From assembly GCA_029563245.1 (NCBI GenBank), contig JAKQSG010000094.1:1-36146 (forward strand): a DNA stretch of 36,146 nt. The letters run 5' to 3'. The position numbers were made by a program, and so were the translations under genes. Shown one piece after another: positions 1 through 36,146 of this stretch. Source of the stretch: Candidatus Omnitrophota bacterium (GTDB lineage Bacteria > Omnitrophota > Gorgyraeia > Gygaellales > Profunditerraquicolaceae). Numbering within the stretch: the stretch's first letter is position 1; every line of letters begins with the position of its first letter. A model generated the notes under the pieces. It ran no database searches. It worked only from the letters and a program-made list of their open reading frames with translations, and had not been told where the DNA came from.

Positions 1-803
1 CAGCCAGAACCCTGTGTCTTTTTGGCACTATAGGATATCTTGATGCAGCTATCGCCTAAATAAGGATCTTCTTTTGAAGAGCCTTCATACCGTACATCGC
101 CATAATCACCCATCCAACCTGAAGGGACAAAATGGTTTTTAGCTGAAGACCGGTCAGAAAATACGTAAAAAGGCATTGCTTCGGCCTTCTTGCCTTCAGG
201 TTTTATTGAGGCATCTGCTTCAAACTTGATATTATCGATATAAATAGTCGCTCCATCCGGATTTAAATCAGCGGTAGTAGTCCAGCCAAACCCGCCGTTA
301 ATATAAGATAGGTCTTTCCCGGAAAGGTTAACCGTATACTGCTTCCATGTATTAGTAAGTTCAATAGGCCCCATCTCTACAGAAGCTGAATCCGGATAAG
401 TGCCTTTAATCCCTCCGATCATAACCTTCTGAATAACCTCTCCCCCTTTTGCTCCACGCGCCCAAAAGGTAAGCTTAGTCATGCCGGAAAGGTCAAACCC
501 GCCTTTTTTATTGCCCCAGTTATTTGCCGGATTCTGCCAATAAACTCCAGCCCATCCCTGATTTTGTGATTTCTTAGCAGTATAAACAAACTTTAAACTA
601 GTAGTACCTGACTGAGGATTATCAGCTGACTGGTCATCCATCTTAATGTCGCCATAATCACCCATCCATCCCGAAGGAATAAAGTGGTTATCCTTGGAAT
701 TTTTCTCCACATAGACCACAAATTCCTTAAGCCCATCTTCGGCTAAAACTACCGCGGGAATAATAAGGCTTAGCGCTAACAAAACAGTAAAAATTTTCTT
801 CAT
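1..803 (-). CDS. Secreted protein with tandem ~184-aa beta-rich (carbohydrate-binding-module-like) domains; C-terminus lies beyond the left window edge
   Basis: Absent from the ORF track because no stop codon falls inside the window. ATG at 801-803, with a G-rich SD (coding-strand AAGGGGGG, 811-818) 7 nt upstream. My translation MKKIFTVLLALSLIIPAVVLA/EDGLKEFVVYVEKNSKDNHFIPSGWMGDYGD... has no stop down to nt 1. It starts with a Sec-type signal peptide. The motif NHF(I/V)PSGWMGDYGD occurs twice, exactly 184 codons apart. The product name is a guess from composition (W/G/Y/N-rich, ...KLTFWARG...). Confidence 0.7.
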   Translation of the reverse strand, partial: MKKIFTVLLALSLIIPAVVLAEDGLKEFVVYVEKNSKDNHFIPSGWMGDYGDIKMDDQSADNPQSGTTSLKFVYTAKKSQNQGWAGVYWQNPANNWGNKKGGFDLSGMTKLTFWARGAKGGEVIQKVMIGGIKGTYPDSASVEMGPIELTNTWKQYTVNLSGKDLSYINGGFGWTTTADLNPDGATIYIDNIKFEADASIKPEGKKAEAMPFYVFSDRSSAKNHFVPSGWMGDYGDVRYEGSSKEDPYLGDSCIKISYSAKKTQGSG

Positions 804-862
804 TACTACACCCCCCTTTCTTATATTTTTATCACGTATCTATCTTTAACCCCTTAATAACT

Positions 863-3172
863 TTAGTTTTCTGCCGTTGAGTCCACCGCTCCTTTCTCCT
901 CCGTATTATTCTTCCACATATTCTGATAGGTAAAATAAGACTTGCGTAAATGCCTGTAGAATGGGCTCATCTTACCATCCCCCTGTCCGCATATACCCAG
1001 CCACTCCTCATGCATAAAACCATCAGGGAACGGGCCTGCCCACAGCCCCTTTGTATCATGGATTTCAGGCTCATAGCCTTTCCACCATTCATCCAGCCAT
1101 TCAAAGACAACTCCGCCTATAGCATTACCTGCACCAGAGCCAGAAGCCATGTTATCCGATATATCGCCCCAAGAACCCCTATGGTAAGCTGCCTGGAGTT
1201 CTTCAGCCTCAAGAAGAGTCTTATCTTCTGCATAAGCAGGACAACCATATTCGGTAATAAAGGCGGGGATTCCTGCTTCGTCCCTAACGCTATTCCAAAA
1301 ACGTCCGAAGCCATAATCTCCGCGGTAAGAATTTGTCCCAAAAATATCTATATCCGGGGAATTCTTACCGAATTTATCCAGGAATAAAATATCTCCGCTA
1401 CAGATAGCAACCGGATGTTCTTTGTCAATGGTTTTAACTATTTTTGCCACTTCATTTGCGAATTGAAAGAAAGCATCGGGCTCTGTATCGGCGTTACAGG
1501 CATAACCGTAAACATTTTCATTACCCAAAAGCCAAAACAGCACATAAGGCTCATCTTTATGTTCATTCACCATCTTTGTTACCGACGCAATCATATTCTT
1601 TTTATGCTCTTCATTATTATAGTCTGTACCGGGATTCCAAGGCGCTTCTGACCCTAAAGCATATTTACCCAGGAAATCACCCATAATCACGCGTATGCCG
1701 TAAGTATTGTATAGGTCCCTTAAGACTTCTTTATTAACCTTCTCAGGGTGATGATAAAGCCTTATGGTATTCACCCCCATATCCTTCATCAGCTGGAAAT
1801 CTCCCGCAGCAAGATCAGGATTAGCGCTTATAAAAGAATCATAAGGTCCATCTACCTTGCCATTATTGTTGGAATCATCTTCCATCCAATTAGTCATAGT
1901 CCCTTCATCCGGAGACTGTCCGACTTTCGTAGGAGCGTAAGTAATACCCTTTATAACATAAGGACTTCCATCCACTATAAGCTGCCAATCACCATTCTCA
2001 TATTGAACCGTATGCACCCTCCCATCGCCAGATTTTCTCTTAATTACCGCAGGCTTAAGCGCATCTTGCGGCTTAAGCCCATCCATAATGCCTTCAACCT
2101 TAACAAACTTACCGGGATTAACCACAGGAATATCATTAGCAACGGTATTATCATATCCGTTGATTATCTTAATATCGGCACCTTCCAGTTTATATCCTAA
2201 CTGAGGATTATTCTTCAATATGAATTTTATCTTGGCGATCGCTGCCTGGCCCACATACCAGGGAGTATGCCAGTATGTCCATCCGTAACTTCCCGGAAAA
2301 TGCACTACAATTGCATAATAACATTTAAGCGCGTGGCTGATTAACCCTGCCTTCTCTAAAATCAAACCGGTGTAAAATAACTTTACCCCTTGCGGCTCAG
2401 AACTGGTTGCCCACTTAAAAAACGCCGCTTCTAAATCAGGGGAATGCACAAAATCCCAGAGATCCCCTTCAAGCCTTTTTTCCTTAATCGCATTCTTAAA
2501 AGCCGGATCCCATCTAACCGAAGTAGAGTTAGGATATATGCCCTCGCCTACCGCAGCAATCAAACCCTCTTGATCAGTAACCATGTATTTATAACCTTTT
2601 GTACCTATATTCTTAAATTCTCCGTATTTTGCATAATCGACGAAATCTTCCTTGCCCGGGTCGTGCAGATTAATAGAGGTAACCAGCTGACTTACCTTTT
2701 TCTTTTGCTCTACTTCAATTGAACCCGTCTCAATCTTCTTTAAACTCTGCTCTGCCGCCAGTTTTAACGACCAAAACCATCCGCGCGGGTCCCAGGCTTG
2801 GGCAAAAGCGTATTTTTCTATAATCAGCCGAAAAATCTTAGTGGCATCCTCTACCTTTTCCTGGCGCATATAAGATTCTGCCTGGATAAAATAGGCCGTA
2901 GCCACATCATTAAGCGCGGCCACCTCTAGAATTTCATTTTTATTCTTAGGCATCTCTCTTAAAGAAGACTGCTCCTCTTGCGCCTTATCTTTATATAAAT
3001 CAATCAGCTCCTGAGTATATTTGAACGTAGCCTCAATATCTCTTTTTCCATGCGCCTGCCAGCACTTATTAATTAATTCACCCGAGCTAGGCAAAGTACT
3101 ATCCTCCTGAGCCAAAGAAAACCCCGAAACTAAGATCAATCCGGCAACTATTAGAATAAAAATTTTTCTCAT
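863..3172 (-). CDS. Secreted glycoside hydrolase, clan GH-A (beta/alpha)8 barrel (GH2/GH5/GH72-like motifs), with a helical TPR-like N-terminal region
   Basis: 769-aa ORF with signal peptide MRKIFILIVAGLILVSGFSLA/QED. Barrel motifs: GVNTIRLYHH, WLLGNEN (acid/base Glu, 1511-1531) and FITEYGC (nucleophile Glu, 1243-1263), with IKGITYAP upstream. The start ATG (3170-3172) overlaps the TAA of the upstream permease by 1 nt. The exact GH family cannot be assigned by eye. Confidence 0.85.
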   Translation of the reverse strand: MRKIFILIVAGLILVSGFSLAQEDSTLPSSGELINKCWQAHGKRDIEATFKYTQELIDLYKDKAQEEQSSLREMPKNKNEILEVAALNDVATAYFIQAESYMRQEKVEDATKIFRLIIEKYAFAQAWDPRGWFWSLKLAAEQSLKKIETGSIEVEQKKKVSQLVTSINLHDPGKEDFVDYAKYGEFKNIGTKGYKYMVTDQEGLIAAVGEGIYPNSTSVRWDPAFKNAIKEKRLEGDLWDFVHSPDLEAAFFKWATSSEPQGVKLFYTGLILEKAGLISHALKCYYAIVVHFPGSYGWTYWHTPWYVGQAAIAKIKFILKNNPQLGYKLEGADIKIINGYDNTVANDIPVVNPGKFVKVEGIMDGLKPQDALKPAVIKRKSGDGRVHTVQYENGDWQLIVDGSPYVIKGITYAPTKVGQSPDEGTMTNWMEDDSNNNGKVDGPYDSFISANPDLAAGDFQLMKDMGVNTIRLYHHPEKVNKEVLRDLYNTYGIRVIMGDFLGKYALGSEAPWNPGTDYNNEEHKKNMIASVTKMVNEHKDEPYVLFWLLGNENVYGYACNADTEPDAFFQFANEVAKIVKTIDKEHPVAICSGDILFLDKFGKNSPDIDIFGTNSYRGDYGFGRFWNSVRDEAGIPAFITEYGCPAYAEDKTLLEAEELQAAYHRGSWGDISDNMASGSGAGNAIGGVVFEWLDEWWKGYEPEIHDTKGLWAGPFPDGFMHEEWLGICGQGDGKMSPFYRHLRKSYFTYQNMWKNNTEEKGAVDSTAEN

Positions 3173-4020
3173 TATCCTACCACTGCCCCCTGTGTTACGC
3201 CTTTTACAATATATTTCTGCATCAATAAATAGAGTATTATAATAGGTAAGGCCGCAATAGTCAGCCCTGCCATTAAAAGCGGATAACGGGTTACAAATTC
3301 CCCCTGGAAAGTCATTAATGCTACCTGCAGCGGCATAAGCGGGCGAGAATCAAAAATCAGTAAAGCTAGTATAAATTCATTCCAGACATTCAATGCGTTC
3401 AAAACAACTACTACCGCCAATACGGGCTTAGCCAAGGGTAGTGCAACATGCCACCAGATTCCCAGTTTAGTACAACCGTCTATGCGCGCTGCATCCTCAA
3501 GCTCCTTAGGCATCTTATCAAAGAAAGTCTTAAGCAAGAATATACTCGTAGATAACCCTACATTGATCATACATAAAATATAGCCTAAGGCGGTATTTCT
3601 TAGATTCAGTTTATTCAAAAGCACATAAAGAGCAACAAAGCTCCCCTGTATGGGAATCATCATTGCAGCCATGAAAATAATAAATAGCACGTTCCTTCCG
3701 GCGAACCTAAGCCTGGAAAACGCATAAGCAGCCATAGAAGAGATAATAACAATCCCTATCACCACCGCAACCGTATAAAAAATACTGTTCAAGAAATACC
3801 TGCCAAACCCTCCCTCTACCCAGGCATGATAATAATTTGCAAAGTTAAGCGACTGAGGGATTAAAGACATGTCTTTAAAAATTGTCTCTTGGGTTTTAAG
3901 GCTAGAGGAGATCATCCACAGAAGCGGGAAAATACACGTAACTGCTACGGTAAGCAAAAATAAATGGATTATAAGATTAACGGTTATCTTCTTGGTTTTA
4001 TAGTAAATTGTTGATTTCAC
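3172..4020 (-). CDS. Carbohydrate ABC transporter permease (MalG/UgpE-like, binding-protein-dependent inner-membrane component)
   Basis: 282 aa with about 6 hydrophobic spans. Contains the EAA-loop signature ELEDAARIDGCTKLGIWWHVALPLAKP. Lies 3 nt downstream of the preceding permease gene. Confidence 0.93.
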   Translation of the reverse strand: MKSTIYYKTKKITVNLIIHLFLLTVAVTCIFPLLWMISSSLKTQETIFKDMSLIPQSLNFANYYHAWVEGGFGRYFLNSIFYTVAVVIGIVIISSMAAYAFSRLRFAGRNVLFIIFMAAMMIPIQGSFVALYVLLNKLNLRNTALGYILCMINVGLSTSIFLLKTFFDKMPKELEDAARIDGCTKLGIWWHVALPLAKPVLAVVVVLNALNVWNEFILALLIFDSRPLMPLQVALMTFQGEFVTRYPLLMAGLTIAALPIIILYLLMQKYIVKGVTQGAVVG

Positions 4021-4023
4021 TTT

Positions 4024-4896
4024 CTAATTCCTTGCCTTTCTTGAAATCATAAGCTGGACAAAAGAAACCATACACAAGATCACACCGAATGTAATACCTT
4101 GAGCACAGGCATATCCAAAACGCGAAGACCCCCGCATGGAGGCTAAAATTCTTAAGACCGGAACCTCAGTATGGTACCCTGGCCCGCCGCCGGTCATAGT
4201 ATAAATCAGAACAAAAACCTGCATTGTCCCTAATATAGTAAGTATCGCCACCATTATAACTACCGGTATCATAAGCGGGATAGTAACGTTCTTAAAGGTG
4301 CTCCAGGCATTTGCCCCGTCCACCCGCGCCGCCTCATAAAGTTCGCGCGGGATTGTCTGCAAACCGGCCAAGAATAACAGAAATCCCCAACCGAACCCCT
4401 TCCAGCAGTGCACAATAGCCACAGTAGTAAGCGCGGTATTTGGATCAGCTAGCCAATTACGGGTTAAATTAGCAAAACCAAAATGAGTTAACCAATGATT
4501 CAGGATCCCGTAGTTTCCGTTTAATATCCACTGCCATACCAACCCTACCACTACCTCGGAAAGGACCGGAGGGATAAAAAATAAAACCCGGTAGAAATTT
4601 TTCATCCGGATTTCCCGGTCGCACGCCCACGCCAGAAGAAAAGCCAACGCATTCTGAAAGGTGAGCGCAATTAAAGTAATATAACCCGACTGCCAAAGAG
4701 CCTGCCACCAGACTCTATCCGTAAATATTTCCTTAAAATTGTTTAGGCCTACAAAAATCTTTGTGGGCAATATACCATCCCACTCATAAAAACCAAGCTG
4801 CAATACCGAGAAAAAAGGTATGATGTAGAAAATAGAGAAAATCAATACCGCAGGAAAAACCAGTATGTAATTTTCTAATGCGGCCTTAAACCTCAT
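4024..4896 (-). CDS. Carbohydrate ABC transporter permease (MalF/UgpA-like)
   Basis: 290 aa, polytopic. EAA loop ELYEAARVDGANAWSTFKNVTIPLMIP. There is a 4-nt ATGA-type overlap with the upstream solute-binding-protein gene (4893-4896). Confidence 0.93.
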   Translation of the reverse strand: MRFKAALENYILVFPAVLIFSIFYIIPFFSVLQLGFYEWDGILPTKIFVGLNNFKEIFTDRVWWQALWQSGYITLIALTFQNALAFLLAWACDREIRMKNFYRVLFFIPPVLSEVVVGLVWQWILNGNYGILNHWLTHFGFANLTRNWLADPNTALTTVAIVHCWKGFGWGFLLFLAGLQTIPRELYEAARVDGANAWSTFKNVTIPLMIPVVIMVAILTILGTMQVFVLIYTMTGGGPGYHTEVPVLRILASMRGSSRFGYACAQGITFGVILCMVSFVQLMISRKARN

Positions 4897-6197
4897 CTCT
4901 TCTTTGCCAACTCCCTCTCTTTGACCTTCTGGACTTCAGAGGCAACCTGCTCCGGAGTCTTCTCTCCTATAATAATAGACTGGATTCCTTTATCAAAGGC
5001 CTCAATAACCGGGGAAAATTCCGAAACACCCCAAACCCTGGGATGAGTAGCATAATCCATAGCCCGGGCAAAATTAGCCAATAGATCGGGTATCTTCTTC
5101 AAGCTCTCCTTATTTGCGGGAAGGTTATTAGTCTCTTCCGCCAAATACGCCTGTTGCGGTACATCAGTAAGCCAGCGCAGGAATTTTACTGCTTCCTCCT
5201 TATTCTTCGAACGGTCACTTACCATAAATGAGGATCCTGCGCCTCCCCATATCGCCATAGGATATTTATCAGAAATCTTAGGAGGCAAGAATGCTCCATA
5301 CTCTAACTTAGGGTTCATCCCCTTATACACATTAACACACCATGAGCCGTTAAAAGCAAAAACAGCTCTTTCGTTTGCAAAGAGCTGTTCAGCAGTCTTA
5401 TTCACCATAGTAACCAACCCGCTTGCCAGAAACCCGGATTCATGCATCTCTTTAAATACGCTTAAAACCTTAATCCAGTCAGGGTCAGTATATGGCACTT
5501 CACCTTTTATGGTGGCAATAACCTTATCCTTACCCATAATATTAAAAGCATAATTACTGGCTAAGCAATCTATCATCCAGATCTCCCCCCAACCTGAAAC
5601 TAGTCCCTGGAGATTTGCAGCTTTTATCTTTTTGCCAATCTCTAATAATTCTGAGAAATCTTTGGGAGGCCGGTTAGGGTTTAAACCTAATTGCCTAAAC
5701 AAAGCTTTATTGTAGAGCATCTGGATGGTCATGATATCTATCGGCACACCATAGATACCCGGCTTGATACCATAACTATTGCCCTCATCAAATTCATTAA
5801 CTGCCAATGCCTTATCAAAGAGAGAATTCCGCCATTTAGATGAATCCTCATTCATATAGGGAGTAAGCTCCAGTATAAAGCCGGCTTTTATAAATGAGGC
5901 AAAATCCCTCTTCTCCCCCAATATGCCAAAGATATCAGGTAAATTTGATCCTTGAGCGGCAGCGCGAACTTTCTGCGAGTATGCATCGGATGGCGCATAA
6001 AGCTCAAAATTTACTTTTACCCCGGTTTTTTCTTCGTATCTTTTGGCTAGTTCTTTAAATGCGGGATCACGATCAGTCATCCAATGCCAGATTGTAATAG
6101 ATGTTTTGGAAGGATCCTGTTTAGCGTCACAACCCAAACCTGTTATTAGAATTAAGGTGGAGAATAAAACAGAACATATAATCTTAGTTTTAAACAT
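4893..6197 (-). CDS. Extracellular sugar-binding lipoprotein of an ABC transporter (family-1 solute-binding protein)
   Basis: 434 aa. Lipoprotein signal with lipobox LITGLG/C. Typical SBP features follow (ITIWHWM..., PDIF, WGGAGSSFMV). A strong SD, AAGGAGG (6202-6208), sits upstream of the ATG at 6195-6197. Confidence 0.92.
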   Translation of the reverse strand: MFKTKIICSVLFSTLILITGLGCDAKQDPSKTSITIWHWMTDRDPAFKELAKRYEEKTGVKVNFELYAPSDAYSQKVRAAAQGSNLPDIFGILGEKRDFASFIKAGFILELTPYMNEDSSKWRNSLFDKALAVNEFDEGNSYGIKPGIYGVPIDIMTIQMLYNKALFRQLGLNPNRPPKDFSELLEIGKKIKAANLQGLVSGWGEIWMIDCLASNYAFNIMGKDKVIATIKGEVPYTDPDWIKVLSVFKEMHESGFLASGLVTMVNKTAEQLFANERAVFAFNGSWCVNVYKGMNPKLEYGAFLPPKISDKYPMAIWGGAGSSFMVSDRSKNKEEAVKFLRWLTDVPQQAYLAEETNNLPANKESLKKIPDLLANFARAMDYATHPRVWGVSEFSPVIEAFDKGIQSIIIGEKTPEQVASEVQKVKERELAKKR

Positions 6198-6266
6198 CTG
6201 GCCTCCTTAAAAGGATTGTAAGATGAAGTGGCTTAACTGTTAGCTAAACTAAAGATATAGTATCAA

Positions 6267-6295
6267 AATGTAACATATTTTTAGGCAGAGGTCAA
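6267..6295 (-). promoter_or_regulatory. Sigma70-like promoter for the sugar ABC / glycosidase operon
   Basis: On the coding strand: TTGACC (6290-6295), a 17-nt spacer, then TACATT (6267-6272). This sits about 70 nt upstream of the SBP start, in the 104-nt gap after the PilZ gene. Confidence 0.45.
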
Positions 6296-6301
6296 GTTTT
6301 T

Positions 6302-6988
6302 TTAGGCTCTTAGTATTCGCGACAAGCCCATCAAATCTGCCCTCTCAAGATCTATCCCTAAGCGATATTCCCCTGAAGAGTCCGGCCTGGACCAGACTAC
6401 ATTCCCCCTGGTATAAAGAGGCTCTCCCTTATCAGGAATCTTAAGCCATGCCTCCAGCGGAGTATTTTGGGCTATCGCGTCCCTAGACCATACACCTATA
6501 CCCTTAGCGCTGATATCGCTAGTCTCTGCCACAACTTCCTGCCCGCTATTTAAATCTAATAATTTAACCGGAAATCTGATATTAAACCTCTGGAATATCC
6601 GACGATCGTCCATACTCTCGCCCCCTTCCTTGATGGCATCACTCCACCAATGCCTGGAGATTTCCTGAGGCACATTATTATAAACAAATTTATAAATATT
6701 TTCTTTATCCTTATCAGTAAGCCTGGTGAACAAAAGCCCGTAAATATTATGGCCATCGCTTTGCCTATGCCAAGCTACCCAGGCCTCGCATTCAAGAAAA
6801 TTATTTTCGGATAGTTGCAGGTTAAACTTTATATAGGTATCTACGGCAAACCTTAGGCCCAGAACAATCTGCAAACCTTTGAAATTAATATCCCTGATCA
6901 GGCAATCGGCAGAAACCACCGCTCCCTCGAGCTTGATCTTAGAGGCTTTATTAATGCGCCATCTGGTTAATCTTCTGCGTTCCTGCAT
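6302..6988 (-). CDS. Tandem PilZ-domain protein (putative c-di-GMP receptor)
   Basis: 228 aa with two PilZ signatures. N-terminal: RRRLTR (RxxxR) plus DINFKG (DxSxxG variant with Asn). C-terminal: RRIFQR plus DISAKG. The start lies 1 nt after the stop of the upstream PilZ gene. Confidence 0.88.
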   Translation of the reverse strand: MQERRRLTRWRINKASKIKLEGAVVSADCLIRDINFKGLQIVLGLRFAVDTYIKFNLQLSENNFLECEAWVAWHRQSDGHNIYGLLFTRLTDKDKENIYKFVYNNVPQEISRHWWSDAIKEGGESMDDRRIFQRFNIRFPVKLLDLNSGQEVVAETSDISAKGIGVWSRDAIAQNTPLEAWLKIPDKGEPLYTRGNVVWSRPDSSGEYRLGIDLERADLMGLSRILRA

Positions 6989-6989
6989 C

Positions 6990-7346
6990 TTATAACCCTT
7001 TCCACCATTGATCTCTTAATTCTTTAAATGAATTATCGCGTATATACTCGGCTAACTTATCCCTATCAGCATCATTAATCCTGTTAAAATGAAGGCCGTA
7101 GGTATTCCTGCCCTCATATTCGCTCTGCCAGGCGACATGCGCTCCCAGATTAAGAGATAACGCATCTGAAATAGCCAAACTTATATTGGAGAAAACCTCC
7201 GAAAAAAGATTCTTAGACATCGTAAGCCGTACGCCGCTTAAACTTATATCCTCCACAGTACAAAGAAGCGGAGAAATGCGGTTTTCAATTGTAATCTCGG
7301 CTTCCCTACCAACCCTCATCCTGGGATAAACCCTGCGTTCTTCCAT
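6990..7346 (-). CDS. Single PilZ-domain protein (putative c-di-GMP receptor), paralogous to the N-terminal half of the next gene
   Basis: 118 aa with RRVYPR (RxxxR) and DISLSG (DxSxxG). It shares YGL(L/H)F..(L/I)(T/N)D.D(K/R)..., and a C-terminal WW motif, with domain 1 of ORF 6302-6988. A promoter-like element lies immediately upstream. Confidence 0.88.
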   Translation of the reverse strand: MEERRVYPRMRVGREAEITIENRISPLLCTVEDISLSGVRLTMSKNLFSEVFSNISLAISDALSLNLGAHVAWQSEYEGRNTYGLHFNRINDADRDKLAEYIRDNSFKELRDQWWKGL

Positions 7347-7376
7347 CTTTAAAACCCTCTCTTTGTGGCTACCTTT

Positions 7377-7403
7377 ATTATATCACCTTCTCCCAAAAGT
7401 CAA
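7377..7403 (-). promoter_or_regulatory. Sigma70-like promoter with extended -10 for the PilZ gene pair
   Basis: On the coding strand: TTGACT (7398-7403), a 15-nt spacer, then TGaTATAAT (7377-7385), which is a perfect -10 with an upstream TG. It lies about 30 nt upstream of ATG 7346, with a GAGAGGG SD in between. The short spacer lowers confidence in the -35 element. Confidence 0.5.
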
Positions 7404-7463
7404 GGCTTATAGGATTCTGCCATACTTAAGCTATCCCCATACATATCAAAAGGTTGCGACACT

Positions 7464-8039
7464 TTATTTCAAAAATTGTGACAAGGGAGGCATAGGCATC
7501 CCCTTGAACATAAACGGCAAAACAAAAGAAACTATAATGATAAGTAGCGGGATCCAAAGATCCAACCCTATATTGCTATCTTGAAATTCTGCCTTGAAAT
7601 TATCATTAGTAAGAAAAAATAACTGTGTAGCCAAATAGAAAATAAAAACAAATAATATCAGAGCGTATATATTCATAAAATCCAAGGCAACCATGTCGTT
7701 TGAACTGACCTTCACAAAACCTGAGTACAAATACAGCGCCTCTCCAAGAATAATAGCTATGCTAGAAATTATGGCCATTTTCCTAGCGCGCTGGTCCAGC
7801 CGCAGCAATAATAATCCTGACTTGAAAAGAGACAAAGAAGCAATAAAGATTACGGCAATAGATATCCTATCCATAACAAATAACGCAAACCAGTGCGGAA
7901 GATTTCTAACCTGCCTGTCTGTCATCCACCCTACAAGCACCCCCAAAAGAAATGGTAATGCATAAAACAGGGAATAGAGCCCGCCCATTATGATATTCAT
8001 AACCCCGAAAAACTTAATTTCTAAAGACTTATTGCCCAT
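7464..8039 (-). CDS. Small polytopic membrane protein of unknown function
   Basis: 191 aa with about 5-6 hydrophobic helices and no motif I recognise. SD GAGGAGAGGG lies upstream of the ATG. It starts 48 nt after the giant-gene stop, with no promoter or terminator between them. Confidence 0.7.
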   Translation of the reverse strand: MGNKSLEIKFFGVMNIIMGGLYSLFYALPFLLGVLVGWMTDRQVRNLPHWFALFVMDRISIAVIFIASLSLFKSGLLLLRLDQRARKMAIISSIAIILGEALYLYSGFVKVSSNDMVALDFMNIYALILFVFIFYLATQLFFLTNDNFKAEFQDSNIGLDLWIPLLIIIVSFVLPFMFKGMPMPPLSQFLK

Positions 8040-8087
8040 TTTCTATCCCTCTCCTCATACAACAGTTCTTTTCATTATTTACCCTCC

Positions 8088-11000
8088 CTAATTCAAATTC
8101 CGCATAGGCGGAGGCGTATACCGTATTGGCGGAATATATGTCGGTATTCTCGGTGTTATGCCGGGATTCACAAAATTACTGCGCGGCACAGTAATCGGCG
8201 CAAATTTCGGAACCGTAATGCTCGGAGCTCTAAACTTAATAGTAGGCGGCATAATTATCCTATTGTTATTATACACATTAAAATTTAATTGGCCAGAAGG
8301 AAGAGGCCTGAAATTATTTTGAAAAATCGCCCCCGGGAGCATACTTGCCCTAAAAGCCTGTGAGGAGAGCAATCCTTGATGAAGATAATAATTATCCGGT
8401 GCCCTAAACCTCTGCATTTCGCTTAATGCCGGGCTAATATTTATATTACCTGCCTGGCGAAAATGCCCTAAAGGCGCTACGCTATTAAAATTGTACATTC
8501 CAGGCCAACTCCCGACCCTAGGCCTATATATCCATCCTATGGGATTTGACTGTTTAATCATACGGTGAATTTGAGGCATATCCAAATCAGGAAACTTCAT
8601 TCTTATAAACCTATTACCCATGGAATAATCAAACCAATCATTATGCGACGTCTCCGGGATCCCTATGTTCCCTTTCACCCCTAGATTAACCGGGACAGAA
8701 GGAAAAGATAACCTGTCTGCAGGGGACCATAGATTTATTATTTTAACAGTCTCTTTATACTTGTTCTCCAAAAAAGAAACTCTGTGCAGCATATCAGGTG
8801 ATCCAAGACAAGATATATTAATCTTTATCCCTGCTTCTCTGGCTAATCTGAATGCCTCCGTGGCTTTCGGACTACCGCTAAAAATGGTAGTGCCGATTGG
8901 AGTGCCCCAGCTATGCCAATCCATATCTATATCCACACGCATTCTCGCGGCATCTCTTACATTCTCAAGAAAAAAATCCAAAACTCTGGACCGAGCTGAA
9001 AAAGTATCTTGAATATTCCCTGACCAGTTAAAGGCCCTGCTCGTAACCCCAATCCTCTCCAACATATCTTTCAAAGGATGCTTGTTAGACCAATCTATTT
9101 CCTGGTTCCTAGCTGTCACAAAAAGATAGAAATCATCGAATCCCGGAATTAATATCTGCATAGAACGTATCTTAACCGGGCCATGATTTATACCTTCATT
9201 CTTACCGCATTCCAATGCATAATTGGCATATCTCCTGGCTATTTCATCGCTATCAACCTTTGCGGCTTCCTTAATCGGCTCGGCTAACTCAAGGTGAGCG
9301 CAGACCTTGCTTCCTAAGGCCACAATCGTATCCCTGCGGACAAAAACATCCCTATCTTTTAAAAGCGGTAACATCGATTTTATTACTTCAGGCGTATCAA
9401 ACCTAGCTAAATTCGCCACCGCGGCCTGACGGACAAAAACAGACTCATCCTGTATCGTGGGAAGCAGAATTTCCGGAACGTTAGAATGCGTTGACTTACC
9501 TAAGGCTTCAACCGCGGCCTGGCGTACCTGCCAATGATCATCACGCAAAAACGGCCTTATCGTAAAGGTTAAATGAGGAGAGTCATGAATCCTCTGAGCC
9601 AAACCAGAAATTGCTGCCTGTCGAACCGGGAATTGCTCATCTTTTAATGCCTTAACCAATAAAGGAACCGTTTCTGAAGAATTTATCATGGCTAATCCCC
9701 GGATAGCTGAAAGGCGTACCGAAGGGTCGATATCGCTCGCCAAAGGAGAAAGAAGCGGCAGAGTGTTATGATCCACGAGTTGGCTAATGGAGAATACTGC
9801 CATTTGCTTTAAAGCGAGATCCTGGCTGTTTAAATACGGCTTTGCGAATTCAACAGCAATCGGACTCCCTGCTTGAGATAATCCCGATAAAATGCCTAAA
9901 CGAGTTTCTAAATCACCCCTGTCCATAAAACCTATAAGCTTACTCTTTAATTCCGGGTGATTATTTATCTGGGTTGATAGGACAACAGCTGCAGAAGAGG
10001 CAACTCTCAAAGATACATCACCCATCCTTTCAAAAACCTTATTGAATATCACTGGGTCATCAATTCTGGTATGAAGCGCTGCCACAGATACCTGCCTTAT
10101 CTCTTCCCTGCTGTCGCTCACCAGATCAGCAAGCTGATGCACCATTTTGTCATCCGCATTAAATGCTGACGATAAAATTGCAGCCTGTGCTTCTCTTAAA
10201 TTACCGCCCCTTATTATATTTCTTAATGCTTCCCTTGCAGCATTATCGTTGCTCTCCCCCAAAATACCTATATAAAGCAACCTAACGTCGCTATTTCTTT
10301 CTCTTTTTAATAATCTGGCGATTAAATCCGGTGCTTGGGTTTTATCAAACTTTCCGCCCCAAAAACCCAGGGCTGCTGTCATACGTACTAAATGGCTTCG
10401 GTCATTTAATCCACTGATGAGTGCTTCCCTCGCATCCAATCCGTTGAGCTGTGACAATATTGAAAGAGCAGTCATTCGGACTTCTTCAGCGTTATCTCTT
10501 ACCTTAGCAAGTGCGAGATTTAAAACCCTGTCACCCTCAAACCTATACAGGGCCGCCAAAGCTTTTGATCTTGTATTTGCTGATTTGGACTCTTGTATTA
10601 TATTTTCAAGATATACAGCAGCACGCTTATTTCCTGATACGCTTAACCCCGAAATTGCAATATCTACCGCATCGATTTTTTTGTCTTTCAATGCATCAAC
10701 AAAAATATCAAATAATCTCGGATCACTAAACATTAGTAAGCCCCGAAGACACTCCAAACGAACCGATCTGTCTGGATCAGCAGAATATTTAATCAATATT
10801 TCAAGCGCCTCTAGATCATCAAATATAGATAATGAATATGCAGCATATACCCGAACCGCAGAAATACTATTTGATTCCTTAGATAATAAATATTGCAAAT
10901 GACCTATAGCCGTGGGATCTTCCAACCGTGCTAACGCAAAGGCAGCTTGCATTCTTACATAATTCCTGATTTCATTTTGATCATCTCCGGAAGAGACAGT

Positions 11001-14000
11001 TCCTCTCGGGAAGAAATCATTTATATTATATCCTCCCTTCAAACCCTGCCCTAATACTAAACTACCGGCGGGATCCTCTAACATGGCAAGGCACCTGGCG
11101 GCATAAAAAGCAACATTAAAGTTTCTGCTTCTTACTAATTTCTGGTAGCATTTATACAAATCTTCTTGCGTTATCCCGGCCATCTTAAGGTGTTCAGTTG
11201 GCTCAAGCATAATATCGTCACCTAAATAACAATTCTCCAGAAAATATTTCTCTAACCCCTTTTCTTTTCCTTCTTCATTAATATTACTTATTGCTATTAC
11301 TTCTTTAAGCGAACGATAAAATTCCATTCTTCTTGCATCAACACTAATACAGCCGTTATTTACAAAAACGCTAATTCCTATTATGAACAAACTAAACCAA
11401 TACCGTAACCCATTAAACCACCCCCTAAATGCTGCGTCCACCTTACCTTTTCTACCGCCGAACTTAAAATAACCCAGAAATATAACACCCAATAACGATG
11501 ACGTTGGATATACTGTTATAACATCTGCGATAAAAGCGCAGATTGTAGTCCAATGAATTAAGGCGACTGAAACCATAAAAGCTGCCAAAGCGCCTAAAAT
11601 AAGCGCACCAACCAACGAATGGCCTGATTTATTATGTCCTTCCTGTAAACTCTTGTCCCCCAAGGGCTGCAAAGCGCGAGAACCGTACCCACAATGGATG
11701 TTGCCGTCTCTAGTGAGAATAAAGTCGCCGGTAAGAAAATGCTCCTGTGTAAACCTGACCCTTTCTTCTTCAGAATCCTCTTTTCCTTTAGATAAAATTA
11801 CGCCCTCTACCAAGCTTATCTCAAGAAAGGCCTTGCTTATATCGACCCCTTCTTGAAGCATATAGAACCTTGCCTTATTATCTCCGGGCAGATTTCTATC
11901 TAAGGCAAATATTATTTCAGCCCTGGCACCGCATCTCTTCTCTTTTAAGAATTCCCTCAGGTCCCCGAAAGATGGAGTCAAATCATAGCCGGGATGGTAA
12001 TGGTATGAAAGAATAACTCTCTGAGAATGGGAAAGGTCAGGATAATAAACACCTAAGGTACTAACGCTTCTATCTTCCTTTAAAGTTAAAATCCTATGCC
12101 CGCCGGTTAAATGGGTAGTTCGTATTGCGCCTTTTCTGCTTTCTCTCTCAACGATCCTGCCGCTTATTTCATAAAACCACGGAAGGCGCGGATTAATAAT
12201 TCTATGCCTGGCAATAAATTGGTTCAGGGGGAGCTTCTTGCCTTTTGCCACCACAACAATATTCCACAAAGGTACCCCTTCCTTAAAGCTTCTCTCTTTC
12301 GGATAAATTTCAAAGACCCCAAGCCCACGGACATTCAGCACCCCTTCGTAATCCCCGGTAATCTCTAAAGATAGCGGGACATCAAGTACCCCGCTATCCT
12401 GGAAAAAGGTTATAATACTATCGCCGGTTCTAAACAGATTGCGGCGGTTAAGATTATCCGCTATCGCTTTCGTATATTTGCTGCAAAAAAGGCCTTCGTT
12501 TGAAACTACCCCCGGAATGAAATTATTTTCGATTGCTAAAACCTCATCCGTAAAAATAGCTCTTCCAAAGCTCCTCTCCTGGGAGGACCGGAATGATTCC
12601 TTAAGCTTCAGGTAACCTGGGCTTGTTAAAAGATCCCCGGCGCTTTTGACCTCGATTGCAAATGAATGAAATTTGATATTGATAAAGGTGGCAAACCTTG
12701 ATATCTCGGCAATCGCCTTCTTATTTTGGGAAAGGAATGAAAGGGCGGGGCTTTGAATAAAGAGCTCTTCAATAAACAGGTCTATTGACGCTCCCTGGAT
12801 ATTCTGAACCCTCCATTCCCTTCCCTCCCGGTTAAAATAAAACCAATACCAGATTATCGCAGCGGTATTCAGATAGAAATCTTCTTCCCCTCTCCTGCTA
12901 TTAGCTATTGCCTCATCAGAGTTTATTACAATATCATCACCTTCTGTTTCAAAATGGCCGAATTCATGATTCCAGATGCTAGCCGTTAGGGCATCGGATA
13001 GCTTGATCTTCTTTTCGCTCCTGGGATTAAAGATATATTCCCCGTTTTCATTTAATTCAACTTTAATATCCAAATCATTTTCAATAATGCAACAAAGATC
13101 CTGTATAAACCTCTCCGGGGTAACAAAATTAATAAAATTTCCTTCGTTGTCAAAACGCATCTGAAGGGTCCACAAATTACATAATGCCTTTGGCGGCAGG
13201 ATTGCTAACCCACCTTCATTACCTAGGGCAATGGGCTTCAAATCAAAGGCATGATAAAGCTTGGCAATATCTTCATTCTTAGCTTTTCCGTCAAGATGGT
13301 AGTCAATGCGCGCAGCTGCAATAATTTTAAATAGAAAATCGTTCCGCTCGCTTAAAGGTATATACCTGGAGTTAATAATCGGAGGCTTGCGGTAAACATA
13401 ACTTAAAAGGACTCTTAATATATTCCTTCGGTTATGACTCTTTAAGTTATGGAATAATTTCCTAAATTCGGGCAGGCTAATAGCAATAAGGATAGTCTCT
13501 AAGGCCTTGAAACACAGGGTTGAATTCTTCTCAGAGATAAATACGGCCTGGTAGAGGCGGGCTTTCCAATAACGGGGAGCCCCGCGCACCAAGTTACTGC
13601 TTGCCGCCCATTCCTGGTAAGCCCGGTTAAATGCATTCTGCCTATCTACGGAGTGGTTGATAAAACTACCGTGCTTAATCATAAATTCATTTACTTCAAT
13701 TGCCGCTTCTATCATATTTCTTAATATGGCAAGCTTATCTAGCAATCCCTGGCTATTTTTCTTAACTTTCTTAGGGATCGCCAACCCGGGGAGAAATTCT
13801 AAACTACGATTAATCTCGTTACGCATACCGGTAAAATCAGGCTCGCTAAGAAATGGCCAACTTAATAATCTGGTCAGTTTATCCTGCATAGTAGCAAGAG
13901 AAGACGGATCAAAAACCTTGCCCTGGGCAAGATTATTAACAAAACCTATCCTCTTCTGTACCCTGCTTAGACGCATGCTTGCCTTTAACCGTAACTGTTG

Positions 14001-17000
14001 GCGCCAATTATCCAGGCTTGCGTCCTCTCCTTCTATATCGGCTAGCCTTAAATCAATTAAAGGCAGGATTGCGTTTAGTGTTTCAAGTGCCAGATTTAAC
14101 CTGTTAAAAGAAAGGAAACCTAAGGCAGTCTGAAGCTTTCTGAAAACCTCTTGCTTATCTTCTAGATGGGCCCCTTTTACATATTTTACATAATCCGGTA
14201 TTTCGGATTCTATTTTTTCTTTACTTCCGATTTCTAGGGTTTTCCTTAAACGGATGCGAAACTTTCGCAGATCTCTCTCTTCAATAGCCAAAGAATTCAA
14301 TATCGCAGCCAATTTCCTCAGCCAACGGTAAAGAGTATGAGTTTCATATTTACCCCTGAACAATATGGTAATCCTACCGTTAGATTCTTCGGTTATGGCC
14401 TGCCTGGCTACTGCCTCTGCGCGCTCTTTCTTAAGGACTGCCTTAGCCTCTTCGGTAAGCTGCGAAGAGAGTTTAGACAATATTGAGCAGGCGGCAAATT
14501 CATTTCCCGCTTCAATAAACTTTATTATCTCTGGTGTTCTAATAAGCCCGGCATGCATTAACCTTATTTTTATGCCGGAGAGTTTTCTCCTTACGTCTTC
14601 TCCCGCTACCCGGGCATATGCAATACGCAGCAATTCATGGTGTATATTACGGACCTTACGCAGCATACCGGGGACGGTTCTTTCGCTTACAACACTAACA
14701 ATCCCAAAGAGTAAGGGAAAGGCCAAAATAATCCCCAGCGGTCCGGCAGTAGCGGGATGCGCAAAAAACCCAGAAAGACTAAATTCTAGCTGTGTAATCA
14801 ACGCTGCGATTGCGCTCCAGTTGGGAATAATAAAAAGAGTTATGAGAGCTACTAATCCCCCTAGACTAAGCAGAGAGACTAATATTTTACCGGATTGATT
14901 ATGGCCTTCTCCTAACCTTTTGCCTGCCAGCGTATTGGAAGACAAAGAACCGTCCCCATCACCGGCTAGCTTCAAGGTTGATATAATGCCTATAACCTCA
15001 CCCGCTGCATCTACTACCTGCCACTCCCTAATATCTACCTTTACAGTAGACTCTGCCGCCCTTCTAAAGGGGACAAAAGGTATGTCGGGAAGGTTTTCAA
15101 GGCGCTTCGATAATTTATCTTTTACCCGGGCCTCAGAGAGAATCTGGTTTTCTTCATTGACAAAAAACCAGACCGGCTGGCCGATCACCTGCTCTTCGCT
15201 AAATCCAAAAAGCTTCTCCCAGGCTTTATTTACCCAGACAATATTTCCCTTACTGTCAATCATATGTACGGCCAAATCAATGTTGTAATACTTATCCTTC
15301 TCTTTACCATATATGGAACGCATCGCCGTAGAGCAACGCTGGAGATAATCCGGAATGAGGTTATGCACAGCCTCATCCGCAACAATAATAGTAGTATCCA
15401 GTTCGCGAATAATCTTAGCCAAAGGAGAATCCGCTTCCTCCAGAGACTCCCGTAGCATCTGGGCCTTTTTCTTTCCTAGAACTAAAACAATTACCTGGGG
15501 CTTCTTAGCTGCGGTAGGTTTAATTATATCCGCTAACCCGAGTGTCCAGGCAAAAGGATTCTTTTCTATATCGGGATAGCTCTCATGGCTAGAAGACATC
15601 ACCTCGGGAGTAAGCCGGACCTTAACCAGCCTCCCCGCCGAAGAAGGATCTGCCGTAGTTCCCGGAAAATTAAAACCAAAATGTCCGTCGGCACCTACAC
15701 CTGAAATTATCAGGTCAATGCCTCCTGCCTTATTTTGTCTCTCTACATACCCTCTTGGATCAGGACTATCTCCGATAAAACTTACATTATTTTCTATGGA
15801 ATTAAATATTCTTGAAAACAATGATTCCCTTAATGCGTAGGCTTGTGAAAAATGATGCCCCGGGCCCAATCCTGCGTATTCACTTAGCTGCCAGGCTCTT
15901 ACCTTATCATCCCAGTTGAAATCCTGCTTTCTTAAAGCCAGATGCTCCGCAAAACTGGGTATACTTCTTGGGCCATATTGATAAGGTTTGGTGATAGTAC
16001 TGCCTGCGCCAAAGGTAATATTGGCATGGCCTGATTTTTCGATAATATCCTTAATAATGCCCGATACCACATCGGAAGAAACCATGGCAAAATTCGAAGC
16101 TTCAACGATATGGAACTTCAACTCGCGCAAGAGATTAACCGCAAAAATCGTTTCATTCCCCTTACCGTGCTGAATTAAATCACACAAACAAAGTATAGCC
16201 TGGCACTTAAAATCCTTATGTTCTTGCGCTAAAAGAATAATTAACTCATAAAGAGAATTACAAAAGGCTGCGATATCTTTTATTTTATAACGATCCAACT
16301 GCCTGTTATCCGCTTTATAGAGAAGCTTAACCAGATTATCCGCACAATAAGAGATGCGCACAGCGGAAGACATAACAGAAAGCACAGATCCCAGCCACTG
16401 CTCTTTATTCTCCGCTACGACCTTAACCAAAGAGACCCAGGCAGGCTCTGAAAAAGCTTCCTCTGTGCTTGCTAAAATATGTTCAATAAGCATTAAAGAG
16501 GCCATATTACTACGTACCGGAGAGCGTACCAAAACTCCCTTAGGCGCGAGTTTAAGCTCTGTCTTCTCGCCAAAATTCTGCAGTTGTACAATCTGGCTTA
16601 AAAAATGAAGCATAACTATCTTTACGCGCGCCTGGGCATGGCGCCAGGATGGATGGTATTTATAGGCATTTATAACACGCAACAGGTTCTTAATATAAAC
16701 CTGCCCTTCACTAGGGGTGCCGGAGACGACTTTTTTATAATCATCCGCAAGGCTGCTATCCAGGGCAAAATACTTAAGATTAATCGCTCCCAAATACCTG
16801 CAGAAAATAAAATAAATTAAGGCGCAGGAGAAAAATCCGGCGATTGCCATAGCTACGTGTGAGTATCCTAATAATACCGGAATAAAACATGCTGAGAAAA
16901 TTACAATAGCAAAAATAGAATGCAGGCGTTTTTCAGAATCGAACCTCTTTTTAAGATGTATTTCCCCGTAATTGGCTATAACAAAATGGTCCTCGAGAAA

Positions 17001-19622
17001 CAAACTTGCCGGGCTATCCTGAATTTTCCTGGCAAGCTCAAAGAAACCAAAATTAATGATGTTCTTTGCCCTGTCTAACCCCCGGCGCTCCAGATCTCTC
17101 GCATACCAATCCCCCCAATTCTTAATCTTGCTTTTCTCTTCGGGTGAAAGACTGTTATAGGCATCCACTTCTCGCCTTACCGCCTCGGCCTCGCTCTTAA
17201 GGTTAGAATGTTTTTTCGCCTCGTGGCGGATATACATATATATCAACCCTAAAGGCGCCGGATGCTTCGGATTAAATAATATATTGGAGAGGTAAGTCTC
17301 TTTCCCGCGGTAGCTGGTTGCCAAAGCATTGTTCAGGCGGGCAACCAAAAATTTAACCCCTTCCTGCTTTTGCCTGGCGATTTCTTCTTTTAAATAATCC
17401 GGGGTATTATCAATAATTAAATAATCCTTAAGTTCCTTTAAAACCTCTATAATTTCCGGATTTACCGCTCCCTTTTTGCGTAAGAATGAGGCTGCCTGCA
17501 GATCAGAACTATCCCTAATTCGAGGTAAGGTAGAATCCCAAACGTACTCATCATTTAAAGGTGCATAATCAAAAACATAATTCCCTTTATCATCAACCGC
17601 TACCGGCCTATATACATTAAAGGAAGCTTCCTTCTTCTCAGAAGATTTGTTTAAAACAGATTGCCTAAAGGACAAGCTCTTTCCCCTGCCCTCAACCCTC
17701 GATAGCATTGATTCAGCAAGGTGGGTCGGAAAATCCCTCTTTTCATATTCATTTAGGCTTTGCGGCCTAAGGAAACGGTAGAATTTACCGGAAGAAAGCA
17801 GGAAGAAAGTGAAAATAGTGGTAAAAAATATTCCCTCCCAGCTAAATTCAGGATTTAAACCTGAGAAAAATGATAAAACCAGAGGGGCAAAGGCTAAACC
17901 ACTAAACCCGGGAATCAAATCAGTAGCCTTAAACTTAGTCAACTGCTCAATAGAAAGCTTTTTTACCTCATAGTATTGCGCCGGAGGGATACTATTGTCT
18001 TTCGACATCCAATCAATTAAACCTGCCCTTATATACCCTTCCCCATCTACGGGCCAAATGGGTAATCCCTGAAGGCTAATACCAGAAATATCAGTTTTCC
18101 CAAAAAGCCTTTTTAAATGCTCAAGCCTAAACTTCTCAAAAGCATGAATCCTGGCTGCCCAGTAAAATGGACCATTCCTTGAAAGTAAAAATTCCAACTG
18201 AGGCTTGCCTTTTTGCAAAGCTGCCCGCTTTAGATTATTTACCCACCTAACCGCTCCTTCTGCCTGACCAATCCTTTTAGCCTCAGCAATAATAAACTCT
18301 TCCACATCCCTCAATGTCCTTCGCGCATACCCCTTAATAGTATGCACACGGATATCATAGGCATACTGATCATCCTCTCCGGGAATAGGATAAAGTCTTG
18401 GATGTTGCCTTAAAAATAAACCATGGCTTTTAGCCCATTCTTTGATATCTTCACCTAAAATATTCCTGCCATTTAAGGGCTCATTTATCCCCAAGGCCTT
18501 CATAGCAACGCTAACAGGCAATGCCAGCCTTGCGCTATTAACCCAACATTCATTAAGGCTTCCCAAATAATTATGCCTGGCCAGGAAAGTTATCACCTCT
18601 GCATTCAATTTTATTACATCAAGTGAGGCATAGACGTTTTCGGGAGTGTGGCTACCTATCAACACCATCACCCCATTCAAGAAAACATCCTCAATCAGCT
18701 TATAAAAAACTGGGTAGAAATCTTCCAGGGGAGATAAAGAACGCACAAATTTAACATAATCCTTAGCCTTCTCCCGCATAAATACATAATCGTCTCCGGG
18801 AAGTTTTCCGTGCAGGAAATTTTTGAGCGGATCAAATCTTTCTTCTACTATTTTTATTAAATTACTGGTTTGTCTTAAGAACTGCGAAGTAAATATTTTT
18901 AATGGGTCATTTAACCGCAGGGAGGCAGCCTGAAGAGCAATACCAGCTTCTTCATCCTGCTGAGATTCATGAATCCAGACCTGCTCGATAACAAACTGGC
19001 TGGAGAATTTGGTAGGCAAAAGTATATCTTTAATTCTTTGTGCGTCTAAATTCCACTCAACCCTTCCTAAGCCATCTCTAAAAGCAACCACGCTTGAATA
19101 ATCAATATCCCCAAGTAACATCTGCTTATTTACCGGCGGGCCGTTAATCTTGCCCGAAGAAGCAATGTAATCCTCCAGCAACTCTAATGCCCCTGCCAGA
19201 TTAAGAAAACCTTTAGATACACTGGGTTCGCCTATAAATTTATCCGCTGCCATGCGCATTTCAGTGGAAGATATGGGATGAGAATATCCGGCTGACCTAG
19301 CCTGAGCAGGGGCAGAGACTAGAATAAATACCCCTATAGCAAATAATGCGGGGTATCCTCCCAATAAGAAGGGTAAAGCCATAAACCCTAAAGCAAAAAT
19401 CCGGCTTATCTTCAGGGTTAATTCTGTTGCCCTTATTCTATCTAATCCAAGGCTTGAAATCATTAATGAACGGAAGATCCTTCCCCCGTCAAGCGGGAAA
19501 ACCGGGAGAAGGTTGAATAACCCCAGCATAAGATTGGCATAAGAGATACTTACTAAAAGACCAAGCCAGCTGCCTAATCCAATATGCCATGCTGTAAAAG
19601 GAGCAATGAAAAACAGGGACAA
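8088..19622 (-). CDS. C-terminal 3,844 codons of a giant mosaic membrane protein: M50 C-terminal half, NagB/6PGL-like, PAS, JAMM/MPN, HEAT array, hydrolase-like domain, Pro/Asn-rich tail
   Basis: An uninterrupted 11.5-kb frame. Translated motifs: NLLPVFPLDGG (19483-19521), GVGADGHFGFNFPG (15661-15722), PAS-like IDSKGNIVWVNKAWEKLFGF, HEFGH (12954-12968), JAMM HYHPGYDLTPSFGD (11961-12002), many D..VR..A...L HEAT repeats, and DWHSWGT (8896-8928). The track start is a TTG with no SD, placed inside a transmembrane helix, so I do not think it is a real initiation site (see findings). Confidence 0.9.
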   Translation of the reverse strand: MSLFFIAPFTAWHIGLGSWLGLLVSISYANLMLGLFNLLPVFPLDGGRIFRSLMISSLGLDRIRATELTLKISRIFALGFMALPFLLGGYPALFAIGVFILVSAPAQARSAGYSHPISSTEMRMAADKFIGEPSVSKGFLNLAGALELLEDYIASSGKINGPPVNKQMLLGDIDYSSVVAFRDGLGRVEWNLDAQRIKDILLPTKFSSQFVIEQVWIHESQQDEEAGIALQAASLRLNDPLKIFTSQFLRQTSNLIKIVEERFDPLKNFLHGKLPGDDYVFMREKAKDYVKFVRSLSPLEDFYPVFYKLIEDVFLNGVMVLIGSHTPENVYASLDVIKLNAEVITFLARHNYLGSLNECWVNSARLALPVSVAMKALGINEPLNGRNILGEDIKEWAKSHGLFLRQHPRLYPIPGEDDQYAYDIRVHTIKGYARRTLRDVEEFIIAEAKRIGQAEGAVRWVNNLKRAALQKGKPQLEFLLSRNGPFYWAARIHAFEKFRLEHLKRLFGKTDISGISLQGLPIWPVDGEGYIRAGLIDWMSKDNSIPPAQYYEVKKLSIEQLTKFKATDLIPGFSGLAFAPLVLSFFSGLNPEFSWEGIFFTTIFTFFLLSSGKFYRFLRPQSLNEYEKRDFPTHLAESMLSRVEGRGKSLSFRQSVLNKSSEKKEASFNVYRPVAVDDKGNYVFDYAPLNDEYVWDSTLPRIRDSSDLQAASFLRKKGAVNPEIIEVLKELKDYLIIDNTPDYLKEEIARQKQEGVKFLVARLNNALATSYRGKETYLSNILFNPKHPAPLGLIYMYIRHEAKKHSNLKSEAEAVRREVDAYNSLSPEEKSKIKNWGDWYARDLERRGLDRAKNIINFGFFELARKIQDSPASLFLEDHFVIANYGEIHLKKRFDSEKRLHSIFAIVIFSACFIPVLLGYSHVAMAIAGFFSCALIYFIFCRYLGAINLKYFALDSSLADDYKKVVSGTPSEGQVYIKNLLRVINAYKYHPSWRHAQARVKIVMLHFLSQIVQLQNFGEKTELKLAPKGVLVRSPVRSNMASLMLIEHILASTEEAFSEPAWVSLVKVVAENKEQWLGSVLSVMSSAVRISYCADNLVKLLYKADNRQLDRYKIKDIAAFCNSLYELIILLAQEHKDFKCQAILCLCDLIQHGKGNETIFAVNLLRELKFHIVEASNFAMVSSDVVSGIIKDIIEKSGHANITFGAGSTITKPYQYGPRSIPSFAEHLALRKQDFNWDDKVRAWQLSEYAGLGPGHHFSQAYALRESLFSRIFNSIENNVSFIGDSPDPRGYVERQNKAGGIDLIISGVGADGHFGFNFPGTTADPSSAGRLVKVRLTPEVMSSSHESYPDIEKNPFAWTLGLADIIKPTAAKKPQVIVLVLGKKKAQMLRESLEEADSPLAKIIRELDTTIIVADEAVHNLIPDYLQRCSTAMRSIYGKEKDKYYNIDLAVHMIDSKGNIVWVNKAWEKLFGFSEEQVIGQPVWFFVNEENQILSEARVKDKLSKRLENLPDIPFVPFRRAAESTVKVDIREWQVVDAAGEVIGIISTLKLAGDGDGSLSSNTLAGKRLGEGHNQSGKILVSLLSLGGLVALITLFIIPNWSAIAALITQLEFSLSGFFAHPATAGPLGIILAFPLLFGIVSVVSERTVPGMLRKVRNIHHELLRIAYARVAGEDVRRKLSGIKIRLMHAGLIRTPEIIKFIEAGNEFAACSILSKLSSQLTEEAKAVLKKERAEAVARQAITEESNGRITILFRGKYETHTLYRWLRKLAAILNSLAIEERDLRKFRIRLRKTLEIGSKEKIESEIPDYVKYVKGAHLEDKQEVFRKLQTALGFLSFNRLNLALETLNAILPLIDLRLADIEGEDASLDNWRQQLRLKASMRLSRVQKRIGFVNNLAQGKVFDPSSLATMQDKLTRLLSWPFLSEPDFTGMRNEINRSLEFLPGLAIPKKVKKNSQGLLDKLAILRNMIEAAIEVNEFMIKHGSFINHSVDRQNAFNRAYQEWAASSNLVRGAPRYWKARLYQAVFISEKNSTLCFKALETILIAISLPEFRKLFHNLKSHNRRNILRVLLSYVYRKPPIINSRYIPLSERNDFLFKIIAAARIDYHLDGKAKNEDIAKLYHAFDLKPIALGNEGGLAILPPKALCNLWTLQMRFDNEGNFINFVTPERFIQDLCCIIENDLDIKVELNENGEYIFNPRSEKKIKLSDALTASIWNHEFGHFETEGDDIVINSDEAIANSRRGEEDFYLNTAAIIWYWFYFNREGREWRVQNIQGASIDLFIEELFIQSPALSFLSQNKKAIAEISRFATFINIKFHSFAIEVKSAGDLLTSPGYLKLKESFRSSQERSFGRAIFTDEVLAIENNFIPGVVSNEGLFCSKYTKAIADNLNRRNLFRTGDSIITFFQDSGVLDVPLSLEITGDYEGVLNVRGLGVFEIYPKERSFKEGVPLWNIVVVAKGKKLPLNQFIARHRIINPRLPWFYEISGRIVERESRKGAIRTTHLTGGHRILTLKEDRSVSTLGVYYPDLSHSQRVILSYHYHPGYDLTPSFGDLREFLKEKRCGARAEIIFALDRNLPGDNKARFYMLQEGVDISKAFLEISLVEGVILSKGKEDSEEERVRFTQEHFLTGDFILTRDGNIHCGYGSRALQPLGDKSLQEGHNKSGHSLVGALILGALAAFMVSVALIHWTTICAFIADVITVYPTSSLLGVIFLGYFKFGGRKGKVDAAFRGWFNGLRYWFSLFIIGISVFVNNGCISVDARRMEFYRSLKEVIAISNINEEGKEKGLEKYFLENCYLGDDIMLEPTEHLKMAGITQEDLYKCYQKLVRSRNFNVAFYAARCLAMLEDPAGSLVLGQGLKGGYNINDFFPRGTVSSGDDQNEIRNYVRMQAAFALARLEDPTAIGHLQYLLSKESNSISAVRVYAAYSLSIFDDLEALEILIKYSADPDRSVRLECLRGLLMFSDPRLFDIFVDALKDKKIDAVDIAISGLSVSGNKRAAVYLENIIQESKSANTRSKALAALYRFEGDRVLNLALAKVRDNAEEVRMTALSILSQLNGLDAREALISGLNDRSHLVRMTAALGFWGGKFDKTQAPDLIARLLKRERNSDVRLLYIGILGESNDNAAREALRNIIRGGNLREAQAAILSSAFNADDKMVHQLADLVSDSREEIRQVSVAALHTRIDDPVIFNKVFERMGDVSLRVASSAAVVLSTQINNHPELKSKLIGFMDRGDLETRLGILSGLSQAGSPIAVEFAKPYLNSQDLALKQMAVFSISQLVDHNTLPLLSPLASDIDPSVRLSAIRGLAMINSSETVPLLVKALKDEQFPVRQAAISGLAQRIHDSPHLTFTIRPFLRDDHWQVRQAAVEALGKSTHSNVPEILLPTIQDESVFVRQAAVANLARFDTPEVIKSMLPLLKDRDVFVRRDTIVALGSKVCAHLELAEPIKEAAKVDSDEIARRYANYALECGKNEGINHGPVKIRSMQILIPGFDDFYLFVTARNQEIDWSNKHPLKDMLERIGVTSRAFNWSGNIQDTFSARSRVLDFFLENVRDAARMRVDIDMDWHSWGTPIGTTIFSGSPKATEAFRLAREAGIKINISCLGSPDMLHRVSFLENKYKETVKIINLWSPADRLSFPSVPVNLGVKGNIGIPETSHNDWFDYSMGNRFIRMKFPDLDMPQIHRMIKQSNPIGWIYRPRVGSWPGMYNFNSVAPLGHFRQAGNINISPALSEMQRFRAPDNYYLHQGLLSSQAFRASMLPGAIFQNNFRPLPSGQLNFNVYNNNRIIMPPTIKFRAPSITVPKFAPITVPRSNFVNPGITPRIPTYIPPIRYTPPPMRNLN

Positions 19623-22600
19623 AACAATACTACACCCAGGGAAAGATTAAACAACGGACCGGCAAAGGCTATCCTTTTTTCTTGGCGCGGCGTAAAACCA
19701 CAACTCTCCAACGTAGCCACTCCTCCTAAAGCCGTAAGGAGAATCTGGGTAGCGCCAATTCCGTATTTCGCGGCCGACTTTATATGGGCAAATTCATGCA
19801 TAGTAACCAAGGTAAAAATAGAGAATAGAAAAGCTAAAGCAAGAAAACCGTTGCCTGCCGCTAATCCCAAGGCAAAAAAGAAGCTCCAATGTAATTTAAC
19901 CGGAACTTGGCTTATCTTAAAAAGTGTAAACCCTTCATTGAATTTGCTAAAGTATACCCCGGCATGCATCTTAACGGCATCCCCTTCATCTTGAACTCCT
20001 ACAAATTCGCCATTACCATTACGATACGAAAAATACCCAAACTCCCTTTCGCATCCGCTGATTAAATAATGATTAAATAAGACTCTCTTAAAAAAGCCAT
20101 TCTGAGTAGGGGTATGCCCGACAATAAACCAGCAGCTTTTGCTATCATAACCTAAAGCCTCCAGAAAACTGCTTAAGTCATCTTGGGAATAAGAAAATAC
20201 TTCTTCCCCTTCAAGAGAATATTCACAAAAACGCCCCATCAGCAGATTGACTAGCATAGAATTCTTTAAATTGGTAGTAGAGAGATTCCTGATCTTCTGA
20301 AGTTTAAATCTCCCCTTAACTGGCCCGGCATGGGCAGCGACCAGATTATCGGCAATGAGAAGAACCGGGCTTGCCTCTACAAACTTTCTATAAAGATCAA
20401 GGTACTTAGATCCAAAACGATCTTCCAGGGCCTTACGGTAAGGGATACTCTGATCAATAATAAACCCGCAAGGCCCGCTTTTGCTCCAATGATAATTAAT
20501 CAAATCGTGATTACCCAGAATATAATAAAAATTATCCGGATTACTTATCTTTAAATCCATAATACGGCGCATCAGTGCTATAGAGCTATCTGGGTTAGAA
20601 TACAAATCTACAACTAGACCTTCCAGATCTTGCCTTTTCACCCCAGTCTTGGCCCATTTAATGAAATCACCCATTTCTACCCTAACATCCGGAGTCGCAT
20701 GTATGGCATCGCCGAGAATAAATAAGGCTGCCTTTTTATTTCTTATCTTCTCTAAAACAGAGTCTTCCAGGATTTCTTTGCCTTCCACCGTAATTCTCCT
20801 ACGATGGTTCAATAGAGCGTCAAATTTATTGACCCTGCCGTGTAAATCTCCTATTATGATAATTTCAAAATCGCCGGGTGCCTTGCGTAAATCAACTACC
20901 GCCCTGTCCTGATACACGCCAAGCCTCACTGCCTTGATAAACTCGTTTAACCTTGGCAGCTCACTATCAGTTTGCAAGCTATACATGCAAAATACTGAAG
21001 ACCCGCTAACACCACCTTTTATATTTGAATCACTCCAGGTCTCTTTATCCTGATCCCAAACCCTTCCCTTGGAATAAATCTTTAGGCCAGCAAGTCCCTT
21101 GAAAGCATGATTCTTGAAAGGATGTGCGTTAGAAGTAACAAACCCTTTACCCTTGTCCATCGCACATATATAAAGATTATTATGATTTTTATTAAAGAAA
21201 ATAACGATCTTCCCTAAATCATCCCCGTGTCTCCCTACATTAATAGACAAGGCATTTATAAGTTCGCGCAGCCTTTCTAAATCTTTGCCTTCAATCAAGC
21301 CATCTAAAGCAAACACAGCCTCAGGCAAAATATACATTCCACCGCTAAAAATTAAATACCCGTCTTCTTTTAATCTCTCAACAAATGCCTCAGTCAAAAT
21401 CTTTTGTTTATCACTATTTAACCCATCCGCATTATTCCAAATACGCATAAGATTAAGGCAGTCCTGGATAAATATCTGACTCTCTACTCTACGCTTTTCT
21501 TCAGTTCTATTCCTTTTTAAATAGTTAAGCCAACCTAAATCCGGCCTTAAACCGATAGAATTATCTTCCAAGAATTTAATATGGCTGGACAACAGGTGAT
21601 TATCCCTAAGATACTCTAAAGTTCGCTCTCTGACCCTCTCTTCAGATAATCCCGGGTTAACCAAATGATAGAATTCATGGCCTGAGAATATCGCCCTTAA
21701 TTGTTCCGGAGGACCCCGCAAGGTATTAGGGTTAATGCGAAGGATACCATTTACCACCTCAGCCGGAAAAGGTAAAAGATAGTCGATAGCTATCTTATCC
21801 ATACCCAAAACTAAGCCTTCTCGCATAAGAGCGTTTATTCCTCCAAGATAATCAATTATATTCCCAAATTCCCCCTCAGAAGGATTACGCACCAATGAAT
21901 CAACCCCCGCAGGATTCATATGCGCAGGATAAGATTGATGGCTACTATCATTCTGAGAGTAAAGGTTGGCAATAATAATGATTGCCCAAACCGATAATTC
22001 AGGATATGAATAGAGCGCACGGAAGGTCTCGTCATTGGCAACAGCAACCGTAGCCTGAAAGATAGCCTCGTTGTTTTTTATACCTAAAAGGGCATTATTA
22101 TTTTTCTGACGATTTAAGAATAATATTAAATCCTCCACGGAAAGATTAAGTTCTGACCCTTTACGGTAAGGCCTATCTGCAAGCATAATCTCTGCTATAT
22201 CCGCCCAATAGATCAGTTCCCCTAAGAAACGTAACTTCGCATCCTTTATTGCCTGAGGATGATGATGATTTAAGACAAGCGACAGGACTTCTTCTGAAAC
22301 ATCTAACTGCAGCTCATTAATTATTTCTACGGAATAACCTGCATGGGCATTAATCAACTTACGCTGAGGATCATTTTCATCGCGCGAGATTTTCTTATCC
22401 GAAGAGATAAGCTCCCATATTTCACTGTTAAAAATCTTCCCCAGGTCATACAGGGTAAAGGCAATCGCAATTATATCGATATCTCTTCGGCTTAAATTAA
22501 GGATTTCAGCAATCTCTACGGCAATTATCCTCCCCCTATATATATGCCTTATCAGATGATCCAGGTCACCGGATAATCCCTTCATATCAAATACGCTACG

Positions 22601-25600
22601 GTAAAGACCAGCGATTCCTTTTATCTTCAGAATATCGCTATTCGTAATTACTCCATCCTCTTTAGGGCTTACGCCGATTAATTTTAGGGCCGCTGCGAAG
22701 GACCGATCCCCACCAGCCACGGAAGGTAGACCAATCGCTTGTTTATTCCGCAGCAGCCCGGTAAACGAAAACGCTTTCTTTAAGGCTAAAATAAAAGACC
22801 CCCGCTTTCTGCCGGGGCCTCTTTCTATTTTTACGTACCTCTTCCCCAAACTGACCCAACCGCCATCAAAATACCTCAAGAAGACTTCTAATTCCCATAG
22901 GCCGGGATTAGGAAGATAGATCTCATTGTTAAGATAATAATTGCCGTTAAAGAATATATTACCCCGGCAGAATAGCCTGGCCTGCAAAGGCACGCTGCCT
23001 CTTTGATCTCTTAGACGGTATAAAACCTTTGCCTCTATATTCCTTCCTGCCTCTCTATCTAGCCTGGAAACAGCCCTGATACGCTTTTCTGACCCGAAAC
23101 AATCAAGCATAAGCCTGGTATTCCAGGTGCGGTTCTTTAACCCAAGAGTTACCCTGGCTGCCTGTGTCAAACTTGTTTTATAGGTCTTACCCCGGGCAAG
23201 CGAAACTGAGTTAATACTAACAAAACTGGCCAAGTTGCCGGCAGTAGACAGGATTATTCTTTCTGTGGCTTTTCTTATCATGGACAAAAATAGTTCCCTT
23301 CTCCTCCCTGGCCTGCCGTGTAACTTATTCAGGTATATCCTTGAACGCAAAGCGCTTATCCCCATGCTAAAAGCACTGCTCCAGAAACTCATGGTTGATG
23401 TCTCCGGGGAATCAATCCAGAGGATAGGCATCTCTCTTAATCTATACCTTAATGCAGCAGCCCTGCCCAGCCATTCAACATCTCCGGCAAAACCGTAGAC
23501 GAAATCATGGTTAAAACTTACCTTAAGACATCCTGATTCATCGGCTGAAAGAATACCTATCGGAGAGATGCGTTTTATGACCTTTCTACGGAACGCCTTA
23601 AAAGAACGCTGATTATCGCGGATAAACCTCAAATCTTTATATAAAAACCTAACCCAGGCATTAAAACCTACCGTCCCCAAACGGCGGGTGAATTTACGAA
23701 GAGAGACTATCGCTCCGGGTTTACGTATAGAACCCCAAACAAGATCATCCCCCTTATTTACTATACCTTCTAATAATAGCCCGGTCAGCCCCAGGTGGGC
23801 CGAAGGGTCTCCATCGGTATACATTATGATATCCGCCCCCTGGTCTGCGGCTATCTGCATTCCGGCAGCCAGTGCGCCGTGCTTGACCGACCCCATGGCT
23901 ACCTTATCCTCCGCCGACAAGGAATAAAGGCAGATTTTATCCCGCAAATCAACATATTCGCTGCGGCTTAGAATCCCCCGCAATACATCCACTGTCTTCT
24001 GCTGCCCCTGCCCACTGTCATCTCCGTCGTTAACAAATATAAAACGGCCTTTTACCAGAGGGTTCACAGAGAGAAATTCCCTGAAAAACTGCTCTGTCTT
24101 TAACTTAAACCATCCCCTTCCCAGTGGAGGATCCGGGTATTTAGCCTGCCCCCTCCAAAGAGAAATGCATACGGCTATCTCTAAAGGATCGTGGATATTG
24201 AAGACTGTCAGATAAGAATCGATGAACATTCTCGCTTCAGGAAGGATTCCTTTGCTTGGATCAGATACTAATTCTTTAAGAAAAACAGCAATATCTTTAG
24301 CATCGTTACGGTTTAGGGAAATGGCTAATGCCTTACTCAACAAGGCGCATATTGCCTGGTCGGAAAGCACCGCCCTGATTTCAGGGTCGCGATAAGTATC
24401 GACTGCAAATAAATGCAAGAGATTAAGCTTGGCGTCTATTGTTTTACATTCAGAGAAAATAATACCTAAGCGGCTGGCTCTATCCTCTGATAAAAGAACG
24501 CGCCTTAGGCTTTCTCCCGTTAATAAATCAACAGCCTCTCCCCACCAGGGCTTATTAAAATCCTGCATCATCCTTGAAAATTCCAGCATTAAGGCCTCAA
24601 CCGCATCAGCCTTTTCGCTGGAGTTATTAAGAAGGTCTAGGCTCAGGATAAACCAACGGGCAGCATCCCATCCAAACGTACCTATTCCCAGCACATTGGG
24701 TATCGATTCTAATTCCTTTCTACTAAGTTTATTCTTGGTATAAAGCTGATAGCCTTTTAACATAGCGATAAGATTCTCTCGGCTGTATTTCCTACCAACA
24801 CCCTTTCCTCCGGCAAGCAGGGTATTCTTAAACTCCCCTATGCGGGGCTGGCTTGAGCGCGCTTTTTCCCAGTCAAAAAGCGCAATTACAGAATCACCAT
24901 CCCATTTTACATTGCCTAAACTTAAATCACCGTGCAGGATAGAAGAAGGCAGGGAATTATAAGATACATCCGACATCTCCTTAAGAAGATGCTGCATCTG
25001 CTCCTTGATAAACCTGGCAAAGTTTAGAAAGATAAGTTCTCCTTCTTCAAGAAAAGGATTATTCTGCAACTTCTTCTCCAAATTTTCAAAGTCAGAGAAA
25101 GCAGTGATAATATCCTGCGGAGATAATTCCGGCTTGCTGCCGCTAGCCCTGAAGCCCAAGAAAGCATTGTGCAAGAGCGCCGTTAACCTTCCAAGGCTAT
25201 AAAAGTGCTTTGGGGTAGCCTGACTAAAATTAAGTTCTATACCGGATGAAATGTAGTCTTCTAACGTATAATACCAGCTGCCTATCTTAGTAAAATATTC
25301 CCCGCCCCTATTTTTATAAACCAACGGCACAGGAATACCAAAAGATATAGCCCTTTGTATGACCGAAATCACAAATTCTGCTTTTCTACGGCTATCGGTA
25401 ATAAACTTTAAAACAAAGTCACCCTTAGGCGCATGGATTAAAACCGGCCTTCTATTCTCGATTCCGCCCCGTAGAAACTCGTATGTGACCTGCGAAACTT
25501 CACTGGCTCCTATATCGTATTCGGATAGCGCTATGGACAATTTCTCTTCAATATCAACCTGTTCCGTGCGTAGATCGTTTACTTTTGTAGAATGGCTGCG

Positions 25601-28600
25601 CCAGAGTGCAACTTTATTATTAATAGGCTCAGCCTGGGGTTGATAAGGGACAAAGGCATTTCTGTAAACCCTATTGTATTTCTGGGGTTCTCCAGATTCA
25701 TTAAGAAAAGCGAATTTTTCAATCTGCCCGCTTCTAACAATATCAAACATCGGCTTGCCTTTTTTAAATCCGAATTCAGGTATTTCATCTGCTGGCTTGA
25801 CTAAACGTATCAAAGGAATATTCTTGTATCTTGGGTTGGGGATAAACTCAGGGTTGCCGTCTTTACCTTTAACCACCCAGTAAGGAGCGCCATTATGGCG
25901 TTTGATATATTTAAAGCTTGATTGGGCGTTGGTTGAGACCCAGTCAGTCATTACAAATGGAGTGTTACCTATATTAATAGTGATATGTTGATATCCCGGA
26001 GGAAATAAAACATGATCTCCGGGTTCAGCAAAGACTGCCATCACATCCTCTATTTCTTCGTATCCCGGTTTATCGATTGAACTGTCTTCTTCGGGATAAT
26101 TGTGCCTTACCTTAAAAAGCAGGAATATATTACGGCCGTAGTTATTTTCGTAAACCTCGGGAAGGTTAGTCTTGTGATGATGGCCTTCGGTACGGATATA
26201 TTCTTCATAGCGCACACCGTTTAAAAATGCGGGTATTGTTCCGGCAGGTAAAACAGTGACATCGGGCCTTAAGTTATGCGCTTTGATACTATCCCAAAGC
26301 TTCTGGTCATCCCAATAAGGACCCTGTTGGCCGCAGTAAAGTACCTCGTTAGGGTCGCCGTATCGGGTTAAATCTGGCTGCTTAGTAATGTTGCCTTGGC
26401 TGTCTGTATATTCATAAGCCATCATCAGGCTCTTCCACAGGGGAGCTTGGGACATGGTATTTGCTCCGAAGGTCTTATACCAAGGTTGAACCCAAATTCT
26501 TGCCTGCGGACCATAGAGCACTTCCATATCCTTAGGGTCAACAAAACAAGGCAACCCAACCTGTGCCGATAAATCAAGCGTTTTAAAGAACCTGGCTGTA
26601 TCGGCTAAAGCCTTAGCCTCGTCAAACTCATAATTAATTAAATGGCTTTTTAGCTCATGGTAAAATATCTTTTTCTGAAGGTATCCGGATAATTCAAAGA
26701 AATACGGATGGATGTAAATAGTTCTGGCAGCAATATCGCAGGCAGCGACGTTTCCTTGCGTAAAGTTGAAATCATTTGTGCTAAGTAAACGCCAGACGTA
26801 TAAGGAAGGCGGTGCGCGGCCTAAAATGACTTCCAACTCTTCCAAAAGCTTAATTATAACTTCTTCTCTGCCTCGGATTAACTCCGAGGAGAATTTTCCT
26901 CTTAAATTAAACCCTGCCACTTCCACTGCCCCTGACTGCCAGTTCTTACCAAATTTATTAACAGATGCTTCCTGCACTTTAGCAGAGACAGGGAGAGGAT
27001 AAGCATTAGGATTGTTAATATTGGGCGTATCCTTTAACAGCTGCGGGAAGAAACCGCTTGAGTTATATTCCTTAAAAAGATACCTGAGCCTCAAAGATAA
27101 AATCTCGGCTATATTAGGATGAGCATTCTTTGTCTGATAGTACGCCGCTTCCAGGAAAAGAACAACCCCTCTTATCCCGAGATACTCTTCCAAAGCTAAG
27201 AATATATCTTCAAAGACGATGCCAAGGCCTTCGTTAATGGCGATGATTACCTCCGATTCCCTTATTTTCTGAATTAACCCGCCGAAAGAGGCTATCTCTA
27301 TCCTGATCATACCTCCGTCTGGCTTAATCTTGAAATCTTTTAGAGTTACGAAACGGGGGTACAGCCTTCTCTCAAAAAGGCTATCAAAAGCTATAATACA
27401 CTGCATAAGATTTATTTCGTCGTCCTTAATATCCAACAGCTCGGATAAGAACCTCTTATCCTCATCGCTTAAAGACTGAAAGCCTATCTTAGAAAGCTCC
27501 CTCTCCATGGACAAACGATGGCTTACGTAAAGGTGGCTGTCCAACCCAAACCTCTCTGCGATTACCCTGTAAACATCCTGAGCAGGAGTATAATATCTGA
27601 TCAAAGATTTGGCGATCTCTCTCTTTAGGCGCATCATATCTTCCCCGGACAAATCCTTCCCCAGATACCTGCCCGTAGACAATACCAGCTGCAGGGAAGG
27701 AGTAGAGAACATTTCCCTTATCTTCAATCCCACATAATCCCCTTCAGATATAGAGATATACGATGCCCCCCTCAAGACAATAGGGTCGTAAGAATGGCTC
27801 AACAGCCGATACTCCTGCATCGCTCTCTTGAATCCGATTCTTGCCAAGACTAATTCAGCATTCTTTATCTGGATACCCGAATCAATTAAATACCTTGCCA
27901 CCAGTTTTCTGGATTCCCCCCTGACTTTCTCCCCTCCGGCAAAACAAACCTCAAGCCCTGATATTCTTCTCCCGGAAAGATCCCTAAAATCCTCCTCTAA
28001 TTCCTCATAATCAGTCTCTGCCCTCAAATCCTTGACATTTTTAGTGATGTCAAAAGAAAAATCTTCCCTTATCCTGAAAATGTCCTTAACAGAATTATCA
28101 ATATATTTCCTGAGTTCCTCCTCCCAGCCATATTTGTTTTTATTGCAAGCTTTGGCCCAGTCACAGACCCTCTCCCTGGCCTTCTGTAATTCACATATAA
28201 ATAAATCAGCCTGCTCTGGTATGAAATCATGCCACTTAAAAACCTGGCCCAAGTCCAATGCGCCTACACGTCCCACCGAAGGATCGTAGCCGTAATTCTC
28301 AGGCTTAATATCGAAATTTATTATTCCTCTTAATATCTTGGCCCTGATACTTAATAACCAACAGTCTATAAGTAATTTGGCTTTGTCTAAATCACCCTCC
28401 TCTATAGCCTCGGCTAGAATGCCGTGGCATCTTCTTGCCTTAAGATCAAAATCCCACAATCCTTCCTCGAATAACACTGAAACAAATTTCTGCACTACTG
28501 CCCTTTTTACCGTTTCATGGCTTACCCTTCCTTCCTCATCAACCACATTTATTTCCAGGTCATCGAAAGTAAGGTATCTTATAGCTAAATGCCCGTGGTA

Positions 28601-31600
28601 TTTCTGGGCCAGCTGATAACTTTCCATGGCATTAACCGTTATCCCGGGAAGACGAAACGCTATCTTCGCGGGAGCTTTTAAATCTTTAACAATAATCGTG
28701 TTGTCTCTATTTAGATAAATGTGGTTTGTATCCGCTCCCGCGGTTCGGCTGCTGAATACTTCCTCTTTCAGGCAATTCCTGAAGGCCATACCGATCATTT
28801 CTATGATTTTATCTACGTCTATGCCCGCCTCACGGAAATCATCCGCAAACTGATGCAGACTGAAATGTCTGTACATCTCTACCAAACAACCTGCTAACCT
28901 GTTGTAACCATCCAAGTAAGAAAAGCCGAGGCTATAACCTCTTTTATAAAATACCTGCCGAAAATACCTTGTTTCTCCCGCATGCAGAGCATAAAGATTA
29001 ACTATCTCCCGCCCGCTGTTAAAATCGTATCCCGTAATCACTACCTTATCCGGCATAACGCCGCTAAAGTAAACCTTTAGATGAGGGAGAAACTCATAAA
29101 CCCTCCTTCTTAACTCTTCGGGAAGATGCAAGTCTTTTTCGACTAAGGATATTTGCTCAACCTCTTTGCGTACTTTATTTATAAAAACCTGAGAATCCAA
29201 GAATTTTCTTAGTTTGTCAAAACCTTTTTCTTTTATGTAGGCATTCATTTCCAAAAGCGCGGATTCAGTAAAATTTATACCCTCCCCAAGCGCTACAACC
29301 GAAGGAGGGGCATCCGCAGGCGGACCGGATGAAAATACTTTGATCCCCTGGATACCTGTAACCGCCAGGTCATTCCCTTCCTGCCCAAACTCATCCCCGA
29401 AATAAATTATATTCTGCGGCTGTATACCGTATTTTGCGTATATATATTTCAGAGCCTCAGCCTTATTGATCCCTGCCGGGGTTACGGCCAGGGTAGTTTT
29501 TCCTTCTAGAACAACCTCAATCCCGAATATGCCCTTAGACTCAAAGAGATCCCTTATATGTTGAGCCAAAGCCTGCCTGATCTTCAATGAAAGCTCCGTA
29601 TCCTCCTTTAATTCCTCTATCCTCACAACAACGCGGGTAATTCTATCCTCAAACAGAAACTTCTCAGAAGGTATTGATTCTTCCAAAGAAACCATAGCTA
29701 TACACTCTCTGATAATAGAAAATACCTTAGCCTTATCCAAAGGAAGCCCTTTCCGATAAACAAGGTCCTCCCGTCTCACCCCGTTCTCAAAATAAAACAC
29801 CTGGGTACTGGAATTTGCAGCAATAATGAAATTATCGCTATGGTCCTTAAAGGGCTCTACTATCCTGGCGATATTGGCCTCATCAAGCATATTGCCGGTA
29901 TTGATACCCACCAGCATCCCCTTATCCAGCAATCCCCGGACTTGATTAATCATGGAGTCCTCTAACGGTTTTCTGCGAAGGGCGAGCGTCCCGTCGATAT
30001 CAAACATTGCAATATTTCGGGGTCGTGCCTTAATCGGGCCAACCTTTACTGAATCACCCACGAGCTGAAATGTCCTCTTCTTAATCTCATCGATTGCTTC
30101 CAGAGCAAAGTTGGTAACCTTCTGCTCTTCAAGCGATCTTATAGCCAAAAGGTCCTCGTCTTTTCTGCCCTCAAACTCCGCAGCCTTAACCTCCGCCTGA
30201 GTATAGAAACGCATCTTAGGTTCTGTTCCCGAAGGCCTGATAATAAGCCATGAACCATCTTCAAATATAAATTTATAACCCGGCTCATTAAACTTAGGCT
30301 CTGTAATATCTACGCCGCGATGCGCCTCTTTTATAACTTTCCCTGCTATTGTAGCCTTGCTTGCGGACCTGGCTTGACGGTAAATTTCTTCGACTTTCTT
30401 TATCACCTTATCGCGGTCAACCTTCGCCGTAGGCCCGGCAAGGCTATACTGTTCATTCGCGCCCACAAAACATCCGAAAGTCCTCCATAATTTTATATAT
30501 GCATCCCATATAGAAAATCCCTTTGAACGCACATATTCAAATAGCTCCAGCATTACAACCGCAGCCAAAAGGCCGTCTTTCTCCAGAGTGTGCCCTCCTA
30601 AAGAAACTCCGTTTGACTCCTCAAAACCACCGAGTATCCTTGCGCGGGCAAAAGAAAATATCTCTTCTATTGCCTGCTTCATCGATGGTATATGCATATC
30701 CCCTATAATATTGCCCAGGCCTTCTTTGTAACGGTCTCCGTAAGATTCGAAATCAAAGGCATAACTATTAAACCAATCCCTCATAATAATCTCATCTAAG
30801 GATTCTTCCGCTATCTTGCCAAAGCCTACCGGAGGCCTTCTTACATGAAAACCGTAGGCACGCGCTATCCTCTCAATCAAGTCAGTAGTAACCCAGGTAG
30901 CCATTACAAACCCGTCCCTCATTAACCCCTGGTATGCCTTGCCAAGCTTTCCTTCAGAAGCCAAATCGTGCATAAATTCAATGCGGGACCATAATAAAAA
31001 TGCCCATAAATCGTTTGCCTTCATTACCTGCCAATTGCCCTGGTTATCCTTAAAAGCTATGCCGCATCTGTCTGCGTCAGGATCAGTAGCCAATACTATA
31101 TCAAAACCTTTTTCAGTAGCATATTCAATTGCCGGGCCTAATACACGTTTGTCTGCCGGATCCGGAGAAAGCGGCCTGCCATTACCATCTACAAGCCTGT
31201 GATCAGGAAAATTACCGTTAAACCCTTCGTGCTCGGAAAATACGGAATATTCATATCCCAAGTCCTTTAGAATCCCAGGCAAGACTGCCTGCCCCGTACC
31301 AAAAACAGGGTCATAAAGAACCTTTAACGTGGTGGGCTTCCCCGGAACTAATAGGTGTGACCTAATCTTAGAGGAGAAATACTTATCAAAATCTTCATCC
31401 GGCCCTAACATCATAACCGGCTTATTGTCCTGGCCTAAAGGCAGTGTATTGATATCATCAACGCTATCCATAGAAACCAGAGCTATCTCTCTTATAATAG
31501 CTAACCTCTGAACCCCAAATAACTGCGCACCAATCTCATTGCCGATCTTAAAACCGGTATCGCTCTTAGGATTATGGGAAGCGGTAATATAAATATAGCA

Positions 31601-34600
31601 ATACGCTGCCTTATGAAGCACGGCCAGCGCGATCTCCGATATAGGCCGGGGTTCATTAAACCAATAAACCCTTATTCCCTTCTTAAGTAAAATATCCTTA
31701 GATATCTGCGCTATCTCCCTTGACCCCTTACGCACGTCAAAACCAACCACAACCCCCCTCTCCTGCAAGCCGTTTTTAACTATATAGTTTGCCACAGCCA
31801 AAGTATAACGGCCGGCTACATCCTGATTAATCCTGTTGGGACCGGGCAAATAAGGAATTAGTTCCCCATCCAGGTCATTTTCCAATCCGCGCTTACCGCG
31901 TATACCGGCAGTCCCAAACTCGACCTCTTCTCGATAACTCTCCATAAGCAGATCCCAACGCTTATTTTCTATCTCTCTAACCAACTCATTCTTTAAATAA
32001 GGATTATACCCTCTATCGCCCAGGTTATCGCTTACGCTTAAAATAGCAAAACCTACTTCACGCAAAGTAATCTTGCCTTCGCGGTGCATCTGAGATAAAT
32101 ACCTATAAAATTCGCGCAGCTGTTGGGGTATCTGCCTTTCTCCGCGCAGCACAAGAAAAACCTCACCTACAAAACTACCTTTACCCTTGCCGGTAAAAAT
32201 ACCGGTGGCGCTCTCCTCATTATCCTTGGGTACATAATAAAAATCCGGTGCCTTTTTATTTTCATTAATATCGTAAAGATTGGCTAGATTAATAAAATAA
32301 GAGGCATCCCTGAAAACCTTTTTCTCCTTAAATCCTTTTTCTAAGAAATCGAGGACGTCGAGACGGAATTGCCTACCTATTAATATATAGACTTCCAATT
32401 CTGCCAAGCCTGCGTCAAGTTCTTCATCGAAATCAGCCAGGTCGCTTAATATTCTAGGGGTATGCTTATTTTCGTGAGCAAGTATAGCAAATAGTATCGC
32501 TGCCTTTGCCCGGAAGAAATGATTAAGCTTTAACCGCGAAGCGGCAGGCTTGAACGACTCTTCTATCACCTCTTCAAATATAGAATCTAAATAAATAGTA
32601 TTGTTTAATATACAAGCGAATCTTCCGAAATTACGAGAGATAGCAATATTAATACCCCTTCCTGCAAGTTCATCTAAAGAAATAGATAATATGCGCCTTA
32701 AGAGACCTGTATAGCAGGCGCCTGGCCCCAGATATATCCTGCCTTTATCCTTTCCTATCAAATCAATTAACTGGTCTTTTATATCTAAAAGCCTATAAAC
32801 CTTACCGGTTACATTAGCCTGCGCAAATATATCAGCCTCATTCTGAGCAAGATGATTATGGTAGCCGATAAAAACACTCTTCCCCGCAGCCCCATGATTA
32901 GTTATTATCTTCTTTACTGCGTAGCTAACCAACGAAGCAATAGAAACCTTAAACTCCTCAGGAAACTCCGAGGGCAAAGCAACCGATTTTGTCACGAATA
33001 AGCTCTGCGGAGGCATTAATCGCTTTTTATCATTTATATATTTTGGATCAATGCCATAACCCTTATCTAAGAATTTTACGGCATCAGCCGCTTTTATCCC
33101 GGTCTCAAAAGGCTTTAACCCTCTTGCTAATTTCGCATGGATTACTCCGGAAAATACCCTCCCCCAAGATAAACCCAGCTCCTTAACCAATACATAAGCC
33201 GCAGCCAGTAATGTGCCCCCGGAAGAAGTTTCATCGTCAATAACAAAGGCCCAACAATCACGAAGGTCTACCCCGCCTACTGATAATATTTTCTGCTTGT
33301 CTTCACCTAAGATATAAGGCGGTATGCGTACTTCCCTTGGACTTATCCTGACCTTATCCATATACCCAGAATATACCTTGATTCCCGAAGCCGGATAATT
33401 ATCCTTGATATATTTCTCTAAAAGCTGTGCGGCCTCCCGGACATAATTGGAAGCTCCGTCATCGGGTGATAATATCAAGATAGGGTGGCGGATAAACTCT
33501 TCAAGCTCTCCCTTAAGCCCTAACGTGCTATGAAGCCAATCGAACATCTTCTCGGCCACCTGCACAAATGCATTCAGGTTATAAAGGCCGATGCCTGAAA
33601 AATCGATTCTACCGCTACCATTACCGTAATGCACATTTAAAACAAAATGATTATCCGTCAAGGCATTGATCACTTTAAGCATAGTAAAAGCACTTACGCC
33701 CTCTCCGTCCTTAAACACCTTATCCTGCCTGGAATACCCCGCATAAGTATTAATCAACGAAATGCTGGCAACCCCTTCACGGCGTAAAGCTGCAAGCATA
33801 AGCCATAATTCCGCAATATCGAGATTATTCTCAGTACTATGCAACAATACTATATTCTTACCCTTTACCCCTTCGGGAATATTTATAGTCCAGGCAAAAG
33901 GATTATTGAATTCCTTGCGGATACCGACCCTTTTCGGGGTAGCATTAATGACCTCGGCAGCTCTGATTGCATCATACTCCAGACGGCTATGCTGGTATAA
34001 AATCATATCTACTTGCACAGAATCGCTTTTTCCACTTACCTTCGCCTCAGAGCCCGAATAAGGGCTTGAGGCAGATCTCTTGTCAGAATAAACCACAGTA
34101 TCATAGAAGATAGCAAGTATATCCTCCAGGATATCTACTCCACGAGGACTATCTAAAGAAAGATTGATTTTATCTGCACCGTATCTTCTTAAAGAATCCA
34201 TCAACAAAACTACCTCCACAAGATCATCCGCTGATTCAATTTTATAGGAGACATCTACCTGCTTGCCCTTTAGCGCTAGGGGATTAAGAATTCTTAAATA
34301 TATTTCGCCGTCAGGAAATTTAGATGTTGCCACTCTAATCTGGACATCCTCAGCCTTGACGTTTAATTTAGAAGGAAGGTCTACAGAAATCCATCCGCAG
34401 CTGTCTCCCCAGGGAGAACGGAAAGAACCTTTACCATCCAAGACAAATAAAACAGCATAATCCATCTTTTGAACATCCGCTTGGGGGAACAAATCCTTCA
34501 GGCTCTCTTGCATATCATAAAGGCGCATGATCCCGTCTTCTCCGGAACTATCATAGCTACGGTTCCAGATAGACGGAGAGAAATAAATCTTCCCTCCTTC

Positions 34601-36146
34601 CGGATTCACCTGTTTCTTTAAAGACTCCGCGTGTTTCTCCAATTCCCCGCGGTAGATCAAAATGTTCATGGAAAAAACTATATCAGCCGGGCCGAAATTA
34701 TCCTTATCCGCATCCCCAAAGACAAATACTACATCCTGGTCATTACGGTTTTTTTCTGCCTCAATCAAAGCCGCGAAATCACGGTCTATTCCAACTACCG
34801 TCAAATCAACAAATCCCTCTTTGCGGTAATATTCCGCCATCCCTCTGCTAGCCTCTCCGTATTGGCATCCTATATCCAAGATACGCAGGGCGCTCTTCTT
34901 CGGCCAGGGAGAAAGATCTACTGACTTGACAATCTTTGCAATCTGCTCTGATTGTGCGCTTGAAATATCTTTAGAGATTAACGGGATAATTTTTCTAACG
35001 ATTAAACTACGTACCAATAAGGAATCATCATTCAATGCAGATAAAAGCAGCGCGGAGAGTATATCATCCGGTTTTAAGGCGAATAACTCTTTCAACATCA
35101 AGGCAGACTTTGCCCTGAGCCAAGCATCCTTTTCTCCCTGCAGTATAGAGATTAGAAGAGGAATCCCTTCTTCAGAGAATTGGGTAAAGAAGGCTATCGC
35201 CCTTTCCTTCTCTCCCTGGTTAGCCTTACGACTTGAGCCAATATCCTCTATACGGTAGTAAGAATTACGGACTATATCCTTTAATAAGAGCGCCGTGTCA
35301 TCCCGGGCTTTTTCTTCATCAATTATGCCTCTTGCGATATGTGAAATTAATTCATGATAGAGGATTTTCAACTGTAATTGCTCCAAGGCGAGCCCCTCGC
35401 CTAATAGGTCTTCAGAAGAAATAGTGAAGAAATATGGATTTAGGTATACAGTCCTGGTGGGGATATCGCAGGCAGCGACCTTACCTTTTGTAAGCCTTGA
35501 ATCGTTGGTAATGATAAGTGTCCAGTTGGCAATCTCTGGAGGAGCACGGCCTAAAACATGCTCTAATTCTGCCAGGCGTTTAAGAATAACTTCGGCCTGG
35601 GCTTTAGTTAATTCCTTAGGCAGCTGGTTTTCTACCTTAAAACCTTTTACCTCTATCGCCTGTGAACTCCAGCCTGCCCCAAGCTGACCCTCTGATACCC
35701 TATTAGCCGCATCAGGTAATGGTAACGGGTAAGTACTTAAGGGAAATCCGCTTACAGACTTATTTAACTCCGGAATTACTACTGAAGGGCGCCCGTCAAA
35801 GTACACTGCCTCCCATCTCCTCCCGTCATGGATGAGTACTCCGGCATTCCTGCCAAAGCCGGGTTTAGGGAATAAATTCACATTAACCACCCGGGCACCA
35901 GGGCTAAAACGTATATCATAACCTTCCTTATGCCCCACTACCATAGGTAGAAGATATATTTCATTTATACGGCTTAGCTCTCCGTCAAAACAAGCCCACA
36001 TAAGGCCTCCCGGCATATAATCTGTTTCTCCGTATAATTTTGGCCCAAAATGGGCGTTGCCACGGTTAAAGATTACATCCGAAAAATCATTATTTTCTAC
36101 TCCCCTAACCAACCGGGAATTAAACTCTGCGGCTATATGCTCCAGC
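19574..36146 (-). CDS. N-terminal part (at least 5,523 codons, 5' end possibly outside the window) of the same giant mosaic protein: repeated HELxSH module, SAM-MTase, PRPP-synthetase-like, phosphohexomutase, HAD-IIB, kinase-like, cupin PGI, APH-type kinase, GT2, HD-GYP-like, GHKL-like, metallophosphoesterase, M50 N-terminal half
   Basis: The ORF track gives 19574-36112 with a TTG start. The same frame has no stop from 36112 to the window edge (LEHIAAEFNSR-LVRGVENN...). Motifs I translated: ILDIGCQYG, YAGYSRQDK, VIDDETSSGGT, TASHNP/DPDADR/GFEESNG/RPSGTEPK, FDIDGTL, FDIKPENYG, TEGHHH...EVY plus PPGYQHITIN, HGDLSLGNV, FVNDGDDSG/YTDGD, ADRPYRKG, GDLHG/GNHD/GHTP, MHEFAH. Confidence 0.9.
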   Translation of the reverse strand, partial: LEHIAAEFNSRLVRGVENNDFSDVIFNRGNAHFGPKLYGETDYMPGGLMWACFDGELSRINEIYLLPMVVGHKEGYDIRFSPGARVVNVNLFPKPGFGRNAGVLIHDGRRWEAVYFDGRPSVVIPELNKSVSGFPLSTYPLPLPDAANRVSEGQLGAGWSSQAIEVKGFKVENQLPKELTKAQAEVILKRLAELEHVLGRAPPEIANWTLIITNDSRLTKGKVAACDIPTRTVYLNPYFFTISSEDLLGEGLALEQLQLKILYHELISHIARGIIDEEKARDDTALLLKDIVRNSYYRIEDIGSSRKANQGEKERAIAFFTQFSEEGIPLLISILQGEKDAWLRAKSALMLKELFALKPDDILSALLLSALNDDSLLVRSLIVRKIIPLISKDISSAQSEQIAKIVKSVDLSPWPKKSALRILDIGCQYGEASRGMAEYYRKEGFVDLTVVGIDRDFAALIEAEKNRNDQDVVFVFGDADKDNFGPADIVFSMNILIYRGELEKHAESLKKQVNPEGGKIYFSPSIWNRSYDSSGEDGIMRLYDMQESLKDLFPQADVQKMDYAVLFVLDGKGSFRSPWGDSCGWISVDLPSKLNVKAEDVQIRVATSKFPDGEIYLRILNPLALKGKQVDVSYKIESADDLVEVVLLMDSLRRYGADKINLSLDSPRGVDILEDILAIFYDTVVYSDKRSASSPYSGSEAKVSGKSDSVQVDMILYQHSRLEYDAIRAAEVINATPKRVGIRKEFNNPFAWTINIPEGVKGKNIVLLHSTENNLDIAELWLMLAALRREGVASISLINTYAGYSRQDKVFKDGEGVSAFTMLKVINALTDNHFVLNVHYGNGSGRIDFSGIGLYNLNAFVQVAEKMFDWLHSTLGLKGELEEFIRHPILILSPDDGASNYVREAAQLLEKYIKDNYPASGIKVYSGYMDKVRISPREVRIPPYILGEDKQKILSVGGVDLRDCWAFVIDDETSSGGTLLAAAYVLVKELGLSWGRVFSGVIHAKLARGLKPFETGIKAADAVKFLDKGYGIDPKYINDKKRLMPPQSLFVTKSVALPSEFPEEFKVSIASLVSYAVKKIITNHGAAGKSVFIGYHNHLAQNEADIFAQANVTGKVYRLLDIKDQLIDLIGKDKGRIYLGPGACYTGLLRRILSISLDELAGRGINIAISRNFGRFACILNNTIYLDSIFEEVIEESFKPAASRLKLNHFFRAKAAILFAILAHENKHTPRILSDLADFDEELDAGLAELEVYILIGRQFRLDVLDFLEKGFKEKKVFRDASYFINLANLYDINENKKAPDFYYVPKDNEESATGIFTGKGKGSFVGEVFLVLRGERQIPQQLREFYRYLSQMHREGKITLREVGFAILSVSDNLGDRGYNPYLKNELVREIENKRWDLLMESYREEVEFGTAGIRGKRGLENDLDGELIPYLPGPNRINQDVAGRYTLAVANYIVKNGLQERGVVVGFDVRKGSREIAQISKDILLKKGIRVYWFNEPRPISEIALAVLHKAAYCYIYITASHNPKSDTGFKIGNEIGAQLFGVQRLAIIREIALVSMDSVDDINTLPLGQDNKPVMMLGPDEDFDKYFSSKIRSHLLVPGKPTTLKVLYDPVFGTGQAVLPGILKDLGYEYSVFSEHEGFNGNFPDHRLVDGNGRPLSPDPADKRVLGPAIEYATEKGFDIVLATDPDADRCGIAFKDNQGNWQVMKANDLWAFLLWSRIEFMHDLASEGKLGKAYQGLMRDGFVMATWVTTDLIERIARAYGFHVRRPPVGFGKIAEESLDEIIMRDWFNSYAFDFESYGDRYKEGLGNIIGDMHIPSMKQAIEEIFSFARARILGGFEESNGVSLGGHTLEKDGLLAAVVMLELFEYVRSKGFSIWDAYIKLWRTFGCFVGANEQYSLAGPTAKVDRDKVIKKVEEIYRQARSASKATIAGKVIKEAHRGVDITEPKFNEPGYKFIFEDGSWLIIRPSGTEPKMRFYTQAEVKAAEFEGRKDEDLLAIRSLEEQKVTNFALEAIDEIKKRTFQLVGDSVKVGPIKARPRNIAMFDIDGTLALRRKPLEDSMINQVRGLLDKGMLVGINTGNMLDEANIARIVEPFKDHSDNFIIAANSSTQVFYFENGVRREDLVYRKGLPLDKAKVFSIIRECIAMVSLEESIPSEKFLFEDRITRVVVRIEELKEDTELSLKIRQALAQHIRDLFESKGIFGIEVVLEGKTTLAVTPAGINKAEALKYIYAKYGIQPQNIIYFGDEFGQEGNDLAVTGIQGIKVFSSGPPADAPPSVVALGEGINFTESALLEMNAYIKEKGFDKLRKFLDSQVFINKVRKEVEQISLVEKDLHLPEELRRRVYEFLPHLKVYFSGVMPDKVVITGYDFNSGREIVNLYALHAGETRYFRQVFYKRGYSLGFSYLDGYNRLAGCLVEMYRHFSLHQFADDFREAGIDVDKIIEMIGMAFRNCLKEEVFSSRTAGADTNHIYLNRDNTIIVKDLKAPAKIAFRLPGITVNAMESYQLAQKYHGHLAIRYLTFDDLEINVVDEEGRVSHETVKRAVVQKFVSVLFEEGLWDFDLKARRCHGILAEAIEEGDLDKAKLLIDCWLLSIRAKILRGIINFDIKPENYGYDPSVGRVGALDLGQVFKWHDFIPEQADLFICELQKARERVCDWAKACNKNKYGWEEELRKYIDNSVKDIFRIREDFSFDITKNVKDLRAETDYEELEEDFRDLSGRRISGLEVCFAGGEKVRGESRKLVARYLIDSGIQIKNAELVLARIGFKRAMQEYRLLSHSYDPIVLRGASYISISEGDYVGLKIREMFSTPSLQLVLSTGRYLGKDLSGEDMMRLKREIAKSLIRYYTPAQDVYRVIAERFGLDSHLYVSHRLSMERELSKIGFQSLSDEDKRFLSELLDIKDDEINLMQCIIAFDSLFERRLYPRFVTLKDFKIKPDGGMIRIEIASFGGLIQKIRESEVIIAINEGLGIVFEDIFLALEEYLGIRGVVLFLEAAYYQTKNAHPNIAEILSLRLRYLFKEYNSSGFFPQLLKDTPNINNPNAYPLPVSAKVQEASVNKFGKNWQSGAVEVAGFNLRGKFSSELIRGREEVIIKLLEELEVILGRAPPSLYVWRLLSTNDFNFTQGNVAACDIAARTIYIHPYFFELSGYLQKKIFYHELKSHLINYEFDEAKALADTARFFKTLDLSAQVGLPCFVDPKDMEVLYGPQARIWVQPWYKTFGANTMSQAPLWKSLMMAYEYTDSQGNITKQPDLTRYGDPNEVLYCGQQGPYWDDQKLWDSIKAHNLRPDVTVLPAGTIPAFLNGVRYEEYIRTEGHHHKTNLPEVYENNYGRNIFLLFKVRHNYPEEDSSIDKPGYEEIEDVMAVFAEPGDHVLFPPGYQHITINIGNTPFVMTDWVSTNAQSSFKYIKRHNGAPYWVVKGKDGNPEFIPNPRYKNIPLIRLVKPADEIPEFGFKKGKPMFDIVRSGQIEKFAFLNESGEPQKYNRVYRNAFVPYQPQAEPINNKVALWRSHSTKVNDLRTEQVDIEEKLSIALSEYDIGASEVSQVTYEFLRGGIENRRPVLIHAPKGDFVLKFITDSRRKAEFVISVIQRAISFGIPVPLVYKNRGGEYFTKIGSWYYTLEDYISSGIELNFSQATPKHFYSLGRLTALLHNAFLGFRASGSKPELSPQDIITAFSDFENLEKKLQNNPFLEEGELIFLNFARFIKEQMQHLLKEMSDVSYNSLPSSILHGDLSLGNVKWDGDSVIALFDWEKARSSQPRIGEFKNTLLAGGKGVGRKYSRENLIAMLKGYQLYTKNKLSRKELESIPNVLGIGTFGWDAARWFILSLDLLNNSSEKADAVEALMLEFSRMMQDFNKPWWGEAVDLLTGESLRRVLLSEDRASRLGIIFSECKTIDAKLNLLHLFAVDTYRDPEIRAVLSDQAICALLSKALAISLNRNDAKDIAVFLKELVSDPSKGILPEARMFIDSYLTVFNIHDPLEIAVCISLWRGQAKYPDPPLGRGWFKLKTEQFFREFLSVNPLVKGRFIFVNDGDDSGQGQQKTVDVLRGILSRSEYVDLRDKICLYSLSAEDKVAMGSVKHGALAAGMQIAADQGADIIMYTDGDPSAHLGLTGLLLEGIVNKGDDLVWGSIRKPGAIVSLRKFTRRLGTVGFNAWVRFLYKDLRFIRDNQRSFKAFRRKVIKRISPIGILSADESGCLKVSFNHDFVYGFAGDVEWLGRAAALRYRLREMPILWIDSPETSTMSFWSSAFSMGISALRSRIYLNKLHGRPGRRRELFLSMIRKATERIILSTAGNLASFVSINSVSLARGKTYKTSLTQAARVTLGLKNRTWNTRLMLDCFGSEKRIRAVSRLDREAGRNIEAKVLYRLRDQRGSVPLQARLFCRGNIFFNGNYYLNNEIYLPNPGLWELEVFLRYFDGGWVSLGKRYVKIERGPGRKRGSFILALKKAFSFTGLLRNKQAIGLPSVAGGDRSFAAALKLIGVSPKEDGVITNSDILKIKGIAGLYRSVFDMKGLSGDLDHLIRHIYRGRIIAVEIAEILNLSRRDIDIIAIAFTLYDLGKIFNSEIWELISSDKKISRDENDPQRKLINAHAGYSVEIINELQLDVSEEVLSLVLNHHHPQAIKDAKLRFLGELIYWADIAEIMLADRPYRKGSELNLSVEDLILFLNRQKNNNALLGIKNNEAIFQATVAVANDETFRALYSYPELSVWAIIIIANLYSQNDSSHQSYPAHMNPAGVDSLVRNPSEGEFGNIIDYLGGINALMREGLVLGMDKIAIDYLLPFPAEVVNGILRINPNTLRGPPEQLRAIFSGHEFYHLVNPGLSEERVRERTLEYLRDNHLLSSHIKFLEDNSIGLRPDLGWLNYLKRNRTEEKRRVESQIFIQDCLNLMRIWNNADGLNSDKQKILTEAFVERLKEDGYLIFSGGMYILPEAVFALDGLIEGKDLERLRELINALSINVGRHGDDLGKIVIFFNKNHNNLYICAMDKGKGFVTSNAHPFKNHAFKGLAGLKIYSKGRVWDQDKETWSDSNIKGGVSGSSVFCMYSLQTDSELPRLNEFIKAVRLGVYQDRAVVDLRKAPGDFEIIIIGDLHGRVNKFDALLNHRRRITVEGKEILEDSVLEKIRNKKAALFILGDAIHATPDVRVEMGDFIKWAKTGVKRQDLEGLVVDLYSNPDSSIALMRRIMDLKISNPDNFYYILGNHDLINYHWSKSGPCGFIIDQSIPYRKALEDRFGSKYLDLYRKFVEASPVLLIADNLVAAHAGPVKGRFKLQKIRNLSTTNLKNSMLVNLLMGRFCEYSLEGEEVFSYSQDDLSSFLEALGYDSKSCWFIVGHTPTQNGFFKRVLFNHYLISGCEREFGYFSYRNGNGEFVGVQDEGDAVKMHAGVYFSKFNEGFTLFKISQVPVKLHWSFFFALGLAAGNGFLALAFLFSIFTLVTMHEFAHIKSAAKYGIGATQILLTALGGVATLESCGFTPRQEKRIAFAGPLFNLSLGVVLFCPCFSLLLLQHGILD
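19577..19646 (-). other. Frame-change junction: 70 nt in which both giant reading frames are open; contains coding-strand T5 (19609-19613) and T4 (19621-19624) runs
   Basis: Frame A stops at TAG 19574-19576. Frame B (-1 relative to A) is open from just after TAA 19647-19649. One added T in the T4 run gives ...GVVLFLSLFFIAPFTAW.... A -1 slip on the U run gives ...LFCPCFFIAPFTAW.... Either product is a plausible continuous transmembrane helix of an M50 domain. Confidence 0.7.
26578..27001 (-). repeat. Copy 2 of the same intragenic module
   Basis: YPLPVSAKVQEASVNKFGKNWQSGAVEVAGF...LGRAPPSLYVWRLLSTNDFNFTQGNVAACDIAARTIYIHPYFF...IFYHELKSH...FDEAKALADTARFFKTL. HELKSH is at 26642-26659. Confidence 0.8.
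35272..35731 (-). repeat. Copy 1 of an intragenic ~140-150-aa protein module (YPLP...EV.GF...LGRAPP...TND...G.VAACDI..RT.Y..PYFF...YHEL.SH...DE.KA..DTA)
   Basis: Translated by hand. HELISH is at 35339-35356. By eye it is about 40% identical to copy 2. The two copies share an almost identical nucleotide core, atatcgcaggcagcgac, encoding VAACDI. Confidence 0.8.

What the first reader, a model, noticed from the sequence alone, without database searches (positions are those of the whole stretch)
8088..36146. Mosaic mega-gene (28,059 nt visible, more than 9,300 codons) fusing housekeeping sugar-phosphate enzymes, signalling modules, protease-type domains and several membrane-spanning clusters
Seen in sequence: minus-strand coding is continuous from the right edge to 8088, apart from one frame change near 19.6 kb.

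The motif-supported domain order is:
- HELxSH module, 35272-35731
- HEAT-like, 34930-35230
- class-I SAM methyltransferase, 34570-34905
- PRPP-synthetase-like, 33100-34340
- HENKH, 32462-32476
- alpha-D-phosphohexomutase, 30170-31930
- HAD-IIB phosphatase, 29330-30020
- kinase-like, 28150-28760
- second HELxSH module, 26578-27001
- cupin phosphoglucose isomerase, 25860-26560
- APH-type kinase, 24640-25520
- GT2, 23330-24060
- HD-GYP-like, 22130-22560
- HEFYH, 21665-21679
- GHKL-like, 21100-21290
- metallophosphoesterase, 20050-20900
- M50, 19290-19900
- two transmembrane pairs, about 17780-17925 and about 16800-16930
- NagB/6PGL-like, 15370-16050
- PAS, 14950-15290
- transmembrane cluster
- about 1.7 kb of helical sequence
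- HEFGH, 12954-12968
- JAMM, 11700-12260
- transmembrane cluster
- HEAT array, 9220-11110
- hydrolase-like domain and Pro/Asn-rich tail

Established knowledge: each of these families is normally a stand-alone 20-60 kDa protein. Giant bacterial genes are usually NRPS/PKS or repetitive adhesins. I saw no adenylation, ketosynthase or carrier motifs, and no long tandem Ig-like repeats.

Inference: this is either a membrane-tethered multi-enzyme assembly or a polyprotein. Very large mosaic ORFs have been reported from uncultivated lineages such as Omnitrophota. The AT-rich composition would fit that, but taxonomy cannot be decided from this window.
Basis: partly seen in the sequence, partly recalled or inferred. 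Interest (0 to 1): 0.92.

Follow-up and report, generated by a model that had tools for sequence, protein, structure and literature searches.

The report
Omnitrophota giant multi-enzyme membrane gene
This is a real gene of more than 9,350 codons from an uncultivated Omnitrophota bacterium; it strings sugar-phosphate enzymes, regulators and protease-like modules onto one membrane-anchored chain, a kind of giant gene already described, and it carries a previously unnamed protease-like module that could show where such giants are cut.

Summary
The minus strand is open from the right edge (36145) to a stop at 19574-19576. A second frame runs from 19622 to the stop at 8088-8090.

The single -1 frame change lies inside one Peptidase_M50 domain. 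Its halves score 24.5 and 33.3 bits; joined, the domain scores 64-65 bits. An independent assembly of the same locus calls a product that reads through this point. So this is one gene of at least 9,352 codons, cut at its 5' end by the window edge.

- PRPP synthetase, SAM methyltransferase, phosphohexomutase I-IV, HAD-IIB, cupin PGI and APH
- HD, metallophosphoesterase, M50, NagB, PAS and the HEAT array

GT2 and GHKL are weak. JAMM, the kinase-like region and the C-terminal hydrolase rest on motifs only.

The nearest relatives (81% and 66% identity) are fragments from Candidatus Omnitrophota MAGs. The downstream PilZ, sugar ABC transporter and glycosidase genes match the synteny published for Omnitrophota giant genes. 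It is a new member of a known kind.

The added point is the 'HELxSH' element. It is a roughly 165-aa zincin-like module found in only 124 of 1.84 billion protein clusters, mostly long proteins. It borders shuffled enzyme cassettes and is a candidate self-processing protease.

The parts
19574..36145 (-). Upstream reading frame of the giant gene: 5,523 codons, open at the window's right edge, stop at 19574-19576
   Evidence: the frame-1 translation has no stop up to the edge
8088..19622 (-). Downstream reading frame of the giant gene: 3,844 codons, true stop at 8088-8090
19574..19649 (-). Interval in which the -1 frame change (one base missing) must lie; contains T4 and T5 runs; sits inside the M50 domain
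   Evidence: the product of Logan contig SRR21285873_50048 (4,118 aa) reads through it
35792..36145 (-). C-terminal part of a metallophosphoesterase-like domain, cut by the window edge
   Evidence: aligned at 81% identity to P0001 and 53% to P0003, both carrying PF00149
35231..35734 (-). Zincin-like 'YPLxVP...HELISH...DExxAxxDT' module, copy 1
34577..34915 (-). Class I SAM-dependent methyltransferase domain
   Evidence: Pfam Methyltransf_31/23/25/11
33104..34360 (-). PRPP synthetase (ribose-phosphate diphosphokinase)-like domain; PRPP loop DDETSSGGT at 33212-33238
   Evidence: Pfam Pribosyltran_N E 7e-15; NCBIfam NF002095 E 1e-38
32462..32476 (-). HENKH motif, in a block conserved in P0002, P0046 and P0119
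30167..31921 (-). alpha-D-phosphohexomutase, domains I-IV; all four signature loops intact (TASHNP, DPDADR, GFEESNG, RPSGTEP)
   Evidence: Pfam PGM_PMM_I-IV; NCBIfam Arch_GlmM E 2e-28
29333..30013 (-). HAD-IIB phosphatase (DIDGT; GDEFGQEGND)
   Evidence: Pfam Hydrolase_3; TIGR01484 above its cut-off
28244..28312 (-). Protein-kinase-like catalytic motifs DIKPEN and DLG (motif level only); the block 2302-3115 aa is conserved in P0028
26531..27004 (-). Zincin-like module, copy 2 (HELKSH), 44% identical to copy 1
25865..26293 (-). Cupin-type glucose-6-phosphate isomerase (TEGHHH; PPGYQHITIN)
   Evidence: Pfam PF06560 E 6e-20
24854..25546 (-). APH-type phosphotransferase (HGDLSLGN; DWE)
   Evidence: Pfam APH E 2.5e-13; NCBIfam homoserine kinase/CotS-like
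23552..23884 (-). GT2-like region (weak; DGD at 23804-23821)
   Evidence: Pfam E 0.13; PDB 5mlz E 0.32; conserved in P0002 and P0069
22244..22561 (-). HD domain
   Evidence: Pfam PF01966, 24.2 bits against cut-off 22
21602..21814 (-). HEFYH module, a distant relative of the HELxSH module with canonical HExxH spacing
   Evidence: hhalign E 1.3e-4, probability 53%; conserved in P0033, P0038 and P0021
21077..21283 (-). GHKL ATPase-like region (weak)
   Evidence: Pfam HATPase_c E 0.028
20267..20863 (-). Calcineurin-like metallophosphoesterase (GDLHG, GNHD)
   Evidence: Pfam Metallophos E 6e-8
19314..19882 (-). Peptidase M50 (site-2-protease type) membrane domain; HEFAH at 19784-19798 and NLLPVFPLDGG at 19482-19514; bisected by the frame change
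17781..17918 (-). Transmembrane hairpin 1
   Evidence: hydropathy
16800..16925 (-). Transmembrane hairpin 2
   Evidence: hydropathy
15333..16067 (-). NagB / 6-phosphogluconolactonase-type sugar-phosphate isomerase domain (GVGADGH)
   Evidence: NCBIfam NF001684 E 2.7e-15; Pfam E 7e-4
14973..15284 (-). PAS sensor domain
   Evidence: Pfam PAS/PAS_9; TIGR00229
14688..14915 (-). Transmembrane cluster 3, with lead motif LGEGHNQSG
12954..12968 (-). HEFGH motif (no homologues found)
11961..12176 (-). JAMM/MPN+-type motif set (EISGRIV ... HYHPGYDLTPSFGD), motif level only
   Evidence: no HMM or PDB hit
11340..11648 (-). Transmembrane cluster 4, 35% identical to cluster 3, lead motif LQEGHNKSG
9312..10958 (-). 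HEAT-repeat array
   Evidence: Pfam HEAT_2 E 1e-50, 8 stretches
8091..9194 (-). C-terminal hydrolase-like region (WHSWG at 8904-8918) and Pro/Asn-rich tail; shared with the C-terminus of the 7,327-aa Omnitrophota protein P0021
   Evidence: no Pfam or PDB hit
7464..8039 (-). 191-aa gene with no family match, directly downstream
6302..7346 (-). Two PilZ-domain genes (118 aa and 228 aa)
3172..6197 (-). Sugar-type ABC importer: solute-binding protein and two permeases
863..3172 (-). 769-aa glycoside-hydrolase-like TIM-barrel protein
   Evidence: Pfam Glyco_hydro_2_C and Glyco_hydro_72

Best explanation
**Shown.**
- This is one very long gene of an uncultivated Candidatus Omnitrophota bacterium. 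At least 9,352 codons are visible, and probably more than 10,400 exist in total.
- It belongs to the giant-gene class already described for that phylum.
- The visible product starts with about 5,400 residues that have no transmembrane segment. This stretch carries sugar-phosphate and nucleotide-precursor enzymes with intact catalytic motifs: PRPP synthetase, phosphohexomutase, HAD-IIB phosphatase, cupin phosphoglucose isomerase, an APH-type kinase and a GT2-like domain.
- Mixed in with these are a methyltransferase, HD, GHKL-like and metallophosphoesterase domains.
- An M50 intramembrane-protease domain and four further hydrophobic clusters then tie the chain to the membrane. Between and after these clusters lie a NagB-type isomerase, a PAS sensor, a JAMM-like motif, a HEAT array and a conserved C-terminal hydrolase-like end.
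- The frame change at 19.6 kb is a one-base indel inside the M50 domain, not a gene boundary.

**Inferred.**
- It takes sugars brought in by the adjacent ABC importer and released by the adjacent glycosidases, and interconverts them (Glc-6-P, Fru-6-P, Glc-1-P, GlcN-6-P, PRPP).
- The PAS, HD and PilZ elements provide control.
- The enzyme blocks behave as cassettes. They are bordered by a conserved zincin-like module and are shuffled between related giant proteins.
For: **One gene.**
- The ORFs are continuous.
- The M50 halves score 24.5 and 33.3 bits, and 64-65 bits once joined, covering profile positions 1-217 of 221.
- The independent Logan contig SRR21285873_50048 differs at 4 of 18,039 bases. 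Its called product of 4,118 aa runs past the point where the window's frame is closed.
- Another assembly has a different one-base deletion elsewhere in the gene.

**Real locus.**
- The same locus was assembled in at least 9 samples from four sources.
- Codon usage is homogeneous, with r = 0.81-0.93 among all segments and the neighbouring genes.

**Domains and taxon.**
- Intact catalytic motifs were read directly from the sequence.
- Taxon assignment rests.
- The synteny matches published Omnitrophota giant-gene loci.

**Cytoplasmic side.**
- No hydrophobic segment above 1.73 occurs in the first 5,400 residues.
- The enzymes need ATP, PRPP and sugar phosphates (established biochemistry).
- The complete relative P0021 (7,327 aa) starts with a hydrophilic N-terminus and has hydrophobic clusters only near its C-terminal end.
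- Nielsen & Lui report that 46% of long Omnitrophota proteins are transmembrane-only, with a cytoplasmic bulk.

**Cassettes.** The block-wise homology occurs in a different order in P0002, P0020, P0028, P0046, P0069 and P0079.
Against: - The 5' end of the gene is outside the window. A signal peptide or earlier transmembrane segments cannot be excluded.
- No topology predictor was available, and the number of helices in clusters 3 and 4 is ambiguous.
- West-Roberts et al. predicted similar sugar-phosphate domains to be extracellular, though they doubted that themselves.
- The DNA of the junction in the read-through assembly could not be retrieved, so the absence of the frame change there is inferred from the product length.
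- No expression or activity data exist for this gene.
Confidence: 0.65

Rival explanations
1. Self-processing polyprotein. The chain is cut after translation into separate enzymes and membrane pieces by its own embedded metalloprotease-type elements. These are the two HELxSH zincin-like modules and their HEFYH relative, the M50 domain (acting on the transmembrane hairpins) and the JAMM-like domain. This would resemble the way MARTX toxins release shuffled effector cassettes through an internal protease (own knowledge).
For: - HExxH occurs 4 times and HExxxH 3 times, against 0.23 expected for each. The JAMM motif occurs once against 0.014 expected.
- The module folds with high confidence (pLDDT 88.8, pTM 0.84).
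- In three Foldseek searches its best named matches are all zincin-type: selecase, abylysin, jannalysin, HtpX, BlaR1, YbeY, SprT and IrrE.
- 121 of 136 copies keep HExxxH and the following DExxAxxDT helix.
- The module is confined to 124 protein clusters out of 1.84 billion. Most are thousands of residues long, with up to 4 copies each.
- It borders enzyme cassettes. P0028 has a module on both sides of the kinase-like block. In P0005 and P0007 NagB follows directly, in P0009 a methyltransferase follows after 40 aa, and in the window cupin PGI follows.
- It is among the best conserved segments between otherwise divergent giants.
- West-Roberts et al. state that cleavage points are unknown.
Against: - All structural matches are weak (E 0.02-1, TM 0.3-0.55).
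- The HExxxH spacing is not the canonical zincin motif.
- YbeY, one of the matches, is a nuclease rather than a protease.
- Loss of HExxxH does not go with loss of the upstream YPLxVP segment (Fisher p = 0.74).
- No proteomic evidence for cleavage exists.
- The apparent stand-alone copies sit on contigs of 0.7-2.6 kb and may be fragments.
Confidence: 0.25
2. Extracellular prey-attack effector. The visible enzymes are displayed outside the cell, as proposed for Archaeovorins, and act on host or prey surface glycans.
For: - West-Roberts et al. place most annotated domains of Archaeovorins, including the HEAT repeats, outside the cell, and link the giant genes to cell-wall degradation.
- Nielsen & Lui find SP+TM topology for the 147-kAA multi-enzyme giant.
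- Glycosidase and solute-binding genes lie next door.
Against: - PRPP synthetase, APH-type kinase, phosphohexomutase and HAD phosphatase use ATP and phosphorylated intermediates that are not available outside the cell (established biochemistry).
- No glycoside hydrolase, lectin, dockerin or adhesin domain was found within the gene.
- There are 5,400 residues without a membrane pass.
- The relative P0021 has no signal-peptide-like start.
- The cited authors themselves doubt the extracellular call for these domains.
Confidence: 0.12
3. The frame change is real in this strain. The locus would then be either a freshly broken pseudogene or two genes: a 5,500+ aa soluble protein ending in half an M50 domain, and a 3,800-aa membrane protein.
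For: - The window sequence as given has the break.
- A TTG at 19622 and an ATG at 19529 could serve as starts.
- Strain-level differences exist between assemblies.
Against: - The break bisects a single catalytic domain whose two halves both keep their active-site motifs.
- It lies in T-runs, which are typical indel-error sites.
- A near-identical assembly reads through it.
- No gene product matching the downstream frame from 19622 is on record.
Confidence: 0.2
4. Programmed -1 ribosomal frameshift joining the two frames.
For: The shift is -1 and occurs in a U-rich stretch.
Against: - The overlap holds no X XXY YYZ heptamer (TTTT and TTTTT only).
- The read-through assembly lacks the shift.
- A different assembly has an unrelated indel elsewhere in the gene.
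- No relative covering this region was found for comparison.
Confidence: 0.03
5. Chimeric assembly that stitches unrelated genes into one frame.
For: No independent assembly of window positions 20443-36146 could be retrieved. The block order of the window is not reproduced in any relative.
Against: - 5,523 codons run without a stop. Random joints would break the frame two times in three.
- Codon usage and GC3 are uniform, and GC and skew are uniform.
- Relatives bridge most individual junctions (P0001, P0020, P0002, P0046, P0028, P0079, P0069).
- The 3' 18 kb was assembled independently.
Confidence: 0.03

Closest known systems
Omnitrophota giant ORFs / 'Archaeovorin'-type giant proteins (type: the 39,678-aa protein of Velamenicoccus archaeovorus LiM; Seymour et al. 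2023, PMC10066038; West-Roberts et al. 2023, 10.1101/2023.11.21.568195)
   Same: - The phylum, judged from the nearest relatives.
- An ORF longer than 20 kb with several transmembrane clusters.
- HEAT repeats, methyltransferase, glycosyltransferase-like and peptidase-type content.
- The occasional phosphoglucomutase and glucose-phosphate isomerase domains reported for this class.
- Downstream PilZ genes, a solute-binding protein, ABC permeases and glycosidases.
   Different: - The visible length (9.4 kAA) is far below the >30 kAA set studied by West-Roberts et al.
- No SecA_DEAD, NUDIX, glycoside hydrolase, C39 or S8 domain occurs in the visible part.
- The 5' end and the upstream type-II-secretion-like locus are outside the window.
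Class 1 'multi-enzyme metabolic cluster' long proteins of Omnitrophota (Nielsen & Lui 2026, 10.64898/2026.06.07.730766)
   Same: - Many distinct Pfam families tile the chain with none dominating.
- Their sugar-metabolism module (PGM/PMM) and their regulatory module (methyltransferase, HATPase-like, HAD, HD) are both present.
- There is HEAT scaffolding.
- A transmembrane-only architecture with a cytoplasmic bulk is plausible.
   Different: - Their catalogue starts at 10 kAA; here only 9.35 kAA is visible.
- They do not describe PRPP synthetase, cupin PGI, M50 or JAMM content, internal HExxH-type modules, or cassette borders.
MDD5130115.1 (P0021), a complete 7,327-aa Candidatus Omnitrophota protein annotated 'phosphoglycerate kinase'
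   Same: - Both contain a PRPP-synthetase-like block, an HEFYH-type block and one HELxSH module.
- Both have the same C-terminal end: hydrophobic clusters, then a HEAT array, then an HSxG hydrolase-like region, then a Pro-rich tail.
   Different: - The block order and most of the enzyme content differ.
- Identity is only 23-46% per block.
- No M50 match to the window was found.
Minigluzincins and other minimal zincin-fold proteins (selecase 4qhf, abylysin 4jiu, jannalysin 4jix; SprT, IrrE, HtpX, YbeY), compared with the HELxSH module only
   Same: - The predicted fold is a small mixed sheet plus an 'active-site' helix carrying His-Glu...His, followed by a helix with conserved acidic residues.
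- These proteins are the best structural matches in three searches.
   Different: - The matches are weak (E >= 0.018).
- The motif is HExxxH, not HExxH.
- The module has an extra conserved N-terminal YPLxVP segment and LGRAPP loop.
- It has no Pfam family.
- It occurs embedded and repeated in giant proteins rather than as a free ~110-aa enzyme.
MARTX toxins and eukaryotic multifunctional enzymes such as AROM or CAD (functional analogies, from own knowledge, not tested)
   Same: - Like MARTX toxins, it has mosaic cassettes in one huge chain, possibly released by an internal protease.
- Like AROM or CAD, it covalently links consecutive metabolic enzymes.
   Different: No homology was found. MARTX cassettes are secreted toxins cut by a cysteine protease. 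AROM and CAD are soluble and far smaller.

Membership tests
Omnitrophota giant ORF (Seymour et al. 2023: ORF > 20 kb in an Omnitrophota genome) | Single ORF longer than 20 kb | tested here: met
   28,058 nt are visible as two frames joined by a one-base indel inside one M50 domain
Omnitrophota giant ORF | Encoded by a member of phylum Omnitrophota | tested here: met
   Indirect. The best relatives (81%, 66%, 50% identity) and nearly all named module-bearing proteins come from Candidatus Omnitrophota MAGs. No marker gene lies in the window.
Archaeovorin-type giant protein (West-Roberts et al. 2023) | Length above 30,000 aa (gene > 90 kb) | not testable with these tools
   The 5' end is outside the window. 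Only 9,352 aa are visible, with at least 1,100 more inferred from P0001.
Archaeovorin-type giant protein | Numerous transmembrane regions | tested here: met
   Five hydrophobic clusters by hydropathy; no dedicated predictor was available
Archaeovorin-type giant protein | Characteristic domain set (glycosyltransferases, methyltransferases, glycosyl hydrolases, peptidases, NUDIX; HEAT repeats) | tested here: inconclusive
   Methyltransferase, HEAT, M50 and a weak GT2 are present. No glycosyl hydrolase or NUDIX occurs in the visible part.
Archaeovorin-type giant protein | Divergent SecA_DEAD domain; N-terminal C39 or S8 peptidase | tested here: inconclusive
   None was found in the visible 9,352 aa; the N-terminal part is missing
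Archaeovorin-type giant protein | Downstream PilZ genes followed by solute-binding protein, ABC permeases and glycosyl hydrolases | tested here: met
   compared with section 11 and Fig. 7C of the paper
Archaeovorin-type giant protein | Upstream type II/IV secretion-like locus | not testable with these tools
   The upstream region lies beyond the right edge and no longer contig could be read
Class 1 multi-enzyme metabolic cluster (Nielsen & Lui 2026) | At least 10 kAA, many distinct Pfams, none dominating by copy number | tested here: inconclusive
   At least 12 distinct families and only HEAT repeated. The length threshold is reached only by inference from P0001.
Peptidase family M50 (site-2 protease) | HExxH in a membrane helix plus the NxxPxxxLDG motif; profile match above the Pfam cut-off | tested here: met
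   HEFAH and NLLPVFPLDGG are present. After frame repair the score is 64-65 bits against a cut-off of 27.2, covering profile 1-217 of 221.
alpha-D-phosphohexomutase superfamily | Four domains and four loops: phosphoserine TASHNP, metal DxDxDR, sugar GEESG-type, phosphate RPSGTEP | tested here: met
   Pfam PGM_PMM_I-IV all above their cut-offs, and all four loops are present
Zincin metallopeptidases (for the HELxSH module) | HExxH zinc-binding motif on the active-site helix | tested here: not met
   Both window copies and 121 of 136 copies overall have HExxxH, one residue longer. The related HEFYH block has HExxH.
Zincin metallopeptidases (for the HELxSH module) | Zincin fold (sheet plus active-site helix plus a helix bearing the third ligand) | tested here: inconclusive
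   The model is confident (pLDDT 88.8). The best matches are minigluzincins, SprT, IrrE, HtpX and YbeY, but with E 0.02-1 and TM 0.3-0.55.
Zincin metallopeptidases (for the HELxSH module) | Metal-dependent peptide-bond hydrolysis | not testable with these tools
   needs biochemistry
JAMM/MPN+ metalloproteases | E...HxHx7SxxD motif and a profile match | tested here: inconclusive
   The motif is present (EISGRIV; HYHPGYDLTPSFGD; 0.014 expected by chance). There is no Pfam, PDB or homologue match.
NRPS/PKS megasynthases | Adenylation, condensation, ketosynthase and carrier domains | tested here: not met
   None appears in the Pfam or NCBIfam scans of all tiles
Repetitive giant adhesins | Long tandem arrays of Ig-like, cadherin or similar repeats | tested here: not met
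   No such Pfam hits; internal repeats are limited to HEAT, two modules and two transmembrane clusters; TRF finds one 34-nt repeat

The most novel reading that the evidence does not exclude
The 'YPLxVP...LGRAPP...HExxxH...DExxAxxDT' element is a previously unnamed zincin-like protease family that is essentially private to Omnitrophota giant proteins. It marks and cuts the borders of enzyme cassettes. On this reading the giants are bacterial self-processing polyproteins, and their cassettes can be shuffled as units.
Probability: 0.22. Interest if true: 0.8.

Novelty: new member of a known kind. Interest (0 to 1): 0.5.

Why it matters
Giant Omnitrophota genes are among the longest known, yet nobody knows whether their products act as single chains or are cut, or on which side of the membrane the enzyme domains work.

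This window adds a well-supported example. Twelve enzyme or regulator families are confirmed, several with intact catalytic motifs. The chain contains about 5,400 residues without a membrane pass. The locus was assembled independently in many samples.

The window also yields a concrete handle: a short, strongly conserved, zincin-like module. It occurs in only about 124 protein clusters out of 1.84 billion, is often repeated, and lies next to enzyme cassettes that are shuffled between relatives. If the module is a processing protease, it gives the missing cleavage points and makes the polyprotein question testable by proteomics or by expressing one module with its flanks. If it is not, it is still a marker domain for finding fragments of such genes in fragmented assemblies.

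Tried and rejected
A 4,998-aa query timed out.

**Attempts to read the junction in another assembly**
- An exact look-up of the downstream-frame product found nothing.
- An exact 29-mer scan of JGI metagenomes found nothing.
- A protein-guided scan of the same collection found nothing.
- A protein search across the M50 region returned only one distant metallophosphoesterase hit.
- Absence of the frame change elsewhere therefore rests on the length of a called product.

**Source contig.** The genome-contig scan returned only the 81% relative, not the source contig.

**Regions with no match**
- The HEFGH-JAMM-transmembrane region has no homologues and no Pfam or PDB match.
- The kinase-like block and the C-terminal domain have no PDB match.

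**Profile comparisons.** Comparing the module with the HENKH, HEFGH and HEAKKH regions gave nothing significant; only HEFYH did.

**Test for co-loss.** Loss of the YPLxVP segment does not track loss of the HExxxH motif (p = 0.74).

**Readings rejected**
- NRPS/PKS and repetitive adhesin: no such domains or repeats.
- RNA elements: none.
- Programmed frameshift: no slippery heptamer, and the shift is not shared with the other assembly.
- Chimeric assembly: uniform codon usage and an unbroken frame.
- 'Stand-alone' small module proteins as evidence for an independent enzyme: not accepted, because they sit on contigs of 0.7-2.6 kb.

Full report

Yes. Two minus-strand ORFs cover the interval. One is open from the right edge, with its first full codon at 36145. 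It runs 5,523 codons to a stop at 19574-19576. The other runs from 19622 to a stop at 8088-8090, 3,844 codons. The downstream frame is closed by TAA at 19647-19649, so the frames can only be joined within 19574-19649. That stretch contains TTTT and TTTTT runs. Moving from the upstream to the downstream frame needs a -1 shift, which is the same as one base missing from the sequence.

**2. The frame change is not a gene boundary.**

- Pfam finds the first 91 profile positions of Peptidase_M50 at the end of the upstream frame (24.5 bits, below the cut-off). It finds positions 159-217 at the start of the downstream frame (33.3 bits).
- Joining the frames by adding one T to either T-run gives a single M50 match of 65.3 or 64.2 bits. 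In one version it covers profile positions 1-217 of 221. HEFAH and NLLPVFPLDGG are both intact.
- The same locus occurs in many independent assemblies: Logan SRR21285873, SRR21285875, SRR21285878 and SRR29782968; NCBI GCA_020047475.1; JGI 3300010346 and 3300010355; ENA ERZ27249658, ERZ27249650 and ERZ795059.
- The 51.5-kb Logan contig differs from the window at 4 of 18,039 overlapping bases. Its giant-gene product is 4,118 aa and runs to the contig end. That is 274 residues beyond the point where the window's downstream frame is closed, so this assembly reads through the junction.
- I could not retrieve the junction DNA itself, so this last step is an inference.
- A JGI contig carries a different one-base deletion, in a CCC run at window ~13925, which splits the gene there.

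Sporadic, assembly-specific indels fit sequencing or assembly error or rare strain variants. They do not fit programmed frameshifting. I treat the locus as one gene of at least 9,352 codons.

**3. Domain content.**

Twelve families are recovered by HMMs at his positions:
- SAM methyltransferase
- PRPP synthetase (NCBIfam E 1e-38)
- phosphohexomutase domains I-IV (Arch_GlmM E 2e-28)
- HAD-IIB
- cupin glucose-6-phosphate isomerase (E 6e-20)
- APH-type phosphotransferase
- HD
- metallophosphoesterase
- M50
- NagB-type isomerase (E 3e-15)
- PAS
- a HEAT_2 array (E 1e-50)

Catalytic signatures can be read directly from the sequence and are intact in several of these domains:
- phosphohexomutase: TASHNP, DPDADR, GFEESNG, RPSGTEP
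- HAD: DIDGT and GDx8D
- PRPP synthetase: DDETSSGGT
- cupin PGI: TEGHHH and PPGYQHITIN
- APH: HGDLSLGN and DWE
- metallophosphoesterase: GDLHG and GNHD
- NagB: GVGADGH

Other calls are weaker:
- GT2 (Pfam E 0.13; PDB dolichol-phosphate mannose synthase E 0.32) and GHKL (E 0.028) are weak leads.
- JAMM rests on EISGRIV plus HYHPGYDLTPSFGD, with 0.014 such motifs expected by chance. It has no Pfam, PDB or homologue support.
- The kinase-like block has DIKPEN and DLG only.
- The C-terminal 'hydrolase' has WHSWG only.
- No NRPS/PKS or adhesin-type domains, tandem repeats or RNA families were found.

**4. Membrane layout.**

By hydropathy, no segment in the first ~5,400 visible residues exceeds 1.73. 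Five hydrophobic clusters follow:
- the M50 domain
- two tight hairpins (17781-17918 and 16800-16925)
- two mutually related clusters, each led by L(G/Q)EGHN(Q/K)SG (14688-14915 and 11340-11648; 35% identical)

The helix number in the last two clusters is ambiguous. The side of the membrane for the segment between them, and for the HEAT array, is therefore unresolved.

**5. Whose gene is it, and is it complete?**

- The best relatives are partial proteins from Candidatus Omnitrophota MAGs: P0001 at 81% identity and P0002 at 66%.
- P0001 extends at least 1,100 residues upstream of the window's edge. That extension contains a glycosyltransferase-like end, an HDVLGH element, an APH-like region and the metallophosphoesterase whose tail is the first thing visible in the window.
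- The gene therefore probably exceeds 10,400 codons.
- Codon usage and GC3 are uniform along the gene and match the neighbouring genes. GC and skew are also uniform.

**6. Surroundings.**

Downstream on the same strand lie:
- a 191-aa orphan gene
- two PilZ genes
- a solute-binding protein and two ABC permeases
- a glycoside-hydrolase-like TIM-barrel protein

In the longer Logan contig these are followed by another glycosidase-like gene and a ROK kinase. West-Roberts et al. report exactly this arrangement as conserved downstream of Omnitrophota giant genes: PilZ, then solute-binding protein, transporters and glycosyl hydrolases.

**7. Comparison with what is known.**

- Seymour et al. (PMC10066038) found ORFs longer than 20 kb in most Velamenicoccia genomes and in other Omnitrophota classes.
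- West-Roberts et al. defined Archaeovorin-type giants. These have HEAT repeats, glycosyltransferases, methyltransferases and peptidases, and less commonly phosphoglucomutase and glucose-phosphate isomerase domains.
- Nielsen & Lui defined a 'multi-enzyme metabolic cluster' class. It has a sugar module (PGM and others) and a regulatory module (methyltransferase, HATPase, HAD, HD) with HEAT scaffolding. They found that 46% of long Omnitrophota proteins are transmembrane-only, with a cytoplasmic bulk.
- The window's gene fits this kind. The length threshold, SecA_DEAD or C39 domains and the upstream secretion locus cannot be judged, because the 5' part is missing.
- Neither preprint mentions polyproteins, HExxH modules or frameshifts. 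West-Roberts et al. state that cleavage points are unknown.

**8. What is new: the HELxSH module.**

- The two copies in the window (35231-35734 and 26531-27004) are 44% identical. They have no Pfam match.
- A profile of five copies, searched against 1.84 billion cluster representatives, finds only 124 proteins (78 at E <= 1e-10). Most are thousands of residues long, with up to four copies each.
- Six of ten proteins looked up carry organism names. Five are Candidatus Omnitrophota. The sixth is filed in a Bacteroidales bin on a 5.5-kb contig. The small 'stand-alone' hits sit on contigs of 0.7-2.6 kb and are not reliable.
- Across 153 copies the conserved features are:
  - an N-terminal YPLxVP segment
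  - LGRAPP
  - T.G.VAAC
  - RT.Y.HPYFF
  - Q..ILYHELISH
  - DE..A..DT
- 121 of the 136 copies that cover the motif keep HExxxH.
- AlphaFold models are confident: pLDDT 82.7 with 5 sequences, and 88.8 (pTM 0.84) with 33 sequences.
- In three Foldseek searches the best named matches are all zincin-type:
  - selecase, abylysin and jannalysin (minigluzincins)
  - HtpX, BlaR1 and deuterolysin
  - YbeY
  - in the viral library, SprT, IrrE-like and 'peptidase'
- These matches are weak, with E between 0.018 and about 1 and TM between 0.3 and 0.55.
- The HEFYH block aligns to the module (hhalign E 1.3e-4, probability 53%). The strand, the HE..H helix and the following acidic helix are in register.
- The HENKH, HEFGH and HEAKKH regions do not align significantly.
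- I conclude that the module is a zincin-like fold with an atypical HExxxH spacing. Protease activity is inferred, not shown.

**9. Cassettes.**

Blocks of the window protein recur in other giant fragments, but in other orders:

| Window residues | Content | Relatives (identity) |
|---|---|---|
| 265-1085 | HEAT, methyltransferase, PRPP synthetase | P0020 (50%), with a module after it |
| 1066-2316 | HENKH, PGM, HAD | P0002 (66%), where APH-GT2 precedes it; P0046 (43%) |
| 2302-3115 | kinase-like | P0028 (39%), with a module on both sides |
| 3162-3514 | cupin PGI | P0079 (73%) |
| 3506-4348 | APH, GT2 | P0069 (44%) |
| C-terminal end | HEAT array, hydrolase-like region, tail | the C-terminus of the complete 7,327-aa protein P0021 (27%) |

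In several relatives an enzyme domain starts directly after a module. NagB does so in P0005 and P0007, and a methyltransferase does so in P0009. The module is usually among the best conserved segments between two giants.

**10. How it most likely works.**

Shown: one gene, intact enzyme motifs, membrane anchors, and transporter, glycosidase and PilZ neighbours.

Inferred:
- The transmembrane-free enzyme array sits on the cytoplasmic face. Its enzymes need ATP and phosphorylated sugars, and the complete relative P0021 has no signal-peptide-like start.
- It interconverts imported sugars among Glc-6-P, Fru-6-P, Glc-1-P, GlcN-6-P and PRPP, close to the importer.
- PAS, HD and PilZ (c-di-GMP) provide control.

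I put this at about 0.65 overall. Within that, I rate identity as an Omnitrophota giant gene at about 0.9, and the cytoplasmic metabolon reading at about 0.5.

The main rival addition is self-processing at module borders by the zincin-like modules, M50 and JAMM (about 0.2-0.25). Other rivals:
- an extracellular effector role for these domains: about 0.12
- a real strain-level break of the gene: about 0.2
- programmed frameshifting: about 0.03
- a chimeric assembly: about 0.03

**11. Verdict.**

It is a new member of an already described kind, so the surprise is moderate. The module and the cassette borders are the part worth following up.

Noticed in passing
window 12876-12957: Four clustered differences separate the window from three other assemblies (L007, L008, L010). 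They lie directly beside the HEFGH motif, and one changes GDD to GND. The rest of the 18 kb overlap is identical.
   Followed up: partly
L009 position ~1303 (window ~13925): The JGI 3300010355 contig has a one-base deletion in a CCC run that splits the giant gene into 450- and 1,933-aa calls. Frame breaks in this gene differ between assemblies.
   Followed up: yes
window 14688-14915 and 11340-11648: A membrane module occurs twice, at 35% identity. It has the lead motif L(G/Q)EGHN(Q/K)SG followed by 3-4 hydrophobic helices. No relatives were found among the 128 module-bearing proteins.
   Followed up: partly
window 6302-8039: A 191-aa gene with no family match and two PilZ-domain genes follow the giant gene directly. 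The 191-aa protein is found with identical sequence on 23 or more contigs from many samples.
   Followed up: partly
L002 15395-21305 (beyond the window's left edge): The locus continues with a 379-aa gene, a second glycosidase-like gene, a 538-aa gene and a ROK-family kinase. This completes an import, hydrolysis and phosphorylation set next to the giant gene.
   Followed up: no
window 8091-9194; P0021 residues 7000-7327: The C-terminal end is shared with the C-terminus of a complete 7,327-aa Omnitrophota protein. It consists of an HSxG hydrolase-like region and a Pro-rich tail with PPxxxxVP-type repeats. It may be a common terminal anchor or export signal.
   Followed up: partly
P0008 (MFA4998333.1): A fragment with three copies of the module is filed under a Bacteroidales MAG on a 5.5-kb contig. 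This is probably a binning error rather than a second phylum.
   Followed up: no
module copies in P0028, P0045, P0072, P0077, P0079, P0080, P0085, P0091, P0095, P0105, P0112, P0116, P0117 and others: 15 of 136 module copies have lost the HExxxH motif while keeping the rest of the fold signature, which suggests inactive structural copies.
   Followed up: partly
window 33700-34280 (protein residues 622-662 and 757-797): There is a short internal repeat within the PRPP-synthetase-like region, and Pfam reports two Pribosyltran_N stretches. This hints at a duplicated N-domain.
   Followed up: no

What the first reader, a model, noticed from the sequence alone, without database searches (positions are those of the whole stretch)
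19480..19810. An M50/site-2-protease domain is split across the overlap of the two giant ORFs, implying one gene with a -1 frame change (indel, real frameshift or recoding)
Seen in sequence:
- ORF A ends with VKLHWSFFFAL...TMHEFAHIKSAAKYGIGATQILLTALGGVATLE...AFAGPLFN (HEFAH at 19784-19798) and stops at 19574.
- ORF B, in the -1 frame, begins with ...ANLMLGLFNLLPVFPLDGGRIF (19483-19521).

Established knowledge: in M50 peptidases the HExxH and the downstream NxxPxxxLDG Asp ligand belong to one membrane-embedded active site, so neither half is complete alone.

Further observations:
- ORF B's TTG start (19620-19622) has no SD and sits inside a hydrophobic helix.
- Both frames are open together for only 70 nt (19577-19646), a stretch that contains T4 and T5 runs.

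Inference: the likeliest explanation is a single-base homopolymer error or strain-level indel. A genuine -1 slip on GUUUUUC, or a truly split protease, remains possible. I saw no convincing downstream stimulatory hairpin.
Basis: partly seen in the sequence, partly recalled or inferred. Interest (0 to 1): 0.8.

Follow-up and report, generated by a model that had tools for sequence, protein, structure and literature searches.

The report
One-base deletion splits a giant gene
The two giant reading frames are one very long Omnitrophota gene broken by a single missing base inside its membrane-protease domain, so this is an ordinary sequence error or recent mutation and not a recoding signal or a deliberately split enzyme.

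Summary
On the minus strand, ORF A (stop 19574) carries the HEFAH/AGP half of an M50 site-2-protease domain. ORF B (TTG 19622, -1 frame) carries the NLLPVFPLDGG half. Each half passes Pfam's cut-off alone. Joined, they align in one stretch to the M. jannaschii S2P structure and give a confident six-helix S2P model. The break falls in the middle of one transmembrane helix.

A sister Omnitrophota species (74-77% identity, three independent assemblies) reads straight through. Its DNA alignment puts the defect at the third base of a Phe codon, in the T4 run at 19621-19624. A Logan assembly of the same species (99.98% identical over 17 kb, no gaps) calls a 4118-aa ORF that runs 274 codons past the junction. 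The window has 24 stops in that frame over the same stretch.

There is no slippery heptamer, no stimulatory RNA structure, no Shine-Dalgarno before ORF B, and no conservation of the split. dN/dS is low on both sides.

Verdict: one gene of more than 9,367 codons with a non-programmed 1-nt deletion. Only reads can tell a consensus error from a very recent strain-level mutation. Interest is low.

The parts
19574..36146 (-). ORF A: the upstream part of the giant gene. The ORF listing reports it as 19574..36112 (5512 aa), but the frame is open to the window edge.
   Evidence: Pfam finds methyltransferase, PRPP-synthetase N domain, PGM/PMM I-IV, HAD, cupin-type GPI, APH kinase, Metallophos and the M50 N-half. 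There is no hydrophobic segment before the M50 domain.
8088..19646 (-). ORF B: the downstream part of the same gene, in the -1 frame. The frame is open from 19646. The first start codon is TTG at 19622, giving 3844 aa.
   Evidence: It holds the M50 C-half, a PAS domain and HEAT repeats, with further TM segments. There is no Shine-Dalgarno before the TTG.
19287..19921 (-). The complete M50 / site-2-protease membrane core. It is encoded across the frame break: FKISQVPVKLHW ... GVVLF | LSLFF ... FILVSAPAQ.
   Evidence: PF02163 scores 64.9 bits when joined. It aligns to 3B4R_A in one stretch, E = 4e-23. The AlphaFold model has pLDDT 89.2 and pTM 0.82, with the junction (residues 100/101) inside helix 78-106. 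Foldseek matches 3B4R_A with TM 0.80 and SpoIVFB. Residues invariant in 56 homologues lie on both sides of the break.
19784..19798 (-). HEFAH zinc-binding and catalytic motif (in ORF A).
   Evidence: H42, E43 and H46 are invariant in the 56-sequence alignment.
19482..19514 (-). NLLPVFPLDGG motif carrying the third zinc ligand (Asp codon 19490-19488), in ORF B.
   Evidence: N137, P140, P143, D145, G146 and G147 are invariant.
19621..19624 (-). T4 run where one base is missing. The window reads GTA GTA TTG TT- TTG TCC. The sister species reads GTG GTG CTA TTC TTG CTT.
   Evidence: DNA alignment. The repaired peptide GVVLFLSLFFIAPF is colinear and gap-free with the orthologue's AVVLFLLLFSIAPF.
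19577..19646 (-). The 70-nt stretch where both frames are open. Any frame correction must lie here.
   Evidence: In the window, frame B has 24 stops in the 274 codons upstream of 19622, and frame A has 289 stops downstream of 19574.

Best explanation
ORF A and ORF B are two pieces of one giant gene of more than 9,367 codons. It is a multi-enzyme, membrane-anchored protein of the kind found in Candidatus Omnitrophota. The M50 site-2-protease core is the first membrane-embedded module seen in the part of the protein held by the window.

The window sequence lacks one base at the third position of a Phe codon, in the T run 19621-19624. This shifts the reading frame by -1 in the middle of a transmembrane helix. 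The break is not programmed. It is either a consensus or assembly error in this record, or a very recent mutation private to this strain. I lean slightly towards error, roughly 55:45, and only reads can decide.

Shown:
- The domain is one unit.
- The position of the missing base.
- Contiguity in the sister species.
- A called ORF in another assembly of the same species whose length requires an open frame through the junction.

Inferred:
- That the intact protein is what the organism makes.
- That the domain is an active intramembrane protease.
For: 1. One domain. Each half exceeds the Pfam cut-off, and the joined sequence scores 64.9 bits. It gives a single-stretch alignment to MjS2P 3B4R residues 8-209, E = 4e-23. 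The model has pLDDT 89 and matches 3B4R with TM 0.80, with the junction inside one continuous helix. Invariant residues are split between the ORFs.

2. Sister species. L001 (JAQTTQ010000029.1, Ca. Omnitrophota STB_44) is one open frame of 3779 codons across the whole contig. P0002 and P0003, from two further assemblies, match the joined query in one stretch.

3. Position. The DNA alignment shows a single 1-nt gap in the window at TTG TT- TTG.

4. Same species. Logan contig SRR21285873_50048 is 99.976% identical to window 1-16988 with no gaps. Its giant-gene call is 4118 aa and ends exactly at the contig end. That is 274 codons past the junction, which is impossible with the window's frame B and its 24 stops.

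5. Selection. dN/dS is 0.125 upstream and 0.207 downstream of the break, and ORF B stays open for 3844 codons.

6. No signals. There is no in-phase slippery heptamer, the downstream RNA fold has z = -0.28, and there is no SD before ORF B.

7. Precedent. West-Roberts et al. report single-base indels that break Omnitrophota giant genes. [quoted passage not shown]
Against: - I could not read the junction DNA of the same-species Logan contig. Its intact frame is inferred from the called product length and the contig coordinates.
- My exact guess of that 4118-aa product is not in the protein collection, so that contig differs from the window somewhere in the unseen 3.4 kb.
- The window shows no other indel against ten other assemblies over 17 kb. 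It also carries a private 4-SNP haplotype at 12876-12957. It therefore looks like an accurate sequence of a distinct strain, which favours a real mutation over an error.
- T4/T5 is a short homopolymer for a sequencing error.
- If the true codon is TTC, as in the sister species, the lost base is not part of a homopolymer at all.
Confidence: 0.88

Rival explanations
1. The frameshift is real in this strain and is tolerated. ORF A and ORF B are made as two polypeptides, with ORF B starting by re-initiation at TTG 19622 or ATG 19529 near the ORF A stop. The two membrane halves reassemble into an active split S2P.
For: ORF B is fully open and well conserved. The ORF A stop lies 46 nt after the TTG and 45 nt before an in-frame ATG, which is a geometry compatible with termination-reinitiation. 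The window looks like an accurate sequence of a distinct haplotype. That membrane proteins can reassemble from fragments is general knowledge, not tested here.
Against: The cut falls inside a transmembrane helix rather than in a loop. Neither candidate start has a Shine-Dalgarno. The split is absent from the sister species and from another assembly of the same species. The out-of-frame tail CPCFSLLLLQHGILD shows no sign of adaptation. ORF B products with starts at 19622, 19529 or 19463 are not on record in any public assembly.
Confidence: 0.06
2. Programmed -1 ribosomal frameshifting, or transcriptional slippage, in the T-rich stretch joins the two frames at a set efficiency.
For: The frame relation is -1, and the 70-nt overlap holds T4, T5 and T4 runs. 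A P-site slip of tRNA-Phe on U UUU U at the T5 run is conceivable.
Against: No X XXY YYZ heptamer is in phase anywhere in the overlap, while such heptamers occur by chance 24 times in ORF A. The downstream 140 nt fold no better than shuffled sequence, z = -0.28. The orthologue has CTA TTC TTG CTT at the site, in frame and not slippery. An assembly of the same species is in frame. T runs of 4-5 are too short for known transcriptional slippage, which by established knowledge needs about 8-9 or more. A junction at the T5 run would give CPCF, with a proline in the helix, where the orthologue has LLLF.
Confidence: 0.03
3. The T run is a phase-variable contingency tract that switches the downstream 3,844 codons on and off within the population.
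For: Two length states appear to exist among closely related assemblies: split in the window, intact in the Logan contig.
Against: By established knowledge, a tract of 4-5 T is well below the length at which slipped-strand mispairing is frequent. The sister species has no homopolymer at the site. Only one split observation exists.
Confidence: 0.02

Closest known systems
Site-2 protease core without PDZ domains: Methanocaldococcus jannaschii MJ0392 (PDB 3B4R) and Bacillus SpoIVFB (PDB 8VJL/8VJM); Pfam PF02163, MEROPS family M50
   Same: It has HExxH in a transmembrane helix and NxxPxxxLDG in a later helix. It has a six-helix core with a membrane-reentrant beta hairpin. Identity to 3B4R is 32%, with TM-score 0.80. 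The nearest sequence relatives are stand-alone M50 proteins of 250-400 aa, many with CBS domains, at 34-42% identity.
   Different: Here the core sits in the middle of a protein of more than 9,300 aa, between a Metallophos domain and a long unannotated region. No CBS pair was detected after it. In the window sequence it is interrupted by a frameshift.
Archaeovorin-type very large proteins of Candidatus Omnitrophota (West-Roberts et al. 2023, bioRxiv 10.1101/2023.11.21.568195)
   Same: The closest relatives are from Omnitrophota. It is a mosaic of HEAT repeats, methyltransferase, PGM/PMM, glucose-6-phosphate isomerase and HAD domains with scattered TM segments. Sugar-import genes lie downstream, as that paper describes. 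The paper also reports the same artefact: two adjacent giant ORFs became one gene after an assembly error was corrected.
   Different: The part inside the window is about 9,367 codons. This is below the paper's thresholds of more than 10,000 aa for 'large' and at least 30,000 aa for 'giant', although the gene runs off the window. Neither that paper nor the 2026 Omnitrophota preprint mentions an M50 domain. They discuss C39 and S8 peptidases.
Programmed -1 ribosomal frameshift sites (for example dnaX, IS elements, viral gag-pol)
   Same: Two long overlapping ORFs in a -1 relation with a short T-rich overlap.
   Different: There is no in-phase slippery heptamer, no stimulatory structure and no conservation. 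Relatives are simply in frame.

Membership tests
Peptidase M50 / site-2 protease | HExxH motif (two His zinc ligands plus the catalytic Glu) within a hydrophobic helix | tested here: met
   HEFAH at 19798-19784, inside predicted helix 26-51. H, E and H are invariant in 56 homologues.
Peptidase M50 / site-2 protease | NxxPxxxLDG motif supplying the third zinc ligand (Asp) | tested here: met
   NLLPVFPLDGG at 19514-19482. N, P, P, D, G and G are invariant.
Peptidase M50 / site-2 protease | Profile match above the curated cut-off that spans both motifs | tested here: met
The two stretches cover profile positions 1-103 and 159-218. The alignment to 3B4R is a single stretch.
Peptidase M50 / site-2 protease | S2P membrane-core fold | tested here: met
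   The model has pLDDT 89.2. Foldseek matches 3B4R_A with E = 5e-12 and TM 0.80 over 225 columns, and SpoIVFB with E = 1e-7.
Peptidase M50 / site-2 protease | Both halves of the active site on one polypeptide | tested here: not met
   This is not met in the window as written, because of the frame break at 19621-19624. It is met in the sister species and implied in another assembly of the same species.
Peptidase M50 / site-2 protease | Intramembrane proteolytic activity on a transmembrane substrate | not testable with these tools
   This needs biochemistry. No substrate has been identified.
Programmed -1 ribosomal frameshift | Slippery heptamer X XXY YYZ in the upstream frame, within the overlap | tested here: not met
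   None is found between 19700 and 19577.
Programmed -1 ribosomal frameshift | Downstream stimulatory hairpin or pseudoknot | tested here: not met
   Region 19640-19500 has an MFE of -32.8 against -31.8 for shuffles, z = -0.28. Pseudoknots were not modelled.
Programmed -1 ribosomal frameshift | Conservation of the two-frame arrangement in relatives | tested here: not met
   The sister species (three assemblies) and a same-species Logan contig are in frame.
Archaeovorin-type Omnitrophota giant protein | Omnitrophota origin, with a multi-enzyme mosaic, HEAT repeats and TM segments | tested here: met
   The only close relatives are Ca. Omnitrophota records. Domains are listed and TM segments.
Archaeovorin-type Omnitrophota giant protein | Length above 10,000 aa ('large') or at least 30,000 aa ('giant'), as defined by West-Roberts et al. 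| tested here: inconclusive
   At least 9,367 codons lie inside the window, and the frame runs off the window edge.

The most novel reading that the evidence does not exclude
The M50 core is an active, in-cis intramembrane protease of the giant polyprotein. It would cut at the repeated boundary modules, 'GDGS...L.EGHN(Q/K)SG' followed by a transmembrane hairpin, that separate enzyme cassettes. Cassettes would thus be released or regulated. The frame break in this strain would be a real, recent event that uncouples the cytoplasmic enzyme half from the membrane half. Nothing here tests cleavage.
Probability: 0.08. Interest if true: 0.6.

Novelty: not a real feature. Interest (0 to 1): 0.12.

Why it matters
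For annotation, the two ORFs should be merged into one gene or flagged as frameshifted. The M50 domain should not be reported as two partial proteases, as a split enzyme or as a recoding site. The case also shows that very long Omnitrophota genes are easily broken by single-base indels, which understates their true length in databases. The only mildly new biology is incidental: a complete S2P-type core embedded in a multi-enzyme giant protein. The two papers on Omnitrophota giant proteins that I checked do not mention this.

Tried and rejected
- JGI metagenome scans: two scans, one with an M50 alignment and one with a 900-aa junction query, found no relatives.
- IMG/VR: an exact DNA-pattern scan across the junction, allowing 0-2 extra bases, found nothing.
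- Word-indexed protein searches: two searches returned no near-identical proteins. They returned only a distant Metallophos hit and stand-alone M50 proteins. The index seems to lack the long proteins that the exhaustive search found.
That exact sequence is not in the collection. The 10-kb flank limit stops about 1.6 kb short of the junction.
- ORF B products starting at 19622, 19529 or 19463: none is on record. I could therefore not show the split in any other assembly. This negative is weak, because other strains differ from the window by at least one residue in ORF B.
- Short-flank look-up of the 191-aa neighbour: I used it to expose the other long contigs, but it listed only one of them.
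- Accession search in the paper library, to learn the sample type: no hits.
- T5 run or GUUUUUC as the shift site: rejected, because the orthologue alignment and peptide colinearity favour the T4 run.


Full report
**1. The observation**

On the minus strand the window holds two very long ORFs: 19574..36112 (5512 aa) and 8088..19622 (3844 aa).
- ORF A's frame has no stop between 36112 and the window edge, so the gene starts outside the window.
- ORF A ends ...TMHEFAHIKSAAKYG...AFAGPLFNLSLGVVLFCPCFSLLLLQHGILD*.
- ORF B, one base upstream in phase (-1), reads LSLFFIAPFTAWHIG...ANLMLGLFNLLPVFPLDGGRIF.

**2. The two halves are one M50 domain**

- Pfam PF02163 scores 35.6 bits on the ORF A tail (profile 1-99) and 36.7 bits on the ORF B head (profile 159-218). 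The cut-off is 27.2 bits. The joined sequence scores 64.9 bits.
- The joined 213-aa segment aligns in a single stretch to residues 8-209 of the M. jannaschii site-2 protease 3B4R, E = 4.4e-23. It also aligns to SpoIVFB.
- In an alignment with 55 stand-alone homologues, the invariant residues lie on both sides of the break. H42, E43, H46, G88 and P89 are in ORF A. N130, F136, N137, L138, P140, P143, D145, G146, G147 and R148 are in ORF B.
- An AlphaFold model built from that alignment is confident (pLDDT 89.2, pTM 0.82). It places the junction, residues 100/101, inside one continuous helix spanning residues 78-106.
- Foldseek matches the model to 3B4R_A (E = 5e-12, TM 0.80, 225 columns) and to SpoIVFB.

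**3. Relatives read straight through**

- A scan of GTDB species representatives found one relative, L001 (JAQTTQ010000029.1, Candidatus Omnitrophota bacterium STB_44). It is 74% identical over all 900 residues of a junction-spanning query.
- Its whole 11,340-nt contig is a single open frame of 3779 codons. It contains HEFAH and PLDGG 101 residues apart in one frame.
- The exhaustive HMMER search found two more long proteins that match the query in one stretch across the junction. They are P0002 (MFA5437889.1, 'site-2 protease family protein, partial') and P0003 (MDD3987654.1).
- In the M50 region they are identical to L001. The comparison therefore amounts to one sister species seen in three assemblies.
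- All other M50 hits are ordinary proteins of 250-400 aa, many with CBS domains, at 34-42% identity.

**4. Where the defect is**

- Aligning the DNA gives a single one-base gap in the window. The window reads GTA GTA TTG TT- TTG TCC CTG. L001 reads GTG GTG CTA TTC TTG CTT TTA.
- The missing base is the third position of a Phe codon, inside the T4 run 19621-19624.
- Restoring it gives GVVLFLSLFFIAPFTAWH, which is colinear and gap-free with the orthologue's AVVLFLLLFSIAPFEAWH.
- A join at the T5 run would instead give CPCF, with a proline in the helix.

**5. The same species elsewhere**

- The neighbouring 228-aa PilZ protein occurs on 16 public contigs. The 191-aa neighbour occurs in 28 blocks of the collection.
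- Ten of these loci are 99.7-100% identical to the window, with no gaps at all.
- One is Logan contig SRR21285873_50048 (51,499 nt). It is 99.976% identical to window 1-16988.
- The giant gene called on it has a 4118-aa product. Its stop is at record position 39,143, and 4119 codons reach exactly to position 51,499, the contig end.
- That frame is therefore open for 274 codons beyond ORF B's TTG. In the window the same frame has 24 stops in those 274 codons.
- The Logan contig must therefore differ from the window by a net +1 (or -2) bases within the 70-nt dual-open stretch. In other words, it is intact.
- I could not read that stretch directly, so this point is an inference from the coordinates.

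**6. No sign of design**

- There is no X XXY YYZ heptamer in phase in the overlap.
- The downstream 140 nt fold no better than shuffles, z = -0.28.
- ORF B's TTG and the next ATG lack a Shine-Dalgarno, while the six downstream genes have purine-rich GGAGG/GAGGG-type motifs.
- Against L001, dN/dS is 0.125 for the 622 codons upstream of the break and 0.207 for the 1644 codons downstream.
- ORF B is uninterrupted for 3844 codons. The break is therefore either not real or very young.

**7. Error or mutation?**

- For an error: West-Roberts et al. describe single-base indels that throw Omnitrophota giant genes out of frame. They also describe two adjacent giant ORFs that became one gene after an assembly error was corrected. 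The site is T-rich.
- For a real mutation: the window has no other indel against ten assemblies over 17 kb. It carries a private four-SNP haplotype at 12876-12957 that three other assemblies lack. A gene this long is also a large mutational target.
- I put it at roughly 55:45 in favour of error. Only reads can settle it.

**8. What the gene is**

- Within the window, the protein starts with about 5,400 residues that have no hydrophobic segment. This part carries methyltransferase, PRPP-synthetase-like, PGM/PMM, HAD, cupin GPI, APH kinase and Metallophos domains.
- The S2P core follows as the first membrane module seen in the window. After it come further TM hairpins, a PAS domain and HEAT repeats.
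- Downstream lie two PilZ genes, a sugar ABC importer and a glycoside hydrolase.
- This fits the 'Archaeovorin' description of Omnitrophota giant proteins with polysaccharide import genes downstream.
- Neither paper I checked mentions M50.

**9. Verdict**

This is one gene with a non-programmed single-base deletion. Novelty and interest are low.

Noticed in passing
window 14688-15002 and 11340-11735 (minus strand); also P0152/P0003 of the sister species: A conserved boundary module, 'GDGS-x5-8-(P)L-x4-7-L-x-EGHN(Q/K)SG(K/H)', is followed at once by a transmembrane hairpin. It occurs twice in ORF B and four times in the sister-species protein P0152 (MDD5665061.1). In P0152 the extra copies bracket two additional cassettes, one of about 500 aa and one of about 1000 aa. 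The NCBI record names P0152 an ASKHA domain-containing protein. Cassettes seem to be gained or lost at these modules.
   Followed up: partly
window about 35273-35695 and 26573-26965 (minus strand): A module with VAACDI...PYFF...YHEL.SH, which looks zincin-like, occurs twice in ORF A, with the VAACDI motif at residues 212 and 3122. The two copies are 46% identical over 90 residues, E = 1e-23. No Pfam family matched it.
   Followed up: partly
window 36113-36146: ORF A's frame is open to the window edge and its listed TTG start has no Shine-Dalgarno. The giant gene therefore begins outside the window and is longer than 9,367 codons.
   Followed up: no
window 12876-12957: Four clustered SNPs (12957, 12939, 12938, 12876), one of them D/N-changing, separate the window from three other assemblies: Logan SRR21285873, JGI 3300010346 and ENA ERZ27249658. 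Those three share the alternative alleles. The rest of the 17 kb is identical.
   Followed up: partly
window 863-8039: Downstream of the giant gene, on the same strand, lie a 191-aa protein with no family match, two PilZ-domain proteins (118 aa at 6990-7346 and 228 aa), a sugar ABC importer (a binding protein plus two permeases) and a 769-aa GH2-like glycoside hydrolase. This layout matches the 'polysaccharide import downstream of giant genes' pattern reported for Omnitrophota.
   Followed up: partly
loci L002-L021: This species recurs at 99.7-100% identity in many unrelated public assemblies: Logan SRR21285873-79 and SRR29782965/68, JGI 3300010346 and 3300009675, ENA ERZ272496xx and ERZ7950xx, and NCBI GCA_020047475.1. 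Yet the word-indexed protein search returned none of its giant-gene fragments.
   Followed up: no

What the first reader, a model, noticed from the sequence alone, without database searches (positions are those of the whole stretch)
23330..26560. Cupin-type phosphoglucose isomerase, APH-family (sugar?) kinase and GT2 glycosyltransferase in series
Seen in sequence:
- Cupin PGI: YIRTEGHHHKTNLPEVYE (26147-26200) and FPPGYQHITIN (25973-26005).
- Kinase: VSQVTYEFLRGG...ILHGDLSLGNV (24908-24940)...ALFDWEKA.
- GT2: RFIFVNDGDDSG (about 24018-24050), IIMYTDGDPS (23801-23833), QRSFKAFRR and GDVEWL.

Established knowledge, as I recall the signatures:
- T.GH.H...E.Y plus PP...H...N defines the cupin phosphoglucose isomerases described mainly from Euryarchaeota.
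- H.D....N...D is the Brenner motif of the APH / choline / maltose / N-acetylhexosamine kinases.
- D.D plus (Q/T).GF(K/R).FRR is typical of GT2 (DPM1 / GpgS-like).

Inference: together with the mutase, the phosphatase and the NagB-like domain, the protein carries most steps of a route from hexose-phosphate interconversion through activation or transfer to dephosphorylation. I did not see a nucleotidyltransferase (G.GTR) motif, so the donor-forming step is missing or unrecognised.
Basis: partly seen in the sequence, partly recalled or inferred. Interest (0 to 1): 0.68.

Follow-up and report, generated by a model that had tools for sequence, protein, structure and literature searches.

The report
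Sugar-enzyme cassettes in Omnitrophota giant gene
The stretch really encodes a cupin-type sugar-phosphate isomerase, an APH-fold kinase and a family-2 glycosyltransferase. They are not a conserved three-step pathway but two separately shuffled cassettes inside one of the giant multi-enzyme genes already described in Omnitrophota bacteria.

Summary
All nine motifs sit at the stated coordinates on the minus strand, inside one ORF that runs off the window end.

**Domain calls**
- Cupin PGI (PF06560, 74.8 bits) and APH (PF01636, 53.5 bits) pass Pfam's cut-offs.
- GT2 does not pass alone (12.5 bits). It is secured through homologues: 270 hits, 17 of 31 aligned members match Pfam GT2, and the family profile hits P. 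furiosus Dol-P-Man synthase at 2.6e-17.

**Context**
- The nearest relatives are Candidatus Omnitrophota MAG proteins.
- The ORF and the next ORF are one gene split by a frameshift. Together they exceed 9,300 aa and are incomplete at the 5' end.
- This class of giant multi-enzyme protein is already described, including PGI and PGM domains.

**The "route" reading is only thematically supported**
- Cupins 62-80% identical in three other giant genes are never followed by the kinase or GT2.
- Kinase, helical domain and GT2 recur together in 5 of 7 kinase-centred loci, and in reversed order in about 900-aa proteins.
- The kinase's nearest solved relatives are a ThrB2-type homoserine kinase and YtaA, not sugar kinases.
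- The cupin keeps its metal ligands but lacks PfPGI Tyr152 and His158.

**Side finding**
- An undescribed 150-aa HExxxH module with a minigluzincin-like predicted fold punctuates these giant proteins and directly precedes the cupin.

The parts
19574..36146 (-). Upstream part of the giant ORF (5,512 aa from the listed TTG). The frame is open to the window edge, so the gene is truncated at its 5' end. It has no hydrophobic segment before residue about 5411.
   Evidence: frame open at 36113-36146. (Kyte-Doolittle scan). Pfam and NCBIfam domains.
26543..27007 (-). Zincin-like 'delimiter' module, copy 2 (residues 3036-3190). It starts with YPLPV, carries HELKSH (HExxxH) at 26642-26659, and lies directly upstream of the cupin.
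   Evidence: Self-HMM searches. AlphaFold2 model with pLDDT 84.5 and pTM 0.79. Top Foldseek hits are minigluzincins: selecase, abylysin and jannalysin, probability up to 0.97 but E 0.07-0.3. No Pfam family.
35273..35734 (-). Zincin-like 'delimiter' module, copy 1 (residues 127-280, HELISH). It lies upstream of the HEAT-like and methyltransferase region.
25646..26530 (-). Cupin module of the cupin-PGI family (residues 3195-3489; Pfam GPI match 25865-26296). Putative metal ligands are H3311, H3313, E3319 and H3376.
   Evidence: Pfam GPI 74.8 bits. Only cupin PGIs are hit in the PDB. Residue mapping. The homology block with L008 and L009 ends at residue 3488-3489.
24533..25615 (-). APH-fold kinase module (residues 3500-3860; Pfam APH match 24854-25483). 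Key residues are K3569, the H3727-G-D3729...N3734 Brenner motif and the D3747-W-E metal motif.
   Evidence: Pfam APH 53.5 bits. PDB 2ppq at 2.3e-6 with the single sequence and 9.1e-11 with the family profile. Invariant G-D, N and D columns in alignment A7.
24188..24532 (-). Helical domain (residues 3861-3975) that accompanies most of the closer homologues of this GT2 as an N-terminal extension.
   Evidence: Co-occurrence table. No significant Pfam match.
23243..24187 (-). Divergent GT2 (GT-A) glycosyltransferase domain (residues 3976-4290). It keeps VNDGDD, the DxD motif D4099-G-D4101 (23810-23818), D4166-N-Q-R-S-F-K4172 and F-A-G-D-V-E-W-L.
8088..19622 (-). Downstream part of the same giant gene (3,844 aa): the C-terminal half of the M50 domain, several TM segments, a weak NagB-like match, PAS and HEAT repeats.
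19607..19646 (-). Interval that holds the frameshift splitting the M50 (site-2 protease) domain between the two ORFs.
   Evidence: Pfam M50 profile positions 1-99 are at the end of the upstream ORF and 159-217 at the start of the downstream ORF. The relative P0005 reads through in one ORF. A Logan contig calls a 4,118-aa gene across the site.

Best explanation
**What it is.** The region is part of a giant multi-enzyme gene of a Candidatus Omnitrophota bacterium. The gene is at least 9,300 aa, incomplete at its 5' end, and split in this assembly by a frameshift.

**Architecture.** The three domains are real enzyme-type modules, but they belong to two evolutionary cassettes that happen to abut here.
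- Cassette A is a 150-aa zincin-like HExxxH module followed directly by a cupin of the cupin-PGI family.
- Cassette B is an APH-fold kinase, a helical domain and a divergent GT2 glycosyltransferase whose nearest solved relatives are the polyprenyl-phosphate glycosyltransferases.

**Location (inferred).** Both cassettes lie in a stretch of about 5,400 residues with no predicted membrane segment, upstream of the first membrane domain (M50). They most likely sit in the cytoplasm, where ATP and nucleotide sugars are available.

**Likely chemistry (all inferred, none shown).**
- The cupin carries out metal-dependent aldose-ketose isomerisation of a sugar or sugar phosphate. Whether the substrate is glucose-6-P/fructose-6-P is open.
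- The kinase phosphorylates a small-molecule hydroxyl with ATP.
- The GT2 transfers a sugar from a nucleotide sugar with inversion. The kinase and the GT2 probably act on the same substrate chain.

**What is shown.** Domain identity, retention of the core catalytic residues, and the cassette architecture.
For: **Domain identity.** Pfam GPI and APH score above their cut-offs. GT2 is supported through 270 homologues, 17 of 31 aligned members that hit Pfam GT2, and a family profile that hits 5mlz at 2.6e-17.

**Catalytic residues.**
- Cupin: H3311, H3313, E3319 and H3376 align with PfPGI H88, H90, E97 and H136, and PPx3Hx3N is exact (ligand identities from PMC6627849).
- Kinase: K3569, HGD...N and DWE are present, and the G-D, N and D columns are invariant in 7 homologues.
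- GT2: the DxD motif and the invariant D and K of D(T/N)Q.(G/S)FK are kept.

**Organism and class.** The only close homologues are Candidatus Omnitrophota MAG proteins. Giant multi-enzyme proteins with PGM/PMM, glucose-phosphate isomerase, GT, methyltransferase and HEAT content are described for this phylum (bioRxiv 10.1101/2023.11.21.568195; bioRxiv 10.64898/2026.06.07.730766).

**Cassette structure.**
- The delimiter plus cupin block (residues 3030-3489) is 68-69% identical to blocks in L008 and L009 and ends just before the kinase.
- In L008, L009, L010 and P0003 the cupin is followed by other modules.
- Kinase, helical domain and GT2 are adjacent in P0001, P0005, P0007, P0009 and P0011, and in 5 of 7 metagenome loci at 42-61% identity. 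The order is reversed in the roughly 820-940-aa proteins P0016-P0018 and P0154.

**Topology.** There is no hydrophobic segment before residue about 5411.

**One gene.**
Against: - No enzymatic activity is shown for any domain.
- The GT2 fails Pfam's cut-off on its own.
- The cupin lacks PfPGI Tyr152 and His158, which are implicated in proton transfer (PMC6627849), and its H-x-H to Glu spacer is one residue shorter than in PfPGI.
- The kinase-GT2 pairing is frequent but not universal. L016, L017, P0004 and P0012 have one without the other.
- The side of the membrane cannot be fixed because the N-terminus lies outside the window. West-Roberts et al. report that such domains are often predicted to be extracellular, though they doubt that prediction.
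- The structure model of the cupin failed (pLDDT 32).
Confidence: 0.62

Rival explanations
1. The giant protein is a single-polypeptide metabolic route. The mutase, cupin PGI and NagB-like domain interconvert hexose phosphates. The kinase and GT2 activate and transfer the sugar. The HAD phosphatase removes the phosphate, as in compatible-solute synthesis of the GpgS/GpgP or MPGS/MPGP type.
For: The sugar-phosphate domains are thematically coherent in one ORF:
- PGM/PMM domains I-IV, a HAD-IIB phosphatase with weak S6PP-like matches, and a PRPP-synthase-like domain.
- The cupin PGI family domain, the APH kinase and the GT2.
- A weak NagB-like match.

Related giant proteins also carry PGM, HAD and GT2 domains.
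Against: - Module order and content are not conserved. Cupin orthologues 62-80% identical are followed by other modules; detectable domains further along include NUDIX and HAD (L008), NAGPA and a metallophosphatase (L009) and a PRK-family kinase (L010).
- 0 of 7 kinase-centred loci carry the cupin.
- No nucleotidyltransferase is present.
- The kinase's nearest solved relatives are not sugar kinases.
- The GT2 resembles inverting polyprenyl-phosphate transferases, not retaining GT81 GpgS.
- The mutase and phosphatase lie 1,200-1,800 residues upstream, on the far side of a zincin-like module.
Confidence: 0.15
2. The giant ORF is a polyprotein. The repeated zincin-like HExxxH modules, possibly together with the M50 domain, cut it at cassette boundaries. 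The cupin isomerase and the kinase-GT2 unit would then act as separate, free or membrane-tethered enzymes.
For: - The module recurs 2 times in this ORF, 6 times in L008, 5 in L009 and at least 3 in L010, at intervals of roughly 750-2,900 residues.
- It sits at the edges of the blocks that are shuffled between genomes.
- The model is confident, and all of its best structural matches are zincin metallopeptidases.
- The two His, a PYFF motif and a Gln are invariant, and the motif Glu is kept in 8 of 9 sequences.
- HExxH or HExxxH occurs 7 times in the two ORFs against 0.46 expected, with 0 of 2,000 shuffles reaching 7.
- West-Roberts et al. raise cleavage as an open question, but through C39 and S8 domains.
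Against: - No Foldseek match reaches E<=0.001, and TM-scores are about 0.4-0.6.
- The motif is HExxxH, not the canonical HExxH.
- One copy, in P0003, has lost both His.
- No cleavage site is known and no proteomic evidence exists.
- There is no canonical copy between the cupin and the M50 domain, so kinase, GT2, HD and metallophosphatase would stay joined.
- The four other HExxH sites are not detectably homologous to the module.
Confidence: 0.25
3. The enzyme-like domains are degenerate, non-catalytic ligand-binding or scaffold modules of a surface or contact protein used in the episymbiotic or predatory lifestyle.
For: - The domains are strongly divergent. GT2 is below Pfam's cut-off, and the PRPP-synthase and GlmM-like matches are far below the NCBIfam cut-offs.
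- The cupin lacks Tyr152 and His158.
- Some kinase homologues have lost the Brenner His.
- Giant proteins of this phylum are proposed to mediate attachment.
Against: - The residues that matter most for catalysis are retained and conserved across homologues: four cupin metal ligands, the kinase Lys, Asp, Asn and Asp, and the GT2 DxD with its invariant Asp and Lys.
- The segment has no signal or TM element for about 5,400 residues.
Confidence: 0.08

Closest known systems
Giant multi-enzyme proteins of Omnitrophota ('Archaeovorin'-type, West-Roberts et al. 2023 bioRxiv 10.1101/2023.11.21.568195; 'multi-enzyme metabolic cluster' class, Nielsen & Lui 2026 bioRxiv 10.64898/2026.06.07.730766)
   Same: - The nearest homologues come from the same phylum.
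- The ORF is very long and tiled with many different enzyme domains: GT, methyltransferase, PGM/PMM, HAD, HD, peptidase and HEAT.
- It is membrane-anchored by TM segments.
- A sugar ABC importer and a glycoside hydrolase lie next to it, as those papers report. Glucose-phosphate isomerase and PGM/PMM domains are named explicitly.
   Different: - The gene seen here is at least 9.3 kaa, below the 30-kaa and 10-kaa thresholds those studies used, and it is cut by the window.
- No SecA-DEAD or C39 domain is seen in the window.
- Term searches of the two papers found no mention of the cupin type of PGI or of a repeated zincin-like module; the kinase-GT2 cassette was not searched for in them.
Cupin-type phosphoglucose isomerase (Pfam PF06560; P. 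furiosus PfPGI, PDB 1x82/1qxr; T. litoralis 1j3p)
   Same: - The Pfam match is above the cut-off.
- The His-His-Glu-His metal site is kept.
- TxGHxH...ExY and PPx3Hx3N are present, and the C-terminal NPR(Y/W)K is kept.
   Different: - There is an N-terminal extension of about 80 residues, an 8-residue insertion before the metal motif and an insertion of 12-19 residues in the barrel.
- Tyr52 is deleted, and Tyr152, His158 and Tyr160 are replaced by Val, Ser and Phe.
- The H-x-H to Glu spacer is 5 residues instead of 6.
- The domain is embedded in a giant protein rather than being a 190-aa dimeric enzyme.
APH/CotS/ThrB2 branch of the eukaryotic-like kinase fold (PF01636; A. tumefaciens homoserine kinase 2ppq; B. 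subtilis YtaA 2q83)
   Same: The Brenner motif HGDxxxxN, the downstream D-W-E metal motif and the beta3 Lys are present, and similarity runs over the full length.
   Different: - The scores are far below the homoserine-kinase and CotS NCBIfam cut-offs (30 against 271 bits; 27 against 173 bits).
- The substrate is unknown.
- The domain is fused to a GT2.
- From my own knowledge, CotS-type kinases sit next to glycosyltransferase genes in Bacillus spore-coat operons. This is a loose parallel that I did not test.
GT2 polyprenyl-phosphate glycosyltransferases (P. furiosus DPMS 5mlz; ArnC 9bhc; GtrB 5ekp)
   Same: It has a GT-A domain with a DxD motif and matches along the whole catalytic domain through the family profile. 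Equivalents of DPMS Arg131 and Ser135 are present as R4136 and T4140 (residue roles from PMC5526996).
   Different: - There are no TM helices or clear interface helices next to the domain.
- DPMS Gln93, Arg117, Lys178 and Arg202 are not conserved: Ser, Ile and Ala replace the first three, and the A-loop is replaced by W-x-D-S...S-T.
- It carries its own N-terminal helical domain.
- It is therefore a separate GT2 subfamily, not a DPMS.
Minigluzincins (selecase, proabylysin, projannalysin; PDB 4qhf, 4jiu, 4jix), for the delimiter module only
   Same: The size is about 110-150 residues, and the predicted fold has a helix, a three-stranded sheet, an active-site helix with His-Glu...His and a following helix. 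They are the best structural matches.
   Different: - The motif is HExxxH instead of HExxH.
- There is no sequence-level match to any Pfam or PDB entry.
- It occurs as an internal repeat in giant proteins, not as a stand-alone soluble protein.

Membership tests
Cupin-type PGI (PF06560) | Match to the family HMM above the curated cut-off, and better than to generic cupin models | tested here: met
   GPI scores 74.8 bits against a cut-off of 20.7. Cupin_2 scores 18.4 and Cupin_1 16.4, both below their cut-offs. All 8 PDB hits at E<=0.01 are cupin PGIs.
Cupin-type PGI (PF06560) | Metal ligands His88, His90, Glu97 and His136 (PfPGI numbering, PMC6627849) | tested here: met
   H3311, H3313, E3319 and H3376 align with them and are invariant in 5 family members. 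Its numbering reproduces every residue named in the paper, and its C-terminal 71 residues match the PDB alignment.
Cupin-type PGI (PF06560) | Signature motifs TxGHxHx6-11ExY and PPx3Hx3N (Hansen et al. 2005, recalled from memory; the paper is not held) | tested here: inconclusive
   PPGYQHITIN matches PPx3Hx3N exactly. TEGHHHKTNLPEVY matches the first motif except that the spacer has 5 residues, not 6-11.
Cupin-type PGI (PF06560) | Residues implicated in proton transfer and substrate contact: Tyr152 and His158 (PMC6627849); also Tyr160 and Tyr52 (from memory) | tested here: not met
   Tyr152 is Val, His158 is Ser and Tyr160 is Phe in an ungapped stretch of the HMMER alignment. Tyr52 falls in a deletion. 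The replacements are invariant in the Omnitrophota family.
Cupin-type PGI (PF06560) | Glucose-6-P / fructose-6-P isomerase activity | not testable with these tools
   This needs an enzyme assay.
APH / phosphotransferase enzyme family (PF01636) | HMM match above the cut-off, Brenner motif HxDxxxxN, downstream Asp metal ligand and beta3 Lys | tested here: met
   53.5 bits against a cut-off of 23.2. The residues are H3727-G-D3729...N3734, D3747-W-E and K3569. The Gly-Asp, Asn and second Asp columns are invariant in 7 homologues.
Anomeric sugar kinases of the APH fold (NahK, maltokinase, MTR kinase) | Closest similarity to a characterised sugar kinase | tested here: not met
   PDB hits with the single sequence and with the family profile are the homoserine kinase 2ppq, YtaA 2q83 and 'aminoglycoside phosphotransferase' entries. 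No sugar kinase appears. NCBIfam's best matches are homoserine kinase and CotS models, all far below their cut-offs.
Glycosyltransferase family 2 (GT-A, inverting; PF00535) | Match of the sequence itself to the family HMM above the cut-off | tested here: not met
   12.5 bits, E 0.14, against a cut-off of 23.3.
Glycosyltransferase family 2 (GT-A, inverting; PF00535) | Homology to bona fide GT2 proteins through intermediates, and to solved GT2 structures | tested here: met
   270 homologues at E<=1e-3 in 1.84 billion proteins. 17 of 31 aligned members hit PF00535, best 1.1e-26. The profile hits 5mlz at 2.6e-17, ArnC at 2e-7 and GtrB at 8e-4.
Glycosyltransferase family 2 (GT-A, inverting; PF00535) | DxD metal and diphosphate motif, and the nucleotide-binding acidic motif after beta2 | tested here: met
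   YTD4099-G-D4101 aligns with DPMS 89-DAD-91, and VNDGDD aligns with VVDDDS (residue roles from PMC5526996).
Glycosyltransferase family 2 (GT-A, inverting; PF00535) | GT-A three-dimensional fold | not tested
Dolichyl-phosphate mannose synthase proper | DADLQH motif, acceptor-phosphate residues Arg117, Arg131 and Ser135, Lys178, A-loop Arg202, and interface or TM helices (PMC5526996) | tested here: not met
   Gln93 is Ser, Arg117 is Ile, Lys178 is Ala, and the A-loop is replaced by W-I-D-S...S-T. Only Arg131 and Ser135 have equivalents (R4136, T4140). No hydrophobic segment lies within 1,100 residues.
Omnitrophota giant multi-enzyme ('Archaeovorin'-type) proteins | Omnitrophota origin; a very long ORF tiled with GT, methyltransferase, peptidase, HEAT and sugar-metabolism domains; TM segments | tested here: met
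   See, with the literature.
Omnitrophota giant multi-enzyme ('Archaeovorin'-type) proteins | Length of 10-30 kaa or more, SecA-DEAD domain, N-terminal C39 or S8 peptidase | not testable with these tools
   The ORF runs off the window, so its N-terminal part is not available. None of these domains is in the 9.3 kaa seen.
Minigluzincin metallopeptidases (delimiter module) | HExxH zinc motif, third ligand on the next helix, and the minimal zincin fold | tested here: inconclusive
   The fold-level best matches are all zincins, with probability up to 0.97 and TM about 0.6 normalised to the target, but E is 0.07 or higher. The motif is HExxxH. Both His are invariant, and the Glu is present in 8 of 9 sequences. 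Sub-threshold Pfam hits go to DUF2201_N and PhageMetallopep at E about 0.03.

The most novel reading that the evidence does not exclude
These giant Omnitrophota ORFs are cassette-built polyproteins.
- A previously undescribed HExxxH minigluzincin-like module, with no Pfam family, marks the start of cargo cassettes and cleaves the chain there. This would release units such as the cupin isomerase, and the module boundaries would be the points where cassettes are exchanged between genomes.
- Within cassette B, the APH-fold kinase would create a phosphate monoester on an acceptor. The DPMS-like GT2 would then glycosylate that phosphate, as its solved relatives do with polyprenyl phosphate, giving a phosphodiester-linked glycoconjugate.
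Probability: 0.15. Interest if true: 0.8.

Novelty: new member of a known kind. Interest (0 to 1): 0.42.

Why it matters
- The finding is a correct piece of annotation, but the object belongs to a class that two preprints already describe: Omnitrophota giant multi-enzyme genes carrying sugar-phosphate enzymes, PGI and PGM included.
- The useful addition is how to read such genes. Adjacency of domains inside them is weak evidence for a pathway, because modules are shuffled as cassettes. Conservation tests separate a real unit (kinase, helical domain and GT2, kept at 42-61% identity and in either order) from a chance neighbour (the cupin).
- The repeated zincin-like module gives a concrete, testable handle on a question those papers leave open: whether giant proteins are cut into pieces, and where.
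- The kinase-GT2 unit is small enough, at about 800-900 aa, to express and assay.

Tried and rejected
- **AlphaFold2 model of the cupin** from a 3-sequence alignment failed (mean pLDDT 32, pTM 0.23). No fold search was run on it, and residue mapping rests on sequence alignment only.
- **Word-indexed homologue search with the GT2 domain alone** found nothing at E<=1, although the exhaustive search later found 270 homologues. That negative result was an artefact of the index.
- **Hansen et al. 2005**, the source of the cupin-PGI signatures, is not held. The signatures are quoted from memory.
- **Delimiter module against the PDB and Pfam by sequence** gave no significant hit. Only the fold-level comparison gives a lead.
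- **The four further HExxH/HExxxH sites** (upstream ORF residues 1213 and 4812; downstream ORF residues 800 and 2219) look alike by eye, with a beta-strand, a spacer and a His-Glu helix. Iterated HMM searches recover neither each other nor the module, so I do not count them as copies.
A 4-sequence alignment worked.
- **Internal promoters** are not enriched (10 found, 9.2 expected). Terminator-like hairpins are mildly enriched (13 against 5.6, SD 2.8), but they are weak, on both strands and inside the ORF. I reject internal transcription units as an explanation.
- **GpgS-like (GT81) and compatible-solute synthase readings** are rejected because all solved relatives are inverting polyprenyl-phosphate GT2s.
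- **Misassembly or a chimeric contig** is rejected. The cupin-kinase(-GT2) order is seen in independent NCBI MAG proteins P0001 and P0002 at 82-83% identity. The order kinase, GT2, metallophosphatase, M50 is seen in P0005.

Full report
**1. Observation**

The window holds two very large minus-strand ORFs: 19574-36112 (5,512 aa) and 8088-19622 (3,844 aa).

Pfam confirms two of the three calls directly:
- Cupin PGI family PF06560 scores 74.8 bits, E 7e-21, against a cut-off of 20.7, over residues 3273-3416.
- APH PF01636 scores 53.5 bits against a cut-off of 23.2, over residues 3544-3753.

GT2 is not significant for the sequence alone. PF00535 gives 12.5 bits, E 0.14, and the best PDB hit is Dol-P-Man synthase 5mlz at E 0.33. 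Both weak hits point the same way.

**2. The GT2 call is secured through homologues**

- An exhaustive phmmer search of residues 3960-4310 against 1.84 billion representative proteins found 270 homologues at E<=1e-3 and 72 at E<=1e-10. Many lie in multi-thousand-residue proteins.
- In an alignment of the window domain with 30 short homologues, 17 of the 31 sequences hit Pfam GT2 on their own, best 1.1e-26; the window domain is not among them.
- The profile of that alignment hits P. furiosus DPMS 5mlz at 2.6e-17, ArnC at 2e-7 and GtrB at 8e-4.
- The family consensus is VDDG...S.KGGA...GAD..YTDADlS...IGSR...R...S...N...DTQ.GFKaF...F.FD.ELL...PI.W.DS..ST. The window carries VNDGDD, YTDGDPS, DNQRSFKAF and FAGDVEWL.
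- The DxD motif (D4099-G-D4101) and the invariant Asp and Lys are kept.
- Several residues that define DPMS proper are not kept. Gln93, Arg117 and Lys178 are replaced, Arg202 of the A-loop has no equivalent, and there are no adjacent membrane or interface helices (residue roles from PMC5526996).

It is a divergent GT2 of its own subfamily. It is not a DPMS, and nothing links it to GT81 GpgS.

**3. The cupin**

- Against the PDB, the single sequence and a five-member family profile both hit mainly or only cupin PGIs from P. furiosus and T. litoralis, best 6.8e-5 with the profile.
- In a MAFFT alignment with PfPGI, the residues H88, H90, E97 and H136 correspond to H3311, H3313, E3319 and H3376. 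T71, T85, G87, Y99 and N140 are also conserved, PPx3Hx3N is exact, and the C-terminal NPR(Y/W)K is shared (ligand identities from PMC6627849). It reproduces every numbered residue in the literature, and its C-terminal 71 residues match the PDB alignment.
- Tyr152 and His158, which that paper describes as involved in proton transfer and substrate contact, are Val and Ser here. Tyr160 is Phe, Tyr52 falls in a deletion, and the spacer between H-x-H and Glu is one residue shorter.
- These differences are invariant in the Omnitrophota family.
- The domain is therefore a cupin-PGI family member with an intact metal site. Glucose-6-P/fructose-6-P specificity is unproven.
- A structure model from the shallow alignment failed (pLDDT 32).

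**4. The kinase**

- The Brenner motif (H3727-G-D-L-S-L-G-N3734), D3747-W-E and the beta3 Lys (K3569) are present. The Gly-Asp, Asn and second Asp columns are invariant in seven homologues.
- The nearest solved structures are a ThrB2-type homoserine kinase (2ppq; 2.3e-6 with the single sequence, 9.1e-11 with the profile), the spore-coat kinase homologue YtaA (2q83) and 'aminoglycoside phosphotransferase' entries from structural genomics.
- NCBIfam's best matches are homoserine-kinase and CotS models, far below their cut-offs.
- No sugar kinase appears among the hits. The substrate is unknown.

**5. Context: a giant Omnitrophota gene**

- The only close homologues are partial proteins from Candidatus Omnitrophota MAGs: P0001-P0003 at 74-83% identity, P0005 and P0007. 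The GTDB loci with the cupin include an Omnitrophota MAG.
- The upstream ORF's frame is open to the window edge, so the gene is truncated at its 5' end.
- The M50 peptidase domain is split. Profile positions 1-99 lie at the end of the upstream ORF and 159-217 at the start of the downstream ORF.
- The relative P0005 (NCBI MFA5437889.1) reads through this junction in one ORF, at 77% and 86% identity on the two sides.
- A Logan contig with identical downstream genes calls a 4,118-aa gene across the junction.
- The two ORFs are therefore one gene of more than 9,300 aa, with a frameshift between 19607 and 19646 in this assembly.
- Other domains are a methyltransferase, a PRPP-synthase-like domain, PGM/PMM I-IV, HAD-IIB, HD, a metallophosphatase, M50, a weak NagB-like match, PAS and HEAT repeats.
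- Downstream lie two PilZ genes, a sugar ABC importer and a GH2-like protein.
- This matches the 'Archaeovorin' or 'multi-enzyme metabolic cluster' giant proteins already described for the phylum. Those descriptions explicitly include glucose-phosphate isomerase and PGM/PMM domains and neighbouring carbohydrate importers.
- No hydrophobic segment occurs in the first roughly 5,400 residues. Together with the need for ATP and nucleotide sugars, this favours a cytoplasmic location. That is an inference.

**6. Are the three domains a unit?**

They are not.

- Three GTDB loci carry cupins 62-80% identical. In none of them is the cupin followed by this kinase or GT2. Domains detected further along the ORF include NUDIX and HAD in L008, a phosphodiester glycosidase (NAGPA) and a metallophosphatase in L009, and a PRK-family kinase in L010.
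- In P0003, 74% identical over the cupin region, a different module follows the cupin.
- BLASTP blocks between this ORF and L008 or L009 cover residues 3030-3489 at 68-69% identity. They stop at the cupin/kinase boundary.
- The kinase, the helical domain (3861-3975) and the GT2 are adjacent in P0001, P0005, P0007, P0009 and P0011. They are also adjacent in 5 of 7 kinase-centred metagenome loci at 42-61% identity, none of which has the cupin.
- The same three parts occur in the order helical domain, GT2, kinase in proteins of about 820-940 aa. One of these, P0154, is a separate gene in a row of large genes.
- The helical domain accompanies most of the closer GT2 homologues.

The stretch is thus two cassettes: [module + cupin] and [kinase + helical domain + GT2]. 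Only the second shows evidence of functional coupling, and even that pairing is frequent rather than universal (L016, L017, P0004, P0012).

**7. A repeated zincin-like module**

- Directly upstream of the cupin (residues 3036-3190), and again at residues 127-280, lies a module of about 150 residues. It starts with YPLP(V/L)P and has the core LGRAPP...W.L.ITTD..LT.GNVAACDI...TVYIHPYFF...QL.ILYHELISH...DE..A..DT.
- It has no Pfam family and no PDB sequence match.
- An AlphaFold2 model from nine sequences is confident (pLDDT 84.5, pTM 0.79). Its topology is a helix, a three-stranded sheet, the HExxxH helix and a further helix.
- The best Foldseek matches are the minigluzincins selecase, abylysin and jannalysin, followed by other zincins. 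Probabilities reach 0.97, but E-values are only 0.07-0.3.
- The module recurs 6 times in L008, 5 times in L009 and at least 3 times in L010, at intervals of roughly 750-2,900 residues. It flanks the shuffled blocks.
- HExxH or HExxxH occurs 7 times in the two ORFs against 0.46 expected. The four extra sites are not detectably homologous to the module.
- Term searches found no mention of such a module in the two Omnitrophota papers or elsewhere in the library.
- Whether the module is an active, self-processing peptidase is open. If so, the giant ORF would be a polyprotein.

**8. Verdict**

- The domain interpretation is largely right, with three caveats. GT2 is supported only through homologues. 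PGI specificity and a sugar substrate for the kinase are unproven. The GpgS likeness is not supported.
- The pathway inference is not supported by conservation.
- The object is a new member of a known kind, the Omnitrophota giant multi-enzyme genes.
- The kinase-GT2 cassette and the repeated zincin-like module are the parts that deserve follow-up.

Noticed in passing
window 26543-27007 and 35273-35734 (minus strand); also L008, L009, L010: A module of about 150 aa with an invariant PYFF...HExxxH core and no Pfam family recurs 2 times here and 3-6 times in related giant ORFs. It sits at the edges of shuffled blocks. The model is confident and its best structural matches are minigluzincin metallopeptidases, though only weakly.
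   Followed up: partly
window 19607-19646 (minus strand): A frameshift splits the M50 (site-2 protease) domain between the two large ORFs. A related MAG protein and a Logan contig read through as one ORF, so this is an assembly error or a strain-specific or programmed shift.
   Followed up: partly
window 36113-36146: The giant ORF's frame has no stop up to the window edge. The listed TTG start at 36112 is not a real start, and the gene continues upstream of the window.
   Followed up: yes
window 863-8039 (minus strand): The following lie downstream of the giant gene and are conserved in several assemblies:
- a 191-aa multi-TM protein
- two PilZ-domain proteins
- a sugar ABC importer (binding protein plus two permeases)
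- a 769-aa protein with an N-terminal hydrophobic, signal-like segment and a Glyco_hydro_2_C match

In L001, further GH-like genes and a ROK-family gene follow.
   Followed up: partly
upstream ORF residues 1213 and 4812; downstream ORF residues 800 and 2219 (window about 32456-32473, 21662-21676, 17208-17225, 12954-12968): Four more HExxH or HExxxH motifs share a similar local pattern: a hydrophobic strand, a spacer of 10-25 residues, then the motif. With the two modules and M50 that makes 7 motifs against 0.46 expected. They are not detectably homologous to the module or to each other.
   Followed up: partly
L009 about 11769-13118 (ORF residues about 3922-4372): In a related giant ORF the cupin cassette continues, some 700 residues after the cupin, with a phosphodiester glycosidase (NAGPA, PF09992) and a metallophosphatase. 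This hints at sugar-phosphodiester chemistry in these proteins.
   Followed up: no
P0016, P0017, P0018, P0154; L005 10001-12766: Proteins of about 820-940 aa carry the same helical domain, GT2 and kinase in reversed order. In P0016 and P0017 the Brenner His is replaced by Ala or Asn, while the catalytic Asp, the Asn and the metal Asp are kept. P0154 is a separate gene packed between other very large genes, with a PilZ gene nearby.
   Followed up: partly
window about 33100-34300 (upstream ORF residues 600-1010): A PRPP-synthase-like domain scores well below the NCBIfam equivalog cut-offs (129.7 against 296 bits). It matches in two stretches, which suggests an insertion or divergence.
   Followed up: no
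P0002 residues about 300-900: In a relative 83% identical over the cupin and kinase, the region upstream of the module is a PEP/pyruvate-binding (PPDK_N plus PEP-utilizer) domain. The window has an unannotated block of about 700 residues (residues 2300-3035) in that position. The window's block reappears in L009 between two modules.
   Followed up: partly
window 22500-27500: Terminator-like hairpins number 13 against 5.6 (SD 2.8) expected. They are weak, on both strands and inside the ORF, and are probably without meaning.
   Followed up: no

Follow-up and report, generated by a model that had tools for sequence, protein, structure and literature searches.

A module of about 150 residues that occurs twice in a giant gene of a Candidatus Omnitrophota bacterium is, as judged from sequence searches, a member of an unannotated family almost confined to Omnitrophota. 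We propose, with a probability of roughly 55%, that the members of this family are minimal zincin-like metallopeptidase domains of the minigluzincin / M48-M56 / YgjP / SprT-like group. Derivation of the module from a zincin fold is well supported and very probable; catalysis is plausible, an active metallopeptidase being slightly favored. The module comprises an N-terminal extension of roughly 45 residues starting with YPLxVP, followed by the zincin core; the core ends in the putative active-site helix with H-E-x-x-S-H and a helix that opens with a conserved Glu (D-E-x-x-A-x-x-D-T). The window, that is, the whole stretch of DNA analyzed, is 36,146 nucleotides long (assembly GCA_029563245.1, contig JAKQSG010000094.1), and its features are listed in Table 1.

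Table 1. Positions of the modules, their key residues and the host ORFs in the window.
Feature	Coordinates	Strand	ORF-A residues	Remarks
ORF A, giant host ORF	19574..36146 (ORF 19574-36112)	-		Open at the window's right edge
ORF B (second half of M50, PAS, HEAT repeats)	8088..19622	-		
Module copy 1, zincin-like domain with HELISH	35258..35737	-	126-285	Translation
Copy 1, N-terminal YPLPLP motif	35714..35731	-		Family consensus YPLxVP
Copy 1, HELISH, putative metal-binding/catalytic motif	35339..35356	-	H253, E254, S257, H258	Family conservation
Copy 1, Glu266, candidate third ligand	35315..35317	-	266	8 residues past second His; family conservation
Module copy 2	26558..27007	-	3036-3185	Copy used for AlphaFold2 model
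Copy 2, HELKSH	26642..26659	-	3152-3157	Placed by the model on helix 114-130
Copy 2, Glu3165, candidate third ligand	26618..26620	-	3165	Opens second C-terminal helix; model and family conservation
Copy 2, His3135 of IHPYFF	26708..26710	-	3135	End of strand 3
Module of second, related family	21503..21892	-	4741-4870	Canonical HEFYH at 21665-21679; hhalign to module and selecase

A repeated module in giant Omnitrophota proteins

The repeat, the family and its distribution are established by the following searches. Both copies lie within one giant gene on the minus strand, at the positions given by the first-pass annotation; a plus-strand reading of these coordinates was rejected as its translations are full of stops. 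Pairwise BLASTP aligned the copies over 151 columns with 45% identity (E 2e-46), which marks them as clearly homologous, and the shared motifs that had been listed for them (YPLP, GRAPP, TND, VAACDI, PYFF, YHEL.SH and DE.KA..DTA) are all real. The family HMM matched copy 1 with an E-value of 1.5e-57 (envelope ORF-A residues 105-305) and copy 2 with an E-value of 5e-55. Run unfiltered at E<=10 against the window's proteins, the HMM (built from 85 instances) found these two copies only. The pair is the sole strong internal repeat of both giant ORFs, besides HEAT repeats and one short membrane-hairpin repeat.

ORF A encodes, in order, a metallophosphoesterase tail, module copy 1, a methyltransferase, a PRPP-synthase-like domain, PGM/PMM, HAD and module copy 2, followed by a cupin GPI, an APH kinase, HD, the module of the second family, a metallophosphoesterase and the first half of an M50 domain. 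A single Peptidase_M50 profile is divided between positions 1-99 in ORF A and 159-217 in ORF B. Since one domain is split over the two ORFs, they are probably one gene, with ORF B as its continuation. As ORF A is open at the right edge of the window, copy 1 is not near the N-terminus of the protein, which corrects the earlier picture. T-runs occur at the junction of ORF A and ORF B.

Placement between enzyme cassettes, as first described for this window, recurs in many other giant proteins. An exhaustive HMMER scan detected the module in at least 135 cluster representatives, 43 of them with E below 1e-30; these representatives are up to 7,976 aa long and contain up to 5 copies. A word-indexed protein search had returned two relatives only, and the family emerged from the exhaustive search and contig scans. 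Nearly all carriers are giant proteins of Omnitrophota; each has 1-7 copies, the maximum in one ORF being 7. Species-representative genomes contain 63 module loci, nearly all in records labelled as Omnitrophota, and the loci are located on chromosomal Omnitrophota contigs of up to 1.17 Mb. The module also occurs in complete ORFs that stand alone and are 213 and 294 aa long.

The module is uncharacterized, as the first-pass annotation had held. Pfam, NCBIfam, PHROGs and PDB sequences were searched both with single copies and with 45 members, yielding no usable match, and the two window copies had zero Pfam matches at E<=10. None of the 45 members matches SprT-like (PF10263), YgjP-like (PF01863), Peptidase_M48 (PF01435) or Peptidase_M56 (PF05569); the best Pfam scores were for DUF2201_N and PhageMetallopep (E about 0.1), and no zincin model was reached. 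A MarR regulator, the sole PDB-sequence match of the module profile (E 0.007), was judged spurious because the motif does not correspond. With the family profile at hand, much of the "dark" sequence in giant Omnitrophota proteins can be annotated.

Predicted fold and remote homology

Fold class and remote homology were established from a structural model and profile-profile alignments. A first AlphaFold2 model, computed from 4 sequences, had a pLDDT of 66.7 and was unusable. With 45 sequences, copy 2 was modeled at a pLDDT of 92.4 and a pTM of 0.87. The model consists of a helix (residues 48-68), a three-stranded sheet (78-83, 94-97 and 102-105) and two helices (114-130, with HELKSH at 123-128, and 136-156, beginning with E136). 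This arrangement is a zincin core and matches its published definition (PMC5512222). The best ten Foldseek matches in the PDB are all minigluzincins (selecase, abylysin and jannalysin), with probabilities of 0.38-0.87, target-normalized TM-scores of 0.39-0.51 and non-significant E-values of 0.2-1.3. The top BFVD matches include IrrE-N-like, peptidase, metallopeptidase and SprT-like proteins. All E-values in the fold searches are 0.13 or higher, over about 60-90 columns only.

Profile-profile alignment linked the module to the selecase family (hhalign 66%, E 5.5e-5), to a second family in the window (89%, E 2.3e-6) and, through this family, to selecase again (93%, E 2.9e-7 between the second family and selecase). 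The second family also matched selecase in an hmmsearch against all PDB sequences (E 1.4e-4). In all profile alignments HEL-xH is paired with HELxSH, the HExxxH of the module aligning to the HExxH of its relatives via a one-residue insertion. The direct link to a known family (66%) is modest; taken together, the profile alignments give modest but consistent support for homology to an established zincin family. The resemblance to minimal zincins of the SprT / YgjP(DUF45) / M48-M56 type noted in the first-pass annotation is thus borne out by the predicted fold, the fold-search ranking and the profile-profile links.

Minigluzincins (selecase MJ1213, proabylysin and projannalysin) are soluble minimal relatives of the M48/M56 peptidases and share with the module a core of about 100 residues made of a helix, a three-stranded sheet, the active-site helix and a further helix. 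The alignment with selecase spans strands 2-3 plus the motif helix and sets 'KIASISLTNKTIYINKN...AHELLHL' against 'NVAACDIAARTIYIHPYFF...YHELKSHL'. Statistically, the matches are weak (Foldseek E no lower than 0.2, hhalign 66%), and there are differences. Minigluzincins are archaeal proteins of about 110 aa with HExxH, whereas the module resides in giant proteins, has HExxxH and carries the N-terminal extension with YPLxVP. The third-ligand position differs as well: an invariant His stands 7 residues past the motif in selecase, a Glu 8 residues past it in the module.

The second family is found in the same giant proteins and is likewise reiterated, with three copies in one L046 ORF. Its strand-3 / helix / Glu / Thr pattern aligns with that of the module (HExx(x)H-x7-E-x6-T), but it has the canonical HExxH, a different N-terminal half (DRxPxxEE..AFGG) and a closer relationship to the selecase, SprT-like and YgjP-like families. 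Weak Pfam scores were obtained with single members (SprT-like 0.0017, YgjP-like 0.0075, M56 0.17). The HExxxH module and this HExxH sister family in the same proteins offer a natural system for studying how an extra residue is accommodated.

Four more divergent look-alikes of the module had been suggested in the window, and all four strings (HENKH, HEFYH, RHEAKKH and HEFGH) are present at the positions reported. As a remote relative of the module, only the GHEFYH region (the second family) is supported. HENKH (32462-32476), RHEAKKH (17208-17231) and HEFGH (12954-12968) were rejected as demonstrated relatives, with hhalign values below 8% against either family; these regions have few local homologues and no Pfam or meaningful PDB sequence match, and may still be independent zincins.

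Conservation of the HExxxH motif

In place of the zincin hallmark HExxH on the active-site helix, the module carries HExxxH. The first-pass annotation was right to be cautious about this spacing, which is the family norm (120/164 instances, vs 2/164 with HExxH). The His, Glu and His that it had singled out are each about 90% conserved in homologues, as is the Ser, and Ser, Ala or Gly precedes the second His in 136 of about 140 instances. Downstream, the Glu is 81%, the Ala 96% and the Thr 93% conserved. The motif is intact in 125 of 143 instances, and its Glu and second His are lost jointly (Fisher p = 6e-14), establishing co-loss along with conservation. The downstream Glu, located 8 residues past the second His where the next helix opens, is present in 101/116 motif-intact instances (87%) and in 4/14 motif-broken ones (29%). 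The His at position 3135 of copy 2 is 92% conserved in the family. The Cys of AACDI, to which attention had also been drawn, fared less well: it is only 56% conserved and was rejected as a core ligand or nucleophile.

These data bear on a reading that we consider unlikely, in which the module is a zincin-derived pseudo-enzyme acting as a non-catalytic spacer, docking element or chaperone-like organizer between cassettes. The non-canonical spacing, the lack of a significant match to active peptidase models, the scaffold-unit-like reiteration of the domain and the replacement of the family His by Asn225 in copy 1 are all in keeping with such a role. In addition, the motif is destroyed in about 10% of instances, so some copies are non-catalytic. 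Nevertheless, in proteins clustered at 50% identity the conservation of the two His, the Glu and the downstream Glu amounts to about 80-90%, and these residues are lost jointly rather than singly, as one would expect if the site were functional. The complete stand-alone ORFs also argue against a purely structural element, as does the catalytic competence of HExxxH in other enzymes.

HExxxH is known to bind metal and support catalysis in DPP III (M49), TMCP/MATCAP and TldD (M103). In DPP III, a two-lobe protein of about 700 aa, a small residue precedes the second His (Gly, in HELLGH), and HEXXGH is accompanied by a second motif, EEXR(K)AE(D). TldD has a non-zincin fold, with Cys as the third ligand. 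Unlike the module, all three are large proteins of different architecture, and Pfam, PDB sequence and fold searches gave no match between them and the module. Membership of DPP III was rejected on these grounds and on the module's size and downstream motif (DExxAxxDT), and membership of TldD/PmbA on the missing match and the poorly conserved Cys; MATCAP membership was rejected too, since the motif spacing is all that it has in common with the module.

For metal binding, peptidase activity and substrates of the module, we infer the following scheme. The two His and the downstream Glu would hold a metal ion, probably Zn2+, with the conserved His after strand 3 as an alternative third ligand, and the motif Glu would activate water. 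With an i/i+5 spacing, the His side chains would not lie on one face of a regular helix, which counts against the metallopeptidase reading, as do the conservation of the candidate third ligand at only 81% and the Asn225 of copy 1. Room for the extra residue may come from the small size of the Ser side chain and from a local distortion of the helix, as other HExxxH peptidases show. If so, the module adds one more zincin active site to those with HExxxH spacing.

Possible roles between enzyme cassettes

The giant genes of Omnitrophota rank among the longest known, and in the literature it is still an open question whether each product functions as a single chain or is cleaved. Other authors have proposed C39 and S8 domains as processing enzymes of the giant proteins, and none besides so far. 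Absent from Pfam and NCBIfam, present in up to seven copies and located exactly between cassettes, the module is therefore a concrete, testable candidate for a processing activity. Given its 1-7 reiterations between unrelated enzyme cassettes and its stand-alone form, our best guess is that the module performs limited proteolysis, either in cis or in trans, on the giant multi-enzyme proteins.

An active metallopeptidase might instead act on other proteins, for example those of prey or host, or substrates of general turnover and regulation, which we regard as rather improbable. The stand-alone forms would suit such a role, and Omnitrophota have been proposed to be predators or parasites whose giant proteins include hydrolases. 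The YPLxVP-like motif is also absent outside modules; in 277,368 residues, module N-termini account for 75 occurrences and other places for 2, and the motif scan revealed no orphan sites able to serve as trans cleavage sites. We thus rejected YPLxVP as a dispersed cleavage motif, and no shared inter-cassette cleavage motif was found. On the other hand, both copies lie within residues 1-5400 of ORF A, a region that is predicted to be free of membrane segments and is rich in enzymes of cytoplasmic substrates (PRPP synthase, PGM and kinases), making extracellular attack unlikely for these copies. Up to 7 copies beside unrelated cassettes are also hard to reconcile with a single external substrate. 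A zincin-fold metal-dependent hydrolase of non-protein substrates (a YbeY-like RNase, or an amidase/esterase for the neighboring sugar-phosphate chemistry) is very unlikely: the low-confidence first model resembled YbeY-type proteins (1tvi, 1oz9) and the neighbors are overwhelmingly enzymes of sugar and nucleotide metabolism, including sugar-phosphate enzymes, but the YbeY matches are gone with the high-confidence model, where only peptidases lead the ranking, profile links go to peptidase families, and the module is flanked across the family by many different enzyme families, whereas a metabolic partner should keep a fixed neighbor.

Returning to limited proteolysis by a metallopeptidase, self-processing of the giant protein is a tentative proposal that we advance with reserve. 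More speculative still is a bacterial "polyprotein" strategy in Omnitrophota, in which a single chain would be cut by its own HExxxH modules. Each module would perhaps cut at or near its own YPLxVP N-terminal boundary, and stoichiometric sets of sugar-phosphate and nucleotide enzymes would be released. If true, this would make the modules the cellular equivalent of viral polyprotein proteases, and the strategy would answer whether giant Omnitrophota proteins work whole or in pieces.

Limited proteolysis by the module would be analogous to the role of the zincin peptidase domains in polyvalent proteins of phages and conjugative elements, and the architecture is analogous too: each of these very large multidomain proteins has one to five zincin domains, which are often interspersed among other domains (Iyer et al. 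2017, PMC5512222). These domains number 12 clades, a helix bend is predicted for a subgroup with HEXXXH, and autoproteolytic domain release has been proposed as their role (PMC5512222). The module has no significant sequence match to the Pfam phage metallopeptidase models (E about 0.1). Unlike the polyvalent-protein zincins, it has chromosomal Omnitrophota hosts and is combined with sugar-phosphate and nucleotide enzymes of the housekeeping type rather than with anti-host effectors.

A repeated HExxxH module in a giant Omnitrophota protein

The first-pass annotation described two homologous copies of a module bearing a His-Glu...His motif. Translations of the module coordinates on the plus strand were stop-ridden, and the module peptides were recovered from the minus-strand translation. 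Pairwise BLASTP aligned the copies with 45% identity over 151 columns (E = 2e-46), and all of the shared motifs previously listed were found. Besides the pair, a fragment-versus-fragment self-comparison showed as strong internal repeats only the HEAT array and a short repeated membrane hairpin (ORF B). Consistent with the view that it is uncharacterized, the module was unrecognized by Pfam (2025), NCBIfam (2026), PHROGs and PDB sequences, and term searches did not find it mentioned in passages on giant Omnitrophota proteins from two preprints.

Positions of the features discussed, in window coordinates
Feature	Window position	Strand	Residues	Remarks
ORF A	19574-36112	-		5,512 codons; holds both module copies; open at right window edge
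Frame upstream of ORF A	36113-36146	-		runs on 'LEHIAAEFNSR' upstream of listed TTG
Module copy 1	35258-35737	-
Module copy 2	26558-27007	-
HENKH look-alike	32462-32476
GHEFYH look-alike	21665-21679			in second-family member
Second-family member	21503-21892	-	ORF A 4741-4870
Peptidase_M50, first half		-	end of ORF A	HEFAH; profile positions 1-99
ORF A/B junction	19574-19640			49-base overlap with T-runs
ORF B	8088-19622	-		3,844 codons
Peptidase_M50, second half		-	start of ORF B	NLLPVFPLDGG; profile positions 159-217
RHEAKKH look-alike	17208-17231
ORF-B repeat, unit 1	14703-14957	-	ORF B 1556-1640
HEFGH look-alike	12954-12968
ORF-B repeat, unit 2	11457-11690	-	ORF B 2645-2722
ORF-B C-terminus	8088-8250	-		low-complexity Pro-rich tail (…PITVPRSNFVNPGITPRIPTYIPPIRYTPPPMRNLN) after HEAT array
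Downstream genes	863-6988	-		see text

The frame that runs on past the listed TTG matches the ORF-A orthologue P0012 (MDD4982281.1; locus L003, JAQTTQ010000061.1), whose identity across copy 1 is 76%. In P0012 at least 1,227 more residues lie upstream, a metallophosphoesterase among them, and the giant gene therefore reaches past the window. Because a single M50 domain is split across ORFs A and B and T-runs are found at the junction, A and B probably make up one gene exceeding 9,300 codons, split by a one-base frameshift that is either real or an assembly error. The Pfam order along the protein is methyltransferase, PRPP-synthase-like, PGM/PMM I-IV, HAD, cupin-type GPI, APH kinase, HD, metallophosphoesterase, M50, PAS, and HEAT repeats. 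A 2026 preprint describes a 'multi-enzyme metabolic cluster' class among giant Omnitrophota proteins, to which this protein belongs.

A word-indexed protein search returned only two relatives, each a complete small ORF (213 and 294 aa) located on a short contig. When 1.84 billion cluster representatives were scanned exhaustively with HMMER, 135 proteins proved to contain the module (43 below 1e-30), most of them thousands of residues long (maximum 7,976 aa), with up to five copies each and 199-2,727 residues between successive copies. Species-representative genomes contained 63 module loci, titled Omnitrophota nearly throughout; the other titles were Planctomycetales/Planctomycetia MAGs, one Patescibacteria, and one 'uncultured bacterium'. 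Metagenome contigs added 26 loci. In these genome and metagenome loci the host ORF usually spans the entire 20-kb stretch, copies are sometimes in tandem, and the maximum, in one ORF of locus L018, is seven. The suggested placement between enzyme cassettes holds in this and many further giant proteins. Within 330 residues on either side of more than 100 instances we found many enzyme families, none dominant, including Glucosamine_iso, GT5, GPI, PGM/PMM, HAD, ADK, GGDEF, PGK, and radical SAM. NCBI names for the host proteins follow whichever other domain is recognized. The repeated uncharacterized module is thus confirmed, and extended to a sizeable Omnitrophota family. As stand-alone ORFs exist, the domain is an autonomous unit that could act in trans. 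In the stand-alone homologue P0002 a TPR-like N-terminal region precedes the module; upstream of it, at 30-347 (+) of its locus L001, an ORF end '...GVFGFDLILGEKSSLYTIEVNSG' resembles an ATP-grasp C-terminus.

Predicted fold and relationship to zincins

AlphaFold2 produced a poor model from four sequences (pLDDT 66.7); with 45 diverse instances, copy 2 was modelled at a pLDDT of 92.4 and pTM of 0.87. In this model an N-terminal extension, comprising the confidently placed YPLPVS segment, a helix (15-25) and a strand (34-37), is followed by the core helix (48-68), strands 78-83, 94-97 and 102-105, and a short helix (107-111). The His motif lies on the first C-terminal helix (114-130, HELKSH at 123-128) and a Glu on the second (136-156), which opens with Glu136 and includes Ala139, Asp142, and Thr143. 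The modelled arrangement is a zincin core by the definition of Iyer et al. (PMC5512222). Foldseek searches of the PDB returned minigluzincins (selecase, proabylysin, projannalysin) as all of the best ten matches, with probabilities of 0.38-0.87 and non-significant E values of 0.2-1.3 over ~60-90 columns. Against predicted viral structures the named leading matches were IrrE-N-like, peptidase, metallopeptidase, and SprT-like (E ≥ 0.13), intermixed with uncharacterized or unnamed entries. The ranking obtained with the model is consistent; the scores by themselves are no proof.

All four divergent His-Glu strings proposed as look-alikes are present, and relatedness is supported for GHEFYH but not for the other three. 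GHEFYH lies in a second repeated family of the same proteins, with three copies in one ORF of locus L046 (residues 565-692, 1235-1361, and 2099-2225). The consensus of this family, DRxPxxEE..AFGG..PAEV..ILYVNPNTLRGPPEQLKVIF.GHELxHL, has a canonical HExxH. It had no Pfam match above threshold; single members gave weak matches to SprT-like (0.0017) and YgjP-like (0.0075). Using hhalign, the second family matched the module at 89% (E = 2.3e-6, 67 columns) and the selecase-family alignment at 93% (E = 2.9e-7), and an hmmsearch of all PDB sequences retrieved selecase (E = 1.4e-4). The direct profile link between module and selecase family is modest (66%, E = 5.5e-5, 32% identity over 41 columns). 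In each of the module's three alignments the partner has 'HEL-xH' opposite 'HELxSH'; the extra residue is therefore an insertion inside the motif. The module and second family also share the pattern HExx(x)H-x7-E-x6-T. Judged by these profiles, GHEFYH is a true remote relative. The sister family defined by it, which keeps the canonical HExxH, is related to selecase/SprT/YgjP-like zincins as well as to the HExxxH module.

Since three independent lines agree, namely fold topology, fold-search ranking, and the profile triangle, a zincin origin of the module is well supported, with a probability of roughly 0.85. Within a well-known superfamily the module represents a new and divergent family, and its architecture has precedent in polyvalent proteins; its motif spacing is unusual and its biological setting new.

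The candidate site and its possible role

For conservation, 164 instances were compared, drawn from a protein set clustered at 50% identity (copy-1 ORF-A numbering). The three motif residues are each conserved at ~90% (H253 92%, E254 90%, H258 89%), whereas the Cys of AACDI, put forward alongside them, is at 56%. Also conserved are Q247 (90%), S257 (89%), E266 (81%), A269 (96%), D272 (86%), T273 (93%), and the His of 'HPYFF' (92%; Asn225 in copy 1, His3135 in copy 2). The initial caution over spacing was apt: HExxxH is the family norm (120 instances, versus 2 with HExxH). A divergent member, P0017 (residues 762-944), has 'RHEFSHL' with canonical spacing, and may be a natural revertant or intermediate.

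H-E-x-x-x-H is intact in 125 of 143 instances. The motif Glu and second His are absent jointly in 13 instances and singly in 3 and 2 (Fisher p = 6e-14), and 87% of motif-intact instances retain the downstream Glu, versus 29% of motif-broken ones. At the sequence level, this co-loss is the signature of residues that function jointly in one site, a minority of copies having degenerated. In such a site a metal ion would be held by the two His and the Glu opening the next helix, with the His after strand 3 as an alternative third ligand, and the motif Glu would serve as general base. Small residues (Ser 128, Ala 5, Gly 3) nearly always precede the second His, and would accommodate the local helix distortion required by i/i+5 spacing. 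HExxxH is proven to be catalytic in DPP III (M49), the tubulin carboxypeptidases TMCP/MATCAP, and TldD. Catalysis by the module is plausible, and we lean slightly towards it.

Autoproteolytic domain release has been proposed for the zincin domains of polyvalent proteins (Iyer et al., PMC5512222). The present proteins, with one to seven module copies interspersed among unrelated enzyme cassettes, have a parallel architecture. No membrane segment was predicted in ORF-A residues 1-5400, and this region carries enzymes with cytoplasmic substrates, so the cytoplasm is the probable site of action of the modules in the window's giant protein. With such a location, their role is more likely to be in processing or turning over the giant protein itself than in attacking prey. 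By analogy, self-processing of the giant protein would be an attractive candidate role, if a rather unlikely one. Within 277,368 residues, a YPLxVP-like motif was counted 75 times at the N-termini of modules and only two times at other places; if a cleavage site, it would be a cis site at its own module's boundary, and it could just as well belong to the structure of the domain. West-Roberts et al. proposed C39 and S8 domains for the processing of giant proteins, leaving the question open.

Other look-alikes and the gene neighborhood

The unfiltered family HMM (E ≤ 10) matched nothing in the window's proteins beyond copies 1 and 2. As demonstrated relatives, HENKH, RHEAKKH and HEFGH were rejected (below 8% against either family by hhalign). 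These regions each have between one and three local homologues, with no Pfam and no meaningful PDB sequence match, and may be independent zincin-like sites.

The ORF-B internal repeat (35% identity) consists of an 'L.EGHN.SG' motif, which was not found in the other giant proteins compared, and after it two hydrophobic helices. Genes for a PilZ-domain protein, for ABC-type sugar uptake (a solute-binding protein plus two permeases), and for a GH2-like TIM-barrel glycosidase follow downstream of the giant gene, a neighborhood that agrees with reports that giant Omnitrophota genes lie close to systems for carbohydrate import.

What the first reader, a model, noticed from the sequence alone, without database searches (positions are those of the whole stretch)
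29330..31930. A complete phosphohexomutase directly followed by a HAD-IIB phosphatase inside the giant ORF
Seen in sequence: all four alpha-D-phosphohexomutase signature loops are present, in order.
- EFGTAGIRG
- ITASHNP (catalytic Ser codon at 31577-31579)
- LATDPDADRCG (metal loop, about 31064-31090)
- GGFEESNG (sugar loop, 30608-30631)
- IRPSGTEPKMRFY (phosphate loop, about 30211-30242)

About 70 residues later comes HAD motif I, FDIDGTL (29984-30013). A Cof/IIB-type C-terminal motif, YFGDEFGQEGNDLAV (about 29361-29405), follows.

Established knowledge: these motifs are diagnostic for PGM/PMM-type mutases and for HAD-IIB sugar-phosphate phosphatases.

Inference: a mutase plus a phosphatase in cis resembles the last steps of sugar-derived compatible-solute or glycoside pathways. 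The catalytic residues look intact, so these are probably active domains rather than relics.
Basis: partly seen in the sequence, partly recalled or inferred. Interest (0 to 1): 0.62.

Follow-up and report, generated by a model that had tools for sequence, protein, structure and literature searches.

The report
Two unrelated sugar-phosphate mutases fused
Inside a giant multi-enzyme gene of an uncultured Omnitrophota bacterium sits a conserved pair of intact sugar-phosphate enzymes, and the second one resembles a phosphomutase of a different fold rather than an ordinary phosphatase; enzyme-studded giant genes are already known in this phylum, so the pairing is the only new part.

Summary
Every quoted motif is in the minus-strand giant frame at the stated coordinates, and Pfam, NCBIfam and two structure models support both folds.

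- **Mutase:** a complete four-domain alpha-D-phosphohexomutase. Its nearest free-standing relatives are the long (553-587 aa) bacterial "phospho-sugar mutases", at about 30% identity.
- **HAD-IIB domain:** it is not Cof-like. A profile built only from giant-protein copies best matches the Lactococcus lactis HAD-type alpha-phosphoglucomutase (PDB 4BND, E 1.5e-18). Eukaryotic-type phosphomannomutases come next. Foldseek ranks the model the same way.
- **Conservation:** the mutase-plus-HAD pair recurs in at least 11 Omnitrophota giant-protein fragments, down to 36% identity. Catalytic residues are kept and dN/dS is about 0.07-0.18. The neighbouring blocks are shuffled between relatives.

Most likely this is a membrane-tethered, cytoplasm-facing cassette that handles sugar 1-/6-phosphates and their bisphosphate cofactor. 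A mutase followed by a terminal phosphatase of a compatible-solute pathway is less likely. The chemistry of the HAD domain (mutase, bisphosphatase or plain phosphatase) is not settled.

Phosphoglucomutase domains in Omnitrophota giant proteins are already published, so this is a new variant of a known kind.

The parts
19574..36145 (-). Giant open reading frame (5523 aa, 5' end open at the contig edge) that holds the cassette. It has no hydrophobic segment before aa 5422. It ends in the first half of an M50 site-2-protease domain, which continues in the next frame (8088-19622).
29168..32953 (-). Conserved cassette (aa 1065-2326), collinear at 66-79% identity with giant ORFs of three species of the same genus. 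It contains an upstream module, the mutase and the HAD domain.
   Evidence: blastp against G001:C6, G006:C14, G003:C47
32081..32953 (-). Upstream conserved module of unknown function (aa 1065-1355). Invariant H-x3-H (AHENKH at 32462-32476; the second residue is E or Q in relatives) plus downstream E...E.E. It precedes this mutase type in all 8 fragments aligned.
   Evidence: no Pfam match for aa 1066-1382 (window 32000-32950); no PDB sequence match
31922..32080 (-). N-terminal helical extension of the long-type mutase (aa 1356-1408).
   Evidence: helices 6-49 of the model; aligned with the N-termini of 553-587-aa phospho-sugar mutases
31484..31921 (-). Phosphohexomutase domain I, with the FGTAGIRG loop and the catalytic loop TASHNPKSDTGFK (Ser1523 codon at 31577-31579).
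31037..31342 (-). Phosphohexomutase domain II, with the metal loop D1688-P-D-A-D-R.
30524..31036 (-). Phosphohexomutase domain III (with an insertion), ending in the sugar loop GGFEESNGVSLGGHTLEKDG. This loop is almost invariant across relatives.
30161..30523 (-). Phosphohexomutase domain IV with the phosphate loop RPSGTEP, followed by a long C-terminal helix.
30026..30160 (-). Fast-evolving linker between the two enzymes (aa 1996-2040). It is low-confidence or disordered in the model.
   Evidence: pN 0.36-0.42 in five of six pairs, against 0.12-0.20 in the flanking domains; pLDDT below 50 at model residues 674-684
29321..30025 (-). HAD-IIB domain of the APGM/PMM clade (aa 2041-2275). Motif I is D2049-x-D2051-x-T2053, motif II is T2083, motif III is K2228, and motif IV is G-D2251-x6-N2258-D2259. 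Conserved basic residues are R2057, R2168, K2180 and R2190.

Best explanation
The stretch encodes a conserved two-enzyme cassette inside one of the giant multi-enzyme ('Archaeovorin'-type) proteins of Omnitrophota.

- **Enzyme 1** is a long-type alpha-D-phosphohexomutase, of the PgcA/PGM2 size class. It has an intact phosphoserine, Mg2+ loop, sugar loop and phosphate loop.
- **Enzyme 2**, after a variable linker, is a HAD-IIB domain of the L. lactis alpha-phosphoglucomutase / eukaryotic-type phosphomannomutase clade. It has an intact DxDxT nucleophile, Thr, Lys and GD-x6-ND motifs, plus conserved basic residues at positions where PMM2 binds the distal phosphate.

Shown: the folds, the motif integrity, the conservation of the pair, the purifying selection and the clade assignment.

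Inferred:
- Both domains work on sugar phosphates (hexose 1-P to 6-P, possibly pentose 1-P to 5-P). [quoted passage not shown]
- The HAD domain acts as a second mutase of different sugar specificity, or as a hexose-bisphosphate-handling enzyme. It is less likely to be a terminal sugar-monophosphate phosphatase.
For: Fold and motifs:
- Four PGM_PMM Pfam domains and Hydrolase_3 all exceed their cut-offs. HAD-SF-IIB exceeds its cut-off.
- The catalytic loops align with solved mutases.
- The models match solved PGM/PPM structures (TM by target 0.73-0.84) and 4BND/PMMs.

Mutase subtype:
- The best free-standing hits are 553-587-aa proteins that NCBI names 'phospho-sugar mutase', at 192-207 bits.
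- The 460-490-aa GlmM-like gene of related genomes scores only 17-49 bits.

HAD clade:
- A profile of 8 giant-protein copies hits 4BND at E 1.5e-18 over its full length. PMMs follow at 1e-10 to 3e-6. The best Cof-type hit (7e-9) covers only the N-terminal 43 residues.
- Foldseek gives the same top hit, 4BND.
- FGDEF-x3-GND aligns with YFGDMTQPGGND of 4BND.
- R22, R133 and R155 (domain numbering) are invariant. K145 is kept in six of the eight copies. PMM2 uses Arg21, Arg123, Arg134 and Arg141 in its active site (PMC4263888).

Conservation:
- The pair is present in G001, G003, G006, P0154, P0006, P0272, P0005, P0007, P0010, P0008 and P0009, at 33-79% identity, with all motifs kept.
- dN/dS is 0.07-0.18 in both domains where dS is not saturated, and the linker evolves fast.

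Context:
- There is no hydrophobic segment in the 5420 aa before the M50 domain.
- ATP-, PRPP- and SAM-type enzymes share the same stretch.
- A sugar ABC importer and a GH2-like glycosidase lie downstream.
- A 2026 preprint reads giants that have TM helices but no signal peptide as cytoplasm-facing (10.64898/2026.06.07.730766).
Against: - No activity has been measured.
- Identity to 4BND is only about 20%.
- The single sequence misses Pfam PMM (19.7 against a cut-off of 22.4 bits) and matches the generic Hydrolase_3 and S6PP models better.
- The PMM/APGM clade also contains true phosphatases: ISN1 IMP-nucleotidase, which ranks among the PMMs, and PMM1 acting as glucose-1,6-bisphosphatase (PMC11404074).
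- The same HAD type occurs in other giant ORFs without an adjacent mutase, so the coupling is not obligatory.
- The cap loop carrying the PMM2 Arg134 equivalent is shortened here.
- The N-terminus of the gene is missing. West-Roberts et al. predicted such domains to be extracellular, while doubting that prediction themselves. Topology is therefore an inference.
- The giant frame is interrupted downstream by a frameshift.
Confidence: 0.6

Rival explanations
1. The mutase supplies a hexose-1-phosphate. The HAD-IIB domain is a sugar-phosphate phosphatase that finishes a compatible-solute or glycoside pathway, in the manner of trehalose-6-P, sucrose-6-P or mannosyl-3-phosphoglycerate phosphatases.
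For: - Hydrolase_3 and S6PP are the best Pfam matches of the isolated domain.
- All phosphatase-competent HAD motifs are present.
- GT2 and other glycosyltransferase domains occur in this giant protein and in related ones.
- Relatives in the same clade include real phosphatases.
Against: - The Cof and SPP subfamily models are far below their cut-offs.
- T6PP and Cof-type structures rank only from about place 42 in Foldseek, behind 4BND, the PMMs and ISN1.
- No OtsA-, SPS-, GpgS- or MpgS-type synthase was detected in either giant frame.
- The flanking blocks are shuffled between relatives.
- The conserved basic residues match the distal-phosphate site of PMMs (PMC4263888).
Confidence: 0.22
2. 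A pentose or nucleoside-salvage reading. The HAD domain is an ISN1-like nucleotidase. The PGM2-type domain is a phosphopentomutase (ribose-1-P to ribose-5-P). The PRPP-synthetase-like domain about 400 aa upstream turns ribose-5-P into PRPP.
For: - The best PDB sequence hit of the mutase is a Thermococcus phosphopentomutase (9ix8, E 2e-16).
- The PGM2 subfamily is annotated as phosphopentomutase / Glc-1,6-BP synthase (PMC9426568, Table 1).
- ISN1 ranks third in Foldseek for the HAD model and matches the profile at E 2e-8 over its full length.
- A Prs-like domain lies at aa 753-1006. It stays collinear with the cassette in G003, and P0154 begins with its C-terminal part.
Against: - No nucleoside phosphorylase domain was detected.
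- Prs is not next to the cassette in G001 or G006.
- The profile prefers 4BND (an alpha-PGM) over ISN1 by ten orders of magnitude.
- The Prs-like domain scores 130 bits against an equivalog cut-off of 296.
Confidence: 0.1
3. The domains are non-catalytic remnants or sugar-phosphate-binding modules that serve only as scaffold or sensor parts of the giant protein.
For: - One relative (P0273) has Ile in place of the catalytic Ser.
- Others have NP changed to NE, NF, NM or NL.
- The mutase is well below every NCBIfam equivalog cut-off.
Against: - In this window and its ten closest relatives, every catalytic residue of both domains is intact.
- dN/dS is 0.07-0.18.
- The sugar loop is nearly invariant down to 32% identity.
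Confidence: 0.04

Closest known systems
Long-type bacterial 'phospho-sugar mutases' (553-587 aa; the size class of B. subtilis PgcA and eukaryotic PGM2/PGM2L1, CDD subfamily cd05799 as listed in PMC9426568)
   Same: - The four-domain alpha-D-phosphohexomutase fold.
- An N-terminal helical extension before FGT.G.RG.
- The catalytic loop TASHNPK.D.G.K, the metal loop DPD.DR, the sugar loop GFEES.G and the phosphate loop RPSGTEP.
- These are the best free-standing hits, at 27-31% identity and 192-207 bits.
   Different: - This copy is embedded in a protein of more than 5500 aa.
- It has insertions after the FGTAGIRG loop and in domain III.
- It is always preceded by a roughly 290-aa H-x3-H module.
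- I assigned the subfamily from nearest relatives and length class, not from a curated model. NCBIfam has no model that it reaches.
Lactococcus lactis alpha-phosphoglucomutase PgmH/APGM (PDB 4BND) and eukaryotic-type phosphomannomutases (PMM1, PMM2, parasite and fungal PMMs)
   Same: - The HAD-IIB core and cap.
- FDIDxTL, the TQ strand after motif II, the GxxK motif III, and YFGD-x6-GND-xPV.
- Basic residues aligned with PMM2 Arg21 and Arg123 and with the Lys/Arg141 position.
- Top hit by both profile (E 1.5e-18) and fold (E 7e-16).
   Different: - About 20% identity.
- A shortened cap loop that lacks the Arg134 region.
- The single sequence is below the Pfam PMM cut-off.
- It is fused behind another mutase instead of being a free dimeric enzyme.
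- Its activity is unknown.
Giant multi-enzyme proteins of Omnitrophota ('Archaeovorins', West-Roberts et al. 2023, bioRxiv 10.1101/2023.11.21.568195; the long-protein catalogue in bioRxiv 10.64898/2026.06.07.730766)
   Same: - Small Omnitrophota genomes, 0.7-2.5 Mb among the 41 searched, with ORFs of thousands to tens of thousands of residues.
- HEAT repeats, TM anchors, and embedded PGM/PMM, isomerase, kinase, methyltransferase and HAD domains.
   Different: - Those papers list PGM/PMM (PF02878-80) and HAD_2 (PF13419) as frequent domains.
- In the text I searched, they do not describe a fixed mutase + Hydrolase_3 / PMM-like HAD pair or the nature of the HAD.
Mammalian PGM2L1 (glucose-1,6-bisphosphate synthase) and PMM1 (IMP-stimulated glucose-1,6-bisphosphatase) pair
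   Same: One member from the PGM2-type alpha-phosphohexomutase branch and one from the HAD-type PMM branch, both acting on the same bisphosphate cofactor (PMC8206387, PMC11404074).
   Different: - In mammals these are separate proteins.
- Here the two folds are in one chain.
- This is an analogy only. Nothing in the present data shows synthase or bisphosphatase activity.

Membership tests
alpha-D-phosphohexomutase superfamily | Four consecutive domains (Pfam PGM_PMM_I-IV) | tested here: met
   All four exceed their gathering scores (81.4, 60.3, 31.7 and 29.6 bits). The model superposes on solved PGM/PPM/PMM-PGM structures at TM by target 0.73-0.84.
alpha-D-phosphohexomutase superfamily | Catalytic phosphoserine loop T-[AG]-S-H-N-P | tested here: met
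   ITASHNP, with Ser1523 at 31577-31579. It aligns with the TASHNP loop of 9ix8, 1wqa and 1tuo. Kept in 13 of the 14 copies that cover the loop.
alpha-D-phosphohexomutase superfamily | Metal loop D-x-D-x-D-R, sugar loop (G)EE-x-x-G and phosphate loop R-x-S-G-T-E-P | tested here: met
   DPDADR, GGFEESNG and RPSGTEP are present and aligned to solved enzymes.
alpha-D-phosphohexomutase superfamily | Glc-1,6-P2-dependent phosphomutase activity | not testable with these tools
   Needs an enzyme assay.
PgcA/PGM2-type long phospho-sugar mutases | Closest to the 550-620-aa subfamily and not to the GlmM, ManB or PGM1 types; N-terminal extension | tested here: inconclusive
   The best free-standing hits are 553-587-aa 'phospho-sugar mutase' proteins at 192-207 bits. 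The GlmM-like genes of relatives score 17-49 bits. No curated subfamily model was available, and every NCBIfam equivalog cut-off is missed.
HAD superfamily, subclass IIB | Motifs I (DxDxT), II (T/S), III (K) and IV (GD...ND), with an alpha/beta cap inserted between motifs II and III | tested here: met
   D2049, D2051, T2053, T2083, K2228, D2251, N2258 and D2259 are invariant or nearly so. TIGR01484 HAD-SF-IIB scores 45.7 against 41.8. The model shows a cap between strands 71-75 and 174-179.
Cof-type HAD-IIB phosphatases (TIGR00099) | Score above the curated subfamily cut-off | tested here: not met
   45.3 bits against a cut-off of 137. Cof-type PDB entries match only the first 43-45 residues, or weakly.
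Eukaryotic-type PMM / L. lactis APGM family (Pfam PF03332) | Pfam PMM above the gathering score | tested here: not met
   19.7 bits against a cut-off of 22.4 for the isolated domain. The only free-standing word-search relative, P0289, scores 56.5.
Eukaryotic-type PMM / L. lactis APGM family (Pfam PF03332) | Nearest solved relatives by profile and by fold; GD-x6-ND spacing; basic distal-phosphate residues | tested here: met
   4BND is the top hit by profile (E 1.5e-18 without any free-standing sequence in the profile) and by Foldseek. R22, R133 and R155 are invariant and K145 is kept in six of eight copies.
Eukaryotic-type PMM / L. lactis APGM family (Pfam PF03332) | Bisphosphate-dependent mutase chemistry | not testable with these tools
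   Needs an enzyme assay. The clade also contains phosphatases (ISN1, and PMM1 acting as a bisphosphatase).
Omnitrophota giant multi-enzyme proteins (Archaeovorin type) | Omnitrophota origin; an ORF of many thousand residues with TM anchors, HEAT repeats and many unrelated enzyme domains | tested here: met
   - NCBI names the 76%-identical P0154 'Candidatus Omnitrophota bacterium'.
- Related genomes of 0.7-2.5 Mb carry ORFs up to 68,606 aa.
- The two frames of 5523 and 3844 aa are joined by a split M50 domain, and they carry HEAT_2, PAS and TM segments.

The most novel reading that the evidence does not exclude
A 'self-priming' mutase cassette.

In this reading the PGM2-type domain works mainly as a hexose-1,6-bisphosphate synthase or donor. 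It keeps the adjacent HAD-type mutase charged, because that enzyme's aspartyl-phosphate is labile and must be re-primed by the bisphosphate. Alternatively, the two domains form a synthase/bisphosphatase couple that sets the cofactor level, as PGM2L1 and PMM1 do in mammals.

The observed neighbours fit this reading. In relatives the same mutase type is followed:
- by this HAD domain in 11 fragments;
- by a second classical phosphohexomutase in P0011;
- by phosphoglycerate kinase in P0012. That enzyme makes 1,3-bisphosphoglycerate, the donor PGM2L1 uses.
Probability: 0.15. Interest if true: 0.6.

Novelty: new variant of a known kind. Interest (0 to 1): 0.42.

Why it matters
Giant Omnitrophota proteins are known to be studded with central-metabolism enzymes. 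What these embedded enzymes do, and where, is still open.

- **A defined unit to test.** This cassette is small (about 940 aa), conserved and free of transmembrane segments. It can be expressed and assayed directly.
- **An unusual fusion.** If the HAD domain is a mutase, the cassette joins the two evolutionarily unrelated solutions to alpha-phosphohexose mutation in one chain. None turned up in the literature searches run here.
- **A mechanistic question.** It would test whether one fold supplies or controls the bisphosphate cofactor of the other.
- **An annotation point.** NCBI names the 76%-identical P0154 simply 'HAD-IIB family hydrolase', which hides what it most resembles.

Tried and rejected
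- **Cof-type or compatible-solute phosphatase for the HAD domain.** Rejected as the best reading. The Cof and SPP models are far below their cut-offs. Profile and fold searches put 4BND and the PMMs first.
- **Bias from one free-standing PMM-like sequence (P0289) in the HAD profile.** Checked by rebuilding the profile from giant-protein copies only. 4BND stayed first at E 1.5e-18.
- **Free-standing relatives of the HAD domain.** The word-based search found only three Omnitrophota fragments and P0289. In 41 related genomes every match lies inside a giant frame.
- **The mutase as a copy of the housekeeping GlmM-like gene.** Rejected. That gene scores only 17-49 bits against the cassette, while long-type mutases score 192-207.
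- **The upstream H-x3-H module.** No Pfam or PDB sequence relatives were found.
- **Active-site geometry.** Model coordinates are not exposed to scripts. The claim that the basic residues form the distal-phosphate site rests on alignments only.

Full report
**What the window is**

The window is a whole 36,146-bp contig (C137) of an 884-kb genome bin that is 73% complete. Almost the entire minus strand from 8088 to the contig end is taken by two very long frames. One spans 19574-36145 (5523 aa, still open at the 5' end). The other spans 8088-19622 (3844 aa).

A Pfam M50 site-2-protease match is split across their 49-nt overlap. Profile positions 1-99 end the first frame, and positions 159-217 begin the second. 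The two frames are therefore one gene with a frame change.

NCBI labels the 76%-identical fragment P0154 "Candidatus Omnitrophota bacterium". The 40 nearest genomes are 0.7-2.5 Mb and carry open frames up to 68,606 aa. This is the giant-gene phenomenon described for Omnitrophota (10.1101/2023.11.21.568195; 10.64898/2026.06.07.730766).

**Checking the observation**

- EFGTAGIRG at aa 1409.
- ITASHNP at aa 1520, with the Ser1523 codon TCC at 31577-31579.
- LATDPDADRCG at aa 1685.
- GGFEESNG at aa 1839.
- IRPSGTEPKMRFY at aa 1969.
- FDIDGTL at aa 2048, 67 residues after the phosphate loop.
- YFGDEFGQEGNDLAV at aa 2248.

The family matches are far beyond chance. Pfam PGM_PMM_I-IV and Hydrolase_3 all exceed their gathering scores, and NCBIfam HAD-SF-IIB exceeds its cut-off. 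phmmer against PDB aligns the Ser, metal and phosphate loops with those of archaeal and Thermus mutases.

Two AlphaFold2 models support the folds:
- The 937-aa cassette has mean pLDDT 82.5. It superposes over the whole length of solved PGM, phosphopentomutase and PMM/PGM structures (TM by target 0.73-0.84, E down to 7e-27).
- The HAD domain alone has mean pLDDT 88.9.

**The mutase**

Its nearest free-standing relatives are 553-587-aa proteins that NCBI names "phospho-sugar mutase". They come from Clostridia, Bacteroidota and other groups, at 27-31% identity and 192-207 bits. The exhaustive representative search shows the same picture.

From my own knowledge, this size class, the N-terminal helices before FGT.G.RG...NR.N, the loop TASHNPK.D.G.K and the loop GFEES.G are those of B. 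subtilis PgcA and eukaryotic PGM2/PGM2L1. I could not test this against a curated subfamily model. No NCBIfam equivalog cut-off is reached.

The mutase is not a copy of the housekeeping enzyme. Thirty-nine of the 41 genomes searched have a match, and almost all of them carry a separate 446-496-aa GlmM-like gene that scores only 17-49 bits against the cassette. In this bin that separate gene was not found, and the giant-gene copy is the only PF02878 match. With 73% completeness, a gap in the assembly is the more likely reason.

Taken alone, the domain gives generic matches: Hydrolase_3 at 53 bits, S6PP at 25, and Pfam PMM at 19.7, just under its cut-off of 22.4. The Cof and SPP subfamily models are far below their cut-offs.

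I built a profile from eight copies of this domain, all taken from giant proteins, and searched it against PDB:
- The top hit is 4BND, the Lactococcus lactis HAD-type alpha-phosphoglucomutase, at E 1.5e-18 over its full length.
- Eukaryotic-type phosphomannomutases follow at 1e-10 to 3e-6.
- The P. falciparum IMP nucleotidase matches at 2e-8.
- The best Cof-type entry (7e-9) matches only the first 43 residues.

Adding the one free-standing relative found (P0289, Pfam PMM 56.5 bits) raises the 4BND hit to 3.5e-27. Foldseek on the model again puts 4BND first (7e-16), then the PMMs and ISN1. Cof-type and trehalose-phosphatase structures appear only from about rank 42.

Three details agree with this placement:
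- Motif IV, FGDEF-x3-GND-xPV, has the PMM/APGM spacing and aligns with YFGDMTQPGGNDYPV of 4BND.
- R2057, R2168 and R2190 are invariant in all eight copies. K2180 is kept in six of them and is lost in P0008 and P0009, which have a deletion there.
- By alignment through P0289 and 4BND, the first three fall at or near PMM2 Arg21, Arg123 and the Arg141/Lys position. PMM2 uses these residues for the outer phosphate of the bisphosphate (PMC4263888).

The loop that carries PMM2 Arg134 is shortened here.

**Conservation of the pair**

The block aa 1065-2326 is collinear with giant frames of three species of the same genus, at 66-79% identity. The blocks on either side are different or reordered. For example, the APH-GT2 block that lies downstream here lies upstream in G001 and G006.

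The mutase-plus-HAD pair also occurs in metagenomic giant-protein fragments:
- P0154, P0006, P0272, P0005, P0007 and P0010 at 45-76% identity.
- P0008 and P0009 at 33-42%. P0009 has about 130 extra residues between the two domains.

All catalytic motifs of both domains are kept in these proteins. The sugar loop FEESNG.S.GGH.LEKDG is almost invariant.

Between the four congeners, dN/dS is 0.07-0.18 in both domains wherever dS is not saturated. The 45-residue linker changes about two to three times faster at the protein level. The model is disordered there.

In 41 related genomes all 21 matches to this HAD type lie inside open frames of at least 1018 aa, and none is free-standing. Some of them have no adjacent mutase, so the coupling is frequent but not obligatory. 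The pair is present in 4 of 11 species of the genus.

**How it most likely works**

Shown: two intact, selected enzyme domains of defined folds and clades, kept together as a unit.

Inferred: both act on sugar phosphates. There is no hydrophobic segment in the 5420 residues that precede the M50 membrane domain. The same stretch carries PRPP-synthetase-like, SAM-methyltransferase, cupin isomerase, APH-kinase and GT2 domains. These need ATP, SAM and phosphosugars, which fits a cytoplasmic, membrane-tethered array. The 2026 preprint proposes that arrangement for giants that have TM helices but no signal peptide. West-Roberts et al. predicted such domains to be extracellular but doubted the prediction themselves. 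The N-terminus of this gene is missing, so its topology remains open.

The gene is followed by two PilZ genes, a CUT1-type sugar ABC importer and a GH2-like glycosidase. That again points to carbohydrate processing.

For the HAD domain I consider three chemistries:
- A second mutase with another sugar preference, for example mannose against glucose.
- A hexose-bisphosphate phosphatase like PMM1.
- A plain phosphatase.

I favour the first two together, at about even odds against the third.

One pattern suggests a cofactor link. The same mutase type is followed by this HAD domain in 11 fragments, by a second classical phosphohexomutase in P0011, and by phosphoglycerate kinase in P0012. PGK makes 1,3-bisphosphoglycerate, the phosphoryl donor of the PGM2L1 glucose-1,6-bisphosphate synthase (PMC8206387, PMC9426568). 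PMM1 degrades that bisphosphate (PMC11404074). This is a hypothesis only.

A pentose reading (nucleotidase, phosphopentomutase, PRPP synthetase) is possible but weaker. No nucleoside phosphorylase domain is seen, and Prs is not next to the cassette in G001 or G006.

**Novelty**

PGM/PMM domains in Omnitrophota giant proteins are already reported. West-Roberts et al. list them among Archaeovorin domains. The 2026 catalogue counts PF02878 in 88 of 916 long proteins and lists HAD_2 hydrolases. Earlier notes of this scan describe several such mutase modules in other genomes.

Relative to what I could search, two things are new: the fixed pairing with a Hydrolase_3-type HAD domain, and the finding that this domain belongs to the HAD-type phosphomutase clade. 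That makes a tandem of two unrelated mutase folds. I rate it a new variant of a known kind, of moderate interest.

**Limits**
- No enzymology has been done.
- Identity to characterised HAD mutases is low.
- Subfamily assignment of the mutase rests on nearest neighbours.
- Topology is inferred.

Noticed in passing
window 19574-19622: The Pfam M50 (site-2 protease) match is split. Profile positions 1-99 lie at the end of the 5523-aa frame, and positions 159-217 lie at the start of the 3844-aa frame. The two giant frames are therefore one gene of more than 9300 aa with a frame change.
   Followed up: partly
window 32081-32953: A conserved module of about 290 aa always precedes this mutase type (8 of 8 fragments). 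Its invariant residues are H160-x3-H164, E177, E185 and E187, and the residue after the first His is E or Q. It has no Pfam or PDB sequence relatives. It looks metal-binding, but a zincin protease role is doubtful where that residue is Q.
   Followed up: partly
window 35339-35731 and 26642-27001: There are two copies of a 'YPLP...HEL[IK]SH' module (aa 139-269 and 3049-3168), at 33-56% identity to copies in relatives. In P0154, G001 and G006 a copy starts within about 90 residues of the end of the HAD domain. The module may therefore mark cassette borders.
   Followed up: partly
proteins P0011, P0012 and P0273 (relatives, not in the window): In P0011 the same long-type mutase is followed by a second complete classical phosphohexomutase. 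In P0012 it is followed by a phosphoglycerate kinase domain. In P0273 the catalytic Ser is replaced by Ile.
   Followed up: partly
whole genome G000: The cassette mutase is the only PF02878 match in this 73%-complete bin. Almost all of the 40 related genomes carry a separate 446-496-aa GlmM-like gene. It is probably missing from the assembly, but I did not check synteny.
   Followed up: partly
window 15411-15734: The second giant frame has a weak NagB/6-phosphogluconolactonase-like match (Pfam Glucosamine_iso, E 0.009) with the motif GVGADGHFGFNFPG. This would be another sugar-phosphate enzyme in the same gene.
   Followed up: no
window 863-7346: Downstream on the same strand lie two PilZ-domain genes, a CUT1-type sugar ABC importer (a solute-binding protein and two permeases) and a GH2-like TIM-barrel glycosidase.
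   Followed up: partly
41 related genomes: All 21 matches to the APGM-like HAD domain lie inside open frames of 1018 to 68,606 aa. No free-standing copy was found in these genomes.
   Followed up: yes
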